The translations under genes were made by a program, and so were the position numbers. A stretch of 64,000 nt of DNA, taken from a virus. Its lineage: Duplodnaviria > Caudoviricetes. Shown here piece by piece: positions 1 to 64,000 of the stretch. Each line of letters opens with the position of its first letter. Position 1 is the first letter of the stretch. The DNA lies in IMG/VR virus record IMGVR_UViG_3300031555_010858, positions 32,001 to 96,000 of that record; one strand, written 5' to 3'. Under the pieces are notes generated by a model. It was not told where the DNA came from, made no database searches, and saw only the letters and a list, made by a program, of their open reading frames with translations.

Positions 1-623
1 GCTTGTAAATCATCATAAGCTTGAGCAAGACCATCCATTCCTTTATATGTTTTTCTTCCTCCAGTTTTAGCTCTATTTTTGGCTTCAGATAACACATAAT
101 AATCTAATGCTGCATTAGCTTTTTCTAATGTTATCTGTTCAGGTTTAAATATATCATTTAATTTAACTGGATTTAAATAATCTTCGATACAGAACATTTG
201 TTCTTTATTAGAACGTAGAACCGGTCCATTACAACCTTCATTTATAGAAGTGAACATACGTATACCTATTGCTTCATCACTATAAACGTTTATACAACTT
301 TCTACAAGATCTAAAACTGTAGGATTATTTTGATGTAATTTATTTATAAAACTAGGAATATCGTCTTCTTTTAAATCAAGAATAGGGTTTAATGATATAA
401 CCATCTGTACAAATGTGGCATATTGGCGTTCTAATGCTTTTACTACATTAGATGCAGTATCAACATTTATAGATCTTGATATTATAACTGGAAATTGTAA
501 TGTTGCAGCCGCACTTTGTTTAGCTATAGATCTCCCTTTAATATCATCTAGAGCCCATTTTACATCTTGTATAGATCCTTTGGCATCTTTTAAGAATTCT
601 CCTAATTCTCCAAATACAGTCAT
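1..623 (-). CDS. Putative virion structural protein (partial, runs off the left edge)
   Basis: Not in the ORF track. ATG at 623 with RBS AAAGGAG and a late promoter at 665-676. Reads MTVFGELGEFLKDAKGSIQDVKWALDDIKGRSIAKQSAAATLQFPVIISRS... and lies in the structural block. Confidence 0.7.
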   Translation of the reverse strand, partial: MTVFGELGEFLKDAKGSIQDVKWALDDIKGRSIAKQSAAATLQFPVIISRSINVDTASNVVKALERQYATFVQMVISLNPILDLKEDDIPSFINKLHQNNPTVLDLVESCINVYSDEAIGIRMFTSINEGCNGPVLRSNKEQMFCIEDYLNPVKLNDIFKPEQITLEKANAALDYYVLSEAKNRAKTGGRKTYKGMDGLAQAYDDLQ

Positions 624-664
624 TTATAACAACTCCTTTATTTTTAAAATTTCAATTTCACTTT

Positions 665-676
665 TACATAATTGTT
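665..676 (-). promoter_or_regulatory. Late (nvRNAP-type) promoter AACA-ATTATG-TA
   Basis: Matches the AR9 late consensus AACA-N6-TA; upstream of CDS 1-623. Confidence 0.7.
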
Positions 677-700
677 TTACCCATAGATAGTTAGCGGGAA

Positions 701-712
701 AACAACTAAGTA
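701..712 (+). promoter_or_regulatory. Late promoter AACA-ACTAAG-TA
   Basis: Consensus match upstream of the 752 CDS; divergent partner of 665-676. Confidence 0.7.
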
Positions 713-751
713 AGAGAACTTACTGAAATACTAAAGAAAGGAGAATTGAGT

Positions 752-2215
752 ATGCGTAAAGAAATGAAGGTTACTACTAATAGTGGTCGTCTTAGAAAAA
801 GAACAGGACCTAGTACTTCATATAGAATAATAACCCATTTAAATCCAGGCTATACTGGTATCGTTGTAGAATCTAAAACTGTTGGTGGTGCTACATGGTA
901 TAAATGGGAAGATGGTGGTTGGTCTTGTGGTACATATCTAAGGTTAGTTAGAGATTTAGAAGTTAAGCCTGATCCACCTAAGGAAGAACCAAAGGTTCCC
1001 GAACCAACACCTCCTGAACCAGTAGATGAAACTATACCACCTAAACAAGTTGATTTTGGTACGATAAATCCAGATACTGGTGGTGTTACAACACATGGTT
1101 CAACAAAACCAACTTCAGGATATGATTGGACGTCTAAAGTTGCTTTTGATATGAAGTACCCGTATAACGACCAATGTACTGAAGCAGAACTTTTAAAGAA
1201 AATAAGACAAGTTAAATATCAAATGGATATTGAATATATAACTAAAAGCGAAATATATAATGAAGACATTCCTACAGGATATTTTTCATCTTTACAGAAA
1301 AAGTTGTTTAACTCTTTTAACAGACATAAGACAGCATTTCCTGATAAAGAATTAACTAAAACGTTTGCTTATGTATTTTTTACTAGACCAGATTTAAATA
1401 TAATAACACAGGCTGGTGGAACTAATAACTTTACACTAGTACCACAAACGGCTCTTGATGCTAAATATAGTTATCTTTGGAATAATAATCAATGGTGTTT
1501 AAAATCATTAGTTTCTAATGGTAATCCAAAGCATAAGTTTATGGTTTTATTATCAAACGAAGCTAAATCTTTTGAAGTTGGAGATGTTGTTTTAAAAACT
1601 GTAGAACATGGAGAAACCTACAATGGTAATAAAATTGTTTATGGTCTGTCAGACCAAGAATCAAACGCTGCAAATGAAATGAGTATACGATATACAGATA
1701 CTGTAAATTTAGATATATTCAAATTACATTTAGCGTGGACTGATTATATAAATAAAGTTTCTAGGGGTATTTATGCACCTAAGCAAAAATATATTACCGA
1801 TAGAATAGTAGATTATGCTTCATCATGTTATTATTTTTTATGTGGACCTGACGGGTCTACTATTTTATATTGGCAAAAATTAACAGGTGTATTTCCAGTT
1901 AATACTGGAGAAAATGCATTTTCTTGGGATTCAGGTACATTATTAGCTAAACCTGAAATAAATATAAAATATATGTATTCTTTTAAATCAACTATGGATC
2001 CAATGATAATAGCTGAGTTTAATAGCTTAACAGAACAAAGTGGTAAATATAAAAAATTATTAGATGGACATGGTGGTTATGAAACAAAACATTCTGATGC
2101 TGGTACGGACTTTGGATTTCAAACAGGATCAACATTAACACATGCACCATGGATAGCAGAAACTGAAGATGATTTTGGTCATAGAATGTTTCAACTAGTT
2201 TGGAAAGAAATATAG
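752..2215 (+). CDS. Virion structural protein with N-terminal SH3b-like domain and Pro-rich linker (tail/baseplate)
   Basis: LRKRTGPSTSY...W...GW SH3b-like motif and PEP linker. RBS AAAGGAG favours ATG 752 (ORF track starts at 746). Late promoter upstream. Confidence 0.6.
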   Translation: MRKEMKVTTNSGRLRKRTGPSTSYRIITHLNPGYTGIVVESKTVGGATWYKWEDGGWSCGTYLRLVRDLEVKPDPPKEEPKVPEPTPPEPVDETIPPKQVDFGTINPDTGGVTTHGSTKPTSGYDWTSKVAFDMKYPYNDQCTEAELLKKIRQVKYQMDIEYITKSEIYNEDIPTGYFSSLQKKLFNSFNRHKTAFPDKELTKTFAYVFFTRPDLNIITQAGGTNNFTLVPQTALDAKYSYLWNNNQWCLKSLVSNGNPKHKFMVLLSNEAKSFEVGDVVLKTVEHGETYNGNKIVYGLSDQESNAANEMSIRYTDTVNLDIFKLHLAWTDYINKVSRGIYAPKQKYITDRIVDYASSCYYFLCGPDGSTILYWQKLTGVFPVNTGENAFSWDSGTLLAKPEINIKYMYSFKSTMDPMIIAEFNSLTEQSGKYKKLLDGHGGYETKHSDAGTDFGFQTGSTLTHAPWIAETEDDFGHRMFQLVWKEI

Positions 2216-2230
2216 AGAGAGGGTGAGACA

Positions 2231-4876
2231 ATGTCAGATGATGTTAAAAAATATACCTCATTGTACGATATAAAAGATTTTGCATTAAACGTATTGGGAC
2301 CTAAATATTTTCCAGAAGATGTTATTGAAGGATATAATATTGGTTTATTAGGATATAGCTTAGATTTTATGACTACAACCACAGAAGACGTTTTTAATAC
2401 AGTTCCTGTGGTAGCAAATGAAATGTTCCCTAATTTAGCACAAATGCCAAATACTATTTATAATTATGCGTCTTTATTCCAAGAACATACCTTATTAGCA
2501 ACACCTGCGGTTATGGAATGTATTTTATTATTACCATTAGATGCATTATTAGCATATTCAGAATATGGTTCTGATGGTACATATAAAAAATTTATATTGG
2601 ATCAAAGAACTGTCGTACATGTTGAGGAACATAGATTTATGTTAGACTATGATATAATGATAACTATGAGACCTTATAGAAAAACTCATATAATAACTTG
2701 TAGTTATGTGAGAGAATATAATAATTCTTTAAGTAATATAAAAAATCCGTATATAAAATATCAAAAATATAACTATAATGGAACCCAATATATAGCATTA
2801 TTAGTTAAAATGAGACGTTGTGATAAACATGTATTTGAAACTAGAGTAATAGATAATGATAGAATTAATGTTAATACTATTAAAGTTCCGTTTACAGATC
2901 AGTTAGCAAATTTTGAAGTATTTTATAGAGAATCAACTGATAAAAAATTTACACAATTGCAAAAAAGATTGGTTAATTCTAAAGTTATAAAAGAACCGTT
3001 TTGTTATTATAAACTTAAGAATGACCAAATGTTGGAATTAACGTTTACTACTAGAGAAAATTATTTCAAACCTAAATTTAATTCAGAGATAAGAGTTGAG
3101 TATTATACTACTGATGGATCAGCATCAAACTTTGAATTATATACTGGTTATAATGTAGAAGTTTATAGGAATAGTGAAAGATACGAAAATAATGCTAGAG
3201 TTCCAGTTATAGCAATAACTGAATCGGCATCAACATCTGGTAAGGATATTCCAAATTTATTAGAACTTAGGGATAGAGTAGCTGATTGTTTTGCAACAGT
3301 TAACTCATATACAACAGAATCAGATTTACAAAGACATTTCAATTCATTTGATATATTGAATGATGTTAGAGTATCTTTTATTAAAAAAAGAGACGATATT
3401 TTCGATAGACTGTATACCGCATATTCTATAAGTAAAGATAGTTTTGGCTCTTATTATAAAACTAACACTGTTCAATTAAAAATATATCGAGATCAATTCG
3501 ATCATGAATTTGAACAATCTGAAAGAATGTTATTAAAACCAACAAATACTTTTATATATGACGGTCCATCAACTAAACGTATTGTTAAGATTGATAAGGA
3601 CGAAATATTAGATTTAGGTTTTAATAATAAGTTCATATATCAAAATCCATTTTTAATGACTGTGTCTAAAAATGGTATGGTTGGATATTATCTGAATAAT
3701 ATAAATGATAAAATACCTTTAGATTATGAGTATGTTAATGATAGTTCTATGGTTCAATTTATATGCAATAACTTATACGTGTATCGTTCATCTATAAACA
3801 ATGAAAATACGTATAAATTTAAATTATATTTAACTGCAACTGATATTGACATAGAATCACCTATGATAGATGAAGCTGGAAACGATACTGGAAGGATAAA
3901 AGTAATATTAACATTCATGCATAAAAATGGTACTGAAGCAGCATTTATAGAATGTAAACAAACTGAGTTTAATCTAGATAATATGAGATATACATATGAA
4001 GGGGAAATCTCTACAGACGACTTTATATCTGATACAGAATCTGTGAGAATATATGATTTACAAAATATGAATGATGGAGAAGATTTAGTTCAAATGATAC
4101 CTATGACTAATCTTAAAATGAATGTGTATACATTATTTGAATATGAAAATGATAATAAACGTCATATTTTTTCACATATTCCAGGATTTGAAAATACTAC
4201 TTTAACTAATAAATATACTACTGAGGAAACAAGAGTTGAGCTTATAACTCCATTGAATATGCTTAAATCACATATGGTATGGGAAAAAGATGAACTAGAT
4301 GCTAATTATTTATTAATTAAAGATGTCCCAGTTATTAAATGGAAAGATACTATATACGAATCCGATATAGAAGAATTTGATAGATTTGTACAAATATTAA
4401 AATCACAATATGATTACATGGACGAAATAATGAGTAAGAAAACTAACAACTACTCCATAGATATGAAGTTTTATAATACGTATGGAAGATCAAATAATTT
4501 TGTTGTAGGTGAAGATCAAGAACTTTTAAACCATGTAAATTGTACATTAGAATTAAAAGTATATCCGTATGTTAGATCTGAAGGTCCTACTTTAGTTAGA
4601 GATATGAAAATGTTCATAAAAGAATATTTTGAGAATATAAATAAAGAACAAAATGAAGGTATATTTATTTCTAATTTAACACAAGAATTGGAAAATACTT
4701 TCCCAGGTATAAGATATTTAAAATTTGAATCGGTTAATAATTATGGTTATAGTTGTCAAAGTATAGAAAACACTGCAGTAGATGTAACTACACTAGATAA
4801 AGCTGAGAGAATAGAATTTGTTCCAGAATATCTAAATATAGAACTAGAAGATATTATAATAGAATTATTAAACTAA
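2231..4876 (+). CDS. Putative baseplate wedge-type structural protein
   Basis: 881 aa; baseplate-wedge-like motifs (VEYYTTDGSASNF, SGKD); co-transcribed with the upstream structural gene. Confidence 0.55.
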   Translation: MSDDVKKYTSLYDIKDFALNVLGPKYFPEDVIEGYNIGLLGYSLDFMTTTTEDVFNTVPVVANEMFPNLAQMPNTIYNYASLFQEHTLLATPAVMECILLLPLDALLAYSEYGSDGTYKKFILDQRTVVHVEEHRFMLDYDIMITMRPYRKTHIITCSYVREYNNSLSNIKNPYIKYQKYNYNGTQYIALLVKMRRCDKHVFETRVIDNDRINVNTIKVPFTDQLANFEVFYRESTDKKFTQLQKRLVNSKVIKEPFCYYKLKNDQMLELTFTTRENYFKPKFNSEIRVEYYTTDGSASNFELYTGYNVEVYRNSERYENNARVPVIAITESASTSGKDIPNLLELRDRVADCFATVNSYTTESDLQRHFNSFDILNDVRVSFIKKRDDIFDRLYTAYSISKDSFGSYYKTNTVQLKIYRDQFDHEFEQSERMLLKPTNTFIYDGPSTKRIVKIDKDEILDLGFNNKFIYQNPFLMTVSKNGMVGYYLNNINDKIPLDYEYVNDSSMVQFICNNLYVYRSSINNENTYKFKLYLTATDIDIESPMIDEAGNDTGRIKVILTFMHKNGTEAAFIECKQTEFNLDNMRYTYEGEISTDDFISDTESVRIYDLQNMNDGEDLVQMIPMTNLKMNVYTLFEYENDNKRHIFSHIPGFENTTLTNKYTTEETRVELITPLNMLKSHMVWEKDELDANYLLIKDVPVIKWKDTIYESDIEEFDRFVQILKSQYDYMDEIMSKKTNNYSIDMKFYNTYGRSNNFVVGEDQELLNHVNCTLELKVYPYVRSEGPTLVRDMKMFIKEYFENINKEQNEGIFISNLTQELENTFPGIRYLKFESVNNYGYSCQSIENTAVDVTTLDKAERIEFVPEYLNIELEDIIIELLN

Positions 4877-4891
4877 AAAAACCGTAGATAA

Positions 4892-4903
4892 AACAATATC
4901 TTA
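4892..4903 (+). promoter_or_regulatory. Late promoter AACA-ATATCT-TA
   Basis: Consensus match upstream of CDS 4944. Confidence 0.7.
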
Positions 4904-4943
4904 ATAGTCAATAAAAAATACAATATGAAAGGAGACTACGTTT

Positions 4944-6836
4944 ATGTCTTATTTTGATAATGCAAATACTAATGTAACTCGTAAAAGTTTTGGTTCTAAA
5001 GTAGATAAAGAATTCAAAAGAGAAGGGGTTATACCTGTTAGAGATAGAAAAAAAGACGATGATACATTATTAGAAGCTGCAACTAAATATAGTGAATTAA
5101 ATAAGCAGGTTGATAATCGTAGATTAAATGATTTAAAAAATCAAAAAGCTTATGATAAAGCTATAAAAGAGGGTTATGAAAGTTTAAAAGAAGAACTGAT
5201 AAGAGACATTATATCTGATATATGTGTGGAATCTTTATTAGTTGATGAAGACGTTGTAAATGAAAACCTTAAAAATATAGTAGAAATGGTTGAAATGAAA
5301 GTTGATGATATAGGGGGATTTGAAGGTATAAAACATATAGCTGAATCTACTAATAACCCTATACTATTAAGCATGGTACGTTTATGTGAAGATACTTGTA
5401 AAAAAGTAGGGCAACGTAACGTAAGAGAATCTAAAGGTTGTGCTAAAGATGTTAACTACGGGTTAGAAAAAATAGAACTTGAAGAGTATGATTATAAAAA
5501 GAAATCTATAGGAGTAGATGCTATAGTAGGCAATATAAAAGATAAAGTATTTAATGTTGTTCAAGATGAACAAAAATTAAGTAGTGACAAACAGATGGTT
5601 ATGTCTGATATAGAGGCTAAAGTTAGTGAACTTGATGCTCCTATAGAAGAAGCTATGTCTTTTATATTCGAAAGTACTGGTATAGAAGTAGATACTTTAT
5701 TTAATTCAATAATGAGAAAGAATTATAAAAATATATTAGAAAATAAATCATCTGCAATATTTGAATCTTTTGATTATAAAGACATGAACCCTACATTCGA
5801 AGAACATGAATTCGTTATGGCTGATATAGAATTAATAGATGAAGAAATAGACAATGATGAATTAGTAGATATGTTCTTAGATGAAGCTCATAAAATCGAA
5901 AACGTTCCTGAATATGAGTATGAAGAAGCTTTAGAAAATTTATATAATGTAGTTAATGAAGGTTCTGAATACATATATTCTAAATCACAAGCTAAACATT
6001 ATAAAGGAATAGTTAGAAAAGTTCAAACTATTCTTGAATCAGATGATGCTGTTCATGATAAAAATGCTGAAAAAGATATGAGTAAAGAAGTAGAAAAAGA
6101 TCTAAAACAAATAAACAAAGAAGGTAAAAAAGCTACTGAAGAAGTTATACTTTGCCCTAAATGTGGTAAAGAAGAATGTTCTTGTAAAGTAGTTAAAGAA
6201 TATATTGATAAAATGGATGATATTTGTGAGAAATTAGATGTTATAATATATGCTCATGAAGAAGCTAGATCTAATGTTATGGAGTCTTTATCTTATGAAA
6301 TAAATGGTCAAAATGTATTTGTTCCATATTTACAACCTAAGGATGTTAATCTAAATAATCTAGAATTCATGTATAAAGCTAAAATGGTTTGTGAAAATAT
6401 GAAGAAAAATGTTCTTAAAGCTGAATATCTTGAAGAAGCTGTTGTAGTTGAAAAAGCTATAAAAATGAATTTAGAATCAATAGATGAGGTTTTAGAAGCA
6501 ATTAAAGAAAATGCTAACTATGAATATAAAGGTAAAGTATTAAAACAATGTAAAAAATATTTAGAAAAAGCACATTCAGTATTAGAACAATATAATTACG
6601 AATCTAATGAATATATCGAAGAGTCAGTTTATAATAATACTGATGATGTTGAAAGAATATTTAATCATGTTAAAGAATATTGTGTAATAGAATCAACAAA
6701 CCACGATTTAATGGAATTAGTTATGGCTGAAGCTATAGTTGAATATACTATATTAGAAACATTTAATACTTTAAGATTATTAAATTATAATAAAGACAAT
6801 GTAAGACAGATGGTTAGAAAAAATATAAGTAAATAA
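4944..6836 (+). CDS. Acidic head/scaffold-type virion protein
   Basis: 630 aa, Glu-rich, many hydrophobic-X-E-S/A motifs (LLEA, IAES, IFES, ILES, VMES, IEES, VIES) like prohead-protease substrates; late promoter. Confidence 0.5.
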   Translation: MSYFDNANTNVTRKSFGSKVDKEFKREGVIPVRDRKKDDDTLLEAATKYSELNKQVDNRRLNDLKNQKAYDKAIKEGYESLKEELIRDIISDICVESLLVDEDVVNENLKNIVEMVEMKVDDIGGFEGIKHIAESTNNPILLSMVRLCEDTCKKVGQRNVRESKGCAKDVNYGLEKIELEEYDYKKKSIGVDAIVGNIKDKVFNVVQDEQKLSSDKQMVMSDIEAKVSELDAPIEEAMSFIFESTGIEVDTLFNSIMRKNYKNILENKSSAIFESFDYKDMNPTFEEHEFVMADIELIDEEIDNDELVDMFLDEAHKIENVPEYEYEEALENLYNVVNEGSEYIYSKSQAKHYKGIVRKVQTILESDDAVHDKNAEKDMSKEVEKDLKQINKEGKKATEEVILCPKCGKEECSCKVVKEYIDKMDDICEKLDVIIYAHEEARSNVMESLSYEINGQNVFVPYLQPKDVNLNNLEFMYKAKMVCENMKKNVLKAEYLEEAVVVEKAIKMNLESIDEVLEAIKENANYEYKGKVLKQCKKYLEKAHSVLEQYNYESNEYIEESVYNNTDDVERIFNHVKEYCVIESTNHDLMELVMAEAIVEYTILETFNTLRLLNYNKDNVRQMVRKNISK

Positions 6837-6880
6837 ATAAATAAAGATATAACCTTAAAAGGTTATATCTTTATTTATTT
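6837..6880. terminator. Bidirectional intrinsic terminator
   Basis: ATAAATAAAGATATAACC-ttaaaa-GGTTATATCTTTATTTAT between convergent genes. Confidence 0.8.
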
Positions 6881-7511
6881 TATCTATGTTATCAAGATAT
6901 TGTTTTCTCTTGGTTATGTTTTTCATGTTGTATTTTGAATCATATCTATCAGCATACTCTATAGTTAATTCTATCCTAGGTTTACTAGAATAAAACTTTC
7001 TTACATGTCCTTCTATAATTAAACTATCATCCATAATAATTGTATTTTGAATCATATCTGAGTATGTTTTTCCTAAATTATCCCAATCAGGTTTAGTTAA
7101 GTTATTTACTAATCCTAATTCAGCTCTTAGTTGTTCCGACTTATTCATTGATTTAGGTGTTGGAAAATAACAATCGCAATATAATTTACATGCTGTAGTT
7201 ATTAATTCAAAATCACTTAATTGTTCTTTAACAAACTTCTCCATGAGCTTTCTATTATTCATAGCGTCAGAAACATAAAAATGTTTACCAAATCCTGCTA
7301 ATCTAGCTCTAGGAGTTGCTTTTGGTATAAAATAGAAAATAAAGCTAATTGTTTTCCATTTAGTATTTAGATTATTTTCTATATCATTTCTTACTCCTTC
7401 TAATTGCTTATCGGATATTCCATCCAGAAAATTATAAATCCTTTCCAAACAATCGTTCGAAACTTCTCCATACTTCTCATCATATTCAATTAATTCTTTT
7501 TTACTTGGCAT
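6855..7511 (-). CDS. rusA: RusA-family Holliday junction resolvase
   Basis: PKATPRAR, KPDWDNLGK, D...DD and KFYSSKPRIE motifs typical of RusA. Confidence 0.8.
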   Translation of the reverse strand: MPSKKELIEYDEKYGEVSNDCLERIYNFLDGISDKQLEGVRNDIENNLNTKWKTISFIFYFIPKATPRARLAGFGKHFYVSDAMNNRKLMEKFVKEQLSDFELITTACKLYCDCYFPTPKSMNKSEQLRAELGLVNNLTKPDWDNLGKTYSDMIQNTIIMDDSLIIEGHVRKFYSSKPRIELTIEYADRYDSKYNMKNITKRKQYLDNIDKINKDITF

Positions 7512-7529
7512 ATAAAATACCCCCTTATT

Positions 7530-9083
7530 TTATTTATTGAAATGACTAAAGTGATTACTAATATACTGTCTAACAGATTGTGTTACATTATAATAAAAGT
7601 TATTAGGTATATCTTTAAATTTATTTGTTAATAATGCATAAGCAAGTCTAAAGTTAAAATATATATTAGGTATTGTCATATCTACACCACACGTAACTCC
7701 TAAGTAATCTATTAACCCTTGATTAGAAAAAAAGTATGATGGTTTAGTAGATGGTGACATCATTAGATTACTATATAATTCTTTTATATTTAAAGTTATT
7801 TTAGCTTGTGTAGGCAACCCTTCAACACTCCAAGTTTGTTCAGGACCTCTATCTATAGATATTGATTCAACTATACCCATATCAATAGAGAACCACCCTT
7901 GTGCATAACCTCTTATTAAAAAAGGTGCATTGAAACTATTTTCCGTAGATTGTTTTGGTAATGCTAAACAAAGAGCATGGAACATTGGGACTAACACATT
8001 TAAATATATAGCTTCTTTAGTACCATATGGACTTGCTAAGTTTATTTGAATAGAGAAAGATTTATTATATTCACTATCAGTCCATATTTCAGGATATATA
8101 AGGTTAGAACCATGTAATACTTCTTCTCCTAAACCTAGTAAGTTTTTAAAGAATCCGAATGATGCTGCATTTACAACGTCTTTAACCATACTAGTAGCAT
8201 CATCTACAAATCCTTGTAGTTTATTACCACCTATAGTACCTACTAGCATTTGTGCTTCTTTCATTAATCCTTCAGCTTTATCAAAAGCACCTTCCAACAT
8301 AGATTGTTGTGTTGAATTTGAAATACTTTCACTTACTGATGTGTTTGGATCTATATAGAAATTAACATAACAACGTTGTCCTGCTGTAATATCATCTTTT
8401 ACTTGACTAAAGAATTCTTTATTTAATGATAATATACTATCATCTTTAACTGATGACATTTTATTTGCACCATTAACGCTTTGATACTTCTTCCAATCAT
8501 AAGTTTTATATGTACCCTCATTGTTGGGTGCAGGTAAATCTTCTATACCTAAGTAAACTGCAGCAACTCTACACATTAAATTTACATATGTCATATAAGC
8601 AGTATAATCACTAGTAAAATCATAATATCTACTTCCTGAGTTTTCATTTATTAAATCCTCTAATGCTCTAGCAGAATTATCTGAATCTGTTTGACCCATT
8701 AAAGCTCCAAATAAGGCTTTATTATCTTTACTATACCCTGGTAAAAATAACATTTTACCTGGCATTAATGTTGCTACTGGTTTTTCCATATAAATATGAT
8801 TAAAAAAACCAAAACCAAATCTATTGTTAACATCTATTCTAGGGTCAGTATCTGGTAAAAATTGATGTGGCATGCCAAAAATTTGTGTTGTTAAACTTCC
8901 TATAGACATATTTTGCGACACATTTTTATTAAGATTTGTCATATATTCTGAAGGATCTTCTACACCATATATATTTGTCAAATCTCCTTCAGTAGCTGGA
9001 TCACTACCAGTTTCTGGATCAGGATCTCTAGGTTGTTTTCCAGTCAAAATATTATAAATTCTTTTCTTTAATCTACTGTCCAT
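7530..9083 (-). CDS. Virion structural protein (baseplate hub/tail-associated)
   Basis: 517 aa immediately downstream of the tape-measure gene; beta-rich C-terminal motifs (GIVESISIDRG, GLPTQAKITLNIKELY). Confidence 0.55.
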   Translation of the reverse strand: MDSRLKKRIYNILTGKQPRDPDPETGSDPATEGDLTNIYGVEDPSEYMTNLNKNVSQNMSIGSLTTQIFGMPHQFLPDTDPRIDVNNRFGFGFFNHIYMEKPVATLMPGKMLFLPGYSKDNKALFGALMGQTDSDNSARALEDLINENSGSRYYDFTSDYTAYMTYVNLMCRVAAVYLGIEDLPAPNNEGTYKTYDWKKYQSVNGANKMSSVKDDSILSLNKEFFSQVKDDITAGQRCYVNFYIDPNTSVSESISNSTQQSMLEGAFDKAEGLMKEAQMLVGTIGGNKLQGFVDDATSMVKDVVNAASFGFFKNLLGLGEEVLHGSNLIYPEIWTDSEYNKSFSIQINLASPYGTKEAIYLNVLVPMFHALCLALPKQSTENSFNAPFLIRGYAQGWFSIDMGIVESISIDRGPEQTWSVEGLPTQAKITLNIKELYSNLMMSPSTKPSYFFSNQGLIDYLGVTCGVDMTIPNIYFNFRLAYALLTNKFKDIPNNFYYNVTQSVRQYISNHFSHFNK

Positions 9084-9133
9084 AATTACCTCCTTTCAGA
9101 GGAGAAATTAATCTCCTCTAAATAAAGTTATGA

Positions 9134-12100
9134 TTATTTTTGATATCCTGCTATTTGTCTAGCTACATTATAACCTTTAGAATTATTTTTTTGTCTAGGT
9201 GAATTAGCAGGTTGATAAATATCTGCAGTTGTAATTCCAGCTTGATCATGTCTAATTGGTTCATTAGCACCAACTATTTCTATATTACCAACTTTAGAAG
9301 CTGTTTCTGCAGTATTATTATTAATTGCTTGTAATTCTCTCATCATAAGTTTTAAAATTTCTGCATATGCTTTAGGGTCAGTAGCATTTATATTGTTTAT
9401 AGATAAATTCATTTTTCTATTTATATCATCAAGTTTTCTTTGTGCATCAACATTGATGTTAGGAGACGGTCTATTAGAAACAGGTTTAGTATAAGTTACT
9501 TTACTTGTTGGTGTAGTTCTTTGTCTTGGTGAGACCATATAAGTGTTACCATCACCTTTACCAGCATCTCCTGATAGTGTAGGAGAATAACAATCGTCTC
9601 CCCATTTTTGTCTTAATTCTTCACTAGTATAATAGAATGGGTCAGATTTAGCATTAGGGAATGAATGGAATGTTCCTGATGCTCCATATCTATTTTTTAT
9701 CTTAGTTACAAATGGTTTATATTGACTTCTATCTGAAGCTTTGAATGATTTACCATCATTAGTTACTGATGTTAAGTCTGAGAAACAATCATGCTCATCA
9801 ACATATCTTGGTAATGTTCTCTTACCTTCAACTAAAACAGTTTTAGCTGCATCAATTGATATTTGTTCAGGATTACCAGGATTATTGAATCTATCTTTAC
9901 CTTTAGCAAACCATCCGCCAGTTGCTTTTTTAATTAAGTTATCTACTGTTGCTTTATCATCTCCAGTTTTATCAACTAAGTTAGCCATTAAAGAAGCTTC
10001 TGCCATACGACCTTCAATTCCAGGTTGTTCATGTTGTAATATATTAGCTATACCTTTAATTTGTTGATCATTTAAAGCATATTTAGGGAAGTTTCCTTTT
10101 CCTGTAACTGTTTGAGATGGATTAGATCCATCAGCAGGAGTTGTTGTTGTTCCACTAGTATCTGCAACGTTATTATACAACATATCATACATTGTTTTTG
10201 TAGATTTATTATTAAATATACCTGCAACCATACTAGTTCCTATTTTTTCTAATTCGCCGAATTTACCCATTATATCTAATTGTGGTGCAGCTACAGTAGC
10301 AGCTCCTCCACCTTCAGTTGTTCCACCAGTTGTTCCACCTGTAGGAGTATAATCTCCATCAACTTGGAATCCATCTGGTATTGATCCTCCGTTAGTATCA
10401 AACGCCCAAGCACCTCTTAAACCTACTCCGACATCTAATATACCTTTATCAGTATAGGCTTTAGTTCTTCCAGCACCTCTAGGGTCATTTATTATTACGT
10501 TTCCTTGCCCATCAACACCAACAGCAAGAACAACGTGTCCACCAGGTGTAAATGGTGTATCTTGTCTAGCTGCAGCTCCAGAAGGTCCAGTTCCTTTACC
10601 TGTCATTACTACAGGTTTACCAGCTTTTAGTGACTCTTTAACTTTCTCTAGAACTGATTTATCAACACCGTTATAATCAGCTCCAAGAGTAGTCATGTTT
10701 AATCCAAACGCAGAAGCAACTTTTTCAGGCATTGTCCATTGCATTGCACCAGTCCATGTACCATTTTTACGTCCCCATCTAGTCATTGTAAGTGGTGTTA
10801 TTTGTTTTCCAAATATAGTAGAAAGCATCATAGCATGAGATGTAGGTCCACATCCACCTCTACTTACACTACTTCCACCAACATCACCTGCCCATTTAGG
10901 GTCACTTTGTTGATAGTATTTCCATCCATTCATAGAATCTGGTATGCTTCCATCAGAAGGAGCTGTTTCAGCAGCAGTTGCTGTAGCAGGTCCTGTACCA
11001 GCCCCACCAGCAAATTTATCGTAATATTTTTTAGCTCCAGCATATCTATTATTCCAATTTATTTTACGTGCTCTTTCAAATGATTTTTCGAAAGCTTCAG
11101 TTGCTTTTTTATAATCAGTTATAGCTTTAAATCCTTCGTATCCACCCCAGTTTTTCTTTAATAATGTTGATGTATAGTTATCTCCTGGAGATTTACCTTG
11201 TAATTCTATATCGATAAATTCTAATTGAGATTGTAAATCTTTCCAGTCTTTACCTTTAGATTGAGCATGAGCATTCATGTCTTTCCATCTAGCAGATTTA
11301 GTGTTATAGTTTTCCCATTGACATATACCAGCTGCAGGTCCTCTACCATTACCTTGGATTATATCAGGACGCATTCCTGATTCTTGTTCCATATTACCCA
11401 TTATACCAGCTGTAGCTGCAGGTGAGTATCCTTTACCTGTAAAGAATTGCCATACTGCTTGTGCTGTATCACTTATACCACTTATATCAGGATTAGAACC
11501 ATCTGTTGGTGTACTTCCAGTTGTAGTCGCATCTGTAACAACTTGGTTACCATAAAAATTATCATACATTTCTTTTACCGATTTATTATTGAATATAGCA
11601 CCAACCATACTAGTACCTATTTTTTCTAATTCTGAGAATTGTCCTAATATATCAACTTGTGGAGCAGCACCTCCACCAGTTGCAGTAGAACCAGAATTAT
11701 TACTATTGTAACTATTTATAGCTGTTTCTATATTTGATAATACTGCTTTATAACCGTCAGTTGTAAAATGTATTCCATCAACTGCTTTAGAAGGATCTAA
11801 GAATCCATCTTCTTGTATAAATCCATTAGTAGCATCTATTTGAGTAACTCCATTAGATCCTGCCCATGTTCCCATAGCATCGTTAAATTCTTTTGATAAA
11901 CCTCTCCACCATTCACCTGTATAATTTCCATAAGAATAATCTTTAGTTGTTGGGAATATTCTCATATTGAATATTGGTTTACCTGCATATTTTTCTTTAA
12001 GTTTACCTAATAATGTTTGTGAATCAGATATGTTTCTCTTATTATCATGCACTCCATTTATACCTAACCATTGTATTACTGTAGATACTGATTCTGCATC

Positions 12101-15100
12101 TGGTAATTCGTCTAAACTTTCTAACCAATGTTTAGCCCATTTACCACCTTTACCCATAGCTTTAGCACCAGAATATTTACCTTCTAGTACAGATTTCATT
12201 CCAACTGTTAAAGAGTCACCTATTAATAATGCTTTATCTAATGAAGCTTGAGGTCCACCAGATCCTCCACCTACTGGATTACCACTAGATGTACCAACAA
12301 CTGTACCTAAAAATGAGTTAGGGTTTGGTACTGTAGGGTCAACCATTTGTGAAGGATTTTTTAATACACGTTTATAACCTCTATGTTTATTATTACCTTT
12401 TTGAATAGCTTTAGACTCTTTTATACCTGCTTTTCTACCAGACATATGGATATAATTACCATCACCACTATATAAACCAACATGATTTTGTTGACAAACA
12501 ACGTCACCTATTTGAGGTTCAGATACTTTAGTACCAACACTATCCCAGAATGTTTGAGAAGTAGTACCGTATATATTAACATCCCCTGCTCTAGATAATA
12601 CGTGGCTTACGAATGAAGAACAGTCTGCACCACATCCTTTTGAGCTACTTTTATTAGTATCAATTTGTAAACGTCTTGGTTGAGAATAACTAAATTTACT
12701 TGTATTATTTAAGAATGCTCTAGCATAAGATAAAACCCTATCAGCCATTGTTATTTGACCAGCACCAGTTTTACCTAAATTTTTGTCATCATCAATTGCA
12801 TTATATTCCCCAACATCTCCATACATACCTAATTCTTCAGCATAAATATCTTTATAAGGCTCAGCATCCCATCCATTTGCTAATTGCCCAGATGAGAATT
12901 TAGTAACATTAGAAGCATTATGTGGAGATACTATCATACCTTTATTTAATCCAGTCAATAAAGCATTTATTGGATAATAACCACTATATTCTTTTCCTCG
13001 TGGGTCGTTTATAAATACTTTATTACCCATCATATGTGTAGCAGTAACAACATGACCTTCTGATGTATATGGTGTACCAGAAGCGTTTGTTCTACCAGAT
13101 AATACAACAGGAACTCCTCTTTGTAAGTTACTAGTTATGAAATTACCATCATATCCTTCACTATAGTTCATGTTAAGCTTATTAGCAACAGAAGGGAATA
13201 ATGAATATTTAGAATAACCTGGTAAATGCTCTTTACCTAATTCAGCTATTGTATCTGGAGTAATTTGTTCTCCTGTTAATTGTGATACAGCCATAGCTAA
13301 TGAAGTAGGACCACAACCAGCATCTTTCATATTCTTATTACCTAATTTTGTATTAGCCCAACGATTATCACTTTGACTGTAGAATACGAATTTATTACTA
13401 GTATTAGTTGTATTATTACTATTAGAATTATCATTGTTAGTAGTTGTTGATTTTATAAAATCTGTATCAGATGCAACGTATTTTTTAGGTCTGAATTTTC
13501 TTGCTGTTGAATCTATACCAGATCCTCCAGCTTCATGACCTTGTTTAAATGTATTATAAGTATCTGAAACAAAGGATATACCTTTTTGTATTATGTTTTT
13601 ATCATCTTTTTTCTCTTCTGTTTTTTTAGTTGAATTTTTAGTATTTGTATTATTAGTAGTAGTTGTATCTTCTTCCCCTCTTTTTTTAGGTTCTAAACCA
13701 ACCATCTCTCTAGCAAAATCTTCAAGGAAATACCAAACATCTTTAGCTGCTAATGTTATACCTTCCCAAGTTATTTTTGGCATTTTAAAGTTTTTAATAG
13801 CTTCCCAAGTGCCATTCAATTTCTCACCTATTGTACCAAAGAAGTTTTTAAATGAATCGACAAATCCATCCCAAGATTTAGATAATTCTTCAGTTTTCAT
13901 TTCATACCAATTAACTAAATCTTCTTTCTTTTTCTTAAACCAATCTCCAATACTGTCAATAGTATCATTCCACCAATTTTTAATTTTAGTCTTAGTTTCA
14001 TTATAGAAATCTTTTATACCTTGAATTGTATTTTTAAACCAATTGCTTAAAGAATCAGCTATGTCACTAAGTTTTTTCTTAATAGTTTTTTCTATTTTTA
14101 AATAAGATTTACCAAATTTAACACCTGCACTATCTCCTTCTTCCCAATCAGAAGATATCCAAGCTTTTTGGTCGTCCCATTTACCTTTACCCCAAGCATA
14201 AGTATCTTTAACTGCTTTTATACCTTTTTTGGCAGCTTTGTCTACTGCAGTACCTTCAATGAATTTTTTATAACCAAAATATGGTACAGCAACTGCTCCT
14301 GCTTTAACTAATTTAGCAGTTTTAGTACCAGCTCTATCTCCTTCTTCATATAATGGAGCTGTTAAATCATTAAACTCTTGCCATTTATCACCAACCCATT
14401 TTTTAGCACCTTTATATTTACCTTTTATAGCTTCATCTGTATTATTGATCCAATTAGTAGCATTATCAAATCCACCAGCTAAACTATCAAGACCTTGTGC
14501 TAATAACGGTTTTTCATTGAATACTTGGTTTTTAAATCCAGCCCATAAATTTCCAGCTTTATCCTTAGTCTTAGTTAAAAACCCTGGTTCATTAGCTTCT
14601 TTTTTACTTTCACCTTTTTCATTTAAGTTCATCTTATTCATCATAAATCCAATAGGGTTAGTTATCATATCCATAACAGCAACCATAGCGTTCTTTTTCT
14701 CAGGGCTCATTTCTTTACCAGTAACAGCTTCAGAAACATTTACTCCGGCTTCAGTTAATTTTTTAGTAACATAATTTATTGGATTTAGTATTGCACCAAG
14801 AACACTAGTTTCAACTTTACCCTCTTTAGTAAGATGTGATGAATCACCACCAGCTAAATTATTAATAGCTTCTGTTAATGCACCAAACATAGATGTATCA
14901 ACTTCAGTTGTGTTATTTGTAGTATACGTGTCTCCAGTATTATTTGTAACTGAGCTTGAGTTATCTACACTAGAACCAGTTGTTGTTGTAGTTTGACCAA
15001 TTCCAAACATATTAGAGAATGCATTTTTAATACGACCAAATAATCCAGTCGGTTTATTTTTATTTACTGTAGTATATGATACAATATTTCCGTTTTCATC

Positions 15101-18100
15101 TGTTTGTGGTATTATTTGTGTATTACTATCTAATGGTTTCATTTGTATATTTTCTTCATAGTTTAAACCTTCAAGTTCTGTAGTATCATCTATTAATTGA
15201 GACTGATAAGAAACTATGTTACCATATTCATCTAGTATAGGTACCATTCTATAATCTTCTGGTTTATTATCTTTACCAAATAAAGTTGAAAATGCTGTTA
15301 TACCTGTAGTTAAAGCTTTACCACCAGGCATAAGTTCTATCATAGTTTTACCTACTTTTTTAAGTAAAGAAGGTTTCTTAGCTGGTGTACTAGCATATTC
15401 AATATCTCCCATTTCTGGTCCATCACCATAACCAGCATTGCCTAAGAAATTACCATTAGCATCGTAGCTATTACCATAAGCATCTGTTATTATTTGGTCT
15501 CCCATTTCTGGTCCATCACCATAACCAGCATTGCCTAAGAAATTACCATTAGCATCGTAGCTATTACCATAAGCATCTGTTATTATTTGGTCTCCCATTT
15601 CAGGTCCACTTAAATTATGTGCGTCTAGTATTGCTTGAACTTCGGCTGGATCAGCAGCTCTACCATTTAATATAGGAGTTGTCATACTAGCATAATCATC
15701 AGGATTTACAACTTCTCCAACTTCATAGTTATTAGAAGGAGCGTTTAATTTATCTTGATATTTAGCCATTTTCTTTTTATTACTATTTAATCTCCATCCA
15801 TTCCATGTTCTAGTAAACCAGTTATTAGAGTTAGCAAGTTTTTCTTCATATATATTGACTTTATTTTGATATTTCATTAGTTTTTGTTTATCTGTTTTCT
15901 TTTGGAAAGGTTTTGTAATAGCACCCCATATTTTAGAACCTAATGTTTTAGATTCTTTATCTATAAATGCTTGACTACTTAGTTTAGTTTCATTTTCTAA
16001 GTTATATTGTAATCTAGCTAGCTCCATTTGTTCAGTAGCTGATATAACACCATGTAATTCTTCATTTGGAACTTTACTAAAATCTTTCCAACCATTACCG
16101 TCTTTTAAATATGCAATGTCTTCAGCATCAGTTACACCCATTATCATTAATGCTTGGTCTATAGAAGTACATGCATCTATTTCTTTAGCAGTTATTCTAG
16201 ATCCTAAATTATTTCCACCAGGTATTGCATTATAAATCCATATAGCAATATTTCTTAAGAAGTTAAAGTTCCATACAGCACTACAAATTTCATTTACTAA
16301 TGATATTAATGCTAATACATTAAAGTTAGTGACAGTTTGTAATACTGAACTTATAGTTCTCATTTTAAAGTCAACGTTTTCTGGTGAAACACCAAATAAG
16401 TTACCAGCATTACCTGCAGTAAATCCAGATATTAAATCTCCAGCTGCAAATACTAAGTCTGTTATAAACGCAGTACTAGCACCAGCTGTAACTTTACCGA
16501 TTACAGCACCTATTTTCTTAGCAAATTTAGGTACTAACATATCAGCATTTTTTAATAATGCTGCAAATATACCATCAGCTTTAGATAAGAATTTACCCAT
16601 TTTAGGGAATTTTTCAGCAACTTTTTGACCTATTTCAGTTAATGCAGTTTTAGTCATTTTTATAAGTTTACTCATTACTGATTTATTATCGCCTAAATTT
16701 TCAACACCTTCACCTGCAATTTTTTTAAGTACTTTACCAGATCCTTTTTCAGTAGCTTCTTTAGCTAATTTAGCATCAGCAAAATTAATAACTTTTGCTC
16801 CACCTTTTGTAGTTGCATTTTTAGCAGCTGATTCAGCACCTTCTTTAGCAGCTTTTGCAGAAGCAAAATCTACTACATTATCAGCAGCTTTAGGTTTACC
16901 AAAGAAATTAAATTTATTTTTAGCATTTTGAATATGTTCTTTTACTCTATTACCAAATGGTTGAAGGTTCTTTTTACCCCATTCGCTATTGTAAATAGCT
17001 TTAGCTCCTTCTACATATGGTTCAGTGAATTTCTTAATAACCTTTTTAATAGGGTTTTTAATTGCTTTTCTAGCAGACCATAAATTCTTTTTAACAACAT
17101 GATCAGTATTATCATATATCATACTACCATCAACATCAGTTCTAGATTCTATGTATTCTTCAGAATTTTTATGATCTTTCCAAGTTTTTAATAATGAAAA
17201 CACACCTAATGGTATAGCTAATGATTTTAATATAGAACCTAATGAACTACCTAAAGAATCAAATCCTGCACCAATTAAATCAAATAATGACATACCACTA
17301 TCTAAACTAGCAGCACCTAAACTACCTATTCCTCTAATTGCAGTTAGTAAGTCTTCTTTCCATTGTCTATCAGCTTTTTCTTTATCTCTAGCAGCTATTT
17401 GATTTTGTACAAAGTCAACATCTTTTCTAGATGCTTGTGCATATCTTGCTCTGTCTTCAAGTTCTTTCATTCTTTCTGCTTCTTCATCAGTCATTCCTAA
17501 GGCATTATCATTTCTATCTCTAGCTTCACCATCACCCATTCCGGCAACTTTACCTAGTAATCCACCCATACCTCCAACTACACTAGAAAGTCCTTTTAAT
17601 ATTCCACTAAGCATAGATGGTTCACCATCTGTATCACCATCGCCATCGATGTCGATTCCACCTTCTTTTTCAACTTTTTCTTCTTCATTACCACCTAAAA
17701 GTTTATCAGTTAATCCCTTAAATCCTTTACCAGCTTTATCCATCATACCTCTAAGTAGTCCTGCTGGTTTTTCAGGAACAACCATTTCCCCTTTATGTAG
17801 TTCTGCTATATATCCATCTCCTGGAACTTCATCTAATCCTTCTGCATGTGATCTACCTTTTTTTCTAAGATTTTTAAGTAACTTAGATATACCTTTTTTC
17901 ATTTTAGTTCCTAAAGTCTCTTCGTTTTCTATAACAATCTTAGCTTGTGATTTTGGTTGTTCAACTTTAGGTTCTTCGACTTTTTCTTCTTCAGCTTTAG
18001 GTTCTTTATTAGATACTATTTTTTCATTTAAATTATCTAAAGATTCTTGTAAAGTAGTACCATGTTTTTCTTCATACTTATCAATGAAATTATGTATAGT

Positions 18101-21100
18101 TGCTAAATGTTCATCCGTAACTTTACCATAATCACTTTCATCACGAGTATCAGGAACAGATGTGTTTTTACCATATTTAGCTTCATGCTTAGCAATAAAA
18201 TCGTAAATAGGTGCTAAATGTTCATCTGTAACTTTTCCATAATTAGCAGGGTCCATATCAGGATCGTTGTTTATATTTTTACTAATATCAGAATTTTGCC
18301 CTTGATTATTTAGCTTATTTAAACCGTCTTTTAAAGTATTATTAACTTCATCTAGTTTATCTACAACTGAATCTCTATAATCTGATAAATGAACAACATT
18401 ATCTGCTATTTTACTAACTTTTTCATCAGTCTCTTGAGCTTGAACTAAAGATTGTTCTTGTATCCAAGCAGATTTAACTTTTAGTTCTTGTTCTCTTTTT
18501 TCTTTTTGTTTTTTACTAGCATATTTAAATCCATGTTTTTTAGCAAATTCTTTATCATCTTCGTACTGTTGTCTCATTTCTTCAGTTTTTGCTTTACGTT
18601 TTTGCATTTCTGCATTAAGTTTTTCTTCTTGTTCTTTTTTTCTTTCTTTTCTAGATTTACCATGTCTATATGCAAGTTTTTCATTTATCAGTGCTTCTTT
18701 TTCCTCTTTAGACATATGAGCAGCTTTTCTACGTTCAAAATATCTAAGCCCTTCATCACCAGTATATGAAGCATCAAATTCTTCTGCTCTACGTCTTTTT
18801 TCTTTTTTTATTACGTAATGTTCATTATATTTTTCAGATACTGTACCAATAGCCCCTATAAGTTTTAATGGTGATGTAACAACACCTGTTAAAAGTTTAC
18901 CCATAGATTTAACAACCCAACCAATAGGACTAAGTATCCATTTTAATTTTTCACTTATAGGATTTATTATAGATTCTTTAAAACTTTCAACTATAGATGT
19001 ACCTATATTTTTCATAAGATCAAATGCATCACTAGCCATAAATTTAAGTGCTTGTGCTACAGGTTCGAATGATCTTGCTATAGGATCAAATAGTTTTCCT
19101 TTTAAGAATCCATACATATCATCTTGCATTTCTTGAACTCTTATTTTTAATGGTTGTGTAAAAGATACATCGAACCAGTTTTTAAATTTAGTTAATAAAC
19201 CACCATATCTTTGACCATCTATATCTTTTTCACCAAGTAAGAATTTTTGGAATTTTTCTGAAGAAGCTGCTATACCACCAGCTAATCCCATTAATGCTCC
19301 TACTATAGGACCTCCAGGTAATAAGAAAGCAGGAAGTAAACCTACACCTTGTGCTATACCTACACCTAATCCAGCAGTTCCTAAGAATGTAGCTAATTCA
19401 GGATTTTCATTTCCAGATAGTCTTTTGAACATATTACCAAAAGCACCATCCATTAATGATTTATTGTCTTTATTTGCGAAATCTTTACCGTATAAGAATT
19501 CTTGGAAAGCATCACTTTTTGCAGTCATTACTGCACCGATACCTAATACAGAACTTAAAATTGGTCCACCAGGTAAAAATAATGAACCTAATACTCCAAG
19601 TCCTATTCCACTCTTAATACTACCTTTATATTCGGCATATTTATCTTGAAGTTCCTTAGATATTATTCCTCCAAGTCTTTCTCCATCTTCACCTTGTTCA
19701 CCAAATACAACACGGTTAAAAGTTTCCGATTGTCTTAAGAATCCGTATGCAGTACCTGCTAAAACAGCACCCATTGGTCCACCAGGTAATAAGAAATTAC
19801 CTAATAATCCTAATCTAGAGGAGAAGAATGTTTTAACCATTCCACCAGCTAATCCATAACCTAAAGCTTTAGGTAATCTTTCTTTTACTTTTTGAGCAAG
19901 ATCTTGGAATGTTTCTTTAGCATCATTTTCTGATAAGAATTTTTCACCGAATAAATTTACTTTGAATTTTTCAAATCCTGCCATGAAATCTTTTGTCATT
20001 TTTTGAATGAGTCCATCTTCACCATCTTTACCTTTAGTAAGTTTATCTTTTAATCCAGTAAAGAATCCAAATACTTTATCTATCATATTATCAGGTCTAC
20101 CTTCAACTTTAACACCATCTGATGTAACGTATCCTTGACCTGTAAAATAAGATTTAAATGCTTTTATAGTATCTCCAAACATACCTGTCATTAATGTAAC
20201 TAAAGGTTTTCCAGATCTACCATAGTCGATTACTTTGTTTGCATATTTTTTAGCTATATCTTCATCACCATATAGTATTTCAAATAAATGTCCATCTACT
20301 TTATCATTAAAATCTGATACAGATTGTAAGAATTTACCACGTTTAGTATCTGTATTAAATTCTATTTTTTCATGCTCATTGTAATATTTCGCCCATTCAC
20401 TTTCACTTCCAGCGACTATAGAATTCATACGGTTTTTATCTTTATTTATTATATCATCGTTTTTGTCTTTTTTGTCTTTTTCACGTTGTTTTCTTTTTGC
20501 TACTGTAGTATTTTCATCTTTTTCTTTTTGTAAAAGTTCTGCATTAGGTATTCCACTTCTACCTTTTTTAGTATTGTCTGGGAATACACGTATACCATTT
20601 ATAAGTGCAGATCTTATATCACGTAAATAGTCGAGCTGACTTAATCCAAATTCATCACGCATTCCACCAGGTTTTAATCCCTGGAATTTAACTTTACCAT
20701 TTTCATCAACTTCATTATTTAAAGATGAATATCCATATTTATTAGTATTAAAACGTATATCATCATAAAATTTATTTACTGCATTTATACTATCTTGAAT
20801 ACCCATAGCTGCACTTTCAACAAGTGTAGTCGGATTAACACCTTCAAGAACTTTACGCATAAATTCAGTTCTTATAGGGTCACCTTCGAATAATTGTAAA
20901 TCTTCAAATTCATCGATTTCATCACCTGCAAGATTTTTATATTTTCTGTGATTTATACGATGACCTTGTTTAGTCATAACGGTAAAGTATTCTTCCATAT
21001 CTTTTTTAAACTGATCTAAATCCTTAGTATTAAGATTCATCTTTCTAACAATATCCATCATTTCAGTTTCTAAATTTACATATCCTGATGTATATTGTGA

Positions 21101-22456
21101 AGTTAGACGTTTTTCATAATTTTCTTTTAGTTTCTTATATGGAACGAATTCACCACTGTCATAATCATATATTCTTTCTTCCCTACCAGTTAGTGCACTT
21201 TCAATTCTTCTTAAATATGTAGGTATAACTTCTACTAAAGCTTTTTTACTTTCACCATCCCAAGTTATAGTACCTTTTTCATAATCACCTAACTTAACAT
21301 ATTTTGATACTTTTGGGTTTGTGCCTAATAATTTATTTATACCATTTAATAATGTATTATCATTATCTTCAAAAGAATTAATCCTAGCTAATAATGCAGG
21401 CATTACAGAATTAACTCTTTTATCTAATGCCCCAAGTGTAGATTTAAATGTTTCAGATAAGACACCTTGTACAACCATAGGAACTAATGTACCTATAGGA
21501 TTTTGTGCTATACCTGTTAAAACATCCATATTTAAAACTTGATCGACTATGTTACCTATAATAGGGTTTTCATCTTTAATATCAATTAAATTTTGTTTTA
21601 ATTGTTTTAAGTATTCATCTCCTTTAATTCCACCACTTGATGTGAACATATCAAGAACACGTTTTCTTTTTCGTTCTTTTCCTTCACTTTTACCAGCGTT
21701 CTCTATATTTTTTAATAAATCTATTGATTGACTGTAATATTCTGTAGCAGCTGCATGAAATTTAGCAGTAGAGTCGGAATTAAATTGAACCAATAATGCT
21801 AAATTATCATTAATAGATGTTAATGCATTAAGGAAAACACCGTTAGCTCTTTGAGTGAACATTGCTTTTTCTGTTTCTACAGCCATCTGTTGATCAGATA
21901 TAGCTACCATTGTATTAACTGTAGCCTCAGTACTAGCAGCTATTGATTTTGCTAATGGCATTGTATTTATTACAGCAACAGGTGGTCTACTACTAGAATT
22001 CGATGAGTCGTCTTCTGAAAATTGTGGTTCAGATGAAAAGTCGTCACCTTCGTCTATAAATTGAGGTCCACTATCATCACCAAACATATCACCAAAATCA
22101 TCGAAAGCATCATCAGTACCTTCAAGACGACCTTTATTATAAAAGTTACCAGTCTTAATATCATCAAAAGCATTTTTAACAATCATTTTGGATGCTTTTA
22201 TTTGTGGTATATTTTGGAACTGTTTATTGAAAGCATTTCTGATCCCATTATTATCACGAATATTGTTAATCATATCCATGCTATCTATAATCACTTTAGC
22301 ATTCCATTCTACTGTATCTGATGTATCTGGTAATAAAGATTTAACAACATCTAAAGAAGTAAATCCGAAACTCTTGGCAGCATTACGCAACCATTCGTTA
22401 TCGGGAACGGATTTTTTAATTCTATCGTTAATATTTCTTTTCGAATTTTTTGCCAT
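9134..22456 (-). CDS. Giant tape-measure protein / tail-associated multi-enzyme lysin (C39-like x2, NlpC/P60, SGNH, phage tail lysozyme)
   Basis: 4440 aa. Helical/glycine-rich TMP body with HAEG..VP.DGY.A.LH.GE motif. C-terminal YSQSD..GCGPTS..GHV..NDP (twice), DCSSFV..H..H, GDS..G..N..DGIH, and AGIMGNMEQES..GICQW. Confidence 0.85.
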   Translation of the reverse strand: MAKNSKRNINDRIKKSVPDNEWLRNAAKSFGFTSLDVVKSLLPDTSDTVEWNAKVIIDSMDMINNIRDNNGIRNAFNKQFQNIPQIKASKMIVKNAFDDIKTGNFYNKGRLEGTDDAFDDFGDMFGDDSGPQFIDEGDDFSSEPQFSEDDSSNSSSRPPVAVINTMPLAKSIAASTEATVNTMVAISDQQMAVETEKAMFTQRANGVFLNALTSINDNLALLVQFNSDSTAKFHAAATEYYSQSIDLLKNIENAGKSEGKERKRKRVLDMFTSSGGIKGDEYLKQLKQNLIDIKDENPIIGNIVDQVLNMDVLTGIAQNPIGTLVPMVVQGVLSETFKSTLGALDKRVNSVMPALLARINSFEDNDNTLLNGINKLLGTNPKVSKYVKLGDYEKGTITWDGESKKALVEVIPTYLRRIESALTGREERIYDYDSGEFVPYKKLKENYEKRLTSQYTSGYVNLETEMMDIVRKMNLNTKDLDQFKKDMEEYFTVMTKQGHRINHRKYKNLAGDEIDEFEDLQLFEGDPIRTEFMRKVLEGVNPTTLVESAAMGIQDSINAVNKFYDDIRFNTNKYGYSSLNNEVDENGKVKFQGLKPGGMRDEFGLSQLDYLRDIRSALINGIRVFPDNTKKGRSGIPNAELLQKEKDENTTVAKRKQREKDKKDKNDDIINKDKNRMNSIVAGSESEWAKYYNEHEKIEFNTDTKRGKFLQSVSDFNDKVDGHLFEILYGDEDIAKKYANKVIDYGRSGKPLVTLMTGMFGDTIKAFKSYFTGQGYVTSDGVKVEGRPDNMIDKVFGFFTGLKDKLTKGKDGEDGLIQKMTKDFMAGFEKFKVNLFGEKFLSENDAKETFQDLAQKVKERLPKALGYGLAGGMVKTFFSSRLGLLGNFLLPGGPMGAVLAGTAYGFLRQSETFNRVVFGEQGEDGERLGGIISKELQDKYAEYKGSIKSGIGLGVLGSLFLPGGPILSSVLGIGAVMTAKSDAFQEFLYGKDFANKDNKSLMDGAFGNMFKRLSGNENPELATFLGTAGLGVGIAQGVGLLPAFLLPGGPIVGALMGLAGGIAASSEKFQKFLLGEKDIDGQRYGGLLTKFKNWFDVSFTQPLKIRVQEMQDDMYGFLKGKLFDPIARSFEPVAQALKFMASDAFDLMKNIGTSIVESFKESIINPISEKLKWILSPIGWVVKSMGKLLTGVVTSPLKLIGAIGTVSEKYNEHYVIKKEKRRRAEEFDASYTGDEGLRYFERRKAAHMSKEEKEALINEKLAYRHGKSRKERKKEQEEKLNAEMQKRKAKTEEMRQQYEDDKEFAKKHGFKYASKKQKEKREQELKVKSAWIQEQSLVQAQETDEKVSKIADNVVHLSDYRDSVVDKLDEVNNTLKDGLNKLNNQGQNSDISKNINNDPDMDPANYGKVTDEHLAPIYDFIAKHEAKYGKNTSVPDTRDESDYGKVTDEHLATIHNFIDKYEEKHGTTLQESLDNLNEKIVSNKEPKAEEEKVEEPKVEQPKSQAKIVIENEETLGTKMKKGISKLLKNLRKKGRSHAEGLDEVPGDGYIAELHKGEMVVPEKPAGLLRGMMDKAGKGFKGLTDKLLGGNEEEKVEKEGGIDIDGDGDTDGEPSMLSGILKGLSSVVGGMGGLLGKVAGMGDGEARDRNDNALGMTDEEAERMKELEDRARYAQASRKDVDFVQNQIAARDKEKADRQWKEDLLTAIRGIGSLGAASLDSGMSLFDLIGAGFDSLGSSLGSILKSLAIPLGVFSLLKTWKDHKNSEEYIESRTDVDGSMIYDNTDHVVKKNLWSARKAIKNPIKKVIKKFTEPYVEGAKAIYNSEWGKKNLQPFGNRVKEHIQNAKNKFNFFGKPKAADNVVDFASAKAAKEGAESAAKNATTKGGAKVINFADAKLAKEATEKGSGKVLKKIAGEGVENLGDNKSVMSKLIKMTKTALTEIGQKVAEKFPKMGKFLSKADGIFAALLKNADMLVPKFAKKIGAVIGKVTAGASTAFITDLVFAAGDLISGFTAGNAGNLFGVSPENVDFKMRTISSVLQTVTNFNVLALISLVNEICSAVWNFNFLRNIAIWIYNAIPGGNNLGSRITAKEIDACTSIDQALMIMGVTDAEDIAYLKDGNGWKDFSKVPNEELHGVISATEQMELARLQYNLENETKLSSQAFIDKESKTLGSKIWGAITKPFQKKTDKQKLMKYQNKVNIYEEKLANSNNWFTRTWNGWRLNSNKKKMAKYQDKLNAPSNNYEVGEVVNPDDYASMTTPILNGRAADPAEVQAILDAHNLSGPEMGDQIITDAYGNSYDANGNFLGNAGYGDGPEMGDQIITDAYGNSYDANGNFLGNAGYGDGPEMGDIEYASTPAKKPSLLKKVGKTMIELMPGGKALTTGITAFSTLFGKDNKPEDYRMVPILDEYGNIVSYQSQLIDDTTELEGLNYEENIQMKPLDSNTQIIPQTDENGNIVSYTTVNKNKPTGLFGRIKNAFSNMFGIGQTTTTTGSSVDNSSSVTNNTGDTYTTNNTTEVDTSMFGALTEAINNLAGGDSSHLTKEGKVETSVLGAILNPINYVTKKLTEAGVNVSEAVTGKEMSPEKKNAMVAVMDMITNPIGFMMNKMNLNEKGESKKEANEPGFLTKTKDKAGNLWAGFKNQVFNEKPLLAQGLDSLAGGFDNATNWINNTDEAIKGKYKGAKKWVGDKWQEFNDLTAPLYEEGDRAGTKTAKLVKAGAVAVPYFGYKKFIEGTAVDKAAKKGIKAVKDTYAWGKGKWDDQKAWISSDWEEGDSAGVKFGKSYLKIEKTIKKKLSDIADSLSNWFKNTIQGIKDFYNETKTKIKNWWNDTIDSIGDWFKKKKEDLVNWYEMKTEELSKSWDGFVDSFKNFFGTIGEKLNGTWEAIKNFKMPKITWEGITLAAKDVWYFLEDFAREMVGLEPKKRGEEDTTTTNNTNTKNSTKKTEEKKDDKNIIQKGISFVSDTYNTFKQGHEAGGSGIDSTARKFRPKKYVASDTDFIKSTTTNNDNSNSNNTTNTSNKFVFYSQSDNRWANTKLGNKNMKDAGCGPTSLAMAVSQLTGEQITPDTIAELGKEHLPGYSKYSLFPSVANKLNMNYSEGYDGNFITSNLQRGVPVVLSGRTNASGTPYTSEGHVVTATHMMGNKVFINDPRGKEYSGYYPINALLTGLNKGMIVSPHNASNVTKFSSGQLANGWDAEPYKDIYAEELGMYGDVGEYNAIDDDKNLGKTGAGQITMADRVLSYARAFLNNTSKFSYSQPRRLQIDTNKSSSKGCGADCSSFVSHVLSRAGDVNIYGTTSQTFWDSVGTKVSEPQIGDVVCQQNHVGLYSGDGNYIHMSGRKAGIKESKAIQKGNNKHRGYKRVLKNPSQMVDPTVPNPNSFLGTVVGTSSGNPVGGGSGGPQASLDKALLIGDSLTVGMKSVLEGKYSGAKAMGKGGKWAKHWLESLDELPDAESVSTVIQWLGINGVHDNKRNISDSQTLLGKLKEKYAGKPIFNMRIFPTTKDYSYGNYTGEWWRGLSKEFNDAMGTWAGSNGVTQIDATNGFIQEDGFLDPSKAVDGIHFTTDGYKAVLSNIETAINSYNSNNSGSTATGGGAAPQVDILGQFSELEKIGTSMVGAIFNNKSVKEMYDNFYGNQVVTDATTTGSTPTDGSNPDISGISDTAQAVWQFFTGKGYSPAATAGIMGNMEQESGMRPDIIQGNGRGPAAGICQWENYNTKSARWKDMNAHAQSKGKDWKDLQSQLEFIDIELQGKSPGDNYTSTLLKKNWGGYEGFKAITDYKKATEAFEKSFERARKINWNNRYAGAKKYYDKFAGGAGTGPATATAAETAPSDGSIPDSMNGWKYYQQSDPKWAGDVGGSSVSRGGCGPTSHAMMLSTIFGKQITPLTMTRWGRKNGTWTGAMQWTMPEKVASAFGLNMTTLGADYNGVDKSVLEKVKESLKAGKPVVMTGKGTGPSGAAARQDTPFTPGGHVVLAVGVDGQGNVIINDPRGAGRTKAYTDKGILDVGVGLRGAWAFDTNGGSIPDGFQVDGDYTPTGGTTGGTTEGGGAATVAAPQLDIMGKFGELEKIGTSMVAGIFNNKSTKTMYDMLYNNVADTSGTTTTPADGSNPSQTVTGKGNFPKYALNDQQIKGIANILQHEQPGIEGRMAEASLMANLVDKTGDDKATVDNLIKKATGGWFAKGKDRFNNPGNPEQISIDAAKTVLVEGKRTLPRYVDEHDCFSDLTSVTNDGKSFKASDRSQYKPFVTKIKNRYGASGTFHSFPNAKSDPFYYTSEELRQKWGDDCYSPTLSGDAGKGDGNTYMVSPRQRTTPTSKVTYTKPVSNRPSPNINVDAQRKLDDINRKMNLSINNINATDPKAYAEILKLMMRELQAINNNTAETASKVGNIEIVGANEPIRHDQAGITTADIYQPANSPRQKNNSKGYNVARQIAGYQK
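15405..15608. repeat. 93-bp in-frame tandem repeat (about 2.2 copies) in the tape-measure gene
   Basis: Units start at 15405, 15498 and 15591; encodes GPEMGDQIITDAYGNSYDANGNFLGNAGYGD twice. Confidence 0.95.
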
Positions 22457-22491
22457 ATTTACTCTCCTTTCTATAAAGTTTCACTAGTCCT

Positions 22492-22503
22492 TAGAGTATT
22501 GTT
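22492..22503 (-). promoter_or_regulatory. Late promoter AACA-ATACTC-TA
   Basis: Consensus match upstream of the tape-measure operon. Confidence 0.7.
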
Positions 22504-22534
22504 TTTTATACAAATTCTAACAAATAATTATATC

Positions 22535-22572
22535 CGTAAAACATAAAATTTCGATACTATATTATATAAGTG
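22535..22572 (+). promoter_or_regulatory. Early (virion RNAP-type) promoter
   Basis: CGTAAAA..ATTTC..TATATTATATAAGTG, one of 7 copies. A late-type AACA-AATAAT-TA also lies at 22519-22530. Confidence 0.7.
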
Positions 22573-22613
22573 TAATACAAAAATAATATAAAAAATATTG
22601 GAGGTAATGATTT

Positions 22614-23147
22614 ATGAAAACTTATATGGAATTAGTAAATGAAGTAAGAGAAGAAATATCTAATGGTGGTAAAAGATCATTCAGCCGTGAATTATTCAAT
22701 GAACTTACATCTGCATATTTAAATGATGTAGAAAACAATAAAACAACAATAGCTAAAACAAGAAATGGTGAACTAGTTGAAGAAGAAATAAATGTTCCAT
22801 TAGATTTCAGAAAAATGGTAATGAAAATTCTTCTTGATTTCGGCGTAGATAAACAAGAAGCCGAAAGAATATTAACAAACGATTATCAATTCAAAGATGT
22901 ATCAGCAATATATGAAATAGCTAGTGAGACAATTCTAAACTATGCAGGTACAGGAAAGAAATTTAACTTCATTGCTAAGCCTGACCTACAATGTAGTTTA
23001 ATAATAGACGATTATGAAGAAGAAGTTAAAATGACAAAGAGACCTGGAGCAGATGATTCAGAAGCAAAAGAAGTATTATATAAGAAACATCGTAAATGTA
23101 AAGTTGAATCAACATGTCCAGCTTGGTTAAGAAGTGTTGTGAAATAG
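22614..23147 (+). CDS. Hypothetical protein (early)
   Basis: 177 aa; GGAGG RBS; own promoter and terminator. Confidence 0.8.
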   Translation: MKTYMELVNEVREEISNGGKRSFSRELFNELTSAYLNDVENNKTTIAKTRNGELVEEEINVPLDFRKMVMKILLDFGVDKQEAERILTNDYQFKDVSAIYEIASETILNYAGTGKKFNFIAKPDLQCSLIIDDYEEEVKMTKRPGADDSEAKEVLYKKHRKCKVESTCPAWLRSVVK

Positions 23148-23150
23148 ATT

Positions 23151-23181
23151 AATAAGGAGAGAAATCTCCTTATTATTTTTT
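23151..23181 (+). terminator. Intrinsic terminator
   Basis: AATAAGGAGA-gaaa-TCTCCTTATT followed by a T run. Confidence 0.8.
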
Positions 23182-23192
23182 ATGTTCCAGAT

Positions 23193-23204
23193 AACAAATT
23201 AGTA
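23193..23204 (+). promoter_or_regulatory. Late promoter AACA-AATTAG-TA
   Basis: Consensus match directly after a terminator. Confidence 0.65.
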
Positions 23205-23229
23205 ATAAAAAAATTGGGAGGTAATTGGA

Positions 23230-23544
23230 TTGGATATTATATTTTTATATGACGCAGTAGAATCAAATTATTCAAATTTAGAGTGTTATATGTTATATGA
23301 TTTTACAAATGATGAACCAGTATATGATTTCAAATTAAAGAAATCTTTAGTAATGATAGATAAATCTAAGAAATTAATTTATTTTATGAATATGGAAACA
23401 GAAAATCATTATATAATAGAAAAACAATATTATTATAAAATAATACAAAAATTTATAAATGAATCAGAAAATTATGGTTGTAAAGGATTTACAGTTTATC
23501 CTGATTGTTCAGGTGGAGAAATATATTATAAATATAATAAATAG
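23230..23544 (+). CDS. Hypothetical protein
   Basis: 104 aa; TTG start with GGAGG RBS. Confidence 0.7.
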   Translation: MDIIFLYDAVESNYSNLECYMLYDFTNDEPVYDFKLKKSLVMIDKSKKLIYFMNMETENHYIIEKQYYYKIIQKFINESENYGCKGFTVYPDCSGGEIYYKYNK

Positions 23545-23557
23545 GAGGTAATGATTT

Positions 23558-23773
23558 ATGAAAAGTTTAGATAGTGAATATTTGACAGTATATACTATGC
23601 TAATGATGATGAACGTACCTTTTTCGTCTTATAAAAAAGACGGCAAATTTATAATGAAACTTAAAAACGATACAATAATAGTAACAGAAAATGGTTGCGA
23701 AACTGATGAATATGAATATGATAGTGCAGAGACATTAATAAAAATATTCCCAGGAATATATAAAAATAATTAG
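23558..23773 (+). CDS. Hypothetical protein
   Basis: 71 aa; AGGAGG RBS. Confidence 0.7.
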   Translation: MKSLDSEYLTVYTMLMMMNVPFSSYKKDGKFIMKLKNDTIIVTENGCETDEYEYDSAETLIKIFPGIYKNN

Positions 23774-23774
23774 G

Positions 23775-23808
23775 AGGTATAGGGATTTCCCTATACCTTA
23801 TTTTATTT
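23775..23808 (+). terminator. Intrinsic terminator
   Basis: AGGTATAGGG-attt-CCCTATACCT followed by a T-rich tail. Confidence 0.7.
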
Positions 23809-23829
23809 AAAAAAATAGGAGGATATATT

Positions 23830-24198
23830 ATGAAAAATTATTTATTAGATATTAGTACAAAAGGAAATGGAGAATTTGATGAATTAACGATGGCAAAAGT
23901 TTTAAGTAATGTAGTAGCATTCAGTGGAGATTTATATTCAATAGATTATCATGGAGTTGAACATGGAATAGGTATAGGATATGAAGAAACAACTGAAACC
24001 TATCATATTAATATTATAATAAACAATTTTGATTGTACCTATGATATAATAGAAACTGCCGAAGAGATAGTTAATAACTTCTCAAGATATGGAACTTTTG
24101 ATACACAAGTAGAAATTAAAGTTAACGATGAACCAACTGAAATACCAGAATATTATATAGAACATTATTATGTAAATTCATATTACGATTTTTATTAA
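23830..24198 (+). CDS. Hypothetical protein
   Basis: 122 aa, acidic; AGGAGG RBS. Confidence 0.7.
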   Translation: MKNYLLDISTKGNGEFDELTMAKVLSNVVAFSGDLYSIDYHGVEHGIGIGYEETTETYHINIIINNFDCTYDIIETAEEIVNNFSRYGTFDTQVEIKVNDEPTEIPEYYIEHYYVNSYYDFY

Positions 24199-24214
24199 TA
24201 AGTAGGGGGGATGA

Positions 24215-24946
24215 TTGAGTATGTTAAGACCAGCTATAAATAGCAATATAACAATAAGAGCAATAGAAAATTTCCTATTAAAGTATGATATTAGAATGAG
24301 TGAGAGATCTAAGGCAGTGTTAGCAGTTCTTATACCAGGGTTAATATTCAGAGATGGGAAAATAATAATTATGTCAGTAACTATAAACCAAATAAATAAA
24401 ATAATAAAAAGAAAGAGAGACGATGCAGATTTCGTCTCTCTTTTATTAGGTTTAGATATAATAACTGACATAGATATATATGGTACAATAACTATACCAT
24501 TAGCTTATATGCTTAGTAAAGTTACAATAAATAAAGACGTTATATGTGTTAATGGTAAAAATATATTACGTAAAAAAGTATTAACCAATGCTGTTCAGAC
24601 ATTAGCTATGTCTGAACTATTATCTCATTTAAATATACCAAAAGAGTTATCAATACCTATAATCAGTTTAATATTAGATTTAATTGATTCTGATATTAAT
24701 AAAGAATTTAATATGATGAGTACACATTCTATGGCATTTGCTGGTAAAAAAATGAGTGATACAAAAAGAATCTTAAGACAAATGGAAATTGATAAAATTA
24801 TATTAAATATTATGATCCTGCTAGTTATAAACTATATTGGATTTAATATAGGTAGTTCATTATTATTAGTAACTATATTCTCAGAAATAGCTAATCAAAT
24901 TAAATGTGAATATAAAATGAAAACTGCTAAAGGATTTTTAAAATGA
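24215..24946 (+). CDS. Hypothetical protein, hydrophobic, possibly membrane-associated
   Basis: 243 aa, Ile/Leu-rich with a hydrophobic C-terminal segment; GGGGG RBS. Confidence 0.6.
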   Translation: MSMLRPAINSNITIRAIENFLLKYDIRMSERSKAVLAVLIPGLIFRDGKIIIMSVTINQINKIIKRKRDDADFVSLLLGLDIITDIDIYGTITIPLAYMLSKVTINKDVICVNGKNILRKKVLTNAVQTLAMSELLSHLNIPKELSIPIISLILDLIDSDINKEFNMMSTHSMAFAGKKMSDTKRILRQMEIDKIILNIMILLVINYIGFNIGSSLLLVTIFSEIANQIKCEYKMKTAKGFLK

Positions 24947-24959
24947 TAGGGGTGGTGAA

Positions 24960-25103
24960 ATGTGTGTTCATCTAACATTTATCAGAATAATGAGCATATT
25001 CTTTTTATTAATGTTTATATTTGTATTCGTAACAGATTTTGTATCAATAAATTGTCATAAATATAAAACGAAGTCTAATGAAAAAGAAAAATATAAAATT
25101 TGA
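24960..25103 (+). CDS. Small membrane protein (47 aa)
   Basis: Below the ORF-track cutoff. MCVHLTFIRIMSIFFLLMFIFVFVTDFVSINCHKYKTKSNEKEKYKI; one hydrophobic segment; GGGGTGG RBS. Confidence 0.5.
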   Translation: MCVHLTFIRIMSIFFLLMFIFVFVTDFVSINCHKYKTKSNEKEKYKI

Positions 25104-25113
25104 ATAGTTATAT

Positions 25114-25125
25114 AACAATTAGATA
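25114..25125 (+). promoter_or_regulatory. Late promoter AACA-ATTAGA-TA
   Basis: Consensus match upstream of nrdJ. Confidence 0.65.
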
Positions 25126-25164
25126 CGAATAAAATTAAAATATAATATTTAGGAGGTATAGATT

Positions 25165-25956
25165 ATGAGAGTAAATGAATGGTTAGGAAATGAAAACCAA
25201 TTAGGTATAGATATATGGGAAAAGAAATATAAACAAGGGAATGAAACATTTGAAGAATGGTTAGATAGAGTAAGTGACGGGGATAAAGAAATCGCTCAAT
25301 TAATTAAAGATAAAAAATTCTTATTTGCTGGACGTATATTAGCAAATAGAGGAATGGATAAATTAGGTAAGAAAATAACATATTCAAACTGCTATGTTAT
25401 ACCAGCAGTAGAAGATTCGATAGAATCTATATATAAAACATGTTCGGATTTAGCTAGAACTTATAGTTATTCTGGAGGTTGTGGAGTAGATATAAGTAAA
25501 TTAAGACCTAGAGGAATGAAAGTAAATAATGCTTCTAATACAACTACAGGTGCAGTATCATTTATGGATACATTTAGTCAAGTTACAGGAACTATAGGGC
25601 AGAATGGTCGCCGTGGAGCTTTAATGCTTTCAATAAGTTGTGATCATCCAGATTTAGAAGAATTTATAGAAATCAAAAATGATCTAACTAGAGTAACAAA
25701 AGCAAATATATCTGTAAGAGTAAACGATGCTTTTATGTTTGCTGTTATAAATGATGAAGAATGGGAATTATCTTTTGAAACAGAACATGGGGATAAAATG
25801 AGTAAAATGGTTAATGCTAAAAAGTTATTTAGATTATTAAGTAAAAATAACTGGTCTATGGCAGAGCCAGGTATATTATTCTGGGATAGAATAGAAAAAT
25901 ATAATTTATTAAGTGAAGATCCAGAATTCGAATATGCTGGAGTTAATCCTTGTGCT
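25165..25956 (+). CDS. nrdJ: Class II (adenosylcobalamin-dependent) ribonucleotide reductase, exon 1
   Basis: FAGRIL, SNCYV, GGCGVDISKLRP, QNGRRGALM, EPGILF; ends at active-site VNPCA. Confidence 0.9.
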
Positions 25957-26665
25957 AGACCTTAATTGGCTCAAGTAAAAAATCGGGATGTATCGGTCAA
26001 CTAAACCGTAAGGTTAAAGTGGTAAGAGAGCCTAAGTCTTTTATTTATGATTCGTATAAAGTGCTAAGTATAACTATGAAAAGAATAACTTTTGATTTTA
26101 ATGTTTCAGATAGATATGAATATTATGTAACTGAAAATGGAGAAGTATACAAAGTAGATATGAGAAATGGTAAAACGACAGAATGTTATTACCATATAGC
26201 TCATGGTTACAAAAGAATTAGAGTTACAGACATAGATACGAATACACGAAGATATCTTAGAGTTCATAGGCTTGTTGCTATGTATTATGTTACAAATCCA
26301 TATCCAGATATTTATGATCAAGTCAATCATAAAGACGGTGATAAGCTTAATAATAATTATACAAATTTGGAATGGTGTAATGGTAGTATAAACACACAAC
26401 ATGCTTACGATAATAATTTAGTAAAGGATAGAGGTGGATGGATTAGCACTCCATACGAAGCCAGATATAAATAATAAATAAAAGATATGGTAATACCGAG
26501 GGCAGTAATATCTAATATTGTCCGTAGAGCATAGGAGATGAGCGTTATTATGAAAGCAATAATTCTCCCACGAGCTCCCGACACTCTTTAAGAGTGAAAA
26601 TATATGCCGACCTTACAGGAAACTGTAAGAGCTAGGGGATAAAAAGCCCTTAGGATAACAAAGTG
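25957..26665 (+). mobile_element. Group I self-splicing intron (709 nt) in nrdJ
   Basis: Removal rejoins NPCA/EEPL in frame. Exon 1 ends in U pairing with G of the IGS (CTTGTGCT/GGCTCAAG); intron ends in G; P7-like GCATA/TATGC and terminal hairpins present. Confidence 0.9.
26076..26474 (+). CDS. Intron-encoded HNH homing endonuclease
   Basis: VHRLVA..VNHKDGDKLNN..NLEW..N..HA motif. Start uncertain (ATG 26076 or GTG 26019). Confidence 0.85.
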   Translation: MKRITFDFNVSDRYEYYVTENGEVYKVDMRNGKTTECYYHIAHGYKRIRVTDIDTNTRRYLRVHRLVAMYYVTNPYPDIYDQVNHKDGDKLNNNYTNLEWCNGSINTQHAYDNNLVKDRGGWISTPYEARYK

Positions 26666-28123
26666 GAGGAACCTCTTCCTGCAGGTGGAAGTTGTTTATT
26701 AGGTTCAATAAACTTAGCTGCATACGTTAAAAATAATGAGTTTGATTCAGAAGAATTTTTAAATGATATACATGTAATAGTTAAAGGTATGAATGATGTT
26801 TTAGATCAAGGATTACCATTACATCCTTTACAAGTTCAAAGAGATTCTGTAAGAGATTGGAGACAAATAGGAATAGGTGTAATGGGTATAGCAGATATGT
26901 TAATTAAATTAGGATTAAAATATGACACAATTGAAGCTCAAAGATTCTGTGATCATTTAGGATTTATAATGGCTAATGAAGTAATATATGCAAGTGCGTT
27001 ATTAGCTAAAGAATTCGGACCTTATCCTAAATATAATGATGATGCTGTATTAAAATCTTCATTCTTAACAATGAATACAACTACAGATACGTATAGATTA
27101 GTTGAAGAATATGGTTTAAGAAATAGTCAATTATTAACAATAGCACCATGTGGAACATTATCTACAATGTTAGGTATAAGTGGTGGTATAGAACCGATAT
27201 TCAGTTTATCGTATACAAGAAAAACAGAATCGTTACATGGTGAAGATAGATATTATAAAGTATTCACACCAATAGCCGATGAGTTTATGAAGAAATTCGG
27301 TTTAACAGAAGAGGAACAATTACCAGAATTCTTTGTAACTGCACAAAATATAAATCCTTATAAACGTGTTGAAATGCAAGGCGTATGGCAAAAACATATA
27401 GATGCAAGTATATCTTCAACATTAAATCTTCCAAACGAAACAACTGTAGAAGAAGTTGAAAACCTATATATACATGCATGGAATGAAGGATTAAAAGGAA
27501 TGACAATATTTAGAGATGGTTGTGATAGAGCTGCAATATTAACAACAAGTAAACCTAAAGAAGAAGAAAAATCTGTAGAAGTTGAAGAAAATAAAAATGA
27601 AATACCTAGAGGTGTAGTAGTACCTACAAGTGATGATGTTATAGGGTTAAAGAAAAAATTATCAGGTGGATGTGGATCTTTACATCTACAAGTATATTTC
27701 GATAGAAACACAGGTAAAATGACAGAAGTATTTATAAATAAAGGAGGAACAGGTGGATGTAATAGTAATCTAAATGCTTTATCTAGAATGATATCTATAA
27801 CGTTAAGAGCAGGTGTAGATGTTAAAGATGTAGCAGATCAATTAGCATCAACTATAAACTGTCCTTCATTTGCAAGTTCAAGAGCTAAAGGAATAATATT
27901 ATCACCAGGTTCTTCATGTGCTGGTGCAGTAGGTAAAGCTTTAATAGAGTTAAATAAAGAATTCCAAGTAATATTCAAAGCTATGAAAGAAATAGACGAA
28001 GATCATGAAGAAGAATCTGATATTATGGGCTTAAAAGAATGTCCAGAATGTAAAGAAAAGACATTACAAATGTCAGGTGGTTGTATGCAATGCACAAATT
28101 GTGGTTATAGTAAATGTGATTAA
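26666..28123 (+). CDS. nrdJ: Class II ribonucleotide reductase, exon 2 (with C-terminal TSCPD-like and Zn-ribbon region)
   Basis: EEPL..GSCLLGSINL, RQIGIGVMG, TIAPCGT, SISSTLN, GLKGMTIFRDG; C-terminal CPEC..GGC..C..CGYSKC. Confidence 0.9.
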   Translation, partial: EEPLPAGGSCLLGSINLAAYVKNNEFDSEEFLNDIHVIVKGMNDVLDQGLPLHPLQVQRDSVRDWRQIGIGVMGIADMLIKLGLKYDTIEAQRFCDHLGFIMANEVIYASALLAKEFGPYPKYNDDAVLKSSFLTMNTTTDTYRLVEEYGLRNSQLLTIAPCGTLSTMLGISGGIEPIFSLSYTRKTESLHGEDRYYKVFTPIADEFMKKFGLTEEEQLPEFFVTAQNINPYKRVEMQGVWQKHIDASISSTLNLPNETTVEEVENLYIHAWNEGLKGMTIFRDGCDRAAILTTSKPKEEEKSVEVEENKNEIPRGVVVPTSDDVIGLKKKLSGGCGSLHLQVYFDRNTGKMTEVFINKGGTGGCNSNLNALSRMISITLRAGVDVKDVADQLASTINCPSFASSRAKGIILSPGSSCAGAVGKALIELNKEFQVIFKAMKEIDEDHEEESDIMGLKECPECKEKTLQMSGGCMQCTNCGYSKCD

Positions 28124-28150
28124 TAAAAAATAATAAAGGGGTAATGACAA

Positions 28151-28756
28151 TTGAATATGTTTAAAAGAATAATAACAACTTTAGTAGGTGGAGCTATATC
28201 TGCATTTGGTATAGCTTCTTTAATTAATTCTGGTTTAGGTTGCTTTGGAATAACTGCAGCTTATTTAGGTTTATCTAAAGTAACAGGTATACCATTCAGT
28301 ATGGTAAGTTTAATAGTAGAAGGTTTAATGTTAGTTTATGTTTGTTATAAAAGAGAAGGTATAGGTGTATCTTCAATATTAGCATGTTCATATGTAAGTA
28401 TATTGATAGATGTATTTAAATCAATATTACCATCTCATCCGTTAATGTTAATATTTGGTTTATGTACAATGTTAGGTTGGGCTATAACAGCAACAGCTGA
28501 ATTAGGTGAAGGTGCAACTAATATATTAACAACAACATTAGTTAAGCAAACTGGTAAATCAGTTTCATTTATAAGAACTATAATAGAAGGTTGTTATTAT
28601 ATAGTAGCAATATTAACAGCTAGAGAACATTTAACATTATTAACAATAATATTAGTTTTCGTTACAGGTAAAATAACAGAGATATTTTATAAATTATTTA
28701 AGTATGATCCTGTAAATGTAAAACATGATTATTTAATACAAATTAAAAAGAAATAG
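28151..28756 (+). CDS. YczE/YitT-like membrane protein
   Basis: Multiple TM segments with the GIA..I.SGLG pattern, duplicated half-way through the protein. Confidence 0.65.
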   Translation: MNMFKRIITTLVGGAISAFGIASLINSGLGCFGITAAYLGLSKVTGIPFSMVSLIVEGLMLVYVCYKREGIGVSSILACSYVSILIDVFKSILPSHPLMLIFGLCTMLGWAITATAELGEGATNILTTTLVKQTGKSVSFIRTIIEGCYYIVAILTAREHLTLLTIILVFVTGKITEIFYKLFKYDPVNVKHDYLIQIKKK

Positions 28757-28777
28757 GCATATGCCTATTTCTTTTTA
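28744..28777. terminator. Perfect 34-bp palindrome, bidirectional terminator containing both stop codons
   Basis: TAAAAAGAAATAGGCAT|ATGCCTATTTCTTTTTA. Confidence 0.75.
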
Positions 28778-29187
28778 TTAAGTCCGTATTTTGTTTTATA
28801 TTCATCCATGATTTTTTTATTATTTTTATGTGTAGTTTTAATTGCGTCTATTTGAATCATTGTTGCATAATTTTTAACTGCAGCAGGACTCATTCCTATT
28901 CCAGCATAAAACATTGCAGCGTGTTGTGGATTTTTCTTAGCCCATGTTTGGAAATCAGGTGTTTTACTTTTTGCTTCTTTGTATAATTTTTTAAAATCTT
29001 CTGCACATTCTTTCGCTTTTTTAGGATTATGTTTTTTAAGATAATTTAAAAAACTTGCTTTAGCTTTTCTAAATTTTATTTCATCACCAGCTTTTTCTAA
29101 TACTATATCTAGTGATTCTAATAATGAGTTAACACCATCAATTCTATCACTTACGTTATCTAAAAAATTTTGATACGATTTATCCAT
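28765..29187 (-). CDS. Small basic late protein, putative internal head protein
   Basis: 140 aa; acidic N-terminus with SLLE/VLE, Lys-rich body; similar to the neighbouring gene. Confidence 0.55.
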   Translation of the reverse strand: MDKSYQNFLDNVSDRIDGVNSLLESLDIVLEKAGDEIKFRKAKASFLNYLKKHNPKKAKECAEDFKKLYKEAKSKTPDFQTWAKKNPQHAAMFYAGIGMSPAAVKNYATMIQIDAIKTTHKNNKKIMDEYKTKYGLNKKK

Positions 29188-29210
29188 ATTTTCATTCTCC
29201 TTTTATTATT

Positions 29211-29579
29211 CTACCAGTTACCTTTTTTTCTTGCTTTTCTTCTTACTATTTCTTGACCTGCAACACCAACAAGACCGAATAAAAATAATATTAATATTTC
29301 ATTTAATGCTGCATGTTCTTTTCTCCATTCTTTATAAACATCCCATTCTTGTTTTACTGCTTGTTTAGCAAGACTAGGTTCTTTTTCAAGTTTAGCACCT
29401 TTTTCAGGATCATGTTTTTTAGCAAACTTAATAAAACTATTTCTAGCACGTTCACCTTCTTCTTTACTAACTTTTTTCTTTTTACTGTCTTTAAATCCTT
29501 CTAAACAAACACTATCTGATGCTTCTAATAATGAATACATACCTATTAATCTTTCAGCATAGTAATTTTCGTAATCCAT
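29211..29579 (-). CDS. Small basic late protein, putative internal head protein (paralogue)
   Basis: 122 aa; SLLEA..CLEG, SF...KKH.P.K; late promoter upstream. Confidence 0.55.
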   Translation of the reverse strand: MDYENYYAERLIGMYSLLEASDSVCLEGFKDSKKKKVSKEEGERARNSFIKFAKKHDPEKGAKLEKEPSLAKQAVKQEWDVYKEWRKEHAALNEILILFLFGLVGVAGQEIVRRKARKKGNW

Positions 29580-29622
29580 AATATCACTCCTTTATTATTT
29601 TCTATTAAGTTATTTACAATAA

Positions 29623-29634
29623 TATAGAATTGTT
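29623..29634 (-). promoter_or_regulatory. Late promoter AACA-ATTCTA-TA
   Basis: Consensus match upstream of CDS 29579. Confidence 0.65.
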
Positions 29635-29641
29635 TCGTTAA

Positions 29642-29680
29642 TGTAAAAAGGTAATATTTCAAAACTATATTATATAAGTG
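29642..29680 (+). promoter_or_regulatory. Early promoter
   Basis: TGTAAAAAGGTAATATTTCAAAACTATATTATATAAGTG. Confidence 0.75.
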
Positions 29681-29738
29681 AATGATAATAAATATATTAT
29701 CATTCATAAAAATATTATGAATCTAGGGGGTACAAATT

Positions 29739-30518
29739 ATGATAAGAGTTAGTGCTGTTTCTGAATTTGAAAGATTTACATTAGTTGACAAAAATGGTGT
29801 AGAAAGAAAACTAAAAATGTTTGTCAAAAATAATAATATTTATTTAGGACCAGTTCAAGCATTATTCAATAGAACTTATGTATGTAAAGATAAAAATAGA
29901 ATGGATTTTGTATCTAAATTAGATAAAGGTTTTAATGAACTATTACACATATCATCAATATTTGAAAAAATCAAAAAACATAAAGTTTATAGTAATTTTA
30001 CAATAGATTTATTAAAACAATTCCTTTATACAAAAGGATATACAGATGAAGATTTTACATTAAAGAATAAAATATATACATGTGCTAAAGAAAATTTCAT
30101 AGAATATGGATTCAATAGTATGAACTTCTGTTTAGATAGAAGAGATGATATATGGGTTCATTACAAAGATTACGAAGAGACAAAACAATATAGAGAAATA
30201 GTAAGTAAAGTACCAGAAAGCAAAATGAAAGAATTTGAAAATTGTTATAAGAAAATGATAAGATTCATAAGATATGCAGCTATACAAGATGATGGAACAG
30301 TAAAAGGATTCGCATTAAAATCAATAAACATAAGTAAACTGTATGAATGGTTATCAGATAATCATTTAATACATCAAGTTAATTATGTATCAGATATATA
30401 TCATGAAGCAAAAAGAGAATTATCATTCTCAGATGTAACTGTAGATAACACATATGTAAAAGTAATAGCAACATCTGAAGGTTTAATGTTAAAGCCACAA
30501 GTTTGTAATGCAAATTAG
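29739..30518 (+). CDS. Hypothetical protein (early)
   Basis: 259 aa; GGGGG RBS. Confidence 0.75.
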   Translation: MIRVSAVSEFERFTLVDKNGVERKLKMFVKNNNIYLGPVQALFNRTYVCKDKNRMDFVSKLDKGFNELLHISSIFEKIKKHKVYSNFTIDLLKQFLYTKGYTDEDFTLKNKIYTCAKENFIEYGFNSMNFCLDRRDDIWVHYKDYEETKQYREIVSKVPESKMKEFENCYKKMIRFIRYAAIQDDGTVKGFALKSINISKLYEWLSDNHLIHQVNYVSDIYHEAKRELSFSDVTVDNTYVKVIATSEGLMLKPQVCNAN

Positions 30519-30579
30519 GTAACATCTGTAGAAATACAGTTAATATAAAAAAATATAAAATTAATGGAGGTAACTGTTT

Positions 30580-31479
30580 ATGTTAAAATTAAATGATGTT
30601 TTAGAATGTAGAAGAATGATGGAATACAAAGGTGCAGTAATAGAATATACAACAGGTTTAAATGAAGTATATGTAAATGCACAAGATATATTATACGTTA
30701 TGCAAAATGTTCATAGTAAAGATTTTGGTTATTTACAATCTATGGAAGATTTCGTTTACCTATTAGATAAACAAGGTTGTATAAGTCAAGCATTAAAATG
30801 TTATGATAATTATATTATAGCAGATTATTTATATGAAAAACCTATCAATATAGATTATGTAATTGAATTAAGTAGTAAACTTAAAGTTAAAGAATTTACA
30901 ACATTCTTAAGAACTGCAAAAGGTATAATAATCAGATATGGTGTGTATGTTCCTCATCCAGAATTCACACATTATGATAGAAGAAAAAATGATGAGAAAA
31001 ATCTTGCAATAACTTTCGATTCAAAAGCATTATCAGAAGCAGCTTATAGATTAAATGTATATGAAGATAATCTATATTTTGAAGTTGCAAATGCTATGAC
31101 AAATATAGTATTTGGTAGAGATGTAGAATCATTAAGATATGAACATAGTATGTTATATGAAGAATATCTAAGTGATTATATGACAGATTTTGAATATGAT
31201 AAACTTGCATATTGTTGTAAAGTTGCATCATATATATTAAATTATAGTGATGTAGGAGTTTATGGTGTAGAAGTATTTACAACAACTGCTCTTAATATGG
31301 CATTACAAGATGTTGAAACAGGAAGAATTAAATATAGTGCACCAAAGAACACAAGTGTAATAAGTGAGATATTTGATAATGCAACTCATAATGATGAATT
31401 AGAATACACAGAAGAAAGAATGAGACCTAGACAAGAAGTTTCTCAAAAAGATGTAGATGATTATAAAAGATATATGTAA
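30580..31479 (+). CDS. Hypothetical early protein, possible KilA-N/Bro-like N-terminus
   Basis: 299 aa; YKG..I....VYVNAQDI resembles DNA-binding N-termini (weak); GGAGG RBS. Confidence 0.6.
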   Translation: MLKLNDVLECRRMMEYKGAVIEYTTGLNEVYVNAQDILYVMQNVHSKDFGYLQSMEDFVYLLDKQGCISQALKCYDNYIIADYLYEKPINIDYVIELSSKLKVKEFTTFLRTAKGIIIRYGVYVPHPEFTHYDRRKNDEKNLAITFDSKALSEAAYRLNVYEDNLYFEVANAMTNIVFGRDVESLRYEHSMLYEEYLSDYMTDFEYDKLAYCCKVASYILNYSDVGVYGVEVFTTTALNMALQDVETGRIKYSAPKNTSVISEIFDNATHNDELEYTEERMRPRQEVSQKDVDDYKRYM

Positions 31480-31482
31480 ATT

Positions 31483-31520
31483 AAAATAGAGATAACCATT
31501 TGGTTATCTCTATTTTTTTT
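31483..31520. terminator. Bidirectional terminator
   Basis: AAAATAGAGATAACC-attt-GGTTATCTCTATTTT between convergent genes. Confidence 0.85.
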
Positions 31521-34500
31521 ATTTTCTTTTATAAATTTCTTCCAACGATCTACTTAACTCAACTAATAATTTATTAGCCATTATCATTTTAGGAGCAGAT
31601 GTAACACCCCTTGCTATTAATGAGTTACAACTTAGAACAGCATCTATTCCTTCATCTGGTCTAAATAATGTATAAGCTTCTTGTCCTTCAGGTATTATAC
31701 TACCAACGATACTTTTTAATGCACTAAAGAAAACTATTTTATCTCCTACACCAACTTCATCATGTATTTTAATGTAGAATTCTATTAACACACCTTCGTT
31801 AACTATAGCACCTCTAAATTTACCATCTTTAGCTTCTACTTTACCTGTTGGTTCGTTGAATAACATATTACATTTAACTACAGAACCATTATCATCATAT
31901 TTTTCTAATAATTTTTTTCTTGCCTTTATTTTACTATAATATTGATTTACTATTTGTCTTAATGACGGAGAAAGTTCATCTAGTTCAACTGTACAGAAAA
32001 CTTTTATATCTTCTATAACACCTGAATATTTAGATTTTATTTTTTCTTTACCACTCATTATAATTTCTTCCTTGAATTCATCACCAACATTAAATAATAA
32101 TTGGTTGATTACATCTTCACTGAATGACTTCTCAAATCTTATTAGTTCGTCTCCATTTTGAACCTTATCACCTATTTTAACCATATAGTCAACAGTTGTG
32201 TTAGGTCCAAGTACCGCTTGTTTTTGCATAACTACTTCAGTAGCCATTTCTCTAGAAAGTTTTTTACTTATATAAGAACTATCTTCATAAGTTAATGAAG
32301 AAGATAATAATGCAACTTTTTGTAATGAACCAACATTAAATCTATTACCAAACGCTGAGTTCTCACTAAAGAATTTATCTTCATATGCTAATATATCATT
32401 CTTTTTAAATTTATCACCTTTCTTAACATTGACAGCCATATGTTTAGATATATTAAATCCACCAGCACCATTCTTAGCTATACGGTTTATATCTATAGCA
32501 TCATGTTCCCCATTTTTATATTCAACTATTAATAAACCTAATTTTTCATCATATTCTTTTACTTCACCATTGTCTTTAGCAACAAATACCCAGTCTTTAG
32601 TACAATGATAAGGCATAACTCTTTCTGCACCATTTGATACTAAAACTGGAGAAGATTTAGCAACAGCAACACAGTGAGTTGATTGTCTACATGACATTGT
32701 AGTTCTAACACTGTCATCCCCAGATGCACAACCTGGAGTTAATAGCTCAGCAACACCGAATAAGTTTGCGTCATTATATTCTGTAACTTTACCTTGTAAA
32801 GCTTTATTGTCTATAAATCCACGAGGATCTGTTATAGGTGGTTCTAATGTAAGGAATCTATTAACACCAACGTTAGCATCAGGAGAAGAAGATAATGTGA
32901 ATACACCAGCCATACCAGGATGGTAAGATCTTTGTTCTTCTGTATAAGCTTGTGCTAAGTTACATCCACTAGGACCTTTTCTTAAGCATTTTCTTAAGTT
33001 TTGTTGTTCATATATAGGATTAAGTTCCGAATAATCTTCTACTGTTTGTTGTTTCATTATATCTTTGATTATAGCTCCACGTTCTATACTTATCTTAGTA
33101 GGGTTATTAAAGTTTGCAGTTTCTTTATATTTTTCATAAGCACTTGCAACGTTTTTATAAACTATAGCATTTACAACTTCAGCACATCTTATTCTAGATA
33201 CAGTTATTTCATGTGTATATTGATTATCTGCTAATAACTCATTTCCATATAATACCATACCAGTTAAATCTGTTGGTAAATTTAATCTCTTTAACACATC
33301 CAATGTCATTGGATCTATAAAGTTATCTTGGAAGTTATCAAATGCATTTGCTATATTTCTTCTACCAAACATAGTTTCAAACATTGATTGATAAACAAAC
33401 TTATCATTTAAATCACTGTAATTATAATTTTTAGTTGGTATATCTATAAACCCATTCATTAATAATGATGTTGCTATAGGTTTATTTGTATATATTAAAT
33501 AACCATCTTGGAATTGTATACAGTTTTCATCAGGTGCTAATCTTGGTCTAGTATCTGAGAAATAGTGTTTTATGTCCGCTCTTTTTAAGAATCCATCTAT
33601 ACCTTCAAAGTAACATAATAATAAAACTATTGGTACTTGTTTACTCATTATAGTTGCTCTACTGTACATATATTTTTTACCAGCAGATTGTTCTCCAACT
33701 TTAGCACTTAATGCTGGAGATAATGATAATATGAATTCAACTAATGTTTTTCCTGTTGATTGAGTTTTACCTTGAGCGTTTATAATAACAACATTGTCAG
33801 ATTTTAAATCTATACAATAATATTCATTACCTTTAATTCCTAAAGGAAGTAATTCAACATCTAATCTTCCTTCTAAACCTTTTATGTTTCTATCTAATAA
33901 TATATGTCTTATTTCCTTTTGGTCGAATATTATTCTAGTACCGTTTATATTAACTTCTTTAAATAATTTAGATAAATCGTCATAATCTATAGTTGTAACA
34001 AAACCTTCATTCTCAGAGTCGAATTTACCACGTTGAACTCTAATACCTTTTATTTCTTCTGATAAAGCTTTTTTAAGTTTTTCATTAGTTTGAGAAACTT
34101 TTTCTCCGTAACGTCTTATGAATATCTTGTTATAATTACTAACTAATTGAACTGTATCAGGATCAACTTTAACTATCGGTAAAAGTAGTTGTTGATTATT
34201 TATATATTTTCTATTACCTCCTAAATATAGATATCTACCTTCTATTATTTTAGGAACGTCAAATACTACTTTATGTCTAACCCTTAATTCGTCTTCAAGT
34301 TCAATAGTCCACGTTTCTTTATAGTTTGATATATCAGAAGTATCTTCTACAGATATATTTCTTACAAATACTTTTATAGATTTATTATTCATATCAGTAA
34401 ACATTGAAACCATGTCTTTTTCCATAAGTTGTTCAACGTATGCTTTATCTATATTTGGGTATCTTATATCAGTAACATTTTTATTTATAGTATCCACGTG

Positions 34501-35661
34501 ACTTGATACATCATTAACTGGAACTTCTACTTCTTCTGATTTCATATTTAATATTTCTTCAAGAGTCTTTCCTCTTACAGCGATTTCTAACTGTTTTTCT
34601 CTAAGTAATTCATCACGTTTGTTTGATGCAGCAGTTTTAGCTATATTTTTATTATTAGCCATAACTATTTCTTTCATAAGTTTTTCGTCTTTTTCTATTT
34701 CTTTCTTAACATCATTTTCATCCATTTCTTGGTTTTTATCTAAAACTTTTTCAACTTCAGCTTCTATTTTATTTTTAACATCTTCAGGAACACCTGCATC
34801 ACCAGTAGCACCAAAAACATATTTATCTATTAAGGATTTACTTATATCAGCTTTATTTTGTGCTAATATAGAATCTATTTCAGCAGATACACTTCCTTCT
34901 TCAGGATCTTCTCTATTCAGCATTTTAAATAATTCTTTTCTGTATAATGCTGCAATATTAGCTTTATTTGCATCAGTATTCATAGTTCTCTTACACTCAG
35001 CAGGGTTAACTCTTAATGTCCAACCTGTTTTAGAAGTTATTAAAAAATCTATATCACCTAATTTAAAAAATTCTTCGGGTTCTCTTTTCATTAAGATATA
35101 TAAATAAGTCATAGGGTTTACAGCTTCTCCCCTATTGTTTAAATCATTAACTAAATCATTACTAAACTCTTCAACGTTCATTATCATTGATTTCATAGGA
35201 TATTTATCTAATGGTAATTCACCTATATATCGCATGATAAATTCCCAATACTCTTTAGGTTTAACTATTCTTGTTATCATAGATGAGTTAGTACTAAATG
35301 CTGTATTTGCATACGAAAGTTCAAAGAATACGTTAAATCCCATATTAAGTTTACCTTCATTTATACCATTTAAATAAGGTAATTCTGCACGTATTTGATC
35401 ATAGTAAGCTTGACGTCCTTGTAATCTATTTTCTCTAACTAACTTACTTCTTATCTTGATTTGTTCTAATCTTTTAGCATAACACATAGTAACCACGTTA
35501 TTATATTCTAGATTAATAGTACCTAATTTAAGTTTTAAGTTTTTAGTATCCATTGTATTCATTATAACTAATGAACCATATCTTTTATTCTTTTGGTCAT
35601 ATTGTATAACAGGTCTTAATCTAGTTCTTTTTAATAATGGTAATTTATTACTAGTAATCAT
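31519..35661 (-). CDS. Phage multisubunit RNA polymerase beta-like subunit, probably virion RNAP (phiKZ gp178-like)
   Basis: SSPDANVGVNR, DDSVRTTMSCRQ, TYEDS, GVGDKIVFFSALKSIVG..IDAVLS..S..ARG match RpoB regions. A late promoter fits a packaged RNAP. Confidence 0.85.
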   Translation of the reverse strand: MITSNKLPLLKRTRLRPVIQYDQKNKRYGSLVIMNTMDTKNLKLKLGTINLEYNNVVTMCYAKRLEQIKIRSKLVRENRLQGRQAYYDQIRAELPYLNGINEGKLNMGFNVFFELSYANTAFSTNSSMITRIVKPKEYWEFIMRYIGELPLDKYPMKSMIMNVEEFSNDLVNDLNNRGEAVNPMTYLYILMKREPEEFFKLGDIDFLITSKTGWTLRVNPAECKRTMNTDANKANIAALYRKELFKMLNREDPEEGSVSAEIDSILAQNKADISKSLIDKYVFGATGDAGVPEDVKNKIEAEVEKVLDKNQEMDENDVKKEIEKDEKLMKEIVMANNKNIAKTAASNKRDELLREKQLEIAVRGKTLEEILNMKSEEVEVPVNDVSSHVDTINKNVTDIRYPNIDKAYVEQLMEKDMVSMFTDMNNKSIKVFVRNISVEDTSDISNYKETWTIELEDELRVRHKVVFDVPKIIEGRYLYLGGNRKYINNQQLLLPIVKVDPDTVQLVSNYNKIFIRRYGEKVSQTNEKLKKALSEEIKGIRVQRGKFDSENEGFVTTIDYDDLSKLFKEVNINGTRIIFDQKEIRHILLDRNIKGLEGRLDVELLPLGIKGNEYYCIDLKSDNVVIINAQGKTQSTGKTLVEFILSLSPALSAKVGEQSAGKKYMYSRATIMSKQVPIVLLLCYFEGIDGFLKRADIKHYFSDTRPRLAPDENCIQFQDGYLIYTNKPIATSLLMNGFIDIPTKNYNYSDLNDKFVYQSMFETMFGRRNIANAFDNFQDNFIDPMTLDVLKRLNLPTDLTGMVLYGNELLADNQYTHEITVSRIRCAEVVNAIVYKNVASAYEKYKETANFNNPTKISIERGAIIKDIMKQQTVEDYSELNPIYEQQNLRKCLRKGPSGCNLAQAYTEEQRSYHPGMAGVFTLSSSPDANVGVNRFLTLEPPITDPRGFIDNKALQGKVTEYNDANLFGVAELLTPGCASGDDSVRTTMSCRQSTHCVAVAKSSPVLVSNGAERVMPYHCTKDWVFVAKDNGEVKEYDEKLGLLIVEYKNGEHDAIDINRIAKNGAGGFNISKHMAVNVKKGDKFKKNDILAYEDKFFSENSAFGNRFNVGSLQKVALLSSSLTYEDSSYISKKLSREMATEVVMQKQAVLGPNTTVDYMVKIGDKVQNGDELIRFEKSFSEDVINQLLFNVGDEFKEEIIMSGKEKIKSKYSGVIEDIKVFCTVELDELSPSLRQIVNQYYSKIKARKKLLEKYDDNGSVVKCNMLFNEPTGKVEAKDGKFRGAIVNEGVLIEFYIKIHDEVGVGDKIVFFSALKSIVGSIIPEGQEAYTLFRPDEGIDAVLSCNSLIARGVTSAPKMIMANKLLVELSRSLEEIYKRK

Positions 35662-35698
35662 TAAATCTCACCCTTTCGTTATTTACTCTTTATTCACT

Positions 35699-35710
35699 TA
35701 CAAAATTGTT
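35699..35710 (-). promoter_or_regulatory. Late promoter AACA-ATTTTG-TA
   Basis: Consensus match upstream of the beta-like gene. Confidence 0.7.
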
Positions 35711-35733
35711 TTTGCCTTGAAAAATCGACGGTT

Positions 35734-35844
35734 AAAACCCCTATGCCAATCATAGGCATAGGGTATATGTCAAAACAATAACAATAAGAGGTAAGATGTT
35801 TATGTTTCAAGTAATATGATGATTCCGATACCATCATTTTACTT
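35734..35844 (-). ncRNA. Candidate ~110-nt late small RNA with anti-Shine-Dalgarno seed
   Basis: Late promoter AACA-AATTAG-TA at 35855-35844; 5' hairpin begins exactly at +1; single-stranded CAUAAACAUCUUACCUCUUAUUGUUAUUG; terminator CCCTATGCC/GGCATAGGG plus U tail; no RBS-led ORF. Confidence 0.6.
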
Positions 35845-35915
35845 ACTAATTTGTTATACTAAATTAAATTTTATAAAAACCTTATTATAATTTATCAACA
35901 TACCAACAACTTCTT

Positions 35916-36013
35916 AATGCGATAGCAGCATTAAGAATAAAACGAACCTCCTTAAGAGGTGAGTGAAGAAGTTGTTAAAATAAAAATATGGTTGGGAAGT
36001 TACGTTTATTTTT
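35916..36013 (+). ncRNA. Candidate ~100-nt late small RNA containing ACCUCCUUA
   Basis: Late promoter AACA-ACTTCT-TA at 35905-35916; hairpin at +1; ACCTC-cttaa-GAGGT hairpin. The 3' end is uncertain. Confidence 0.35.
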
Positions 36014-36017
36014 GCTG

Positions 36018-36056
36018 TGTAAAAAGGTTAAATTTCAATTATATATTATAAAAGTG
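36018..36056 (+). promoter_or_regulatory. Early promoter
   Basis: TGTAAAAAGGTTAAATTTCAATTATATATTATAAAAGTG. Confidence 0.8.
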
Positions 36057-36094
36057 AATATTTCATTAATGATTTAAATCATTAATGAAATATT
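36057..36094. repeat. Perfect 38-bp palindrome at the 5' end of the RNAP-subunit transcript
   Basis: AATATTTCATTAATGATTT|AAATCATTAATGAAATATT. Confidence 0.9.
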
Positions 36095-36140
36095 AATTAA
36101 GCAATAACAATAAATATATATTAATAGGAGGTAAATGTCT

Positions 36141-45063: not shown

Positions 45064-48000
45064 ATGTCTGAGAATAATAAAAAGAATAAATTAATCTCTG
45101 ATAAAAATAATACCTATTTTACAGAGAATAGAATAATGAGAGGTAGTTCTATTCCAACTGAAGGTACTTATTTAACTGGGGATATGATTATTAATGACAG
45201 TGCTACTTCTGTAGATGAACCTATATGGATTTGTAATGAAGGTGGTACACCAGGTGTATGGAGTTCAGTAAGTAGTACAAGTACAACTATAGTTCCAAAT
45301 TATAGAGATATGCTTAAAAGTAAAGCTAATGTTGGATCTATATTTTATATAATTTCAGATGAGTCTGATGACGACAATCCAGGATTTTATATAGTAACTT
45401 CTGTTAAAGAAGATGAAAATGGTAAAAAAGTACCAGCAACTTGGGATAAAATAAATAAAAAAGAATCATCAATACCAACTTTATCATATGATGCTAGTAT
45501 GCCAGAGGGTACTAAAATATATTTAAAAGACGATGAAGAATTAATTATAAAATTTAACTTTATGAGTAATACATATGGTGATGGTAAGTATCGTGTGTAT
45601 AGAGATGGTTCTTTAGTAAAAGCATGGAATGGAGCTAAAGGTTCTGTTATAGCTAACTTAGGTAGAATAACTACTGATGGTTCATATACTATAACAGTAA
45701 CTGCTACTGATTATTTAACTATACCTGCTCCAGAAACATTAACATTTAAAGTTATAGTCGGAGGATTAAAATTAACAAGTACATTTGAAGAAACCTTATT
45801 AACTGCTATTTATGAAGAAGGTGATTCTGTAGAATTCCCATATATAGCTTCATTAGCAGATGCTAGTGCTAATATGAAATTAAACATAGGAATCGTAAAT
45901 GTTGAAACTGGTGAAACTGTAGCAGAAACTACAGAAGTGTTAGAAGGAACATATATGGAATCTGTATGGACTTCAACTGGAATACCTAAACGTGGATTAT
46001 ATAGATTACATGCTCAAGCATATACAGGTGAAAGTGTAAATGATACTACTGAAGGTGTGTTTACATCTAATAAACTAGAATATGTATTTAGAGTTCTTGA
46101 AGAAAATGAAATAGCTATCATAGATGAAGCTAAAGACCAACAAGTTGATACTAATATGTATTTCTCTATTCCTTTTAGGGTTATATCTAAAATAGCAGAT
46201 TACTTTGTAATGACAGGTGAACTTTATAAAGATAACTTAGGATCATGGGAATTAGTTGCTAAAACTGCCGATGCAGGAATTTCTTCTAGGGTTAATATAA
46301 CTAACTATTGGTCAGTAGGTAAATTAGAAGAAGGTACTTATAGATATATTTTAAAAGCATATACTGTCGATAGACTTGTTGAAACAAAAGAACCAGCTAT
46401 AAAAGTTATGACAGTAGTTACATCAACATATCAAAAAGTTCCTTATATAGATAACCCTAACTTAATCGCATATTTCGATGCTAATGCAAAAAGAAATAAT
46501 GACGGTTCTCCAGATGTATGGCAAAACTCTTCTAGACATACAGGGGATAAATATAGAATATTACTTCATGGATTAAACTATTCATCTAATGGATGGAAAC
46601 ATATTGATGAAACATTAACTGATGAAGATGACGGAGAAATGATGCTTAAATTTACAGGTGAGTCATATGGGGAACTGGTTCAAATGGTAAATGGGGAACC
46701 ACGTCCTTATAGTCCATTCTCAATATTTAGTATGGGTGGTCAACAAGGATTTACACTTGAAACAGCTATACGTACTAGAAATATAGGGGAATTAAATGCT
46801 AGAGTCATGACATGTATGAAAGCAGACTCTATAGGCGACCCAGGTGTTGCTATATCATATGATACTATGGCTATAGGATCTAACTTACAAGTAAACAAAT
46901 TACAATTCGTGGAAGATGAATGGGTTCATATAACATTAGTAGTAGATAATAATGTCAGAACATTCGATCATGTCGGGCAAGCCATGATAGAAGATGCTAA
47001 CCCTACAAAAACACTTCGTGTATATATAAACGGTGTTCTTTGTTCTTGTACTACATTATCGGAAAAAGATGAATTCTTAGATGGTTCAAAACAAGCTTAT
47101 CCATTGATTCTTAATGCTTGTAGAATGATTAATGCTGCTGGCGAAATATCATTTGAGAACTTTGGGGAATGTGAAATAAAATTCATACGTATTTATAATA
47201 GTTTCTTAAAATCTTCTGAAGTATTACAAAACTACATATCTCATATATATGATAGTGAAGAACAACAGAAAAAAAATGATAAAAATAACTTAGAAATTGC
47301 ATCTTTACCTACAATAGTATTTAAAAGAAAAGGTGGAGAAGAATTTAAAGGAAACGCTAAATTTGCTACATTACACTCAATTAAAGATAAAAAAGAATCT
47401 AAAAAGACATTTGTTGACTGTGTAATGGAATATGATGATGGTGAAGGTAATATTATAGTTTTTGATAATGTTGACGTATATTTACAAGGTACATCTTCAC
47501 TACAATATCCTGTTAAAAACTATAAAATAAAAACATGGGTAGATCAAGAAAAAACATCTAAATTTAAATTTGCTCCTCCTAACGCACCTGATTGGGTAGA
47601 AGATAGCTGCTATACATTGAAATGTGACTATATGGAGCAATCACATAAAAATAATACACCTACTGCAAGATTCTATAATCAAGTTATAGACGAATTAGGT
47701 GGTATGTCTCCAGCTAAAAAAGACGGGTATCATGATGCTATAGATGGTTTCCCTTGTATAGTTTATTATAATGAAGGTGAAGCTAGTAGTGAAAACGTTT
47801 TAGTTGGATCATTTATGTTTAATATAGATAAAGAGGGTAAAGAATTAGGATTTGAATGTGATTTATATGATGACCACGGTGATGTTATAGGTTCTGGTAA
47901 AGATAGTTGTATTTCTTACGAAGCAACTGCCAATGCAAATGATACAGCAGGATGTTTCTATAAACTAGAAGATTCTATAAAAAACGTTTATAAATATTAT

Positions 48001-51000
48001 TTAGATGACTCTTATGAAGAATATCTTAAAGAATACGGTCTTACTCCAGAAAAATGTACAATGGATCAATTTAAAGCAGGTATAGCTGATGGAACTATAA
48101 GTTATTTGACATTCGAAGAATTCGTTGCAGATTATGATGAGATAGATTATATAATGGATGACTTTGAAGCTAGATATACATTTAACGAAGACGATGAAAA
48201 AGCTACTTATAGACCAATGGTTGACTTGGTTAATTGGGTAAGTGATTCTATAAAAGCTGGAACATTCAAAAAAGATTTTGAAGCTCATTTAGATTTAACT
48301 TACACATTAGCATATTATTTACAAATGCAAATGTTCACACAAGTCGACAACTGTGGTAAAAACTCAATGTGGGATACATGGGATGGAGTTAAATTCTATC
48401 CAAGACCATATGACATGGATACACAGATGGGACTTTCAAATACAGGTACAGAAATAATACGTGTTGACGCAGAAATATTAGACGATATGTCACCTACCAA
48501 CGCAGAAGGTACGTTTGCAGGTTCTAGTCATATTGATGAAACAACAGATTTACGTTACATGAACTATAATACTACATCAAGTAAACTTTGGAATGCTTTC
48601 GCTGAAGAGTTTAAAGATGAAATTAAAAAAGCATATAATCAATTAAGAAGTAGTGGAGTGTATTCTTATGAGAATATAACTAGATCTATATGGGCGGATA
48701 CAGATGATGTAATAGGAGAAATTTATTTTAATAAAGATGCCGCTTCTAAATATTTATCTCAAGTTACAGAAAAAGACTCTACTTATTTACAAATGCTTCA
48801 TGGTAACAGAGCACAAAAATATAAAAAATTCTTAAAAGAAAGATTGATATTCTTAGATACTATATTTGATTATAAAGAATCAGGTTCGTTAAATACTGAA
48901 ATAGGATTACGTTCAGATGCTGCATATGGTCAAGGTGAAGGTACTACAGTACGTTGTTATTTAGGTATAAGTACATATTCACCACAATATGTAACAGTAA
49001 GTATCGGTTCTGGTGCCGATGGTAAAGTTACTGCTTATGTTGGTCCTGAATCTAGATATAAAGACCCTGATACAGGAATAGAACATGAAGGAACACTATT
49101 CTCATTCCCAATAAGAGGTGTAAATAAAGAGATGGCTATAACTGGAGCAGGTAATATTAAGCGTATAAACAGATTACAATCATTGAACTTAACTGAAGCC
49201 AGAATAGAACATGCAACTAAAATACTTGAATTAGACTTCTCATATTCTAACCGTATGAATGGTCTTAAAGTAGGTAATAATATATACTTAAGAAATCTTA
49301 ACTGTACTAACTCTTATTTATTAGGTACAGCTACTGAATCTCAATCATTAGACCTAAGTAACTGTAAAAACTTAAAAACTGTTGATATAGCTTATACTGC
49401 ATTTACAGGTATAGTATTCCCTAGAGATACAGTGCTTAATAGTATAAACTTAACAGGAAGCAGTATTAAAAATATTTCAATAGATGGGGCAGAGTTCTTA
49501 GACGATATAAGAATTACTGGTTGTGATAATATAAATAAATTCGAATTAAACAGATGTAATAGAATTGAAACTGTTGATGTTGCTGGTTCAACAATACAAA
49601 ATTTCACAGTAACTAACTGTACAAAAGTTAAAGATGTTAATTTATCAGAATGTAAGTCTATAGCAGGTTTTGATGTTACTAATAGTTATAATATAGAGAC
49701 TTTAAATATGAAAGGTAATACTAGTCCAGTTATGAGGGACTTAAAACTGTATTCAATGTACAACTTGAAGAAACTTATAGTTTCACAAACAACATCAGCA
49801 CATACTATAAGATTACCTAAATATTTAAATGAAATAGAAGCAATTAAAGCAGCTAATGGTGAGTCTGCTTTACCATGGGATACGTTAGAACATCTAGACT
49901 TATCAAACTCAAGTGTAACAAAGATACAATACGGTTCTGAAGATGTTAAAGATGAAGTTATTGATATGATTCAATTAACTAATCTATCATTCTTATCATT
50001 TGATAGTGCAACATCATTAACAGAAATAAGAGATATACAATTTACAGGAAACTTACAAAGATTATTCTATGCATGTAAGAATTTAACTAAAATATCAGGA
50101 GAATTAACAAACGCAAATAATTCAATTTCAAATTTATTTGCAAGTTGTTATTTATTATCAGATATAGATGGACTTGATTTTAACTTTGTAGGAGTTACTA
50201 ATGCGTCTTATATGTTCGATAGATGTTTTAGAGCAAAAACACCTATGATTAAAAAATTATTAGATGCTTGTGGTGGAACGTTAACAGACATTACAGGAAT
50301 GTGTCATATGTATAGTGAAGACCAACTAGTTGGTATACTAGGTACTTCCGAAGATACTACAACTGAAATACCTGCTGATTTATTTAGTGAAAACCGTAAT
50401 TTACAAAATGCTTATCATGCATTTGATATTACAGGATATACTTCTGTACATGGAGATTTATTCAATCCTTGTGCAGACACAATAAATAATTTATCTTATA
50501 CATTTAGTAGAATGCCTAACTTAACTACAGTAGGACCAAATTTACTACATAATAAACCTAAATTAAACACAGTTTCATCTATATTTGCAAGTTCACATAA
50601 ATTAACACATTATATAGATGAATATCCTAATATATTTATAGGAAGTCCAAATATAACTTCTACATTTGCAATGTTTAGTGGTTGTTATACATTAGCATCT
50701 GGAGAAGAAGGACTAGGAGAAATGATGTATCCATTGGTTAATTTAACTAACTGTGCTTACATGTTCTTCGATTGTTATCAAAACTTAACATGTGAAATAC
50801 CTAATGGATTCTTATCTAAAAATACTAAATTGACTAAGATGAATGGTATGTTCCAAAGATGTAGAAAAATACCAACAGTACCAGAAAGTTTATTTAGAGT
50901 TAATATAGGGGATACTAATAAATTACCTAACTTAACTAAAGCTGTTGGTGTATTTGCTGAATGTAACGCTATGGAAGGTATAGTAAGTTCTAGATTCTTC

Positions 51001-52641
51001 TTAGGTGCTGAAAACTTAGTTAACCTTGGTATGAATACAGAAGATAACCAACCTTGGTCAACTGCTAGGTATCCAAATGAAGGTTTCTTCCAAGCTACTA
51101 GTATAACAGGTTATCATGAAACATTCTTAAATACTGTACCTAAAGTACAAATAGTAGCAGGAATGTTTAGAAACTGTAAATCATTAGTGGACTGTCACTA
51201 CTATGAAGGATCTAACGTATTAACACGTGGAAATAGTGTTTGTGAAGATTTATTTATAAATAACAAACTTATTTATGATATGGGTTGTTTCTTTGAAGGA
51301 TGTAGTAAAATTGAAGGACATATTCCTAAAGGTTTATTTAAAAATTCAGCTCAGTTATTACAAACTGTTTCATATATGTTTAGTGGTTGTGCTGCTCTTT
51401 CAGGAGTTAATATAGATGTTAGAAATGGTGAAGACCCACAAACTGGTATAAGTAATGAATGGTTTAAAAATTGTGGAAGTTTAACATCGGTTTCAGCATT
51501 TATAAATGGTTGTGAAACTTTCACTGGTACTATACCAGAAGATTTATTTGTAGATTGTGTTAACTTACAACAAGCACAATACTTCATGCAAAATTGTAAA
51601 ATGGTTTCTGGAGGAATACCATTATTATTATTCGATACTTGTAGAAAAACATTAACTAATACAACAGGTATGTTTGCTGGTTGTGAATCTATCGATGAAG
51701 AATTACCAACTGGTGAATATGAAACTGTGCAAGGTATAACATCATATAAACTAGTAACAGCGGATACTGAAGGTGCGTTACGTGTTGTAGAATTTATGAA
51801 CGATCCATTTACAGAAGTTGCTTATTCGGACGTTGTTAACTTATCTCCTAACTTAGCTACTATAATTAATGCTAGTGGTAACTATTATGTTATAGCTGAA
51901 ATAGGTGATGCTATAAAAGTTAATCAATTAGGATTATTGGCGGAATGTTTAGAACTTACTAGTATTTCTAACATGTTTAATAAATGTATAAAAATGCCAG
52001 GTGGAATACCACATGACTTATTATTTACAGAAAATCAATCTCGTAAATATACTAAACTTACAAATATTTCAGGATTATTTAAAGATTGTCAAGCTATAAA
52101 TAAAGGTTATATTGAAGAGGAGACAGGTATAACTTATATTTGTAATCCTGTATTATTTGAAAAATGTACAGCACTAACAGATTGTAGTTCTGTATTTAAT
52201 AGAATGTATAAAGTTCCTACTAACTGTCAAGTACATCCTAGAACATTTGATAAACAAGCTAAAGTTACTACTGTTTATGAATTATTTATGGGTACACCAG
52301 TTACAGGTGCTGTATCTCCATTATTATTTGGAAACTCAATAAACACTATTACAGATGCAAGAAAAATGTTCGCATTTACTAATATGACGAGTGTTGGAGC
52401 GACATTCTTAAATGGTGGAGGTCAAAATAAAAAATTAAGAATGGTTTATGGTATATTCTATAGATGTGCTAATCTTGAAGGTACATCTCCTGAATTCTGG
52501 AACGGAGCTAAATTTACAGCATTACAAGGAGATCAAAATGGTTTCTGGGGTGCATTACATCAATGTACTAAAGTAACTAACTATAATGCAGCTAAAGCTG
52601 TATCTGAAGATTGGATTAAACAACAACAAATTTACTTATAG
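45064..52641 (+). CDS. Large fibre-like late protein: beta-sandwich/LamG region, CotH-like kinase domain, leucine-rich (BspA-like) repeats
   Basis: N-terminal PT.GT...GD..W.C..GTPG.W fibre motif; EWVHITLV/LRVYINGV; QGTSS..YP.KNYK, DNCGKN, PYDMD; C-terminal Cys-containing LRRs. Confidence 0.75.
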   Translation: MSENNKKNKLISDKNNTYFTENRIMRGSSIPTEGTYLTGDMIINDSATSVDEPIWICNEGGTPGVWSSVSSTSTTIVPNYRDMLKSKANVGSIFYIISDESDDDNPGFYIVTSVKEDENGKKVPATWDKINKKESSIPTLSYDASMPEGTKIYLKDDEELIIKFNFMSNTYGDGKYRVYRDGSLVKAWNGAKGSVIANLGRITTDGSYTITVTATDYLTIPAPETLTFKVIVGGLKLTSTFEETLLTAIYEEGDSVEFPYIASLADASANMKLNIGIVNVETGETVAETTEVLEGTYMESVWTSTGIPKRGLYRLHAQAYTGESVNDTTEGVFTSNKLEYVFRVLEENEIAIIDEAKDQQVDTNMYFSIPFRVISKIADYFVMTGELYKDNLGSWELVAKTADAGISSRVNITNYWSVGKLEEGTYRYILKAYTVDRLVETKEPAIKVMTVVTSTYQKVPYIDNPNLIAYFDANAKRNNDGSPDVWQNSSRHTGDKYRILLHGLNYSSNGWKHIDETLTDEDDGEMMLKFTGESYGELVQMVNGEPRPYSPFSIFSMGGQQGFTLETAIRTRNIGELNARVMTCMKADSIGDPGVAISYDTMAIGSNLQVNKLQFVEDEWVHITLVVDNNVRTFDHVGQAMIEDANPTKTLRVYINGVLCSCTTLSEKDEFLDGSKQAYPLILNACRMINAAGEISFENFGECEIKFIRIYNSFLKSSEVLQNYISHIYDSEEQQKKNDKNNLEIASLPTIVFKRKGGEEFKGNAKFATLHSIKDKKESKKTFVDCVMEYDDGEGNIIVFDNVDVYLQGTSSLQYPVKNYKIKTWVDQEKTSKFKFAPPNAPDWVEDSCYTLKCDYMEQSHKNNTPTARFYNQVIDELGGMSPAKKDGYHDAIDGFPCIVYYNEGEASSENVLVGSFMFNIDKEGKELGFECDLYDDHGDVIGSGKDSCISYEATANANDTAGCFYKLEDSIKNVYKYYLDDSYEEYLKEYGLTPEKCTMDQFKAGIADGTISYLTFEEFVADYDEIDYIMDDFEARYTFNEDDEKATYRPMVDLVNWVSDSIKAGTFKKDFEAHLDLTYTLAYYLQMQMFTQVDNCGKNSMWDTWDGVKFYPRPYDMDTQMGLSNTGTEIIRVDAEILDDMSPTNAEGTFAGSSHIDETTDLRYMNYNTTSSKLWNAFAEEFKDEIKKAYNQLRSSGVYSYENITRSIWADTDDVIGEIYFNKDAASKYLSQVTEKDSTYLQMLHGNRAQKYKKFLKERLIFLDTIFDYKESGSLNTEIGLRSDAAYGQGEGTTVRCYLGISTYSPQYVTVSIGSGADGKVTAYVGPESRYKDPDTGIEHEGTLFSFPIRGVNKEMAITGAGNIKRINRLQSLNLTEARIEHATKILELDFSYSNRMNGLKVGNNIYLRNLNCTNSYLLGTATESQSLDLSNCKNLKTVDIAYTAFTGIVFPRDTVLNSINLTGSSIKNISIDGAEFLDDIRITGCDNINKFELNRCNRIETVDVAGSTIQNFTVTNCTKVKDVNLSECKSIAGFDVTNSYNIETLNMKGNTSPVMRDLKLYSMYNLKKLIVSQTTSAHTIRLPKYLNEIEAIKAANGESALPWDTLEHLDLSNSSVTKIQYGSEDVKDEVIDMIQLTNLSFLSFDSATSLTEIRDIQFTGNLQRLFYACKNLTKISGELTNANNSISNLFASCYLLSDIDGLDFNFVGVTNASYMFDRCFRAKTPMIKKLLDACGGTLTDITGMCHMYSEDQLVGILGTSEDTTTEIPADLFSENRNLQNAYHAFDITGYTSVHGDLFNPCADTINNLSYTFSRMPNLTTVGPNLLHNKPKLNTVSSIFASSHKLTHYIDEYPNIFIGSPNITSTFAMFSGCYTLASGEEGLGEMMYPLVNLTNCAYMFFDCYQNLTCEIPNGFLSKNTKLTKMNGMFQRCRKIPTVPESLFRVNIGDTNKLPNLTKAVGVFAECNAMEGIVSSRFFLGAENLVNLGMNTEDNQPWSTARYPNEGFFQATSITGYHETFLNTVPKVQIVAGMFRNCKSLVDCHYYEGSNVLTRGNSVCEDLFINNKLIYDMGCFFEGCSKIEGHIPKGLFKNSAQLLQTVSYMFSGCAALSGVNIDVRNGEDPQTGISNEWFKNCGSLTSVSAFINGCETFTGTIPEDLFVDCVNLQQAQYFMQNCKMVSGGIPLLLFDTCRKTLTNTTGMFAGCESIDEELPTGEYETVQGITSYKLVTADTEGALRVVEFMNDPFTEVAYSDVVNLSPNLATIINASGNYYVIAEIGDAIKVNQLGLLAECLELTSISNMFNKCIKMPGGIPHDLLFTENQSRKYTKLTNISGLFKDCQAINKGYIEEETGITYICNPVLFEKCTALTDCSSVFNRMYKVPTNCQVHPRTFDKQAKVTTVYELFMGTPVTGAVSPLLFGNSINTITDARKMFAFTNMTSVGATFLNGGGQNKKLRMVYGIFYRCANLEGTSPEFWNGAKFTALQGDQNGFWGALHQCTKVTNYNAAKAVSEDWIKQQQIYL

Positions 52642-52648
52642 AATTTTT

Positions 52649-52687
52649 AAAATACATAGAGGACTTTTCCTCTATGTATTTTCTTTT
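52649..52687 (+). terminator. Intrinsic terminator
   Basis: AAAATACATAGAGGA-cttt-TCCTCTATGTATTTT. Confidence 0.8.
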
Positions 52688-52688
52688 A

Positions 52689-52727
52689 TGTAAAACATGT
52701 ATTTTTCAATTATATATTATATCGAGG
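52689..52727 (+). promoter_or_regulatory. Early promoter
   Basis: TGTAAAACATGTATTTTTCAATTATATATTATATCGAGG. Confidence 0.7.
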
Positions 52728-52755
52728 AATACAAGAAAATAAGGAGGTTGGTAAT

Positions 52756-52992
52756 ATGAAAAAATCTACATTAATAACAATTGCTGATATAGTAAATAAC
52801 ATTGATAACTCTGCAAGAGATTTATATGAAATGTTGGATTTATTAAACGTAACAGAAAATGAGAAAGAAAGAATAACTGATGCAATTATGATTACAGCAG
52901 AAAAAATAGCACAATTAAGACGTGCTAAAATAAGTGAATTAGATGAGTTTGTAGATGTTAATTATATAGAAACACATATTAATAGATATTAG
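52756..52992 (+). CDS. Hypothetical protein (early)
   Basis: 78 aa; AAGGAGG RBS. Confidence 0.75.
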   Translation: MKKSTLITIADIVNNIDNSARDLYEMLDLLNVTENEKERITDAIMITAEKIAQLRRAKISELDEFVDVNYIETHINRY

Positions 52993-53004
52993 GAGGTAAT
53001 GTAT

Positions 53005-53520
53005 ATGGAACAAGAATATTGTATAATATATGGATATAACAATGTTGATCCTGGTCCATTTATAATTGGTGTAACTAAAGATCAAAATATGATAAATGGA
53101 TTTAGAGAAGAACATTACCATTTCTGTAAGGGTGGAGAAATAATGGTTGACAGCTTTTATGATAATTTAGCAAGTGATTATGAAATACAATATTTGGCAG
53201 GACATTATCTAACTCCTATGATGATAACAAAATTTATGGAATATCTAACATCACAATATAATCAATTATTTATGTATTTTGATAATATTGAAAGAGATTT
53301 AGATAATCTGAGATTTAGTGAATATGAATATGAAATATTAGATGATGGGTTTGGTTTATTAAGAGAACATTTAGGGGAATTAATGTATACAGTAAATACA
53401 TTAAATATATATGGTGAAGCGGACGTAATAGAAGATTCGGTTTATGGTGCAATATTAAACATACCATTATGTTTAGAAAGATTCTTAGCATCATATCAAC
53501 CAGAAGCAGGATTATATTAA
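53005..53520 (+). CDS. Hypothetical protein (early, acidic)
   Basis: AGGAGG spacing favours ATG 53005 over 52999. Confidence 0.75.
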   Translation: MEQEYCIIYGYNNVDPGPFIIGVTKDQNMINGFREEHYHFCKGGEIMVDSFYDNLASDYEIQYLAGHYLTPMMITKFMEYLTSQYNQLFMYFDNIERDLDNLRFSEYEYEILDDGFGLLREHLGELMYTVNTLNIYGEADVIEDSVYGAILNIPLCLERFLASYQPEAGLY

Positions 53521-53550
53521 GGATATAACCTTCAGGTTATATCTTTTTTT
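53519..53550 (+). terminator. Intrinsic terminator
   Basis: GATATAACC-ttca-GGTTATATC followed by a T run. Confidence 0.8.
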
Positions 53551-53556
53551 CTTATC

Positions 53557-53568
53557 TACAATTTTATA
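53557..53568 (+). promoter_or_regulatory. Late-promoter variant TACA-ATTTTA-TA
   Basis: Lies between a terminator and the RBS of CDS 53584. Confidence 0.5.
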
Positions 53569-53583
53569 AAGGAGAGTGATACA

Positions 53584-54279
53584 ATGAGATTGGTACCAAA
53601 ACAAATAGAAAGTTATAAGAATGATAGACTTATAGAGGAAGTTGATATTTCTAAGATCCCTGATGTTGATATGATATATAATATAGCTTCTGAGAAAGAT
53701 AAGATTAAAACTGTTAAGACATGTGAAAGAATGATACGTTCTAGTTTAGAGTATAAAGATTACATTAAGTTTCTTAAAGATTATATTGATATGACTAAAT
53801 GTAGTTTCTTTGGAAATTCTAAGATGGATCATTATAGTAAGTTTAAAGTAGAAATTCATCATTCGCCATTTACATTATATGATATAACTATGACGGTTCT
53901 TCTTAAACACATGGATTATTATGGGGAAATTAATCTATTTGAAATATGTGAAGAAGTTATGAAATTACATTATCAATGTAGAGTTGGGTTAATACCTTTA
54001 TCAACAACAGTTCATAAGTTAGTACATGAGGGAATGTTATTTATACCTGTTCAAAATGTTAGAGGAGATTGGTTATTATTCTATAAAGAATATGAACCTT
54101 ATATGCCTCAAGATATGAAAGACAAGTTAAAGAATATAGTAAAATTCTCTAAAGAATGTCAAGATTATTCTCTATTGGAAACTAAATATACATATATTGA
54201 TGTAGATGGTTTCAGACCTTTATCTTTAATAGGACAGGAAGAATTTATGAAGAAGATTGTTACAGATCCAAAAAAATAA
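53584..54279 (+). CDS. Hypothetical protein with HNH-like His pattern
   Basis: C..F...VEIHH.PF..GLIPLS.TVH.LVH. Confidence 0.55.
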   Translation: MRLVPKQIESYKNDRLIEEVDISKIPDVDMIYNIASEKDKIKTVKTCERMIRSSLEYKDYIKFLKDYIDMTKCSFFGNSKMDHYSKFKVEIHHSPFTLYDITMTVLLKHMDYYGEINLFEICEEVMKLHYQCRVGLIPLSTTVHKLVHEGMLFIPVQNVRGDWLLFYKEYEPYMPQDMKDKLKNIVKFSKECQDYSLLETKYTYIDVDGFRPLSLIGQEEFMKKIVTDPKK

Positions 54280-54288
54280 GAAAAATAA

Positions 54289-54300
54289 AACAAATATTTA
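54289..54300 (+). promoter_or_regulatory. Late promoter AACA-AATATT-TA
   Basis: Consensus match upstream of CDS 54323. Confidence 0.6.
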
Positions 54301-54322
54301 AAACAAGGAAGGAGTGTAAAAG

Positions 54323-54649
54323 ATGGAAAACGAAATAAGATATTATCCGTATAATATGATAGGTGAACTAGTGAACGCTGATACTGAAAGTGTAACCAAT
54401 ATGTTAAAATCTATGGGTATATTGGCAATAGAAGAAAATCCTAATACTACTGTTAAATTAGGAAAACTCTGTGTTAATATAAAATTTAGAGCTAGGGAAA
54501 GAGAATTATACGCATTATATTTTAGGGAGAGATTTATTTTTAAACGTGGTAGACAACATTTCATTTTTGAAATAACTGATGAGTTCGTTGAATTTGTTAA
54601 AGATAAAATCGAGAAAGAGGGGTGCTTATATAATGTACAATTTAAATAA
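54323..54649 (+). CDS. Hypothetical protein
   Basis: 108 aa; AAGGAG RBS. Confidence 0.7.
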   Translation: MENEIRYYPYNMIGELVNADTESVTNMLKSMGILAIEENPNTTVKLGKLCVNIKFRARERELYALYFRERFIFKRGRQHFIFEITDEFVEFVKDKIEKEGCLYNVQFK

Positions 54650-55133
54650 TAAATACTGTACATTGGAAATTCTATTAAATGAACTTTATTGTTTATTTGA
54701 AGTAGATTCTCCTGTGTTTATCGATGACCTTGGCTATAAATGGTATGAATTAGTTAACGTTCTTAGGATATTACAAATAGATGAAGAAGAGTATATAAAT
54801 GGATGTTATCTAATGACTATTGAGGATGACACTTTTATATCAGAAGAGGGTATAAATATATTACTGTTAGATTATGACAATGAATATAGAGATGAAATAA
54901 TGAACTATTTAACACTAGATGTTATGCCAGATATTAAATCAGATTTAATGTACTTAGGTTATGACCTAATAGAAAGTGTTAAAAATATTTCATTAAAAAC
55001 GATGAGTGAAAATAATAATGAATTTAATGCAGCTGCAAAAATGAATAATTATGTTTCGAAAAAAACACATAGAATTTCAAAAAGAGACGATATGAGAAAT
55101 GAAACTAAAAATAAAAAGAGACATAAACGTTAA
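54633..55133 (+). CDS. Bro-N-like protein (degenerate)
   Basis: KWY....V..IL, FISEEGI..L and DVMP.I resemble Bro-N; GAGGGG RBS before ATG 54633. Confidence 0.5.
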   Translation: MYNLNNKYCTLEILLNELYCLFEVDSPVFIDDLGYKWYELVNVLRILQIDEEEYINGCYLMTIEDDTFISEEGINILLLDYDNEYRDEIMNYLTLDVMPDIKSDLMYLGYDLIESVKNISLKTMSENNNEFNAAAKMNNYVSKKTHRISKRDDMRNETKNKKRHKR

Positions 55134-55162
55134 TGAAATTTTATCCAACATAACAATTATGT

Positions 55163-55438
55163 AGGGAGAAGAATAAAAGTGGAGGGTACGGGAGTATGTG
55201 TATATACTACATTATATATATGCTCGCTAGATTGCATCTCGCCACCGAGGCTTAGTAGGTTTATTCTCAACTAATCACACTTTTGGCTAATAGTGTGGTG
55301 TACCGTATACTGATGTAGGAGTGAGCGGTATTTGTTAATAGTGTTACTTATCAATAGTGGATAAGGTAAGATAGCATTATTAACTAAATAAAATATGTGT
55401 ATATAGTGAATTCATATCACTATATACACATATTTTTT
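55163..55438 (+). ncRNA. Candidate ~275-nt highly structured late ncRNA
   Basis: Late promoter AACA-ATTATG-TA at 55152-55163; GC-enriched; several G-U-rich stems; strong terminal hairpin plus U run; no long ORF. Confidence 0.65.
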
Positions 55439-55552
55439 CCGTACTGTTTAATTAAATAAAAAATATATTTTATCAAATTTTATTGGAGGTAAAATTCTAA
55501 TGATCCCAGAGAGATCTTAGAGTAGTCCTATGACTACTTATAGATATGTTTG

Positions 55553-55591
55553 TGTAAATTGGTGTTATTTTGATTATATATTATAATAGTG
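55553..55591 (+). promoter_or_regulatory. Early promoter
   Basis: TGTAAATTGGTGTTATTTTGATTATATATTATAATAGTG. Confidence 0.7.
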
Positions 55592-55615
55592 AATAAATAT
55601 AAGGAGGTATTTAAT

Positions 55616-56179
55616 ATGAATAATTCTATTTATGTTGTAACTGATGGCAGTTCTATAAGTGCTAATAATTCTAAAGGATTTGATGCAGCTGCTGCATATG
55701 TTATATATGTAAATGGTAAAATAGTTCATAAAGAATCTATCTTGTTAAGAAACCATACGAATAATTATGCTGAAATGTACGCTATATATAAAGGAACTAA
55801 ATATGTATTAGAAAACATGGTTGAGATACATGATTGCAATAATGTCGTAATTATAACTGATTCACAATTATGCGAAAAATCGTTAAATGAATGGATGAAA
55901 GGTTGGTTAAAGAAAGCAACTGACGAAACTCTTATGAGTACAACAGGAGAAGTAAAGAACCAAGAATTAATTAAATCTGCATATATAAATATATTATCAT
56001 TACAATTGTTTATTCCAGTTTATATATGCCATATTAATTCACATAATAACGAAAGTAAAATACTTCATATGCATAAGAAATTCATAGACAAATATTTTGA
56101 TATAGATTTAGAAACATTTAAAATGATATTCGAAGGTAATCAAATAGTTGATAAAATGGCTTATGAAAAATTAAATTAG
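55616..56179 (+). CDS. rnhA: Ribonuclease HI
   Basis: VTDGS, TNNYAE, TDSQ, W..GW, VKNQEL, SH and GN..VDKMA motifs; RBS favours ATG 55616. Confidence 0.88.
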   Translation: MNNSIYVVTDGSSISANNSKGFDAAAAYVIYVNGKIVHKESILLRNHTNNYAEMYAIYKGTKYVLENMVEIHDCNNVVIITDSQLCEKSLNEWMKGWLKKATDETLMSTTGEVKNQELIKSAYINILSLQLFIPVYICHINSHNNESKILHMHKKFIDKYFDIDLETFKMIFEGNQIVDKMAYEKLN

Positions 56180-56183
56180 ATAT

Positions 56184-56195
56184 AACAAAAATATA
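56184..56195 (+). promoter_or_regulatory. Late promoter AACA-AAAATA-TA
   Basis: Consensus match upstream of the HNH and deaminase genes. Confidence 0.55.
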
Positions 56196-56220
56196 TGAAT
56201 AAAAAATAGGAGGTAGATTT

Positions 56221-56970
56221 ATGAGAAAATCAGTAGATCATTTAGGAGAAGAGTCTTTTAATAAGAAGGGAACTGTCATGAAAATAATAGAATATATTAA
56301 TAATAGAAAAGTGTTAGTTGAATTTCAAGATGAATACAAATATCAAACTTATACAAATTATCAAGCATTTATAAAAGGAGAAGTTAAAAATGTTTATGAC
56401 AAATCTGTATATGGAGTAGGGTATATAGGTGAAGGACAGTATTCACATAAAACCCATCCTCATAGTTATAATGTATGGAAACATATGATAGCTCGTTGTT
56501 ATGATAAAGTAACTGCAACATCAAATCCTTCATATATCAATTGTTATGTATCTGATGATTGGCTTTGTTTTCAAAATTTCGCAAGTTGGTTCGATGAAAA
56601 TTATTATGAAATACCAGGCGAAATTATGCATTTGGATAAAGATATTTTAATTAAAGGTAATTTACAATATTCATCTGAAACGTGTACATTCGTACCACAA
56701 AGGATAAATAGTTTATTTACAAAAAATGATATGCGTCGAGGTAATTTACCTATCGGTTGTTATTATCATGGTAAAAGTATATATGTATCATGTAATACAC
56801 TCGATGGTAGAGTCCAATTAGGTAGATATGATACGACAATAAAAGCTTTTGAGGCTTATAAAATGTTTAAAGAAAAATATATTCAAAAAGTTGCAGATGA
56901 ATATAGAGATATTATACCAAACAATCTTTATGAGGCTATGTATAATTATAAAGTTGAAATTAATGATTAG
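56221..56970 (+). CDS. Free-standing HNH-type homing endonuclease
   Basis: W..M..RCY, W..FQNF..W, LDKDIL..GN..YS..TC.FVP..IN; AP2-like C-terminal tail. Confidence 0.8.
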   Translation: MRKSVDHLGEESFNKKGTVMKIIEYINNRKVLVEFQDEYKYQTYTNYQAFIKGEVKNVYDKSVYGVGYIGEGQYSHKTHPHSYNVWKHMIARCYDKVTATSNPSYINCYVSDDWLCFQNFASWFDENYYEIPGEIMHLDKDILIKGNLQYSSETCTFVPQRINSLFTKNDMRRGNLPIGCYYHGKSIYVSCNTLDGRVQLGRYDTTIKAFEAYKMFKEKYIQKVADEYRDIIPNNLYEAMYNYKVEIND

Positions 56971-56983
56971 GAGGTAATAAAAT

Positions 56984-58195
56984 ATGAATAGAAGAATTAA
57001 TGTTAACGATTATTATATGAACATTTGTGTTCAAGTTAGTTTAAGAAGTACATGTATGAGAAGAAAAGTTGGTGCAGTTATAGTTAAAGATAATAGAATT
57101 TTATCAACAGGATATAATGGAGCTCCTAGTGGGCTTCCTAATTGTATAGATAATTGTAATAGATGTTATAGAAGTGCACATAACATACCATCAGGACAAA
57201 TGCTTGATATGTGTTATGCTGTACACGCTGAACAGAATGCAATAATGAACGCATTAAAAACGGGAGAGGATTTAAGAGGAGCTGTTCTATATGTAAACAC
57301 GTATCCTTGTGTTACATGTTTTAAATTAACAGTTCAATCAGGAATTAAAGAAATATATTATATTGACGAATATGAAAACGAGTTTACAAAACAAATGGCT
57401 AAAGAAGCAGGTGTTAAATTAGTTAAATTAGACGGTTCTATATACAGAACTCCAGTAGGTTCGAGTGCTATATCAGATGATGATATGGATGCTATAGATC
57501 CGTTAGTAGCACAAATTTATAAATACACACCTGGAACAGAACAGTTTAAAATAAACAGAGATTTAGTATTTAGACAAAATGGATTATATGAAAGATATGA
57601 TGAAATGATATATTATACAGATTTCAAATTACCTTGTGAAATTCTTCCAGTAACAGATAAATTATACACACGAATAAACTTATTTAAAGCTAATAGAAAT
57701 ACGCTAGAATATAATGGAGATGATGTAAAACAGTTAGTAATCGGAGCTGTTGTATATGATGTTCATAAAAATGAATTAATAGTTTTAAAATGTAAGGGAG
57801 AGAGATTCAAAGGTAAATTTACAATGATCCAAGGACATATGGCTGTAGATAAAAGAGATACATCTAGATCAAGATTAAAAACGATAATGAATAGAAATTT
57901 AAAGAAAGAAGTAACTGAAGAGTTAACATTAAAAGTTGAAGATATAATAGAAATAGAACCTATGTATTTAATTCAATCTAACGATAATAAAGTTAGTTCT
58001 GAACATATGGGTGTTATATCTTTAATAAAAATAGATACAAGTATGTTAGAATATAAAATAGAAAGTGGTGAACCTGAAAAACACGATATTGCTCATTTAA
58101 CAAAATATGATTTAGGAAATATGGAATTAATGGGTAGATATGATACATGGTTAAAGAAAGTTATAATAAAAATGAAAGAAGATGGTAAAATGTAA
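56984..58195 (+). CDS. dCMP deaminase fused to a NUDIX-like hydrolase
   Basis: RSTC..R.VGA, TGYNG, HAEQNA, PC..C; C-terminal KQ..GH..KEVTEEL..H.G (YmaB-like NUDIX). Confidence 0.85.
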   Translation: MNRRINVNDYYMNICVQVSLRSTCMRRKVGAVIVKDNRILSTGYNGAPSGLPNCIDNCNRCYRSAHNIPSGQMLDMCYAVHAEQNAIMNALKTGEDLRGAVLYVNTYPCVTCFKLTVQSGIKEIYYIDEYENEFTKQMAKEAGVKLVKLDGSIYRTPVGSSAISDDDMDAIDPLVAQIYKYTPGTEQFKINRDLVFRQNGLYERYDEMIYYTDFKLPCEILPVTDKLYTRINLFKANRNTLEYNGDDVKQLVIGAVVYDVHKNELIVLKCKGERFKGKFTMIQGHMAVDKRDTSRSRLKTIMNRNLKKEVTEELTLKVEDIIEIEPMYLIQSNDNKVSSEHMGVISLIKIDTSMLEYKIESGEPEKHDIAHLTKYDLGNMELMGRYDTWLKKVIIKMKEDGKM

Positions 58196-58203
58196 AACTT
58201 AAT

Positions 58204-58244
58204 AAATATGAAGAGGATTGTATGATCCTTTTCATATTTTTTTT
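58204..58244 (+). terminator. Intrinsic terminator
   Basis: AAATATGAAGAGGAT-tgtatg-ATCCTTTTCATATTT followed by a T run. Confidence 0.8.
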
Positions 58245-58251
58245 ACCCTGC

Positions 58252-58290
58252 TGTAAAAAGGTATAATTTCAATTATATATTATAAAAGTG
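58252..58290 (+). promoter_or_regulatory. Early promoter
   Basis: TGTAAAAAGGTATAATTTCAATTATATATTATAAAAGTG. Confidence 0.8.
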
Positions 58291-58323
58291 ATTAATAAAA
58301 TAAAAATAAATAGGAGGTAACTT

Positions 58324-60240
58324 ATGGCTAAGAAAATTGATGAAAGTAAATCAGTAAATTATATTGTAGAAAGAGTAAGAACACCAATGAGTAGAGAAAA
58401 GTTAAATGAGATATATAATGAATTCAAATCTGATGATGATTATCTTAACTATCATATGGATATAATAGAAGATACACATCCGAAGTTTAAAGTAACAATA
58501 ATAAACGATGAGAGAAAATGTCCAATAAAGAATTCAGAAGAAGATAATTCATATGGATTTATGGAAACAGATGTAGCAATGGATTTTATAGAAGAATGTA
58601 TCAATAGTAATAGAGTTAGTAGTAAACCTAAAGCTGTTATGCAAAACGGTTTTAGTAAGAAAGCAGTTGATAGATATAATGAAATAGTTTCTAAAGAGGA
58701 AGAAGAATCTGAGGCGATAGCACAGTTCACGAAACCAACATTTGATGAAGTAATGAATAATATATATGTTAATACGTATAATGGTTCAACATATAAAATG
58801 AATGAAGCTGATATTCCAGATGATCTTAGAGAAGATGTTGGTGTAATAATTCCAGGATTAATAGAAACTAAAGAAGAATATTTTGAGTTTGTTAAAAGAT
58901 TAAAAGATAAAGGTAAAGGAGGTTTAGGGAGATCTATATATGAACGTTATGAAGATTATGAAGAAGCAAAGGATTTAATAGAAACTTATAAACAAGCATT
59001 ATTCGATAAGTATGGAAGTAAAGAAGATTATTTCTATGCAAAAGAATTGGGTGGTATATTTGGAGCTTATGAATATTATCCAACAGTTAAACCTAGATTC
59101 AAGAAAAATGCTAGAAATATAAAATTAGATAAAGGTATAAATCTAAATGCATTAGCATTGGTTAAAGATATGGGTAAACGTATAAGAGAAGAATTTGAAG
59201 ATGAAATAGAAGAAATAGAAGTAGATGGATTAGATTATAAAATATATGATAACACACCACCTAAGTTTAAAGACCTACCTGAAGATCTTAAAATGTTATA
59301 TAAAACAGATCAATATAACATTAATGGATTTACACAAATCAACAATTTCAAATCTATAAAAGCTTACGCAGAAGAATTAATCAGATCAGGAGACCCAGAT
59401 AAACAACTTGAAGGTTATTTAATACAAGAAAGTTTAGATAGTGATAAGATGTTATCAACACAACATTATTATGAATCAGATTTCTATAATGTAAGTGATC
59501 TTGATGATTTATCATTAAATGCAGTAGTAGGACAACTTGAATATGATAAATTGATGTATGAAAATGATTACGATAGAACAATAGCAGAAGCAAAATTAAT
59601 TAATAATGAATATACAAAAGAAGGTTATAAAAAGTTCTTAGAAGAACAATTGATCGCAATAAACGGATATGATTTAAGTAATACCGTGGATAAAACAAAA
59701 GTTACAGAATTAACTAAATATGCAGTAGAATATACATTCAGTAAAGAATATCAAGAAGATCAAAAACGTAAATCTAATATGAGTCAAGTTGCAAGTTCAG
59801 TATATGAAACAAAAGGTTCAGCAACATTTGGAGAATCAGTTAAAGCAGAAGTTAGAAGTGGTGAAAGTAACGTTTCAGCTTATGTTAGAAAATTAGGACA
59901 AAGAGCTAAAGGTAAATTAACAGAGTTGACAAAAGACGCAGATAATGTTAATAAATCAACAATGACAAGAGATGAAGCAACTGGATATAATGAAATAGAT
60001 ACAAGAGTGCATGGATTCTATTTAGAACCAAAACCATCACAATTATTAAACTATATGAAAAATAATGATGAGTTAGCTAATAAAGTATACGAATTAACAT
60101 CTGAGAAAGACGGTAATAATATGTTTAGTGAAAGAACTAATATAGATGATTTCGTAGATGCAGCATTAGATGAAAGTAAACCAATGTTTGATGCAACATT
60201 ATTAGAAAAATCAATGAAAAATGAAAGAAAGGATGTGTAA
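58324..60240 (+). CDS. Hypothetical acidic early protein
   Basis: 638 aa; AGGAGG RBS; no motif recognised. Confidence 0.8.
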   Translation: MAKKIDESKSVNYIVERVRTPMSREKLNEIYNEFKSDDDYLNYHMDIIEDTHPKFKVTIINDERKCPIKNSEEDNSYGFMETDVAMDFIEECINSNRVSSKPKAVMQNGFSKKAVDRYNEIVSKEEEESEAIAQFTKPTFDEVMNNIYVNTYNGSTYKMNEADIPDDLREDVGVIIPGLIETKEEYFEFVKRLKDKGKGGLGRSIYERYEDYEEAKDLIETYKQALFDKYGSKEDYFYAKELGGIFGAYEYYPTVKPRFKKNARNIKLDKGINLNALALVKDMGKRIREEFEDEIEEIEVDGLDYKIYDNTPPKFKDLPEDLKMLYKTDQYNINGFTQINNFKSIKAYAEELIRSGDPDKQLEGYLIQESLDSDKMLSTQHYYESDFYNVSDLDDLSLNAVVGQLEYDKLMYENDYDRTIAEAKLINNEYTKEGYKKFLEEQLIAINGYDLSNTVDKTKVTELTKYAVEYTFSKEYQEDQKRKSNMSQVASSVYETKGSATFGESVKAEVRSGESNVSAYVRKLGQRAKGKLTELTKDADNVNKSTMTRDEATGYNEIDTRVHGFYLEPKPSQLLNYMKNNDELANKVYELTSEKDGNNMFSERTNIDDFVDAALDESKPMFDATLLEKSMKNERKDV

Positions 60241-60245
60241 TTTAT

Positions 60246-63161
60246 ATGAAAACAAAATTAGTAAAAGTTGATGAGGTTAAAATTCAAAGTTTAATTAAGA
60301 AAAATTTCTCAGAGGAATTTATGAGAAAAATTTATGATGTTTATTCAAATGATTGTATAAGTATAGTAGAAAAGACAATCATATTTGATGAATTATTTAC
60401 AAAAGAGTTTGGTCACAGAAAAGATTATAGAAGAATTGGTGAGGGGACAAACAGATTCGTTTGTCTTCTTGACAATCATATTATAAAAGTAGCATATAAT
60501 TATCTAGCTTATATAGATAATATGAACGAATTGGCACAAGCTAAATATAAAAGTAAATATTTAGCACAAGCATATGAAACAAATGGTATTATCTTAGTAA
60601 GTGAATATGTTACAGTTATGGATCAGGAAGATTTCATTGATTATAACTCAACGCTTAAGAAGATATTAGACACATTATCAATAGAACTAGGTGATAATAA
60701 TAACATAGTTAAGAATTATATCTTAGGTGATATGGGTACAAGTAATAAGAATTATGGTAACTGGGGAAGAAGAATGAATGGTGATATAGTTGTATTAGAT
60801 TATGGATATCTTTATGAATTAACTAATGAAGCTTGGAAGAAAATTGCTAGATGTCCTGTATGTGGAAGTTCATTAGAATATGAATCAGGATATTCACAAT
60901 TGGTATGTACAAAAACAGATTGTCATACAGAAGTTAAGTATACAACATTAAGAAATGCATTTGGTTATGCAAATATAATAGATAACATAGTTGATAATCT
61001 TCATGATGATAGATATATTAAGTTTGATGCTAACGGTGAAATAATGGTAGATGTAATAGACAAAATAGTTATAGAAGAAGCACCTAAAGAAGAATTTAAA
61101 ATGCCAGAAGATATAAAAGAAAGAATTGATAGAACTATGGATCAATTTAATATGCTAACAGATTTAGTTAAAAGTCCTTATGGTATAACTTTAGATAATT
61201 ATTATGATCTTAAAGAAGAAATTATATCTAGAAAAGAAGAATATGATGAGGTGTTATATCCATTCTTATTAGTAGCATTAGAGTTAACAATGCAAAATGT
61301 AGATGCTTATATAAAAGATTTTGAAAAGTTTTCTAAAGCTAGATATGATAAGTTATTTAATGAATTAAAGAAAGAATTTGATAAAGAACAAGAAGCTGAA
61401 GAGGAATTAGAAGATCTTCCAGATAGTTATGAAGATGAAGAATATATAGTTAAAGGTTATGAATCAGAATTAAAGATAATAGATAGAGTAGCTGAAGATG
61501 AAAATAATAAAGTTATATCAACATCTTTAGATGATTTCTTTACAGCAGATTTCCAAAACAGCTTTGGAACTACATTTGATGCAGAAAGTGATTTTATGAA
61601 TCAAGTTGAAAGTATGGGTGATGAACTTTCAATGGATGATTTAGTAAAATTATTTGAAATTAATGAAAGAATGGAAGCTGAAGAAAAAATAAAAGCTAAA
61701 GAAGAACAAGAGAAACAAGAAAAATTAGATAAAGATTATAAAGTTTATAGTGCAGAAAAAGATTTACGCCAAGCTTACGATGATTTAGAAGATGCATTAA
61801 CAACTGTAATAAAATTAAGATATAAAGAAGCTGGATGTTTAGAAGAAGATGAATCTGATTATACAACAGGAGATATTTATACAACTTATCTAAATGGTGA
61901 GTTTATAGATTTAGATTATAGTCCAAGAGTAAATGCTAAGAATATTTTAGGAGGATGGAAACCAAACGATTTCGCATTCCCATTATACAGACATATGTTA
62001 ATCAAATTTGATTATGACATGGATAAGATAGAATCAGAATTCCAAGCAGTTTATAGAATAGACGAAGAAGTTGAAGTTCCAGAAGATTTATATGATGTTA
62101 TAACAAACAGAAATATGGTAGTTGGACAAATTATGAATAGATTTGAAGATAGTATGAAACCACCTAGACATAATTTAATAATGAACATTGGAGGAGAATT
62201 AAAGAAATATTATGAAATGTTAGACAAGTATTATGAAGTAGTTCAACCATCTAAAAATAGTGTAGATATAAACCATCCTGATTATTATTTAAATATAGCT
62301 GAAGATAGTGATCAAATGGTTAAAATGTTAAGAGAAGCTAAAATGGAATTAAGAGATGAATTATTAAATGAGGGATATAGATTAGAAGGTTTATTGGATG
62401 ATCATAAGATAGTATATTATTATGATATGGAAGCTGTAATGTCTCCAACAGAACTTAATATATTAGATATAATAACTAATACAGATTTCACAAATATAAC
62501 AAATGTAAAAGAACATATATTAAACGAATATTATCTTCAATATAGAAATGTATTACCTGATAGTGTATTCGACGTATTTAAATATGGTGGAAGTTTAGCT
62601 AAAGAAGTTGGTTGTGTAACTCATCCTAGAATAGTAAGACCAAGAATAAAAGCTAAGTTAGTTGATATAGATTCTAATGAAGATACATTTAAACCAGAAA
62701 TGTTCAATAAGAAAGAATATGTGTTAATAAACATAGAGTTAAGATACGATGCAATATTTGATACAGAAATACCTGATGAAATAACTAAGAAAAGTGAACT
62801 TAAACGTAATTTACAAAGAAGAAACTTAAATTTCACAGAAAAAGTCATGAAGGATTATGCAATTAAAAGAAGTAACGATATAATGAGATATGCATTGACA
62901 GAAAAGGAAATAGAAATTATAAACGAATATGAAGATATGTTATCTATAGCAACAATTAAAGATGTGGATAAGTTAGTTAAGAAGGCGATAGTTGATATGT
63001 TAAATGAAAAACATAACATGTGTGGTGAAACTAAAATCTTAATGAATGATTTAGCAGAAACAAATTTAACAGATGCTTATGCTAATAGAGTAATGAAGAT
63101 AAATATATTAGAGTTAAGTGGAGCAACTACAAGATTAGATTTCCTTACACATGTAGAATAA
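60246..63161 (+). CDS. Early protein with N-terminal protein-kinase-like domain and Zn ribbon
   Basis: IGEGTNR, IIKVA, DN.NE, GD....NWG, VLDYG; CPVCG..C....C; long acidic C-terminal region. Confidence 0.65.
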   Translation: MKTKLVKVDEVKIQSLIKKNFSEEFMRKIYDVYSNDCISIVEKTIIFDELFTKEFGHRKDYRRIGEGTNRFVCLLDNHIIKVAYNYLAYIDNMNELAQAKYKSKYLAQAYETNGIILVSEYVTVMDQEDFIDYNSTLKKILDTLSIELGDNNNIVKNYILGDMGTSNKNYGNWGRRMNGDIVVLDYGYLYELTNEAWKKIARCPVCGSSLEYESGYSQLVCTKTDCHTEVKYTTLRNAFGYANIIDNIVDNLHDDRYIKFDANGEIMVDVIDKIVIEEAPKEEFKMPEDIKERIDRTMDQFNMLTDLVKSPYGITLDNYYDLKEEIISRKEEYDEVLYPFLLVALELTMQNVDAYIKDFEKFSKARYDKLFNELKKEFDKEQEAEEELEDLPDSYEDEEYIVKGYESELKIIDRVAEDENNKVISTSLDDFFTADFQNSFGTTFDAESDFMNQVESMGDELSMDDLVKLFEINERMEAEEKIKAKEEQEKQEKLDKDYKVYSAEKDLRQAYDDLEDALTTVIKLRYKEAGCLEEDESDYTTGDIYTTYLNGEFIDLDYSPRVNAKNILGGWKPNDFAFPLYRHMLIKFDYDMDKIESEFQAVYRIDEEVEVPEDLYDVITNRNMVVGQIMNRFEDSMKPPRHNLIMNIGGELKKYYEMLDKYYEVVQPSKNSVDINHPDYYLNIAEDSDQMVKMLREAKMELRDELLNEGYRLEGLLDDHKIVYYYDMEAVMSPTELNILDIITNTDFTNITNVKEHILNEYYLQYRNVLPDSVFDVFKYGGSLAKEVGCVTHPRIVRPRIKAKLVDIDSNEDTFKPEMFNKKEYVLINIELRYDAIFDTEIPDEITKKSELKRNLQRRNLNFTEKVMKDYAIKRSNDIMRYALTEKEIEIINEYEDMLSIATIKDVDKLVKKAIVDMLNEKHNMCGETKILMNDLAETNLTDAYANRVMKINILELSGATTRLDFLTHVE

Positions 63162-63176
63162 TATCTACATGTGTAA
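63145..63176 (+). terminator. Hairpin at the end of the kinase-like gene, overlapping the next early promoter
   Basis: TTACACATGTAGA-ataata-TCTACATGTGTAA; no U tail. Confidence 0.5.
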
Positions 63177-63210
63177 TAGGTAAATATTTTAATTATATAT
63201 AATAAAAGTG
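63172..63210 (+). promoter_or_regulatory. Early promoter
   Basis: TGTAATAGGTAAATATTTTAATTATATATAATAAAAGTG. Confidence 0.7.
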
Positions 63211-63234
63211 AATATAATATTAGGAGGTAACTGT

Positions 63235-64000
63235 ATGAGTACATGTATAGCTATATTTGAAAATGAATTAGAAAGAGTTGTAGAGGAATTAGATAATACA
63301 AAATTTAAATATAAGTTCTTATTCGATTCAGATGAAAAATATAAAACTATAGAGAGATATAATTTAGATGTGTTACAAGACGCATTATTATTTTCAGGAT
63401 TAGGTAATAAGATAAATTCTAATAGATATAAAAAACCAGGTCCAGAAATGGAAAAAGCTTGGAGTGAATTTGTACATGACGTATTCAGTGAAGGTAGACA
63501 AATAGCTATAGTTAATGATTTTATAGATTATCCCGATTTAGTTATAGTATTTCCAACAATATTCCAAGATACAACACAGAGAGTTAATACAGTAACATTA
63601 ACCGATGATATATTAGATTATATAGTCAAAACATTTATAAAACAATTCTCACAAGAAGAAGGGATGACGATAATAAGATGGGATGAATATGGTTTAAATA
63701 TTAACGAATTAGAACCAGAATTTAATAGAAAAATGTTTATATCAAAACAAAGACAGATAAAAGCGAATGCAAGAGCAGAACATAAGATTGAAGCATTAAG
63801 AGTATTTAGAGAAGCATTTAAGTTTAGAATGATAACTTATTATACAAAACTAAGAGAATTTGGAATGGATGATATAATGAGAAAGTTAGATGAATTAGGA
63901 TTCTTAGATGAAAGATTTGATTCAGAAGTTTATATATATGAAGAAGAAGCAAGACGATTATTAGCAAAAAGATTATGTGCAATGTCATATAAAGCAGATA
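63235..64000 (+). CDS. Hypothetical early protein (partial, runs off the right edge)
   Basis: AGGAGG RBS; MSTCIAIFENELERVVEELDN... stays open to the window end; missing from the ORF track. Confidence 0.75.
   Translation, partial: MSTCIAIFENELERVVEELDNTKFKYKFLFDSDEKYKTIERYNLDVLQDALLFSGLGNKINSNRYKKPGPEMEKAWSEFVHDVFSEGRQIAIVNDFIDYPDLVIVFPTIFQDTTQRVNTVTLTDDILDYIVKTFIKQFSQEEGMTIIRWDEYGLNINELEPEFNRKMFISKQRQIKANARAEHKIEALRVFREAFKFRMITYYTKLREFGMDDIMRKLDELGFLDERFDSEVYIYEEEARRLLAKRLCAMSYKAD

Follow-up and report, generated by a model that had tools for sequence, protein, structure and literature searches.

Why should the genes of one phage begin with two different forms of Shine-Dalgarno (SD) sequence, and could a small RNA (sRNA) encoded among them tell the two apart? 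In AR9/PBS1-like phages an injected virion RNA polymerase (vRNAP) transcribes the early genes and a non-virion polymerase (nvRNAP) the late genes, the latter, in AR9, from promoters at which deoxyuridine is recognised in the template strand of the uracil DNA. To our knowledge, temporal control in jumbo phages with two such polymerases is understood at the promoter level only, how translation of the abundant early mRNAs is stopped has not been explained, and few phage-encoded regulatory RNAs have been described. The two SD dialects reported here, together with a predicted sRNA complementary to one of them, suggest an RNA-based switch that may turn early genes off late in infection.

The 64-kb window, the whole stretch of DNA analysed, is part of a 203-kb jumbo phage of the AR9/PBS1 kind, as established by tblastn and synteny against AR9; megablast against known phages returned no near-identical one. 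The genetic code is standard, with ORFs covering 94% under table 11, and a tRNA scan found no tRNA. As in AR9/PBS1, both vRNAP and nvRNAP are split multisubunit enzymes; TATATTAT as the core of early promoters, AACA-N6-TA as the late motif and the gene order are shared as well. The AR9 nvRNAP genes g226 (encoding the promoter-specificity subunit gp226), g154 and g270 were matched by tblastn, and the nvRNAP beta subunits, which are present in relatives, were not found in this 82%-complete record. Among sequencing runs, fragments of the phage or of close relatives were found in three from the bovine gut, as contigs that are probably DNA, and the phage was found in no RNA run.

Early promoters take the form of a 38-nt motif present in 16 near-identical copies, all on the plus strand. 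Its core is common to AR9's annotated early promoters (PMC5312081), and it stands upstream of orthologues of AR9 early-promoter genes, namely those for nvRNAP beta' C, the gp226-like subunit and RNase H. Copies in the window are the following:

36014..36060, plus strand: early (virion-RNAP-type) promoter upstream of nvRNAP beta' C (nhmmer E=4e-11; core TATATTAT; the AR9 orthologue g154 likewise has an early promoter)
22533..22578, plus strand: early promoter copy upstream of 22614
29636..29685, plus strand: early promoter copy upstream of 29739
52684..52732, plus strand: early promoter copy upstream of 52756
55550..55596, plus strand: early promoter copy upstream of 55616 (RNase H; AR9 RNase H g241 likewise has an early promoter)
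58246..58293, plus strand: early promoter copy upstream of 58324
63168..63214, plus strand: early promoter copy upstream of 63235

The late consensus of AR9 is AACA-N6-TA/G, with transcription starting at the last base (PMC5312081). Of 103 upstream gaps, 49 contain a matching motif, AACAA-N5-TA, in the sense orientation, where about 2% would be expected.

The preliminary description of this DNA had assigned AAAGGAG or AAAGGG to ten gene starts and GGAGGTA to thirteen, and had named two exceptions. We could read the motif in every one of these leaders and likewise recovered the exceptions, 9083 (GAAAGGAGGTAA) and 38542 (AAAGGAGT); in the other 23 leaders the motif lies 5-10 nt upstream of the start codon. 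Three leaders absent from that list, 54323 of the first type and 44670 and 52756 of the second, were added. Both types have a GGAG core about 9 nt from the start and differ only in their flanks, the first being extended on the 5' side as (G)AAAGGAG and the second on the 3' side as (T)AGGAGGTAA(T). The 5'-extended SDs in the window, including the leader with both extensions, are:

633..638, minus strand: 5'-extended SD (AAAGGAGT) of start 623, orthologue of AR9 minor virion protein g214
738..743, plus strand: 5'-extended SD (GAAAGGAGA) of start 752, virion structural protein
4929..4934, plus strand: 5'-extended SD (GAAAGGAGA) of start 4944, with a late promoter at -52
22464..22469, minus strand: 5'-extended SD (GAAAGGAGA) of start 22456, a 4440-aa tape-measure-like protein
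29197..29202, minus strand: 5'-extended SD of start 29187
29587..29592, minus strand: 5'-extended SD of start 29579
35672..35676, minus strand: 5'-extended SD variant (GAAAGGGTGAG) of start 35661, virion RNAP beta
38528..38533, plus strand: 5'-extended SD of start 38542, an exception, the gene lying within an early-promoter unit
43157..43162, plus strand: 5'-extended SD of start 43172, the gene preceding the endolysin
45047..45052, plus strand: 5'-extended SD of start 45064, a 2525-aa protein, with a late promoter at -54
53569..53574, plus strand: 5'-extended SD of start 53584
54309..54314, plus strand: 5'-extended SD of start 54323 (added here)
9088..9093, minus strand: SD with both extensions (GAAAGGAGGTAA) of start 9083, virion protein, an exception

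Those of the 3'-extended type are:

22600..22605, plus strand: 3'-extended SD (GGAGGTAA) of start 22614, early promoter
23217..23222, plus strand: 3'-extended SD of start 23230
23544..23549, plus strand: 3'-extended SD of start 23558
25152..25157, plus strand: 3'-extended SD (GGAGGTAT) of start 25165, ribonucleotide reductase exon 1
30566..30571, plus strand: 3'-extended SD of start 30580
36127..36132, plus strand: 3'-extended SD (TAGGAGGTAAATG) of start 36141, nvRNAP beta' C
41018..41023, plus strand: 3'-extended SD (GGAGGTAAGAT) of start 41032, nuclease (phrog_13933)
44657..44662, plus strand: 3'-extended SD (GGAGGTTT) of start 44670 (added here)
52743..52748, plus strand: 3'-extended SD (GGAGGTTG) of start 52756, early promoter (added here)
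52992..52997, plus strand: 3'-extended SD of start 53005
55603..55608, plus strand: 3'-extended SD of start 55616, RNase H, early promoter
56209..56214, plus strand: 3'-extended SD of start 56221, HNH endonuclease
56970..56975, plus strand: 3'-extended SD of start 56984, dCMP deaminase
58313..58318, plus strand: 3'-extended SD of start 58324, early promoter
63223..63228, plus strand: 3'-extended SD of start 63235, early promoter

GGAG cores with a 5' AA extension seldom have a 3' G as well (OR 0.07, p=8e-10), a strong anti-correlation. By base complementarity, the 5' extension is predicted to pair with the extreme 3' end of 16S rRNA, and the trailing AA of the 3' extension is predicted to stay unpaired with the canonical 16S tail.

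The choice of type follows promoter class. Within the window, the ratio of 5'- to 3'-extended leaders is 0:6 for genes next to early promoters and 8:4 for genes next to late ones (p=0.013). The split persists when SDs are tabulated by promoter class over the whole genome, where the ratios are 0:8 and 30:15 (p=5.5e-4). By gene function, the corresponding ratios are 12:3 for structural and 6:13 for non-structural genes (p=0.007), the classes being taken mainly from AR9 orthology, since the PHROGs library left most small proteins of the window unannotated. The earlier proposal of two dialects that track gene class thus stands, with the correction that early versus late promoter divides them better than structural versus non-structural function; GGAGGT is also common on late-promoter non-structural genes. 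About one third of late-promoter genes, mostly non-structural, carry GGAGGT, and 32 of 159 genes fit neither class, so that the split is a tendency and not a rule. Two related genomes are divided in the same direction (p=0.03 and p=1e-4), and in the two related clades orthologues share their SD type (14/6/1/25, p=2e-6) at about 60% protein identity. No such split was found in a relative more distant than these two clades, and AR9 has none by promoter class (p=0.76) or by virion membership. AA follows GGAGGT in 39-57% of cases in the sRNA-bearing phages versus 13-15% in AR9 and the 34% relative. A trivial source of this motif would be an upstream gene whose stop codon supplies the TAA of GGAGGTAA; this was rejected, the motif being equally frequent at gaps of at least 30 nt.

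Shared descent could also produce such a pattern. If early cassettes of promoter and leader had been duplicated, their common TAGGAGGTAAT leaders would call for no selection on the SD flank, and the early promoters are indeed near-identical over 38 nt, with several leaders identical over more than 20 nt (e.g. those of the record genes starting at 111161, 181135 and 184425). We regard this as very improbable: orthologues with about 60% protein identity retain their SD type even though intergenic sequence can otherwise not be aligned at that distance, and the motif is equally frequent on late-promoter and operon-internal genes.

It is possible, though in our view unlikely, that the two types reflect the tuning of ribosome binding only. 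Over-long SD:anti-SD duplexes would be avoided by extending GGAG either 5' or 3', early and virion genes would differ in their initiation-rate demands, and the sRNA, while real, would act on a few specific targets (for example, as negative feedback on the nvRNAP beta' subunits) or on unrelated ones. The anti-correlation between AA on the left and G on the right is found, in weaker form, in the sRNA-less AR9 (OR 0.39) and in the 34% relative (OR 0.19), so two registers can arise without the sRNA; AR9 also avoids further canonical pairing after a full GGAGG core, with GA in 0 of 34 cases. Tuning leaves unexplained, however, why AA(T) after GGAGGT reaches 39-57% only in the sRNA-bearing clade and why AR9 lacks a promoter-class split. 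A difference in strength is not evident either, because the two types have equal predicted 16S rRNA duplex energy and equal spacing (9.1 vs 8.8 nt).

The candidate sRNA lies on the minus strand upstream of the vRNAP beta gene. Its 22-nt core, proposed in the preliminary description, has a single exact match, with 0 expected in shuffles, and belongs to a unit of about 110 nt laid out as late promoter, 5' hairpin, unpaired core and putative terminator hairpin:

35844..35855, minus strand: late-type promoter AACAAATTAGTA of the sRNA unit, fitting the AR9 late consensus and kept in all homologues; predicted RNA start at the last A (35844)
35811..35842, minus strand: sRNA 5' hairpin (predicted fold)
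35783..35804, minus strand: 22-nt sRNA core
35786..35794, minus strand: invariant seed TTACCTCTT (UUACCUCUU), complementary to A(G/A)GAGGUAA
35738..35763, minus strand: putative sRNA terminator hairpin, with TTTT directly behind it and then another T-run that reaches 35720
35699..35710, minus strand: vRNAP beta's own late promoter AACAATTTTGTA, downstream of the sRNA terminator, with an equivalent motif in relatives

The unit was found upstream of the vRNAP beta gene in 8 of 8 clade contigs, and since vRNAP beta has its own late promoter past the terminator, the sRNA would be a separate transcription unit. The 9-nt seed UUACCUCUU is identical in 6 of 6 aligned homologues from three clades and is predicted to be unpaired (probability 0.98, 0.68 and 0.78). 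The 5' hairpin is formed from different sequence in the 88% and 82% clades and is absent in the 62% clade. Of the nine consensus pairs of the terminator stem, four show compensatory double changes across homologues, the MAFFT alignment of the six sRNAs contributing only its terminator pairs because it misaligns the 62%-clade seed; the U-tract directly after the stem is short. Two coding readings were rejected: a 47-codon minus-strand ORF in the unit is broken by four indels in the 88% relative, and a plus-strand SD with a mini-ORF shrinks from 7 to 3 to 0 codons across clades, being absent in the 62% clade. We conclude that the unit is a predicted late-promoter-driven non-coding RNA, kept in every clade relative examined.

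Searches for the unit elsewhere delimit its distribution. Rfam gave no match at gathering score over the window and, at E<=1, only two chance microRNA-model matches in 35600-36200. In the viral collection, the exact 15-mer core has 70 matches, all by chance save that in the 88% relative; the promoter-gap-seed pattern has 50, real only in six contigs of the known clade; and a search with the N-terminal 400 aa of vRNAP beta found no relatives. The unit is absent from the 34% relative, and AR9 has none upstream of its vRNAP beta gene. A single 266-nt bovine-gut contig spans the unit, an occurrence that has no bearing on transcription.

Should the stretch 35734-35855 not act in trans, it could serve vRNAP beta in cis, as a leader, an attenuator or an insulator made up of promoter and terminator, or it could have arisen as an inverted copy of an early-gene leader that has since decayed, with the SD complementarity as a by-product. 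Its position directly upstream of vRNAP beta is fixed in all relatives, and its plus strand resembles a 3'-type leader and has a 12-mer, CAATAACAATAA, in common with the beta' C leader at a distance of 320 nt, consistent with a duplication origin. We nevertheless give such readings little credence. The 9-mer is invariant while its flanks, the hairpin sequences and even the architecture vary across clades, which argues for selection on the single-stranded motif itself. The vRNAP beta gene has a late promoter of its own downstream of the terminator, and the seed pairs poorly, by sequence comparison, with the gene's own SD, GAAAGGGTGAG or GAAAGGAGTT; in the 62% clade, no start codon follows the plus-strand SD-like motif.

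The fit to the 3'-extended leaders asserted in the preliminary description is borne out by prediction. Pairing of the core is selective for the GGAGGTAA type (median predicted duplex -18.1 vs -12.9 kcal/mol, p=7e-10); part of this fit is built in, since UUACCUC will pair with GGAGGUAA in whatever RNA it occurs. The poor fit to AAAGGAG is equally clear, an 8-nt seed match being present in 0 of 122 such leaders. In the three sRNA-bearing genomes, such matches number 8/15, 13/24 and 15/36 among early-proximal leaders (42-54%) and 6/46, 8/52 and 9/49 among late-proximal ones (13-18%). Among all leaders, matches make up 24-28% in sRNA-bearing phages versus 7% in AR9 and the 34% relative; since the three genomes are related, the co-occurrence of sRNA and GGAGGTAA excess counts in essence as a single evolutionary observation. 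The sRNA flanks and the class consensus leader showed no covariation: at -2, T is favoured even opposite a U of the sRNA, and at +8 the leaders have T in place of the G that would pair with the sRNA of two clades.

This last feature bears on the possibility that the host ribosome itself differs. If the host 16S rRNA carried the variant C1533U, with the tail GGAUUACCUCCUU, then GGAGGTAAT would be a perfectly complementary strong SD and the seed would merely resemble the host anti-SD. The variant exists at genuine 16S 3' ends of Fibrobacter intestinalis, Mycoplasmopsis adleri, Saccharibacteria (including ruminant isolates), Pelagibacterales and Rickettsiales, and the class consensus, GGAGGTAAT with 56-57% T at +8, is a closer match to the variant tail than to the sRNA of two clades. 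We still consider this explanation improbable. Among SDs with a weak core, the canonical GGTGA(T) outnumbers GGTAA (12:7, 18:13 and 25:8) although A is far commoner than G in leaders, an AR9-like signature of C at that position; the lineages with the variant are implausible as hosts, the phage code being standard; the sole Lachnospiraceae match lies outside the 16S gene; and a 9-bp SD would run contrary to the AR9-type avoidance of over-long SDs. The 3' end of the host 16S rRNA would discriminate: GGAUCACCUCC would favour the link to the sRNA, GGAUUACCUCC would account for the dialect without it, and with a canonical GGAUCACCUCCUU tail the C1533U reading falls.

As to individual targets, the leader of 36141 (nvRNAP beta' C) is the second-best predicted sRNA target of the genome, at -24.6 kcal/mol, and when 63 orthologue triplets are ranked by how well their predicted pairing is conserved, three nvRNAP subunit leaders fall within the top 8 (hypergeometric p=0.0014). 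For the best conserved target the combined-rank p is 0.002, which is no longer significant after correction for 63 tests. That the nvRNAP leaders are the best conserved predicted targets, and that extended complementarity is seen only to the beta' C leader (the 12-mer CAATAACAATAA plus the SD block), also accords with an sRNA of few targets, as the tuning explanation supposes.

On these grounds we propose, tentatively and at somewhat less than an even chance, that a late sRNA pairs with 3'-extended leaders and lowers early translation. The GGAG core is extended gene by gene in one of two ways, a choice kept between orthologues; genes directly after early promoters are of the 3' type, and the 5' type is found mainly in late-promoter units, mostly for virion proteins. 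The sRNA, probably transcribed late from its own promoter, may use its anti-SD-like seed to base-pair with those translation-initiation regions whose SD is 3'-extended, the mRNAs for nvRNAP beta' N and beta' C being the best conserved candidates, and this pairing might reduce their translation late in infection. Late mRNAs of the AAAGGAG type would escape because the seed mismatches them. A more far-reaching version appears distinctly unlikely to us, namely that the late sRNA is a mimic of the ribosomal anti-SD differing by one C-to-U change, which would bind the GGAGGUAA leaders of the early regulon but leave the AAAGGAG leaders of virion genes alone, and would shut off early translation class-wide and direct ribosomes to late mRNAs as an RNA-only counterpart of T4 RegB/RegA, with a co-evolved SD dialect and with targets that include subunits of the very polymerase transcribing it. 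The class-wide redirection of ribosomes and a possible effect on host mRNAs, both already put forward in the preliminary description, are speculative, and silencing about 25% of all leaders by a single sRNA, with roughly 40 candidate mRNAs, would need very high abundance.

The proposed switch has partial parallels. RsaE/RoxS-type sRNAs of Firmicutes act in trans through an unpaired C-rich motif that pairs with the G-rich SDs of multiple mRNAs; they belong to different families and are chromosomal, and we know of no case in which they discriminate between two SD flank types of one genome. The cia-dependent csRNAs of Streptococcus combine a 5' stem-loop, an unpaired anti-SD often accompanied by an anti-AUG (CAU), and a terminator stem-loop, and have been proposed to keep several mRNAs from initiating translation (PMC3091779). 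The phage RNA similarly carries CAU ... UUACCUCUU between two hairpins. In contrast to the csRNAs, to which it has no sequence or covariance-model similarity (Rfam), it is placed under a phage late promoter and not under a host two-component system, and its seed contains CCUCU, not CCUCC. The CAU, present 5' of the seed in three clade members and missing in the 62% clade, is spaced unlike the 8-9-nt SD-AUG distance usual in the targets.

In logic, the proposed switch is the same as that of phage T4, where the RegB endoribonuclease, with the RegA repressor, inactivates early mRNAs at the SD, and resistance is seen in most middle mRNAs and in every late one (PMC3014915). There, too, early and late leaders differ in SD context, RegB discriminating by the sequence 3' of GGAG (consensus GGAGRAYARAA), with the stated purpose of freeing the translation apparatus for later transcripts (PMC3014915). 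The T4 agents are proteins, RegB being made early, whereas here a late RNA is proposed as the agent. A search of the 82%-complete record for RegB (PF10715) gave no homologue, and it gave none in the control genomes either. AR9, for all its likeness to our phage, has no SD split, no GGAGGTAA excess and no sRNA unit upstream of vRNAP beta.

Two elements that can be tested together emerge from our analysis, a seed of 9 nt carried by a conserved RNA of about 110 nt and an SD flank specific to the clade that is present on about one quarter of leaders overall and on half of those of early genes, with AAAGGAG leaders and relatives without the sRNA as natural negative controls. If the link between them fails, there remain a gene-specific SD register kept across orthologues and a new family of phage non-coding RNA. 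If it is true, SD flanks can encode membership of a post-transcriptional regulon, and this would be a compact means of switching gene sets in Gram-positive hosts.

The virus record (202,636 bp, 28% G+C, estimated 82% complete) resembles the AR9/PBS1 jumbo phages in gene content. The 684-aa protein starting at 36141 is the beta' C piece of the non-virion RNA polymerase (nvRNAP), and its top annotated relatives are Bacillus phages AR9 and PBS1 and Yersinia phage phiR1-37, at ~28% identity. A tblastn comparison of the record's 159 gene calls with AR9 (KU878088) gave 48 matches in long syntenic runs, including both split polymerases, virion proteins, gyrase, helicase and RNase H, and assigned the tape-measure protein to a 4440-aa gene. 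PHROGs contributed virion proteins, ribonucleotide reductase, dCMP deaminase, nuclease and endolysin. For comparison we used two genomes with 82% and 62% beta' C identity and one 34% relative. The ribonucleotide reductase large subunit (window 25165-28123) is encoded in two segments, 25165-25965 and 26663-28123. Between them sits an HNH endonuclease gene (26076-26474) lacking a Shine-Dalgarno sequence (SD); the interruption resembles an intron that carries a homing endonuclease, such as several AR9 genes have. The string CCCAGCAATTAAAGAGGTTT, repeated in non-coding stretches (record 106690 and 201425, and several sites in the relatives and AR9), probably belongs to the group I introns of these phages. 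The vRNAP (virion RNA polymerase) beta gene of a relative is split over both ends of contig IMGVR_UViG_3300029852_000001 (our sequence labels L146 / L148), which suggests a circularly permuted or complete assembly. Fragments 88-99% identical to window 34500-37500 occur in contigs of three bovine-gut runs, and the ruminant gut is the probable habitat.

The leaders of this phage carry two types of SD, extended either 5' (AAAGGAG, first type) or 3' (GGAGGT(A), second type), and every leader listed in the preliminary description contains the motif ascribed to it. Gene starts were picked by codon statistics and duplex energy to the whole 16S tail, a procedure neutral between the types; the genome-wide tally was 56 GGAGGT, 14 GGAGG, 37 AAGGAG not followed by G, 20 weaker AAAGG/AAGGA and 32 other. 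The distance from GGAG to the start (9.1 vs 8.8 nt) and the predicted 16S affinity (-12.1 vs -11.6 kcal/mol, p=0.47) are the same for both. Rather than two separate sites, the types are alternative flanks on a single core. A leader extended by AA on the 5' side tends not to be extended by G on the 3' side (OR 0.07, p=8e-10). The same exclusion, weaker, is seen in AR9 (OR 0.39) and the 34% relative (OR 0.19), so some of the bimodality comes from the usual avoidance of SDs that are too long. Across the record, TAG stop codons are unusually common (30%) and TGA rare (5%); the TAG is often that of TAGGAGG in operon-internal leaders.

Promoters were classed by two motifs. The early motif, 38 nt (TGTAAAAAGGTnAAATTTCAATTATATATTATAAAAGTG), occurs in 15-16 copies in the record, all on the plus strand; of the 39 early promoters in the 62% relative, 38 share one strand. 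The motif has its core TATATTAT in common with the annotated early promoters of AR9 (published consensus AAATATATATTAT-N6-G; PMC5312081) and precedes orthologues of AR9 early-promoter genes (nvRNAP beta' C, a gp226-like subunit, RNase H). The AR9 late motif, AACA-N6-TA/G, with transcription starting at its last base (PMC5312081), takes the form AACAA-N5-TA in this phage, where 49 of 103 upstream gaps hold it in the sense direction (~2% expected) and 10 in antisense. The sequence TTTTATGTTCCA(A/G)AT repeatedly abuts, on the 5' side, AACAAAT-type late motifs of several GGAGGT-type genes and may define a subset of the late (middle?) promoters:

Record 55190-55230 (window about 23190): TTTTATGTTCCA(A/G)AT site
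Record 192600: same
Record 199500: same

The proposed division of SD types between structural and non-structural genes holds as an association: with genes classed through their AR9 orthologues, the counts (first:second type) are 12:3 for virion, packaging and vRNAP genes and 6:13 for the others (p=0.007). The sharper divide is early versus late promoter, and GGAGGT also stands before many late-promoter non-structural genes. Genome-wide, the ratio is 0:8 for first genes after early promoters and 30:15 for those after late motifs (p=5.5e-4), and four further first genes with both promoter kinds are all of the second type; the window alone gives 0:6 vs 8:4 (p=0.013). The promoter split recurs in the 82% and 62% relatives (p=0.03 and 1e-4), the structural split more weakly (p=0.066 and 0.034). 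Neither split is seen in AR9 (p=0.76 and 1.0), and the 34% relative shows the reverse direction. Among 63 orthologue triplets, 23 have the second type and 13 the first in all three genomes; orthologues in this genome and the 62% relative agree in type (14/6/1/25, p=2e-6). The SD type is thus a trait of the individual gene that this clade has conserved.

The core of the small RNA (sRNA) proposed in the preliminary description was located at 35783-35804, minus strand, inside a 473-nt gap flanked by the vRNAP beta gene (minus strand, start 35661) on one side and the nvRNAP beta' C gene (plus strand) on the other. Along the minus strand, a late motif is followed by a hairpin, an unpaired stretch, a strong hairpin, T-runs and the beta gene's late motif:

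35855-35844, minus: late motif of the sRNA unit, AACAAATTAGTA (motif match)
35763-35738, minus: strong hairpin of the sRNA unit, then T-runs
35710-35699, minus: the vRNAP beta gene's own late motif

This arrangement recurs upstream of the vRNAP beta gene in the 82% and 62% clades and in an 88% relative, there with 75% nucleotide identity. Hairpin sequences vary among clades, and the 5' hairpin is missing in the 62% clade, while TTACCTCTT is invariant; the stem of the putative terminator has compensatory changes at four pairs. The seed is predicted to be unpaired with probabilities of 0.98, 0.68 and 0.78. A coding reading as a 47-codon ORF was ruled out, the frame being wrecked by indels in the 88% relative; an opposite-strand mini-ORF disappears in the 62% clade. 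Scanning the viral collection for its pattern recovered the unit solely from eight contigs, all of this clade; Rfam gave no match, and AR9 and the 34% relative have no comparable unit upstream of their beta genes. The unit would be a new phage non-coding RNA, conserved within the clade.

Between the sRNA promoter and the beta' C early promoter lies a second conserved structured element, with a late-type motif, AACAACTTCTTA (plus strand), on its 5' side:

Window 35851-36012, plus: second structured element
Record 22415-22574 (about 1500-1660 of our sequence L002): 84% identical copy
2709-2990 of our sequence L014: homologue

The outer pairing of this element, CAACAACTTCTTAA ... AAGAAGTTGTT, is invariant and surrounds two hairpins. 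In the inner one (ACCTCCTTAAGAGGT in the window) the sequence differs between copies with compensation, so what is conserved is the structure and not the anti-SD-like sequence.

That the seed fits one SD type was borne out: the predicted sRNA duplex is -18.1 kcal/mol for the second type vs -12.9 for the first (p=7e-10; same in both relatives), and none of 122 AAAGGAG leaders has an 8-nt seed match. UUACCUCUU is complementary to AAGAGGUAA, and to AGGAGGUAA through one G:U pair; against AAAGGAG a central A-C mismatch remains. Some of this fit holds by construction. In the three sRNA-bearing genomes, which are one lineage, seed matches occur in 53%, 54% and 42% of early-proximal leaders vs 13%, 15% and 18% of late-proximal ones, and in 24-28% of all leaders vs 7% in AR9 and the 34% relative. 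AA follows GGAGGT in 54%, 57% and 39% of cases, vs 13% and 15% in AR9 and the 34% relative, an excess independent of upstream stop codons. Alternatively, the host 16S might end in GGAUUACCUCC, making GGAGGTAAT a perfect SD. Such a tail does exist, among others in Fibrobacter, Mycoplasmopsis and Saccharibacteria, but the carriers known so far are unlikely hosts, and the weak-core SDs of these phages favour canonical GGTGA over GGTAA (12:7, 18:13 and 25:8), as in AR9. In a scan of genome contigs the tail variant GGAUUACCUCCUU (C1533U, E. coli numbering) was widespread (Pelagibacterales, Saccharibacteria, Rickettsiales, some Mycoplasmopsis and Fibrobacter) and was verified at 16S 3' ends in three of four loci checked. 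As for pairing with the sRNA, the leaders of three nvRNAP subunits come within the top 8 when 63 orthologue groups are ranked by conserved predicted pairing, and a continuous 16-bp duplex is predicted for the beta' N leader of the 62% clade; class consensus and sRNA flanks showed no covariation.

The observation that prompted this analysis is confirmed and extended, and its interpretation is partly supported. In architecture the sRNA unit resembles the streptococcal csRNAs, which present unpaired anti-SD and anti-AUG sequences between two stem-loops (PMC3091779). In logic the proposed shut-off resembles T4 RegB/RegA, which inactivate early mRNAs at the SD, recognising the sequence 3' of GGAG, and leave late mRNAs intact (PMC3014915); a search of the record (82% complete) for a RegB homologue gave no hit. 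Selective silencing of one SD type by the sRNA would be a new variant of these known kinds of regulation, based on a putative conserved phage RNA.

What the first reader, a model, noticed from the sequence alone, without database searches (positions are those of the whole stretch)
55152..55438. ~275-nt orphan structured RNA with its own late promoter and terminator
Seen: a GC-enriched island with no long ORF. Predicted stems include AGAATAAA/TTTATTCT, GTGG/CCAC, GAGTATGTGTATA/TATATATATGCTC, CACACT/AGTGTG, TACCG/CGGTA, TTAATAGTGTTA/TAGCATTATTAA and CTTATC/GATAAG, then a 20-bp terminator stem. Frequent G-U pairs indicate selection at the RNA level on the plus strand. It does not resemble a tRNA, tmRNA, RNase P or SRP RNA by eye. 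Inference: a new phage ncRNA class, such as a protein sponge or decoy, or a packaged RNA. It sits just upstream of RNase H, but no functional link is shown.
Basis: partly seen in the sequence, partly recalled or inferred. Interest (0 to 1): 0.75.

Follow-up and report, generated by a model that had tools for sequence, protein, structure and literature searches.

The report
New structured late RNA of jumbo phages
A roughly 275-base gene-free stretch in a cattle-gut jumbo phage related to Bacillus phage AR9 encodes a conserved, intricately folded RNA with its own late promoter; it matches no known RNA family and its job is still unknown.

Summary
Window 55152-55441 is a GC-enriched, ORF-free stretch. 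Its + strand folds far better than shuffles (z -7.2; - strand -3.9).

The phage is a 203-kb relative of Bacillus phage AR9. The stretch starts with an AR9-type late promoter, AACA-(6N)-TA, with predicted start A55163. That motif is kept with exact spacing in all 11 related lineages I fetched, and it precedes 27% of this genome's ORFs against 3.5% of random windows.

The relatives keep the same architecture with different sequence:
- a closing helix P1;
- a small hairpin P3;
- hairpins P2', P4 and P5;
- a 17-20 bp terminal hairpin with a conserved apex.

New here: the P3 loop is complementary to the loop of a 3' hairpin, and the pair covaries across lineages (CCACA/UGUGG, CCAUACA/UGUAUGG, GAUGUU/AACAUC, GAUGUC/GACAUC, GGUGUAC/GUACACC). 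This argues for a compact fold or an oligomer.

No Rfam family, tRNA or tmRNA matches in any lineage. The RNA always follows two small late proteins of unknown function, and all three are missing together from more distant relatives.

Expression is not shown. No RNA run was found, and the only support is an analogous late start site in AR9. Function is unknown. My verdict is a real, new family of phage structured RNA, most likely a stand-alone late RNA. The earlier scan note on this stretch is the same reading of the same DNA.

The parts
55152..55164 (+). AR9-type late promoter motif AACA-(6N)-TA; predicted transcription start at A55163
   Evidence: The AR9 late consensus AACA-(6N)-TA/G comes from dRNA-seq (PMC5312081). 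The motif is kept with the same spacing in all 11 lineages. In this genome it precedes 43 of 160 ORFs within 120 nt, against 3.5% of random windows.
55163..55441 (+). Predicted ~279-nt structured RNA, from the start site to the end of the terminal hairpin and its U run
   Evidence: Fold z -7.2 on the + strand against -3.85 on the - strand. No ORF. Compensatory changes in relatives.
55170..55267 (+). 5' domain closed by helix P1 (55170-55177 with 55260-55267). It contains a lineage-specific hairpin (55192-55204 with 55213-55225) and hairpin P3.
   Evidence: P1 is 6-10 bp in all 11 lineages, with a different sequence in almost every one. In the six D-lineage sequences, 5 of its 9 pairs change on both sides.
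55238..55249 (+). Hairpin P3 (CUCG/CGAG) with loop CCAC at 55242-55245
   Evidence: The stem is kept as UUCCG/CGGAG, UCUCC/GGAGG, CCCU/GGGG, CUUG/UAAG and CCUG/CAGG in other lineages.
55269..55277 (+). Conserved linker AACUAAUCA after P1
   Evidence: The UAAUCA core is kept in most lineages. In the D lineages I read it by eye as paired with the conserved AAUGGU motif, 7-13 bp; this was not tested.
55276..55297 (+). Hairpin P2' (CACACU/AGUGUG)
   Evidence: Three pairs change on both sides among three close relatives: CAUACC/GGUAUG and UACACC/GGUGUA.
55300..55331 (+). Hairpin P4 with conserved loop GAUGUAGG
   Evidence: RNAalifold consensus. Reading by eye, the outer stem differs between lineages while a GUGCAG-like loop is kept.
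55334..55384 (+). Long hairpin P5 with the 12-nt loop AAUAGUGGAUAA (55353-55364). GUGG at 55357-55360 pairs with the P3 loop.
   Evidence: Stem covariation. Loop-loop complementarity is 4-7 Watson-Crick pairs in every lineage and changes in step. Matched lineage classes average 4.9 and mismatched classes 2.8.
55390..55438 (+). 20-bp terminal hairpin with conserved apex (UGA-AUUCAUA-UCA), followed by a U run
   Evidence: Terminator scan. The stem sequence differs in every lineage while the apex is kept. The U run is absent in L041, L045 and L060.
55443..55545 (+). Adjacent, very conserved block: an A/T-rich run, GGAGGTAAAATTCT (GGAGG at 55485-55489), hairpin 1 (55496-55521) and hairpin 2 (55522-55538). 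It may be a 3' extension of the RNA or a separate element.
   Evidence: Nearly identical to L003, whose RNase H is only 55% identical. By eye, both hairpins covary. Its GGAGGTAA core is also present in distant relatives that lack the RNA. The short ORF after it is not conserved.
55571..55591 (+). Early-type promoter of the RNase H gene (TATATATTAT, six bases, then G)
   Evidence: The motif repeats upstream of many + strand genes and matches the AR9 early consensus.
54323..55133 (+). Two small late genes (108 aa; 166-184 aa with a basic tail) that always precede the RNA
   Evidence: Late motif 22 nt before the 108-aa ORF. Homologues occur only in loci that carry the RNA. No Pfam or PHROG match.

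Best explanation
This is a gene for a stand-alone, non-coding, highly structured RNA of about 275 nt. It belongs to a new family carried by a subclade of AR9-like jumbo phages from animal guts.

Proposed mechanism:
1. The phage's non-virion RNA polymerase starts at A55163 from a late promoter (AACA-6N-TA).
2. The RNA folds into a 5' domain closed by helix P1, followed by three hairpins.
3. The fold is locked by base pairing between the loop of hairpin P3 and the loop of the 3' hairpin P5.
4. In this lineage the RNA ends at a 20-bp hairpin with a U run.
5. Late in infection it most likely acts in trans as a folded scaffold that binds protein. The best candidates are the two small late proteins encoded just upstream, which are inherited together with it. 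Its conserved loops and hairpin apex would be the recognition surfaces.

Shown: structure, conservation, covariation, the promoter motif and the absence of a known family. Inferred: transcription, the 3' end, action in trans and the protein partners.
For: Structure:
- The + strand fold has z -7.2 and the - strand z -3.85.
- Five other lineages give z -4.0 to -7.7. The + strand is always 17-38 kcal/mol more stable than the - strand.

Promoter:
- AACA-(6N)-TA/G is the late consensus mapped by dRNA-seq in AR9. AR9 is the closest cultured relative.
- The motif sits at the same spacing in all 11 lineages.
- It is eightfold enriched upstream of ORFs in this genome. Leaders there are mostly 18-51 nt, whereas the next ORF here is 453 nt away.

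Covariation:
- 12 pairs change on both sides among three close relatives.
- P1 and P3 are kept with different sequences in all 11 lineages.
- In the D-lineage 5' domain 91.5% of cells are paired, against 37-50% when the partners are slid. Seven pairs change on both sides, and 0 of 500 shuffles reach the score.
- P5 covaries.

Tertiary contact: the P3 loop and the 3' hairpin loop are complementary over 4-7 Watson-Crick pairs in every lineage, with four different sequence solutions. Few single-lineage shuffles reach the observed value, from 9 to 996 of 5000.

No known family: Rfam and ARAGORN.

No conserved antiterminator pairing.

Cassette: the 108-aa and 166-aa genes occur only where the RNA occurs.

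Precedent: AR9 has a TEX-enriched late start site at 207979. It lies on an AACA-6N-TA motif, 70 nt after the homologue of the 231-aa gene, at the head of a 490-nt ORF-free stretch with fold z -6.4.
Against: - No transcript evidence exists for this phage, and no RNA run was found.
- The terminal hairpin has no U run in L041, L045 and L060. The 3' end is therefore uncertain, and the transcript may run on into the conserved block and the RNase H gene.
- Only 11 related lineages were available. Part of the alignment is hand-curated and no R-scape test was run.
- A covariance model of the D-lineage 5' domain does not find the window's RNA. Homology between the two main lineage groups therefore rests on synteny and shared motifs.
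- Co-occurrence with the two proteins could reflect a single ancestral insertion rather than shared function.
- The 166-aa protein gave a poor model (pLDDT 63) with no fold match.
Confidence: 0.5

Rival explanations
1. It is a cis-acting 5' leader, riboswitch-like or protein-controlled. The late promoter at 55152 drives late expression of RNase H and the nucleotide-metabolism genes behind it. The folded domain senses a ligand or protein and sets read-through of the terminal hairpin.
For: - It has a typical Firmicute riboswitch layout: a folded domain with a long-range tertiary contact, then a strong hairpin with a U run, then an A/U-rich stretch with a perfect Shine-Dalgarno sequence.
- In AR9, continuously expressed genes carry both early and late promoters. 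No other late motif lies between here and RNase H.
- The downstream genes are RNase H and a dCMP deaminase fusion.
Against: - No conserved alternative (antiterminator) pairing exists. Only the window lineage exceeds shuffles.
- The hairpin has no U run in three lineages.
- A 453-nt leader is far outside the 18-51 nt typical here, with a maximum of 100 nt.
- In L003 another gene sits between the element and RNase H. In L035 no RNase H was called between the RNA and the dCMP-deaminase gene, although that locus has a run of N there.
- No riboswitch family matches.
Confidence: 0.2
2. It is an RNA-only assembly. The complementary loops pair between molecules rather than within one, so the RNA forms rings or cages, as phi29 pRNA, ROOL and GOLLD do.
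For: - Covarying loop-loop complementarity cannot distinguish pairing within one molecule from pairing between molecules.
- The abstract of PMC12286853 reports that GOLLD, ROOL and OLE form homo-oligomeric complexes. From my own knowledge, ROOL and GOLLD are often phage- or prophage-borne.
- D-lineage RNAs carry two copies of the palindrome UCUAGA.
- Late timing would fit a role in virion assembly.
Against: - There is no similarity to the ROOL, GOLLD or pRNA models.
- At about 275 nt it is less than half the size of ROOL.
- Nothing tested here bears on oligomeric state.
Confidence: 0.12
3. It is the structured 3' untranslated end of the upstream late operon (the 108-aa and 166-aa genes). It would serve only to terminate transcription and protect that mRNA from 3' exonucleases.
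For: - It begins only 30 nt after the stop codon at 55133.
- It ends in a strong hairpin.
- It is always linked to these two genes.
Against: - A conserved promoter motif sits between the stop codon and the structure.
- A plain terminator does not need about 230 nt of additional conserved multi-helix structure, a covarying tertiary contact and conserved loop sequences.
Confidence: 0.08
4. It is a DNA-level element, such as a replication origin or packaging site, whose hairpins form in DNA.
For: - It lies at the border between the late and replication modules, next to RNase H.
- The adjacent A/T-rich block is single-copy and extremely conserved.
Against: - Many G-U pairs exist only on the + strand, and the two strands fold with unequal stability.
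- GC skew shows no switch here.
- Covarying loop-loop pairing is an RNA feature.
Confidence: 0.04

Closest known systems
Unannotated late transcript of Bacillus phage AR9 starting at 207979 (Table S3 of PMC5312081, there labelled 'tRNA')
   Same: - An AACA-6N-TA late promoter lies just downstream of the homologue of the 231-aa gene.
- It heads a long ORF-free, strongly structured stretch (z -6.4).
- It comes from the same phage group.
   Different: - No sequence or structure homology was shown. The R1 model gives 10.6 bits, E 0.09.
- AR9 lacks the two small cassette proteins.
- The AR9 stretch is followed by g243 and a tRNA-Asn gene.
- Other cultured relatives (BpSp, MarsHill, LPJP1, phiR1-37) have no such gap.
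ROOL and GOLLD (large ornate RNAs of unknown function)
   Same: - Structured RNAs without an ORF and of unknown function. ROOL's name records a rumen origin, and the window's phage comes from cattle-gut samples.
- The abstract of PMC12286853 reports homo-oligomeric complexes.
- From my own knowledge, both are often carried by phages or prophages of Firmicutes and use kissing loops in their architecture.
   Different: - No match to their Rfam models in any lineage.
- About 275 nt, against my recollection of about 580 and 800 nt.
- Oligomerisation is untested here.
phi29 packaging RNA (pRNA)
   Same: A phage-encoded structured RNA. From my own knowledge, its sequence drifts while its helices and a pair of mutually complementary loops covary.
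   Different: - From my own knowledge, pRNA belongs to small phi29-like podoviruses, is transcribed early and binds the connector.
- No Rfam match here.
- The phage here is an AR9-like jumbo phage.
Terminator-type riboswitches of Firmicutes with a loop-loop contact (lysine, cobalamin)
   Same: A multi-helix domain with a loop-loop tertiary contact, followed by a hairpin, a U run and then a Shine-Dalgarno sequence.
   Different: - No family match.
- No conserved antiterminator.
- The U run is missing in some lineages.
- The next gene has its own promoter.

Membership tests
Any Rfam 15 family | Covariance-model score at or above the family's gathering threshold | tested here: not met
   No hits in the window or in 12 related loci. 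Permissive searches of three lineages list only hairpin-like hits far below threshold, on both strands, and inconsistent between lineages.
tRNA / tmRNA | Cloverleaf or tRNA-like domain recognised by ARAGORN | tested here: not met
   No genes in the window or in the whole 202.6-kb record.
AR9-type late transcription unit | Promoter AACA-(6N)-TA/G, with the last base as the start site | tested here: met
   AACA at 55152-55155 and TA at 55162-55163. The same motif is present in 10 of the other lineages; L037 has TACA. The motif is enriched before ORFs in this genome.
AR9-type late transcription unit | A transcript that appears late in infection | not testable with these tools
   No RNA run holds this phage and the host is not cultured.
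Independent small RNA ended by an intrinsic terminator | Stable hairpin directly followed by a U run | tested here: inconclusive
   Met in the window (20 bp plus T6) and in L032, L098, L033 and L037. The U run is weak in L003 and L054 and absent in L041, L045 and L060.
Transcription-attenuating riboswitch | Conserved mutually exclusive antiterminator pairing with one strand of the terminator | tested here: not met
   Best duplexes between either hairpin strand and the upstream RNA are no better than shuffles in 10 of 11 lineages.
ROOL / GOLLD ornate RNAs | Match to the family consensus sequence and structure | tested here: not met
   Neither family appears at E up to 10.
ROOL / GOLLD ornate RNAs | Homo-oligomer held together by intermolecular loop contacts | not testable with these tools
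   Complementary, covarying loops exist, but pairing within one molecule cannot be told from pairing between molecules.
phi29 pRNA | Two loops complementary to each other that covary between phages | tested here: met
   This is a functional resemblance only.
phi29 pRNA | Match to the pRNA model and a phi29-like genome context | tested here: not met
   No Rfam hit. The phage is an AR9-like jumbo phage.
6S RNA | Long, largely double-stranded rod with a central open-promoter-like bubble | tested here: not met
   The fold is branched, with five or more separate helices. No Rfam 6S hit.

The most novel reading that the evidence does not exclude
The RNA is the core of a new late phage ribonucleoprotein or RNA-only assembly. 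Its covarying loops would join copies into a ring or cage, or dock the two cassette proteins, and the assembly would act in virion assembly or host takeover. On this reading it is a small jumbo-phage counterpart of pRNA or ROOL, and AR9's unannotated late RNA is a tractable laboratory analogue.
Probability: 0.15. Interest if true: 0.85.

Novelty: new variant of a known kind. Interest (0 to 1): 0.66.

Why it matters
Complex-folded RNAs with long-range tertiary contacts are rare. They have repeatedly turned out to be ribozymes, riboswitches or the cores of molecular machines, and several phage-borne ones (ROOL, GOLLD) still have no known function.

This one is small enough for structure work. 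It has a defined promoter class and a clear, testable tertiary contact with natural compensatory variants. It is also linked to two candidate protein partners.

The finding also points to an overlooked late start site in phage AR9, which grows on Bacillus subtilis. That site heads an unannotated structured stretch. If the two are analogous, the biology could be studied in a standard laboratory system. The result further shows that AR9-type promoter rules apply to uncultured gut jumbo phages.

Tried and rejected
- Expression. No listed holder is on record as RNA. One run guessed to be RNA (X20) has a 305-nt contig over 55068-55372. It also covers coding genes and may be DNA, so it says nothing about expression.
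- DNA searches. blastn against cultured phages found nothing. IMG/VR pattern scans found only two near-identical relatives. A GTGGATAAGGT pattern hit an unrelated coding gene family.
- Metagenome and genome pattern scans were too unspecific. They yielded one new full relative, L098, and a partial one, L156. No host genome was identified.
- The covariance model R1 (D-lineage 5' domain) found neither the window RNA nor the AR9 stretch.
- T-box, cobalamin, lysine and M-box riboswitches, RNase P, SRP RNA, 6S RNA and group I or II introns were considered by eye. Rfam lists none of them, even at E up to 10.
- I considered and dropped three pairings because they do not hold across lineages (by-eye comparison):
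  - the 3' tail CCGUAC with the 5' domain;
  - the hairpin apex with downstream hairpin 2;
  - P1 with the 5' ends of early mRNAs.
- A K-turn at the GAUGA motif does not fit the consensus geometry.
- GC skew gives no sign of an origin.
- The 166-aa neighbour gave a low-confidence model (pLDDT 63) and no Foldseek match at E <= 0.001. Pfam and PHROGs were empty for both small proteins.
- MAFFT Q-INS-i was not usable in the Python box.

Full report
**What is there.** Window 55152-55441 lies between the stop codon of a 184-aa ORF (55133) and the RNase H gene (55616-56179; Pfam RNase_H). GC rises to 0.41 against about 0.25 around it. No ORF longer than 37 aa is present. The + strand folds at -93.6 kcal/mol, with z -7.2 against dinucleotide shuffles. 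The - strand reaches only -59.8, z -3.85.

**What phage this is.** The window is part of a 202.6-kb IMG/VR record with 28% GC. Earlier scan notes mentioned non-virion RNA polymerase genes and uracil DNA, which led me to test kinship with AR9. The 231-aa protein two genes upstream (53584-54279) has its best cultured matches in Bacillus phages AR9 and PBS1 (41% identity). Staphylococcus, Listeria and Yersinia jumbo phages of the same group follow. Sequencing runs that hold the DNA are animal faeces and bovine gut metagenomes.

**Promoters.**
- In AR9, dRNA-seq defined early promoters as AAATATATATTAT-(6N)-G and late promoters as AACA-(6N)-TA/G (PMC5312081).
- This genome has a repeated TATATATTAT-type motif before many + strand genes, including RNase H at 55575.
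- The late motif precedes 43 of 160 ORFs within 120 nt, against 3.5% of random windows. Leaders are mostly 18-51 nt.
- The finding starts exactly with such a motif: AACA at 55152-55155, six bases, then TA, with predicted start A55163.
- The next ORF is 453 nt away, far outside the usual leader length.

**Relatives.** A search with the 231-aa protein found 355 relatives. I fetched the DNA around 14 of them and around two IMG/VR contigs; a metagenome scan added one more locus, L098. Eleven distinct lineages, with 62-93% identity in that protein, show the same gene order:
1. the 231-aa gene;
2. a gene of about 108 aa;
3. a gene of about 166 aa;
4. an ORF-free gap of 480-800 nt;
5. RNase H, sometimes after an inserted gene.

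In every gap the late motif sits at the same place with the same spacing, followed by a GC-richer structured stretch. Five further lineages tested also fold better than shuffles (z -4.0 to -7.7). Their + strand is always 17-38 kcal/mol more stable than the - strand.

**Secondary structure and covariation.**
- Among three close relatives (window, L032, L098), RNAalifold finds 85 pairs. Twelve of them change on both sides while staying paired. These changes are spread over the inserted hairpin, P2', P5 and the terminal hairpin.
- Across all 11 lineages the closing helix P1 is 6-10 bp with a different sequence almost every time. Hairpin P3 is kept as CUCG/CGAG, UUCCG/CGGAG, UCUCC/GGAGG, CCCU/GGGG, CUUG/UAAG or CCUG/CAGG.
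- In the six sequences of the most divergent group (L041, L042, L045, L056, L057, L060), my hand-drawn structure of the 5' domain pairs 91.5% of cells, against 37-50% when the partners are slid. Seven pairs change on both sides and no shuffle of 500 reaches the score.
- P5 also covaries.

**A long-range contact.** The P3 loop is complementary to the loop of a 3' hairpin in every lineage, and the two change together:

| Lineages | P3 loop | 3' hairpin loop |
|---|---|---|
| Window-like | CCAC(A) | (U)GUGG |
| L037 | CCAUACA | UGUAUGG |
| L041, L057 | GAUGUU | AACAUC |
| L045 | GAUGUC | GACAUC |
| L060 | GGUGUAC | GUACACC |

Matched lineage classes average 4.9 contiguous Watson-Crick pairs and mismatched classes 2.8. 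Between 9 and 996 of 5000 single-lineage shuffles reach the observed value, and the four sequence solutions are independent. This is the strongest sign that the RNA adopts a specific three-dimensional fold or joins copies of itself. A terminator or mRNA end would not need it.

**The 3' end.** The terminal hairpin (55390-55436) is 17-20 bp everywhere, with free covariation of the stem but a conserved apex (UGA-AGUCAUA-UCA or near). In the window it is followed by six U's and scores as a terminator. In L041, L045 and L060 there is no U run. The hairpin therefore does something sequence-specific, and the 3' end of the RNA is not settled for the whole family. I found no conserved alternative pairing that could act as an antiterminator.

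**The neighbouring block.** Positions 55443-55545 are nearly identical to L003, although the flanking RNase H is only 55% identical. The block consists of an A/T-rich run, GGAGGTAAAATTCT and two small hairpins whose stems also covary by eye. The short ORF behind the Shine-Dalgarno-like GGAGG is not conserved, and an ATG is missing in several lineages. The GGAGGTAA core persists in more distant relatives that lack the RNA. I therefore treat it as a separate element of unknown role. It could still be a 3' extension of the RNA where the U run is missing.

**Known families.** Rfam 15 gives nothing at gathering thresholds in the window or in 12 related loci. Permissive searches of three lineages list only microRNA-like hairpin hits on both strands. 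ARAGORN finds no tRNA or tmRNA in the whole genome.

**Distribution and linkage.** In relatives whose 231-aa protein is only 50-61% identical, the 231-aa and RNase H genes are present. The region upstream of RNase H is short (160-390 nt), has 17-22% GC and carries no structured RNA. The 108-aa and 166-aa proteins are absent from those loci as well, and from the four cultured phages checked. The two small late proteins and the RNA are thus a cassette inherited together. Both proteins have no known family. The larger one has a basic tail, but its model was poor and matched nothing.

**A precedent in AR9.** In AR9 the homologue (g242) is followed by a 560-nt unannotated gap. I predicted a late start at 207979 from the motif. 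Table S3 of PMC5312081 lists exactly that position as a primary late start site with TEX enrichment 2.02. It is labelled 'tRNA' with no leader length. The tRNA-Asn gene is 925 nt further on, behind g243, and has its own start site at 208874. The gap folds with z -6.4. So AR9 does transcribe an ORF-free structured stretch from a late promoter at the analogous place. I could not show homology: my covariance model gives 10.6 bits there. Other cultured relatives have no such gap.

**Interpretation.** A real, conserved, + strand structured RNA is very likely; I put it near 0.9. I rank the readings as follows:
- A stand-alone late RNA acting in trans, probably with protein (0.5).
- A cis-acting leader for late RNase H expression (0.2).
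- An RNA-only oligomer (0.12).
- A mere 3' end of the upstream operon (0.08).
- A DNA element (0.04).

**Limits.**
- No expression data exist for this phage.
- Only 11 lineages were available, and they are related to one another.
- Part of the alignment is hand-curated.
- A covariance model of one lineage group does not recover the other.

Noticed in passing
window 55443-55545: A single-copy block is nearly identical in a relative whose RNase H is only 55% identical. It comprises an A/T-rich run, GGAGGTAAAATTCT and two covarying small hairpins. Its GGAGGTAA core also occurs in distant relatives that lack the RNA. The mini-ORF after it is not conserved.
   Followed up: partly
window 56221-56970: A 249-aa ORF matches HNH homing-endonuclease PHROGs (E 2e-54). 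It is absent at this place in relatives, and a metagenome contig joins 56225 to 57011 without it. It looks like a mobile insertion between RNase H and the dCMP deaminase fusion.
   Followed up: partly
L308 (AR9 KU878088) 4703-5262, record 207909-208468: An unannotated 560-nt gap after g242 has a published late start site at 207979 (labelled 'tRNA' in the paper's table) and fold z -6.4. It is probably an overlooked late non-coding RNA or a very long leader in a laboratory phage.
   Followed up: partly
L045 about 6720-6900 and L046 about 3360-3610: Three or four tandem copies of a 29-nt palindromic unit (CCGTTAGGGAGATATGAGTACCCTAACCG) with short variable spacers lie between the early promoter and the next gene. 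They could be a repeat array of an RNA or a protein-binding site.
   Followed up: no
L033 about 6430-6600: Two copies of a unit of about 75 nt (starting TATGGTTTATAACTTTATA and containing TAACGGGTATAAAGGACAGG) lie upstream of RNase H. This may be a second small structured RNA present in duplicate.
   Followed up: no
window 54323-55133: The 108-aa and 166-184-aa late genes have no known family. They occur only in phages that carry the RNA, and the larger one ends in a Lys/Arg-rich tail.
   Followed up: partly
whole genome G000: AR9-type promoter grammar carries over to this uncultured gut phage. The early motif TATATATTAT-(6N)-G, preceded by TGTAAAAAGGT, precedes many genes. The late motif AACA-(6N)-TA precedes 43 of 160 ORFs, with leaders of about 18-51 nt.
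   Followed up: yes
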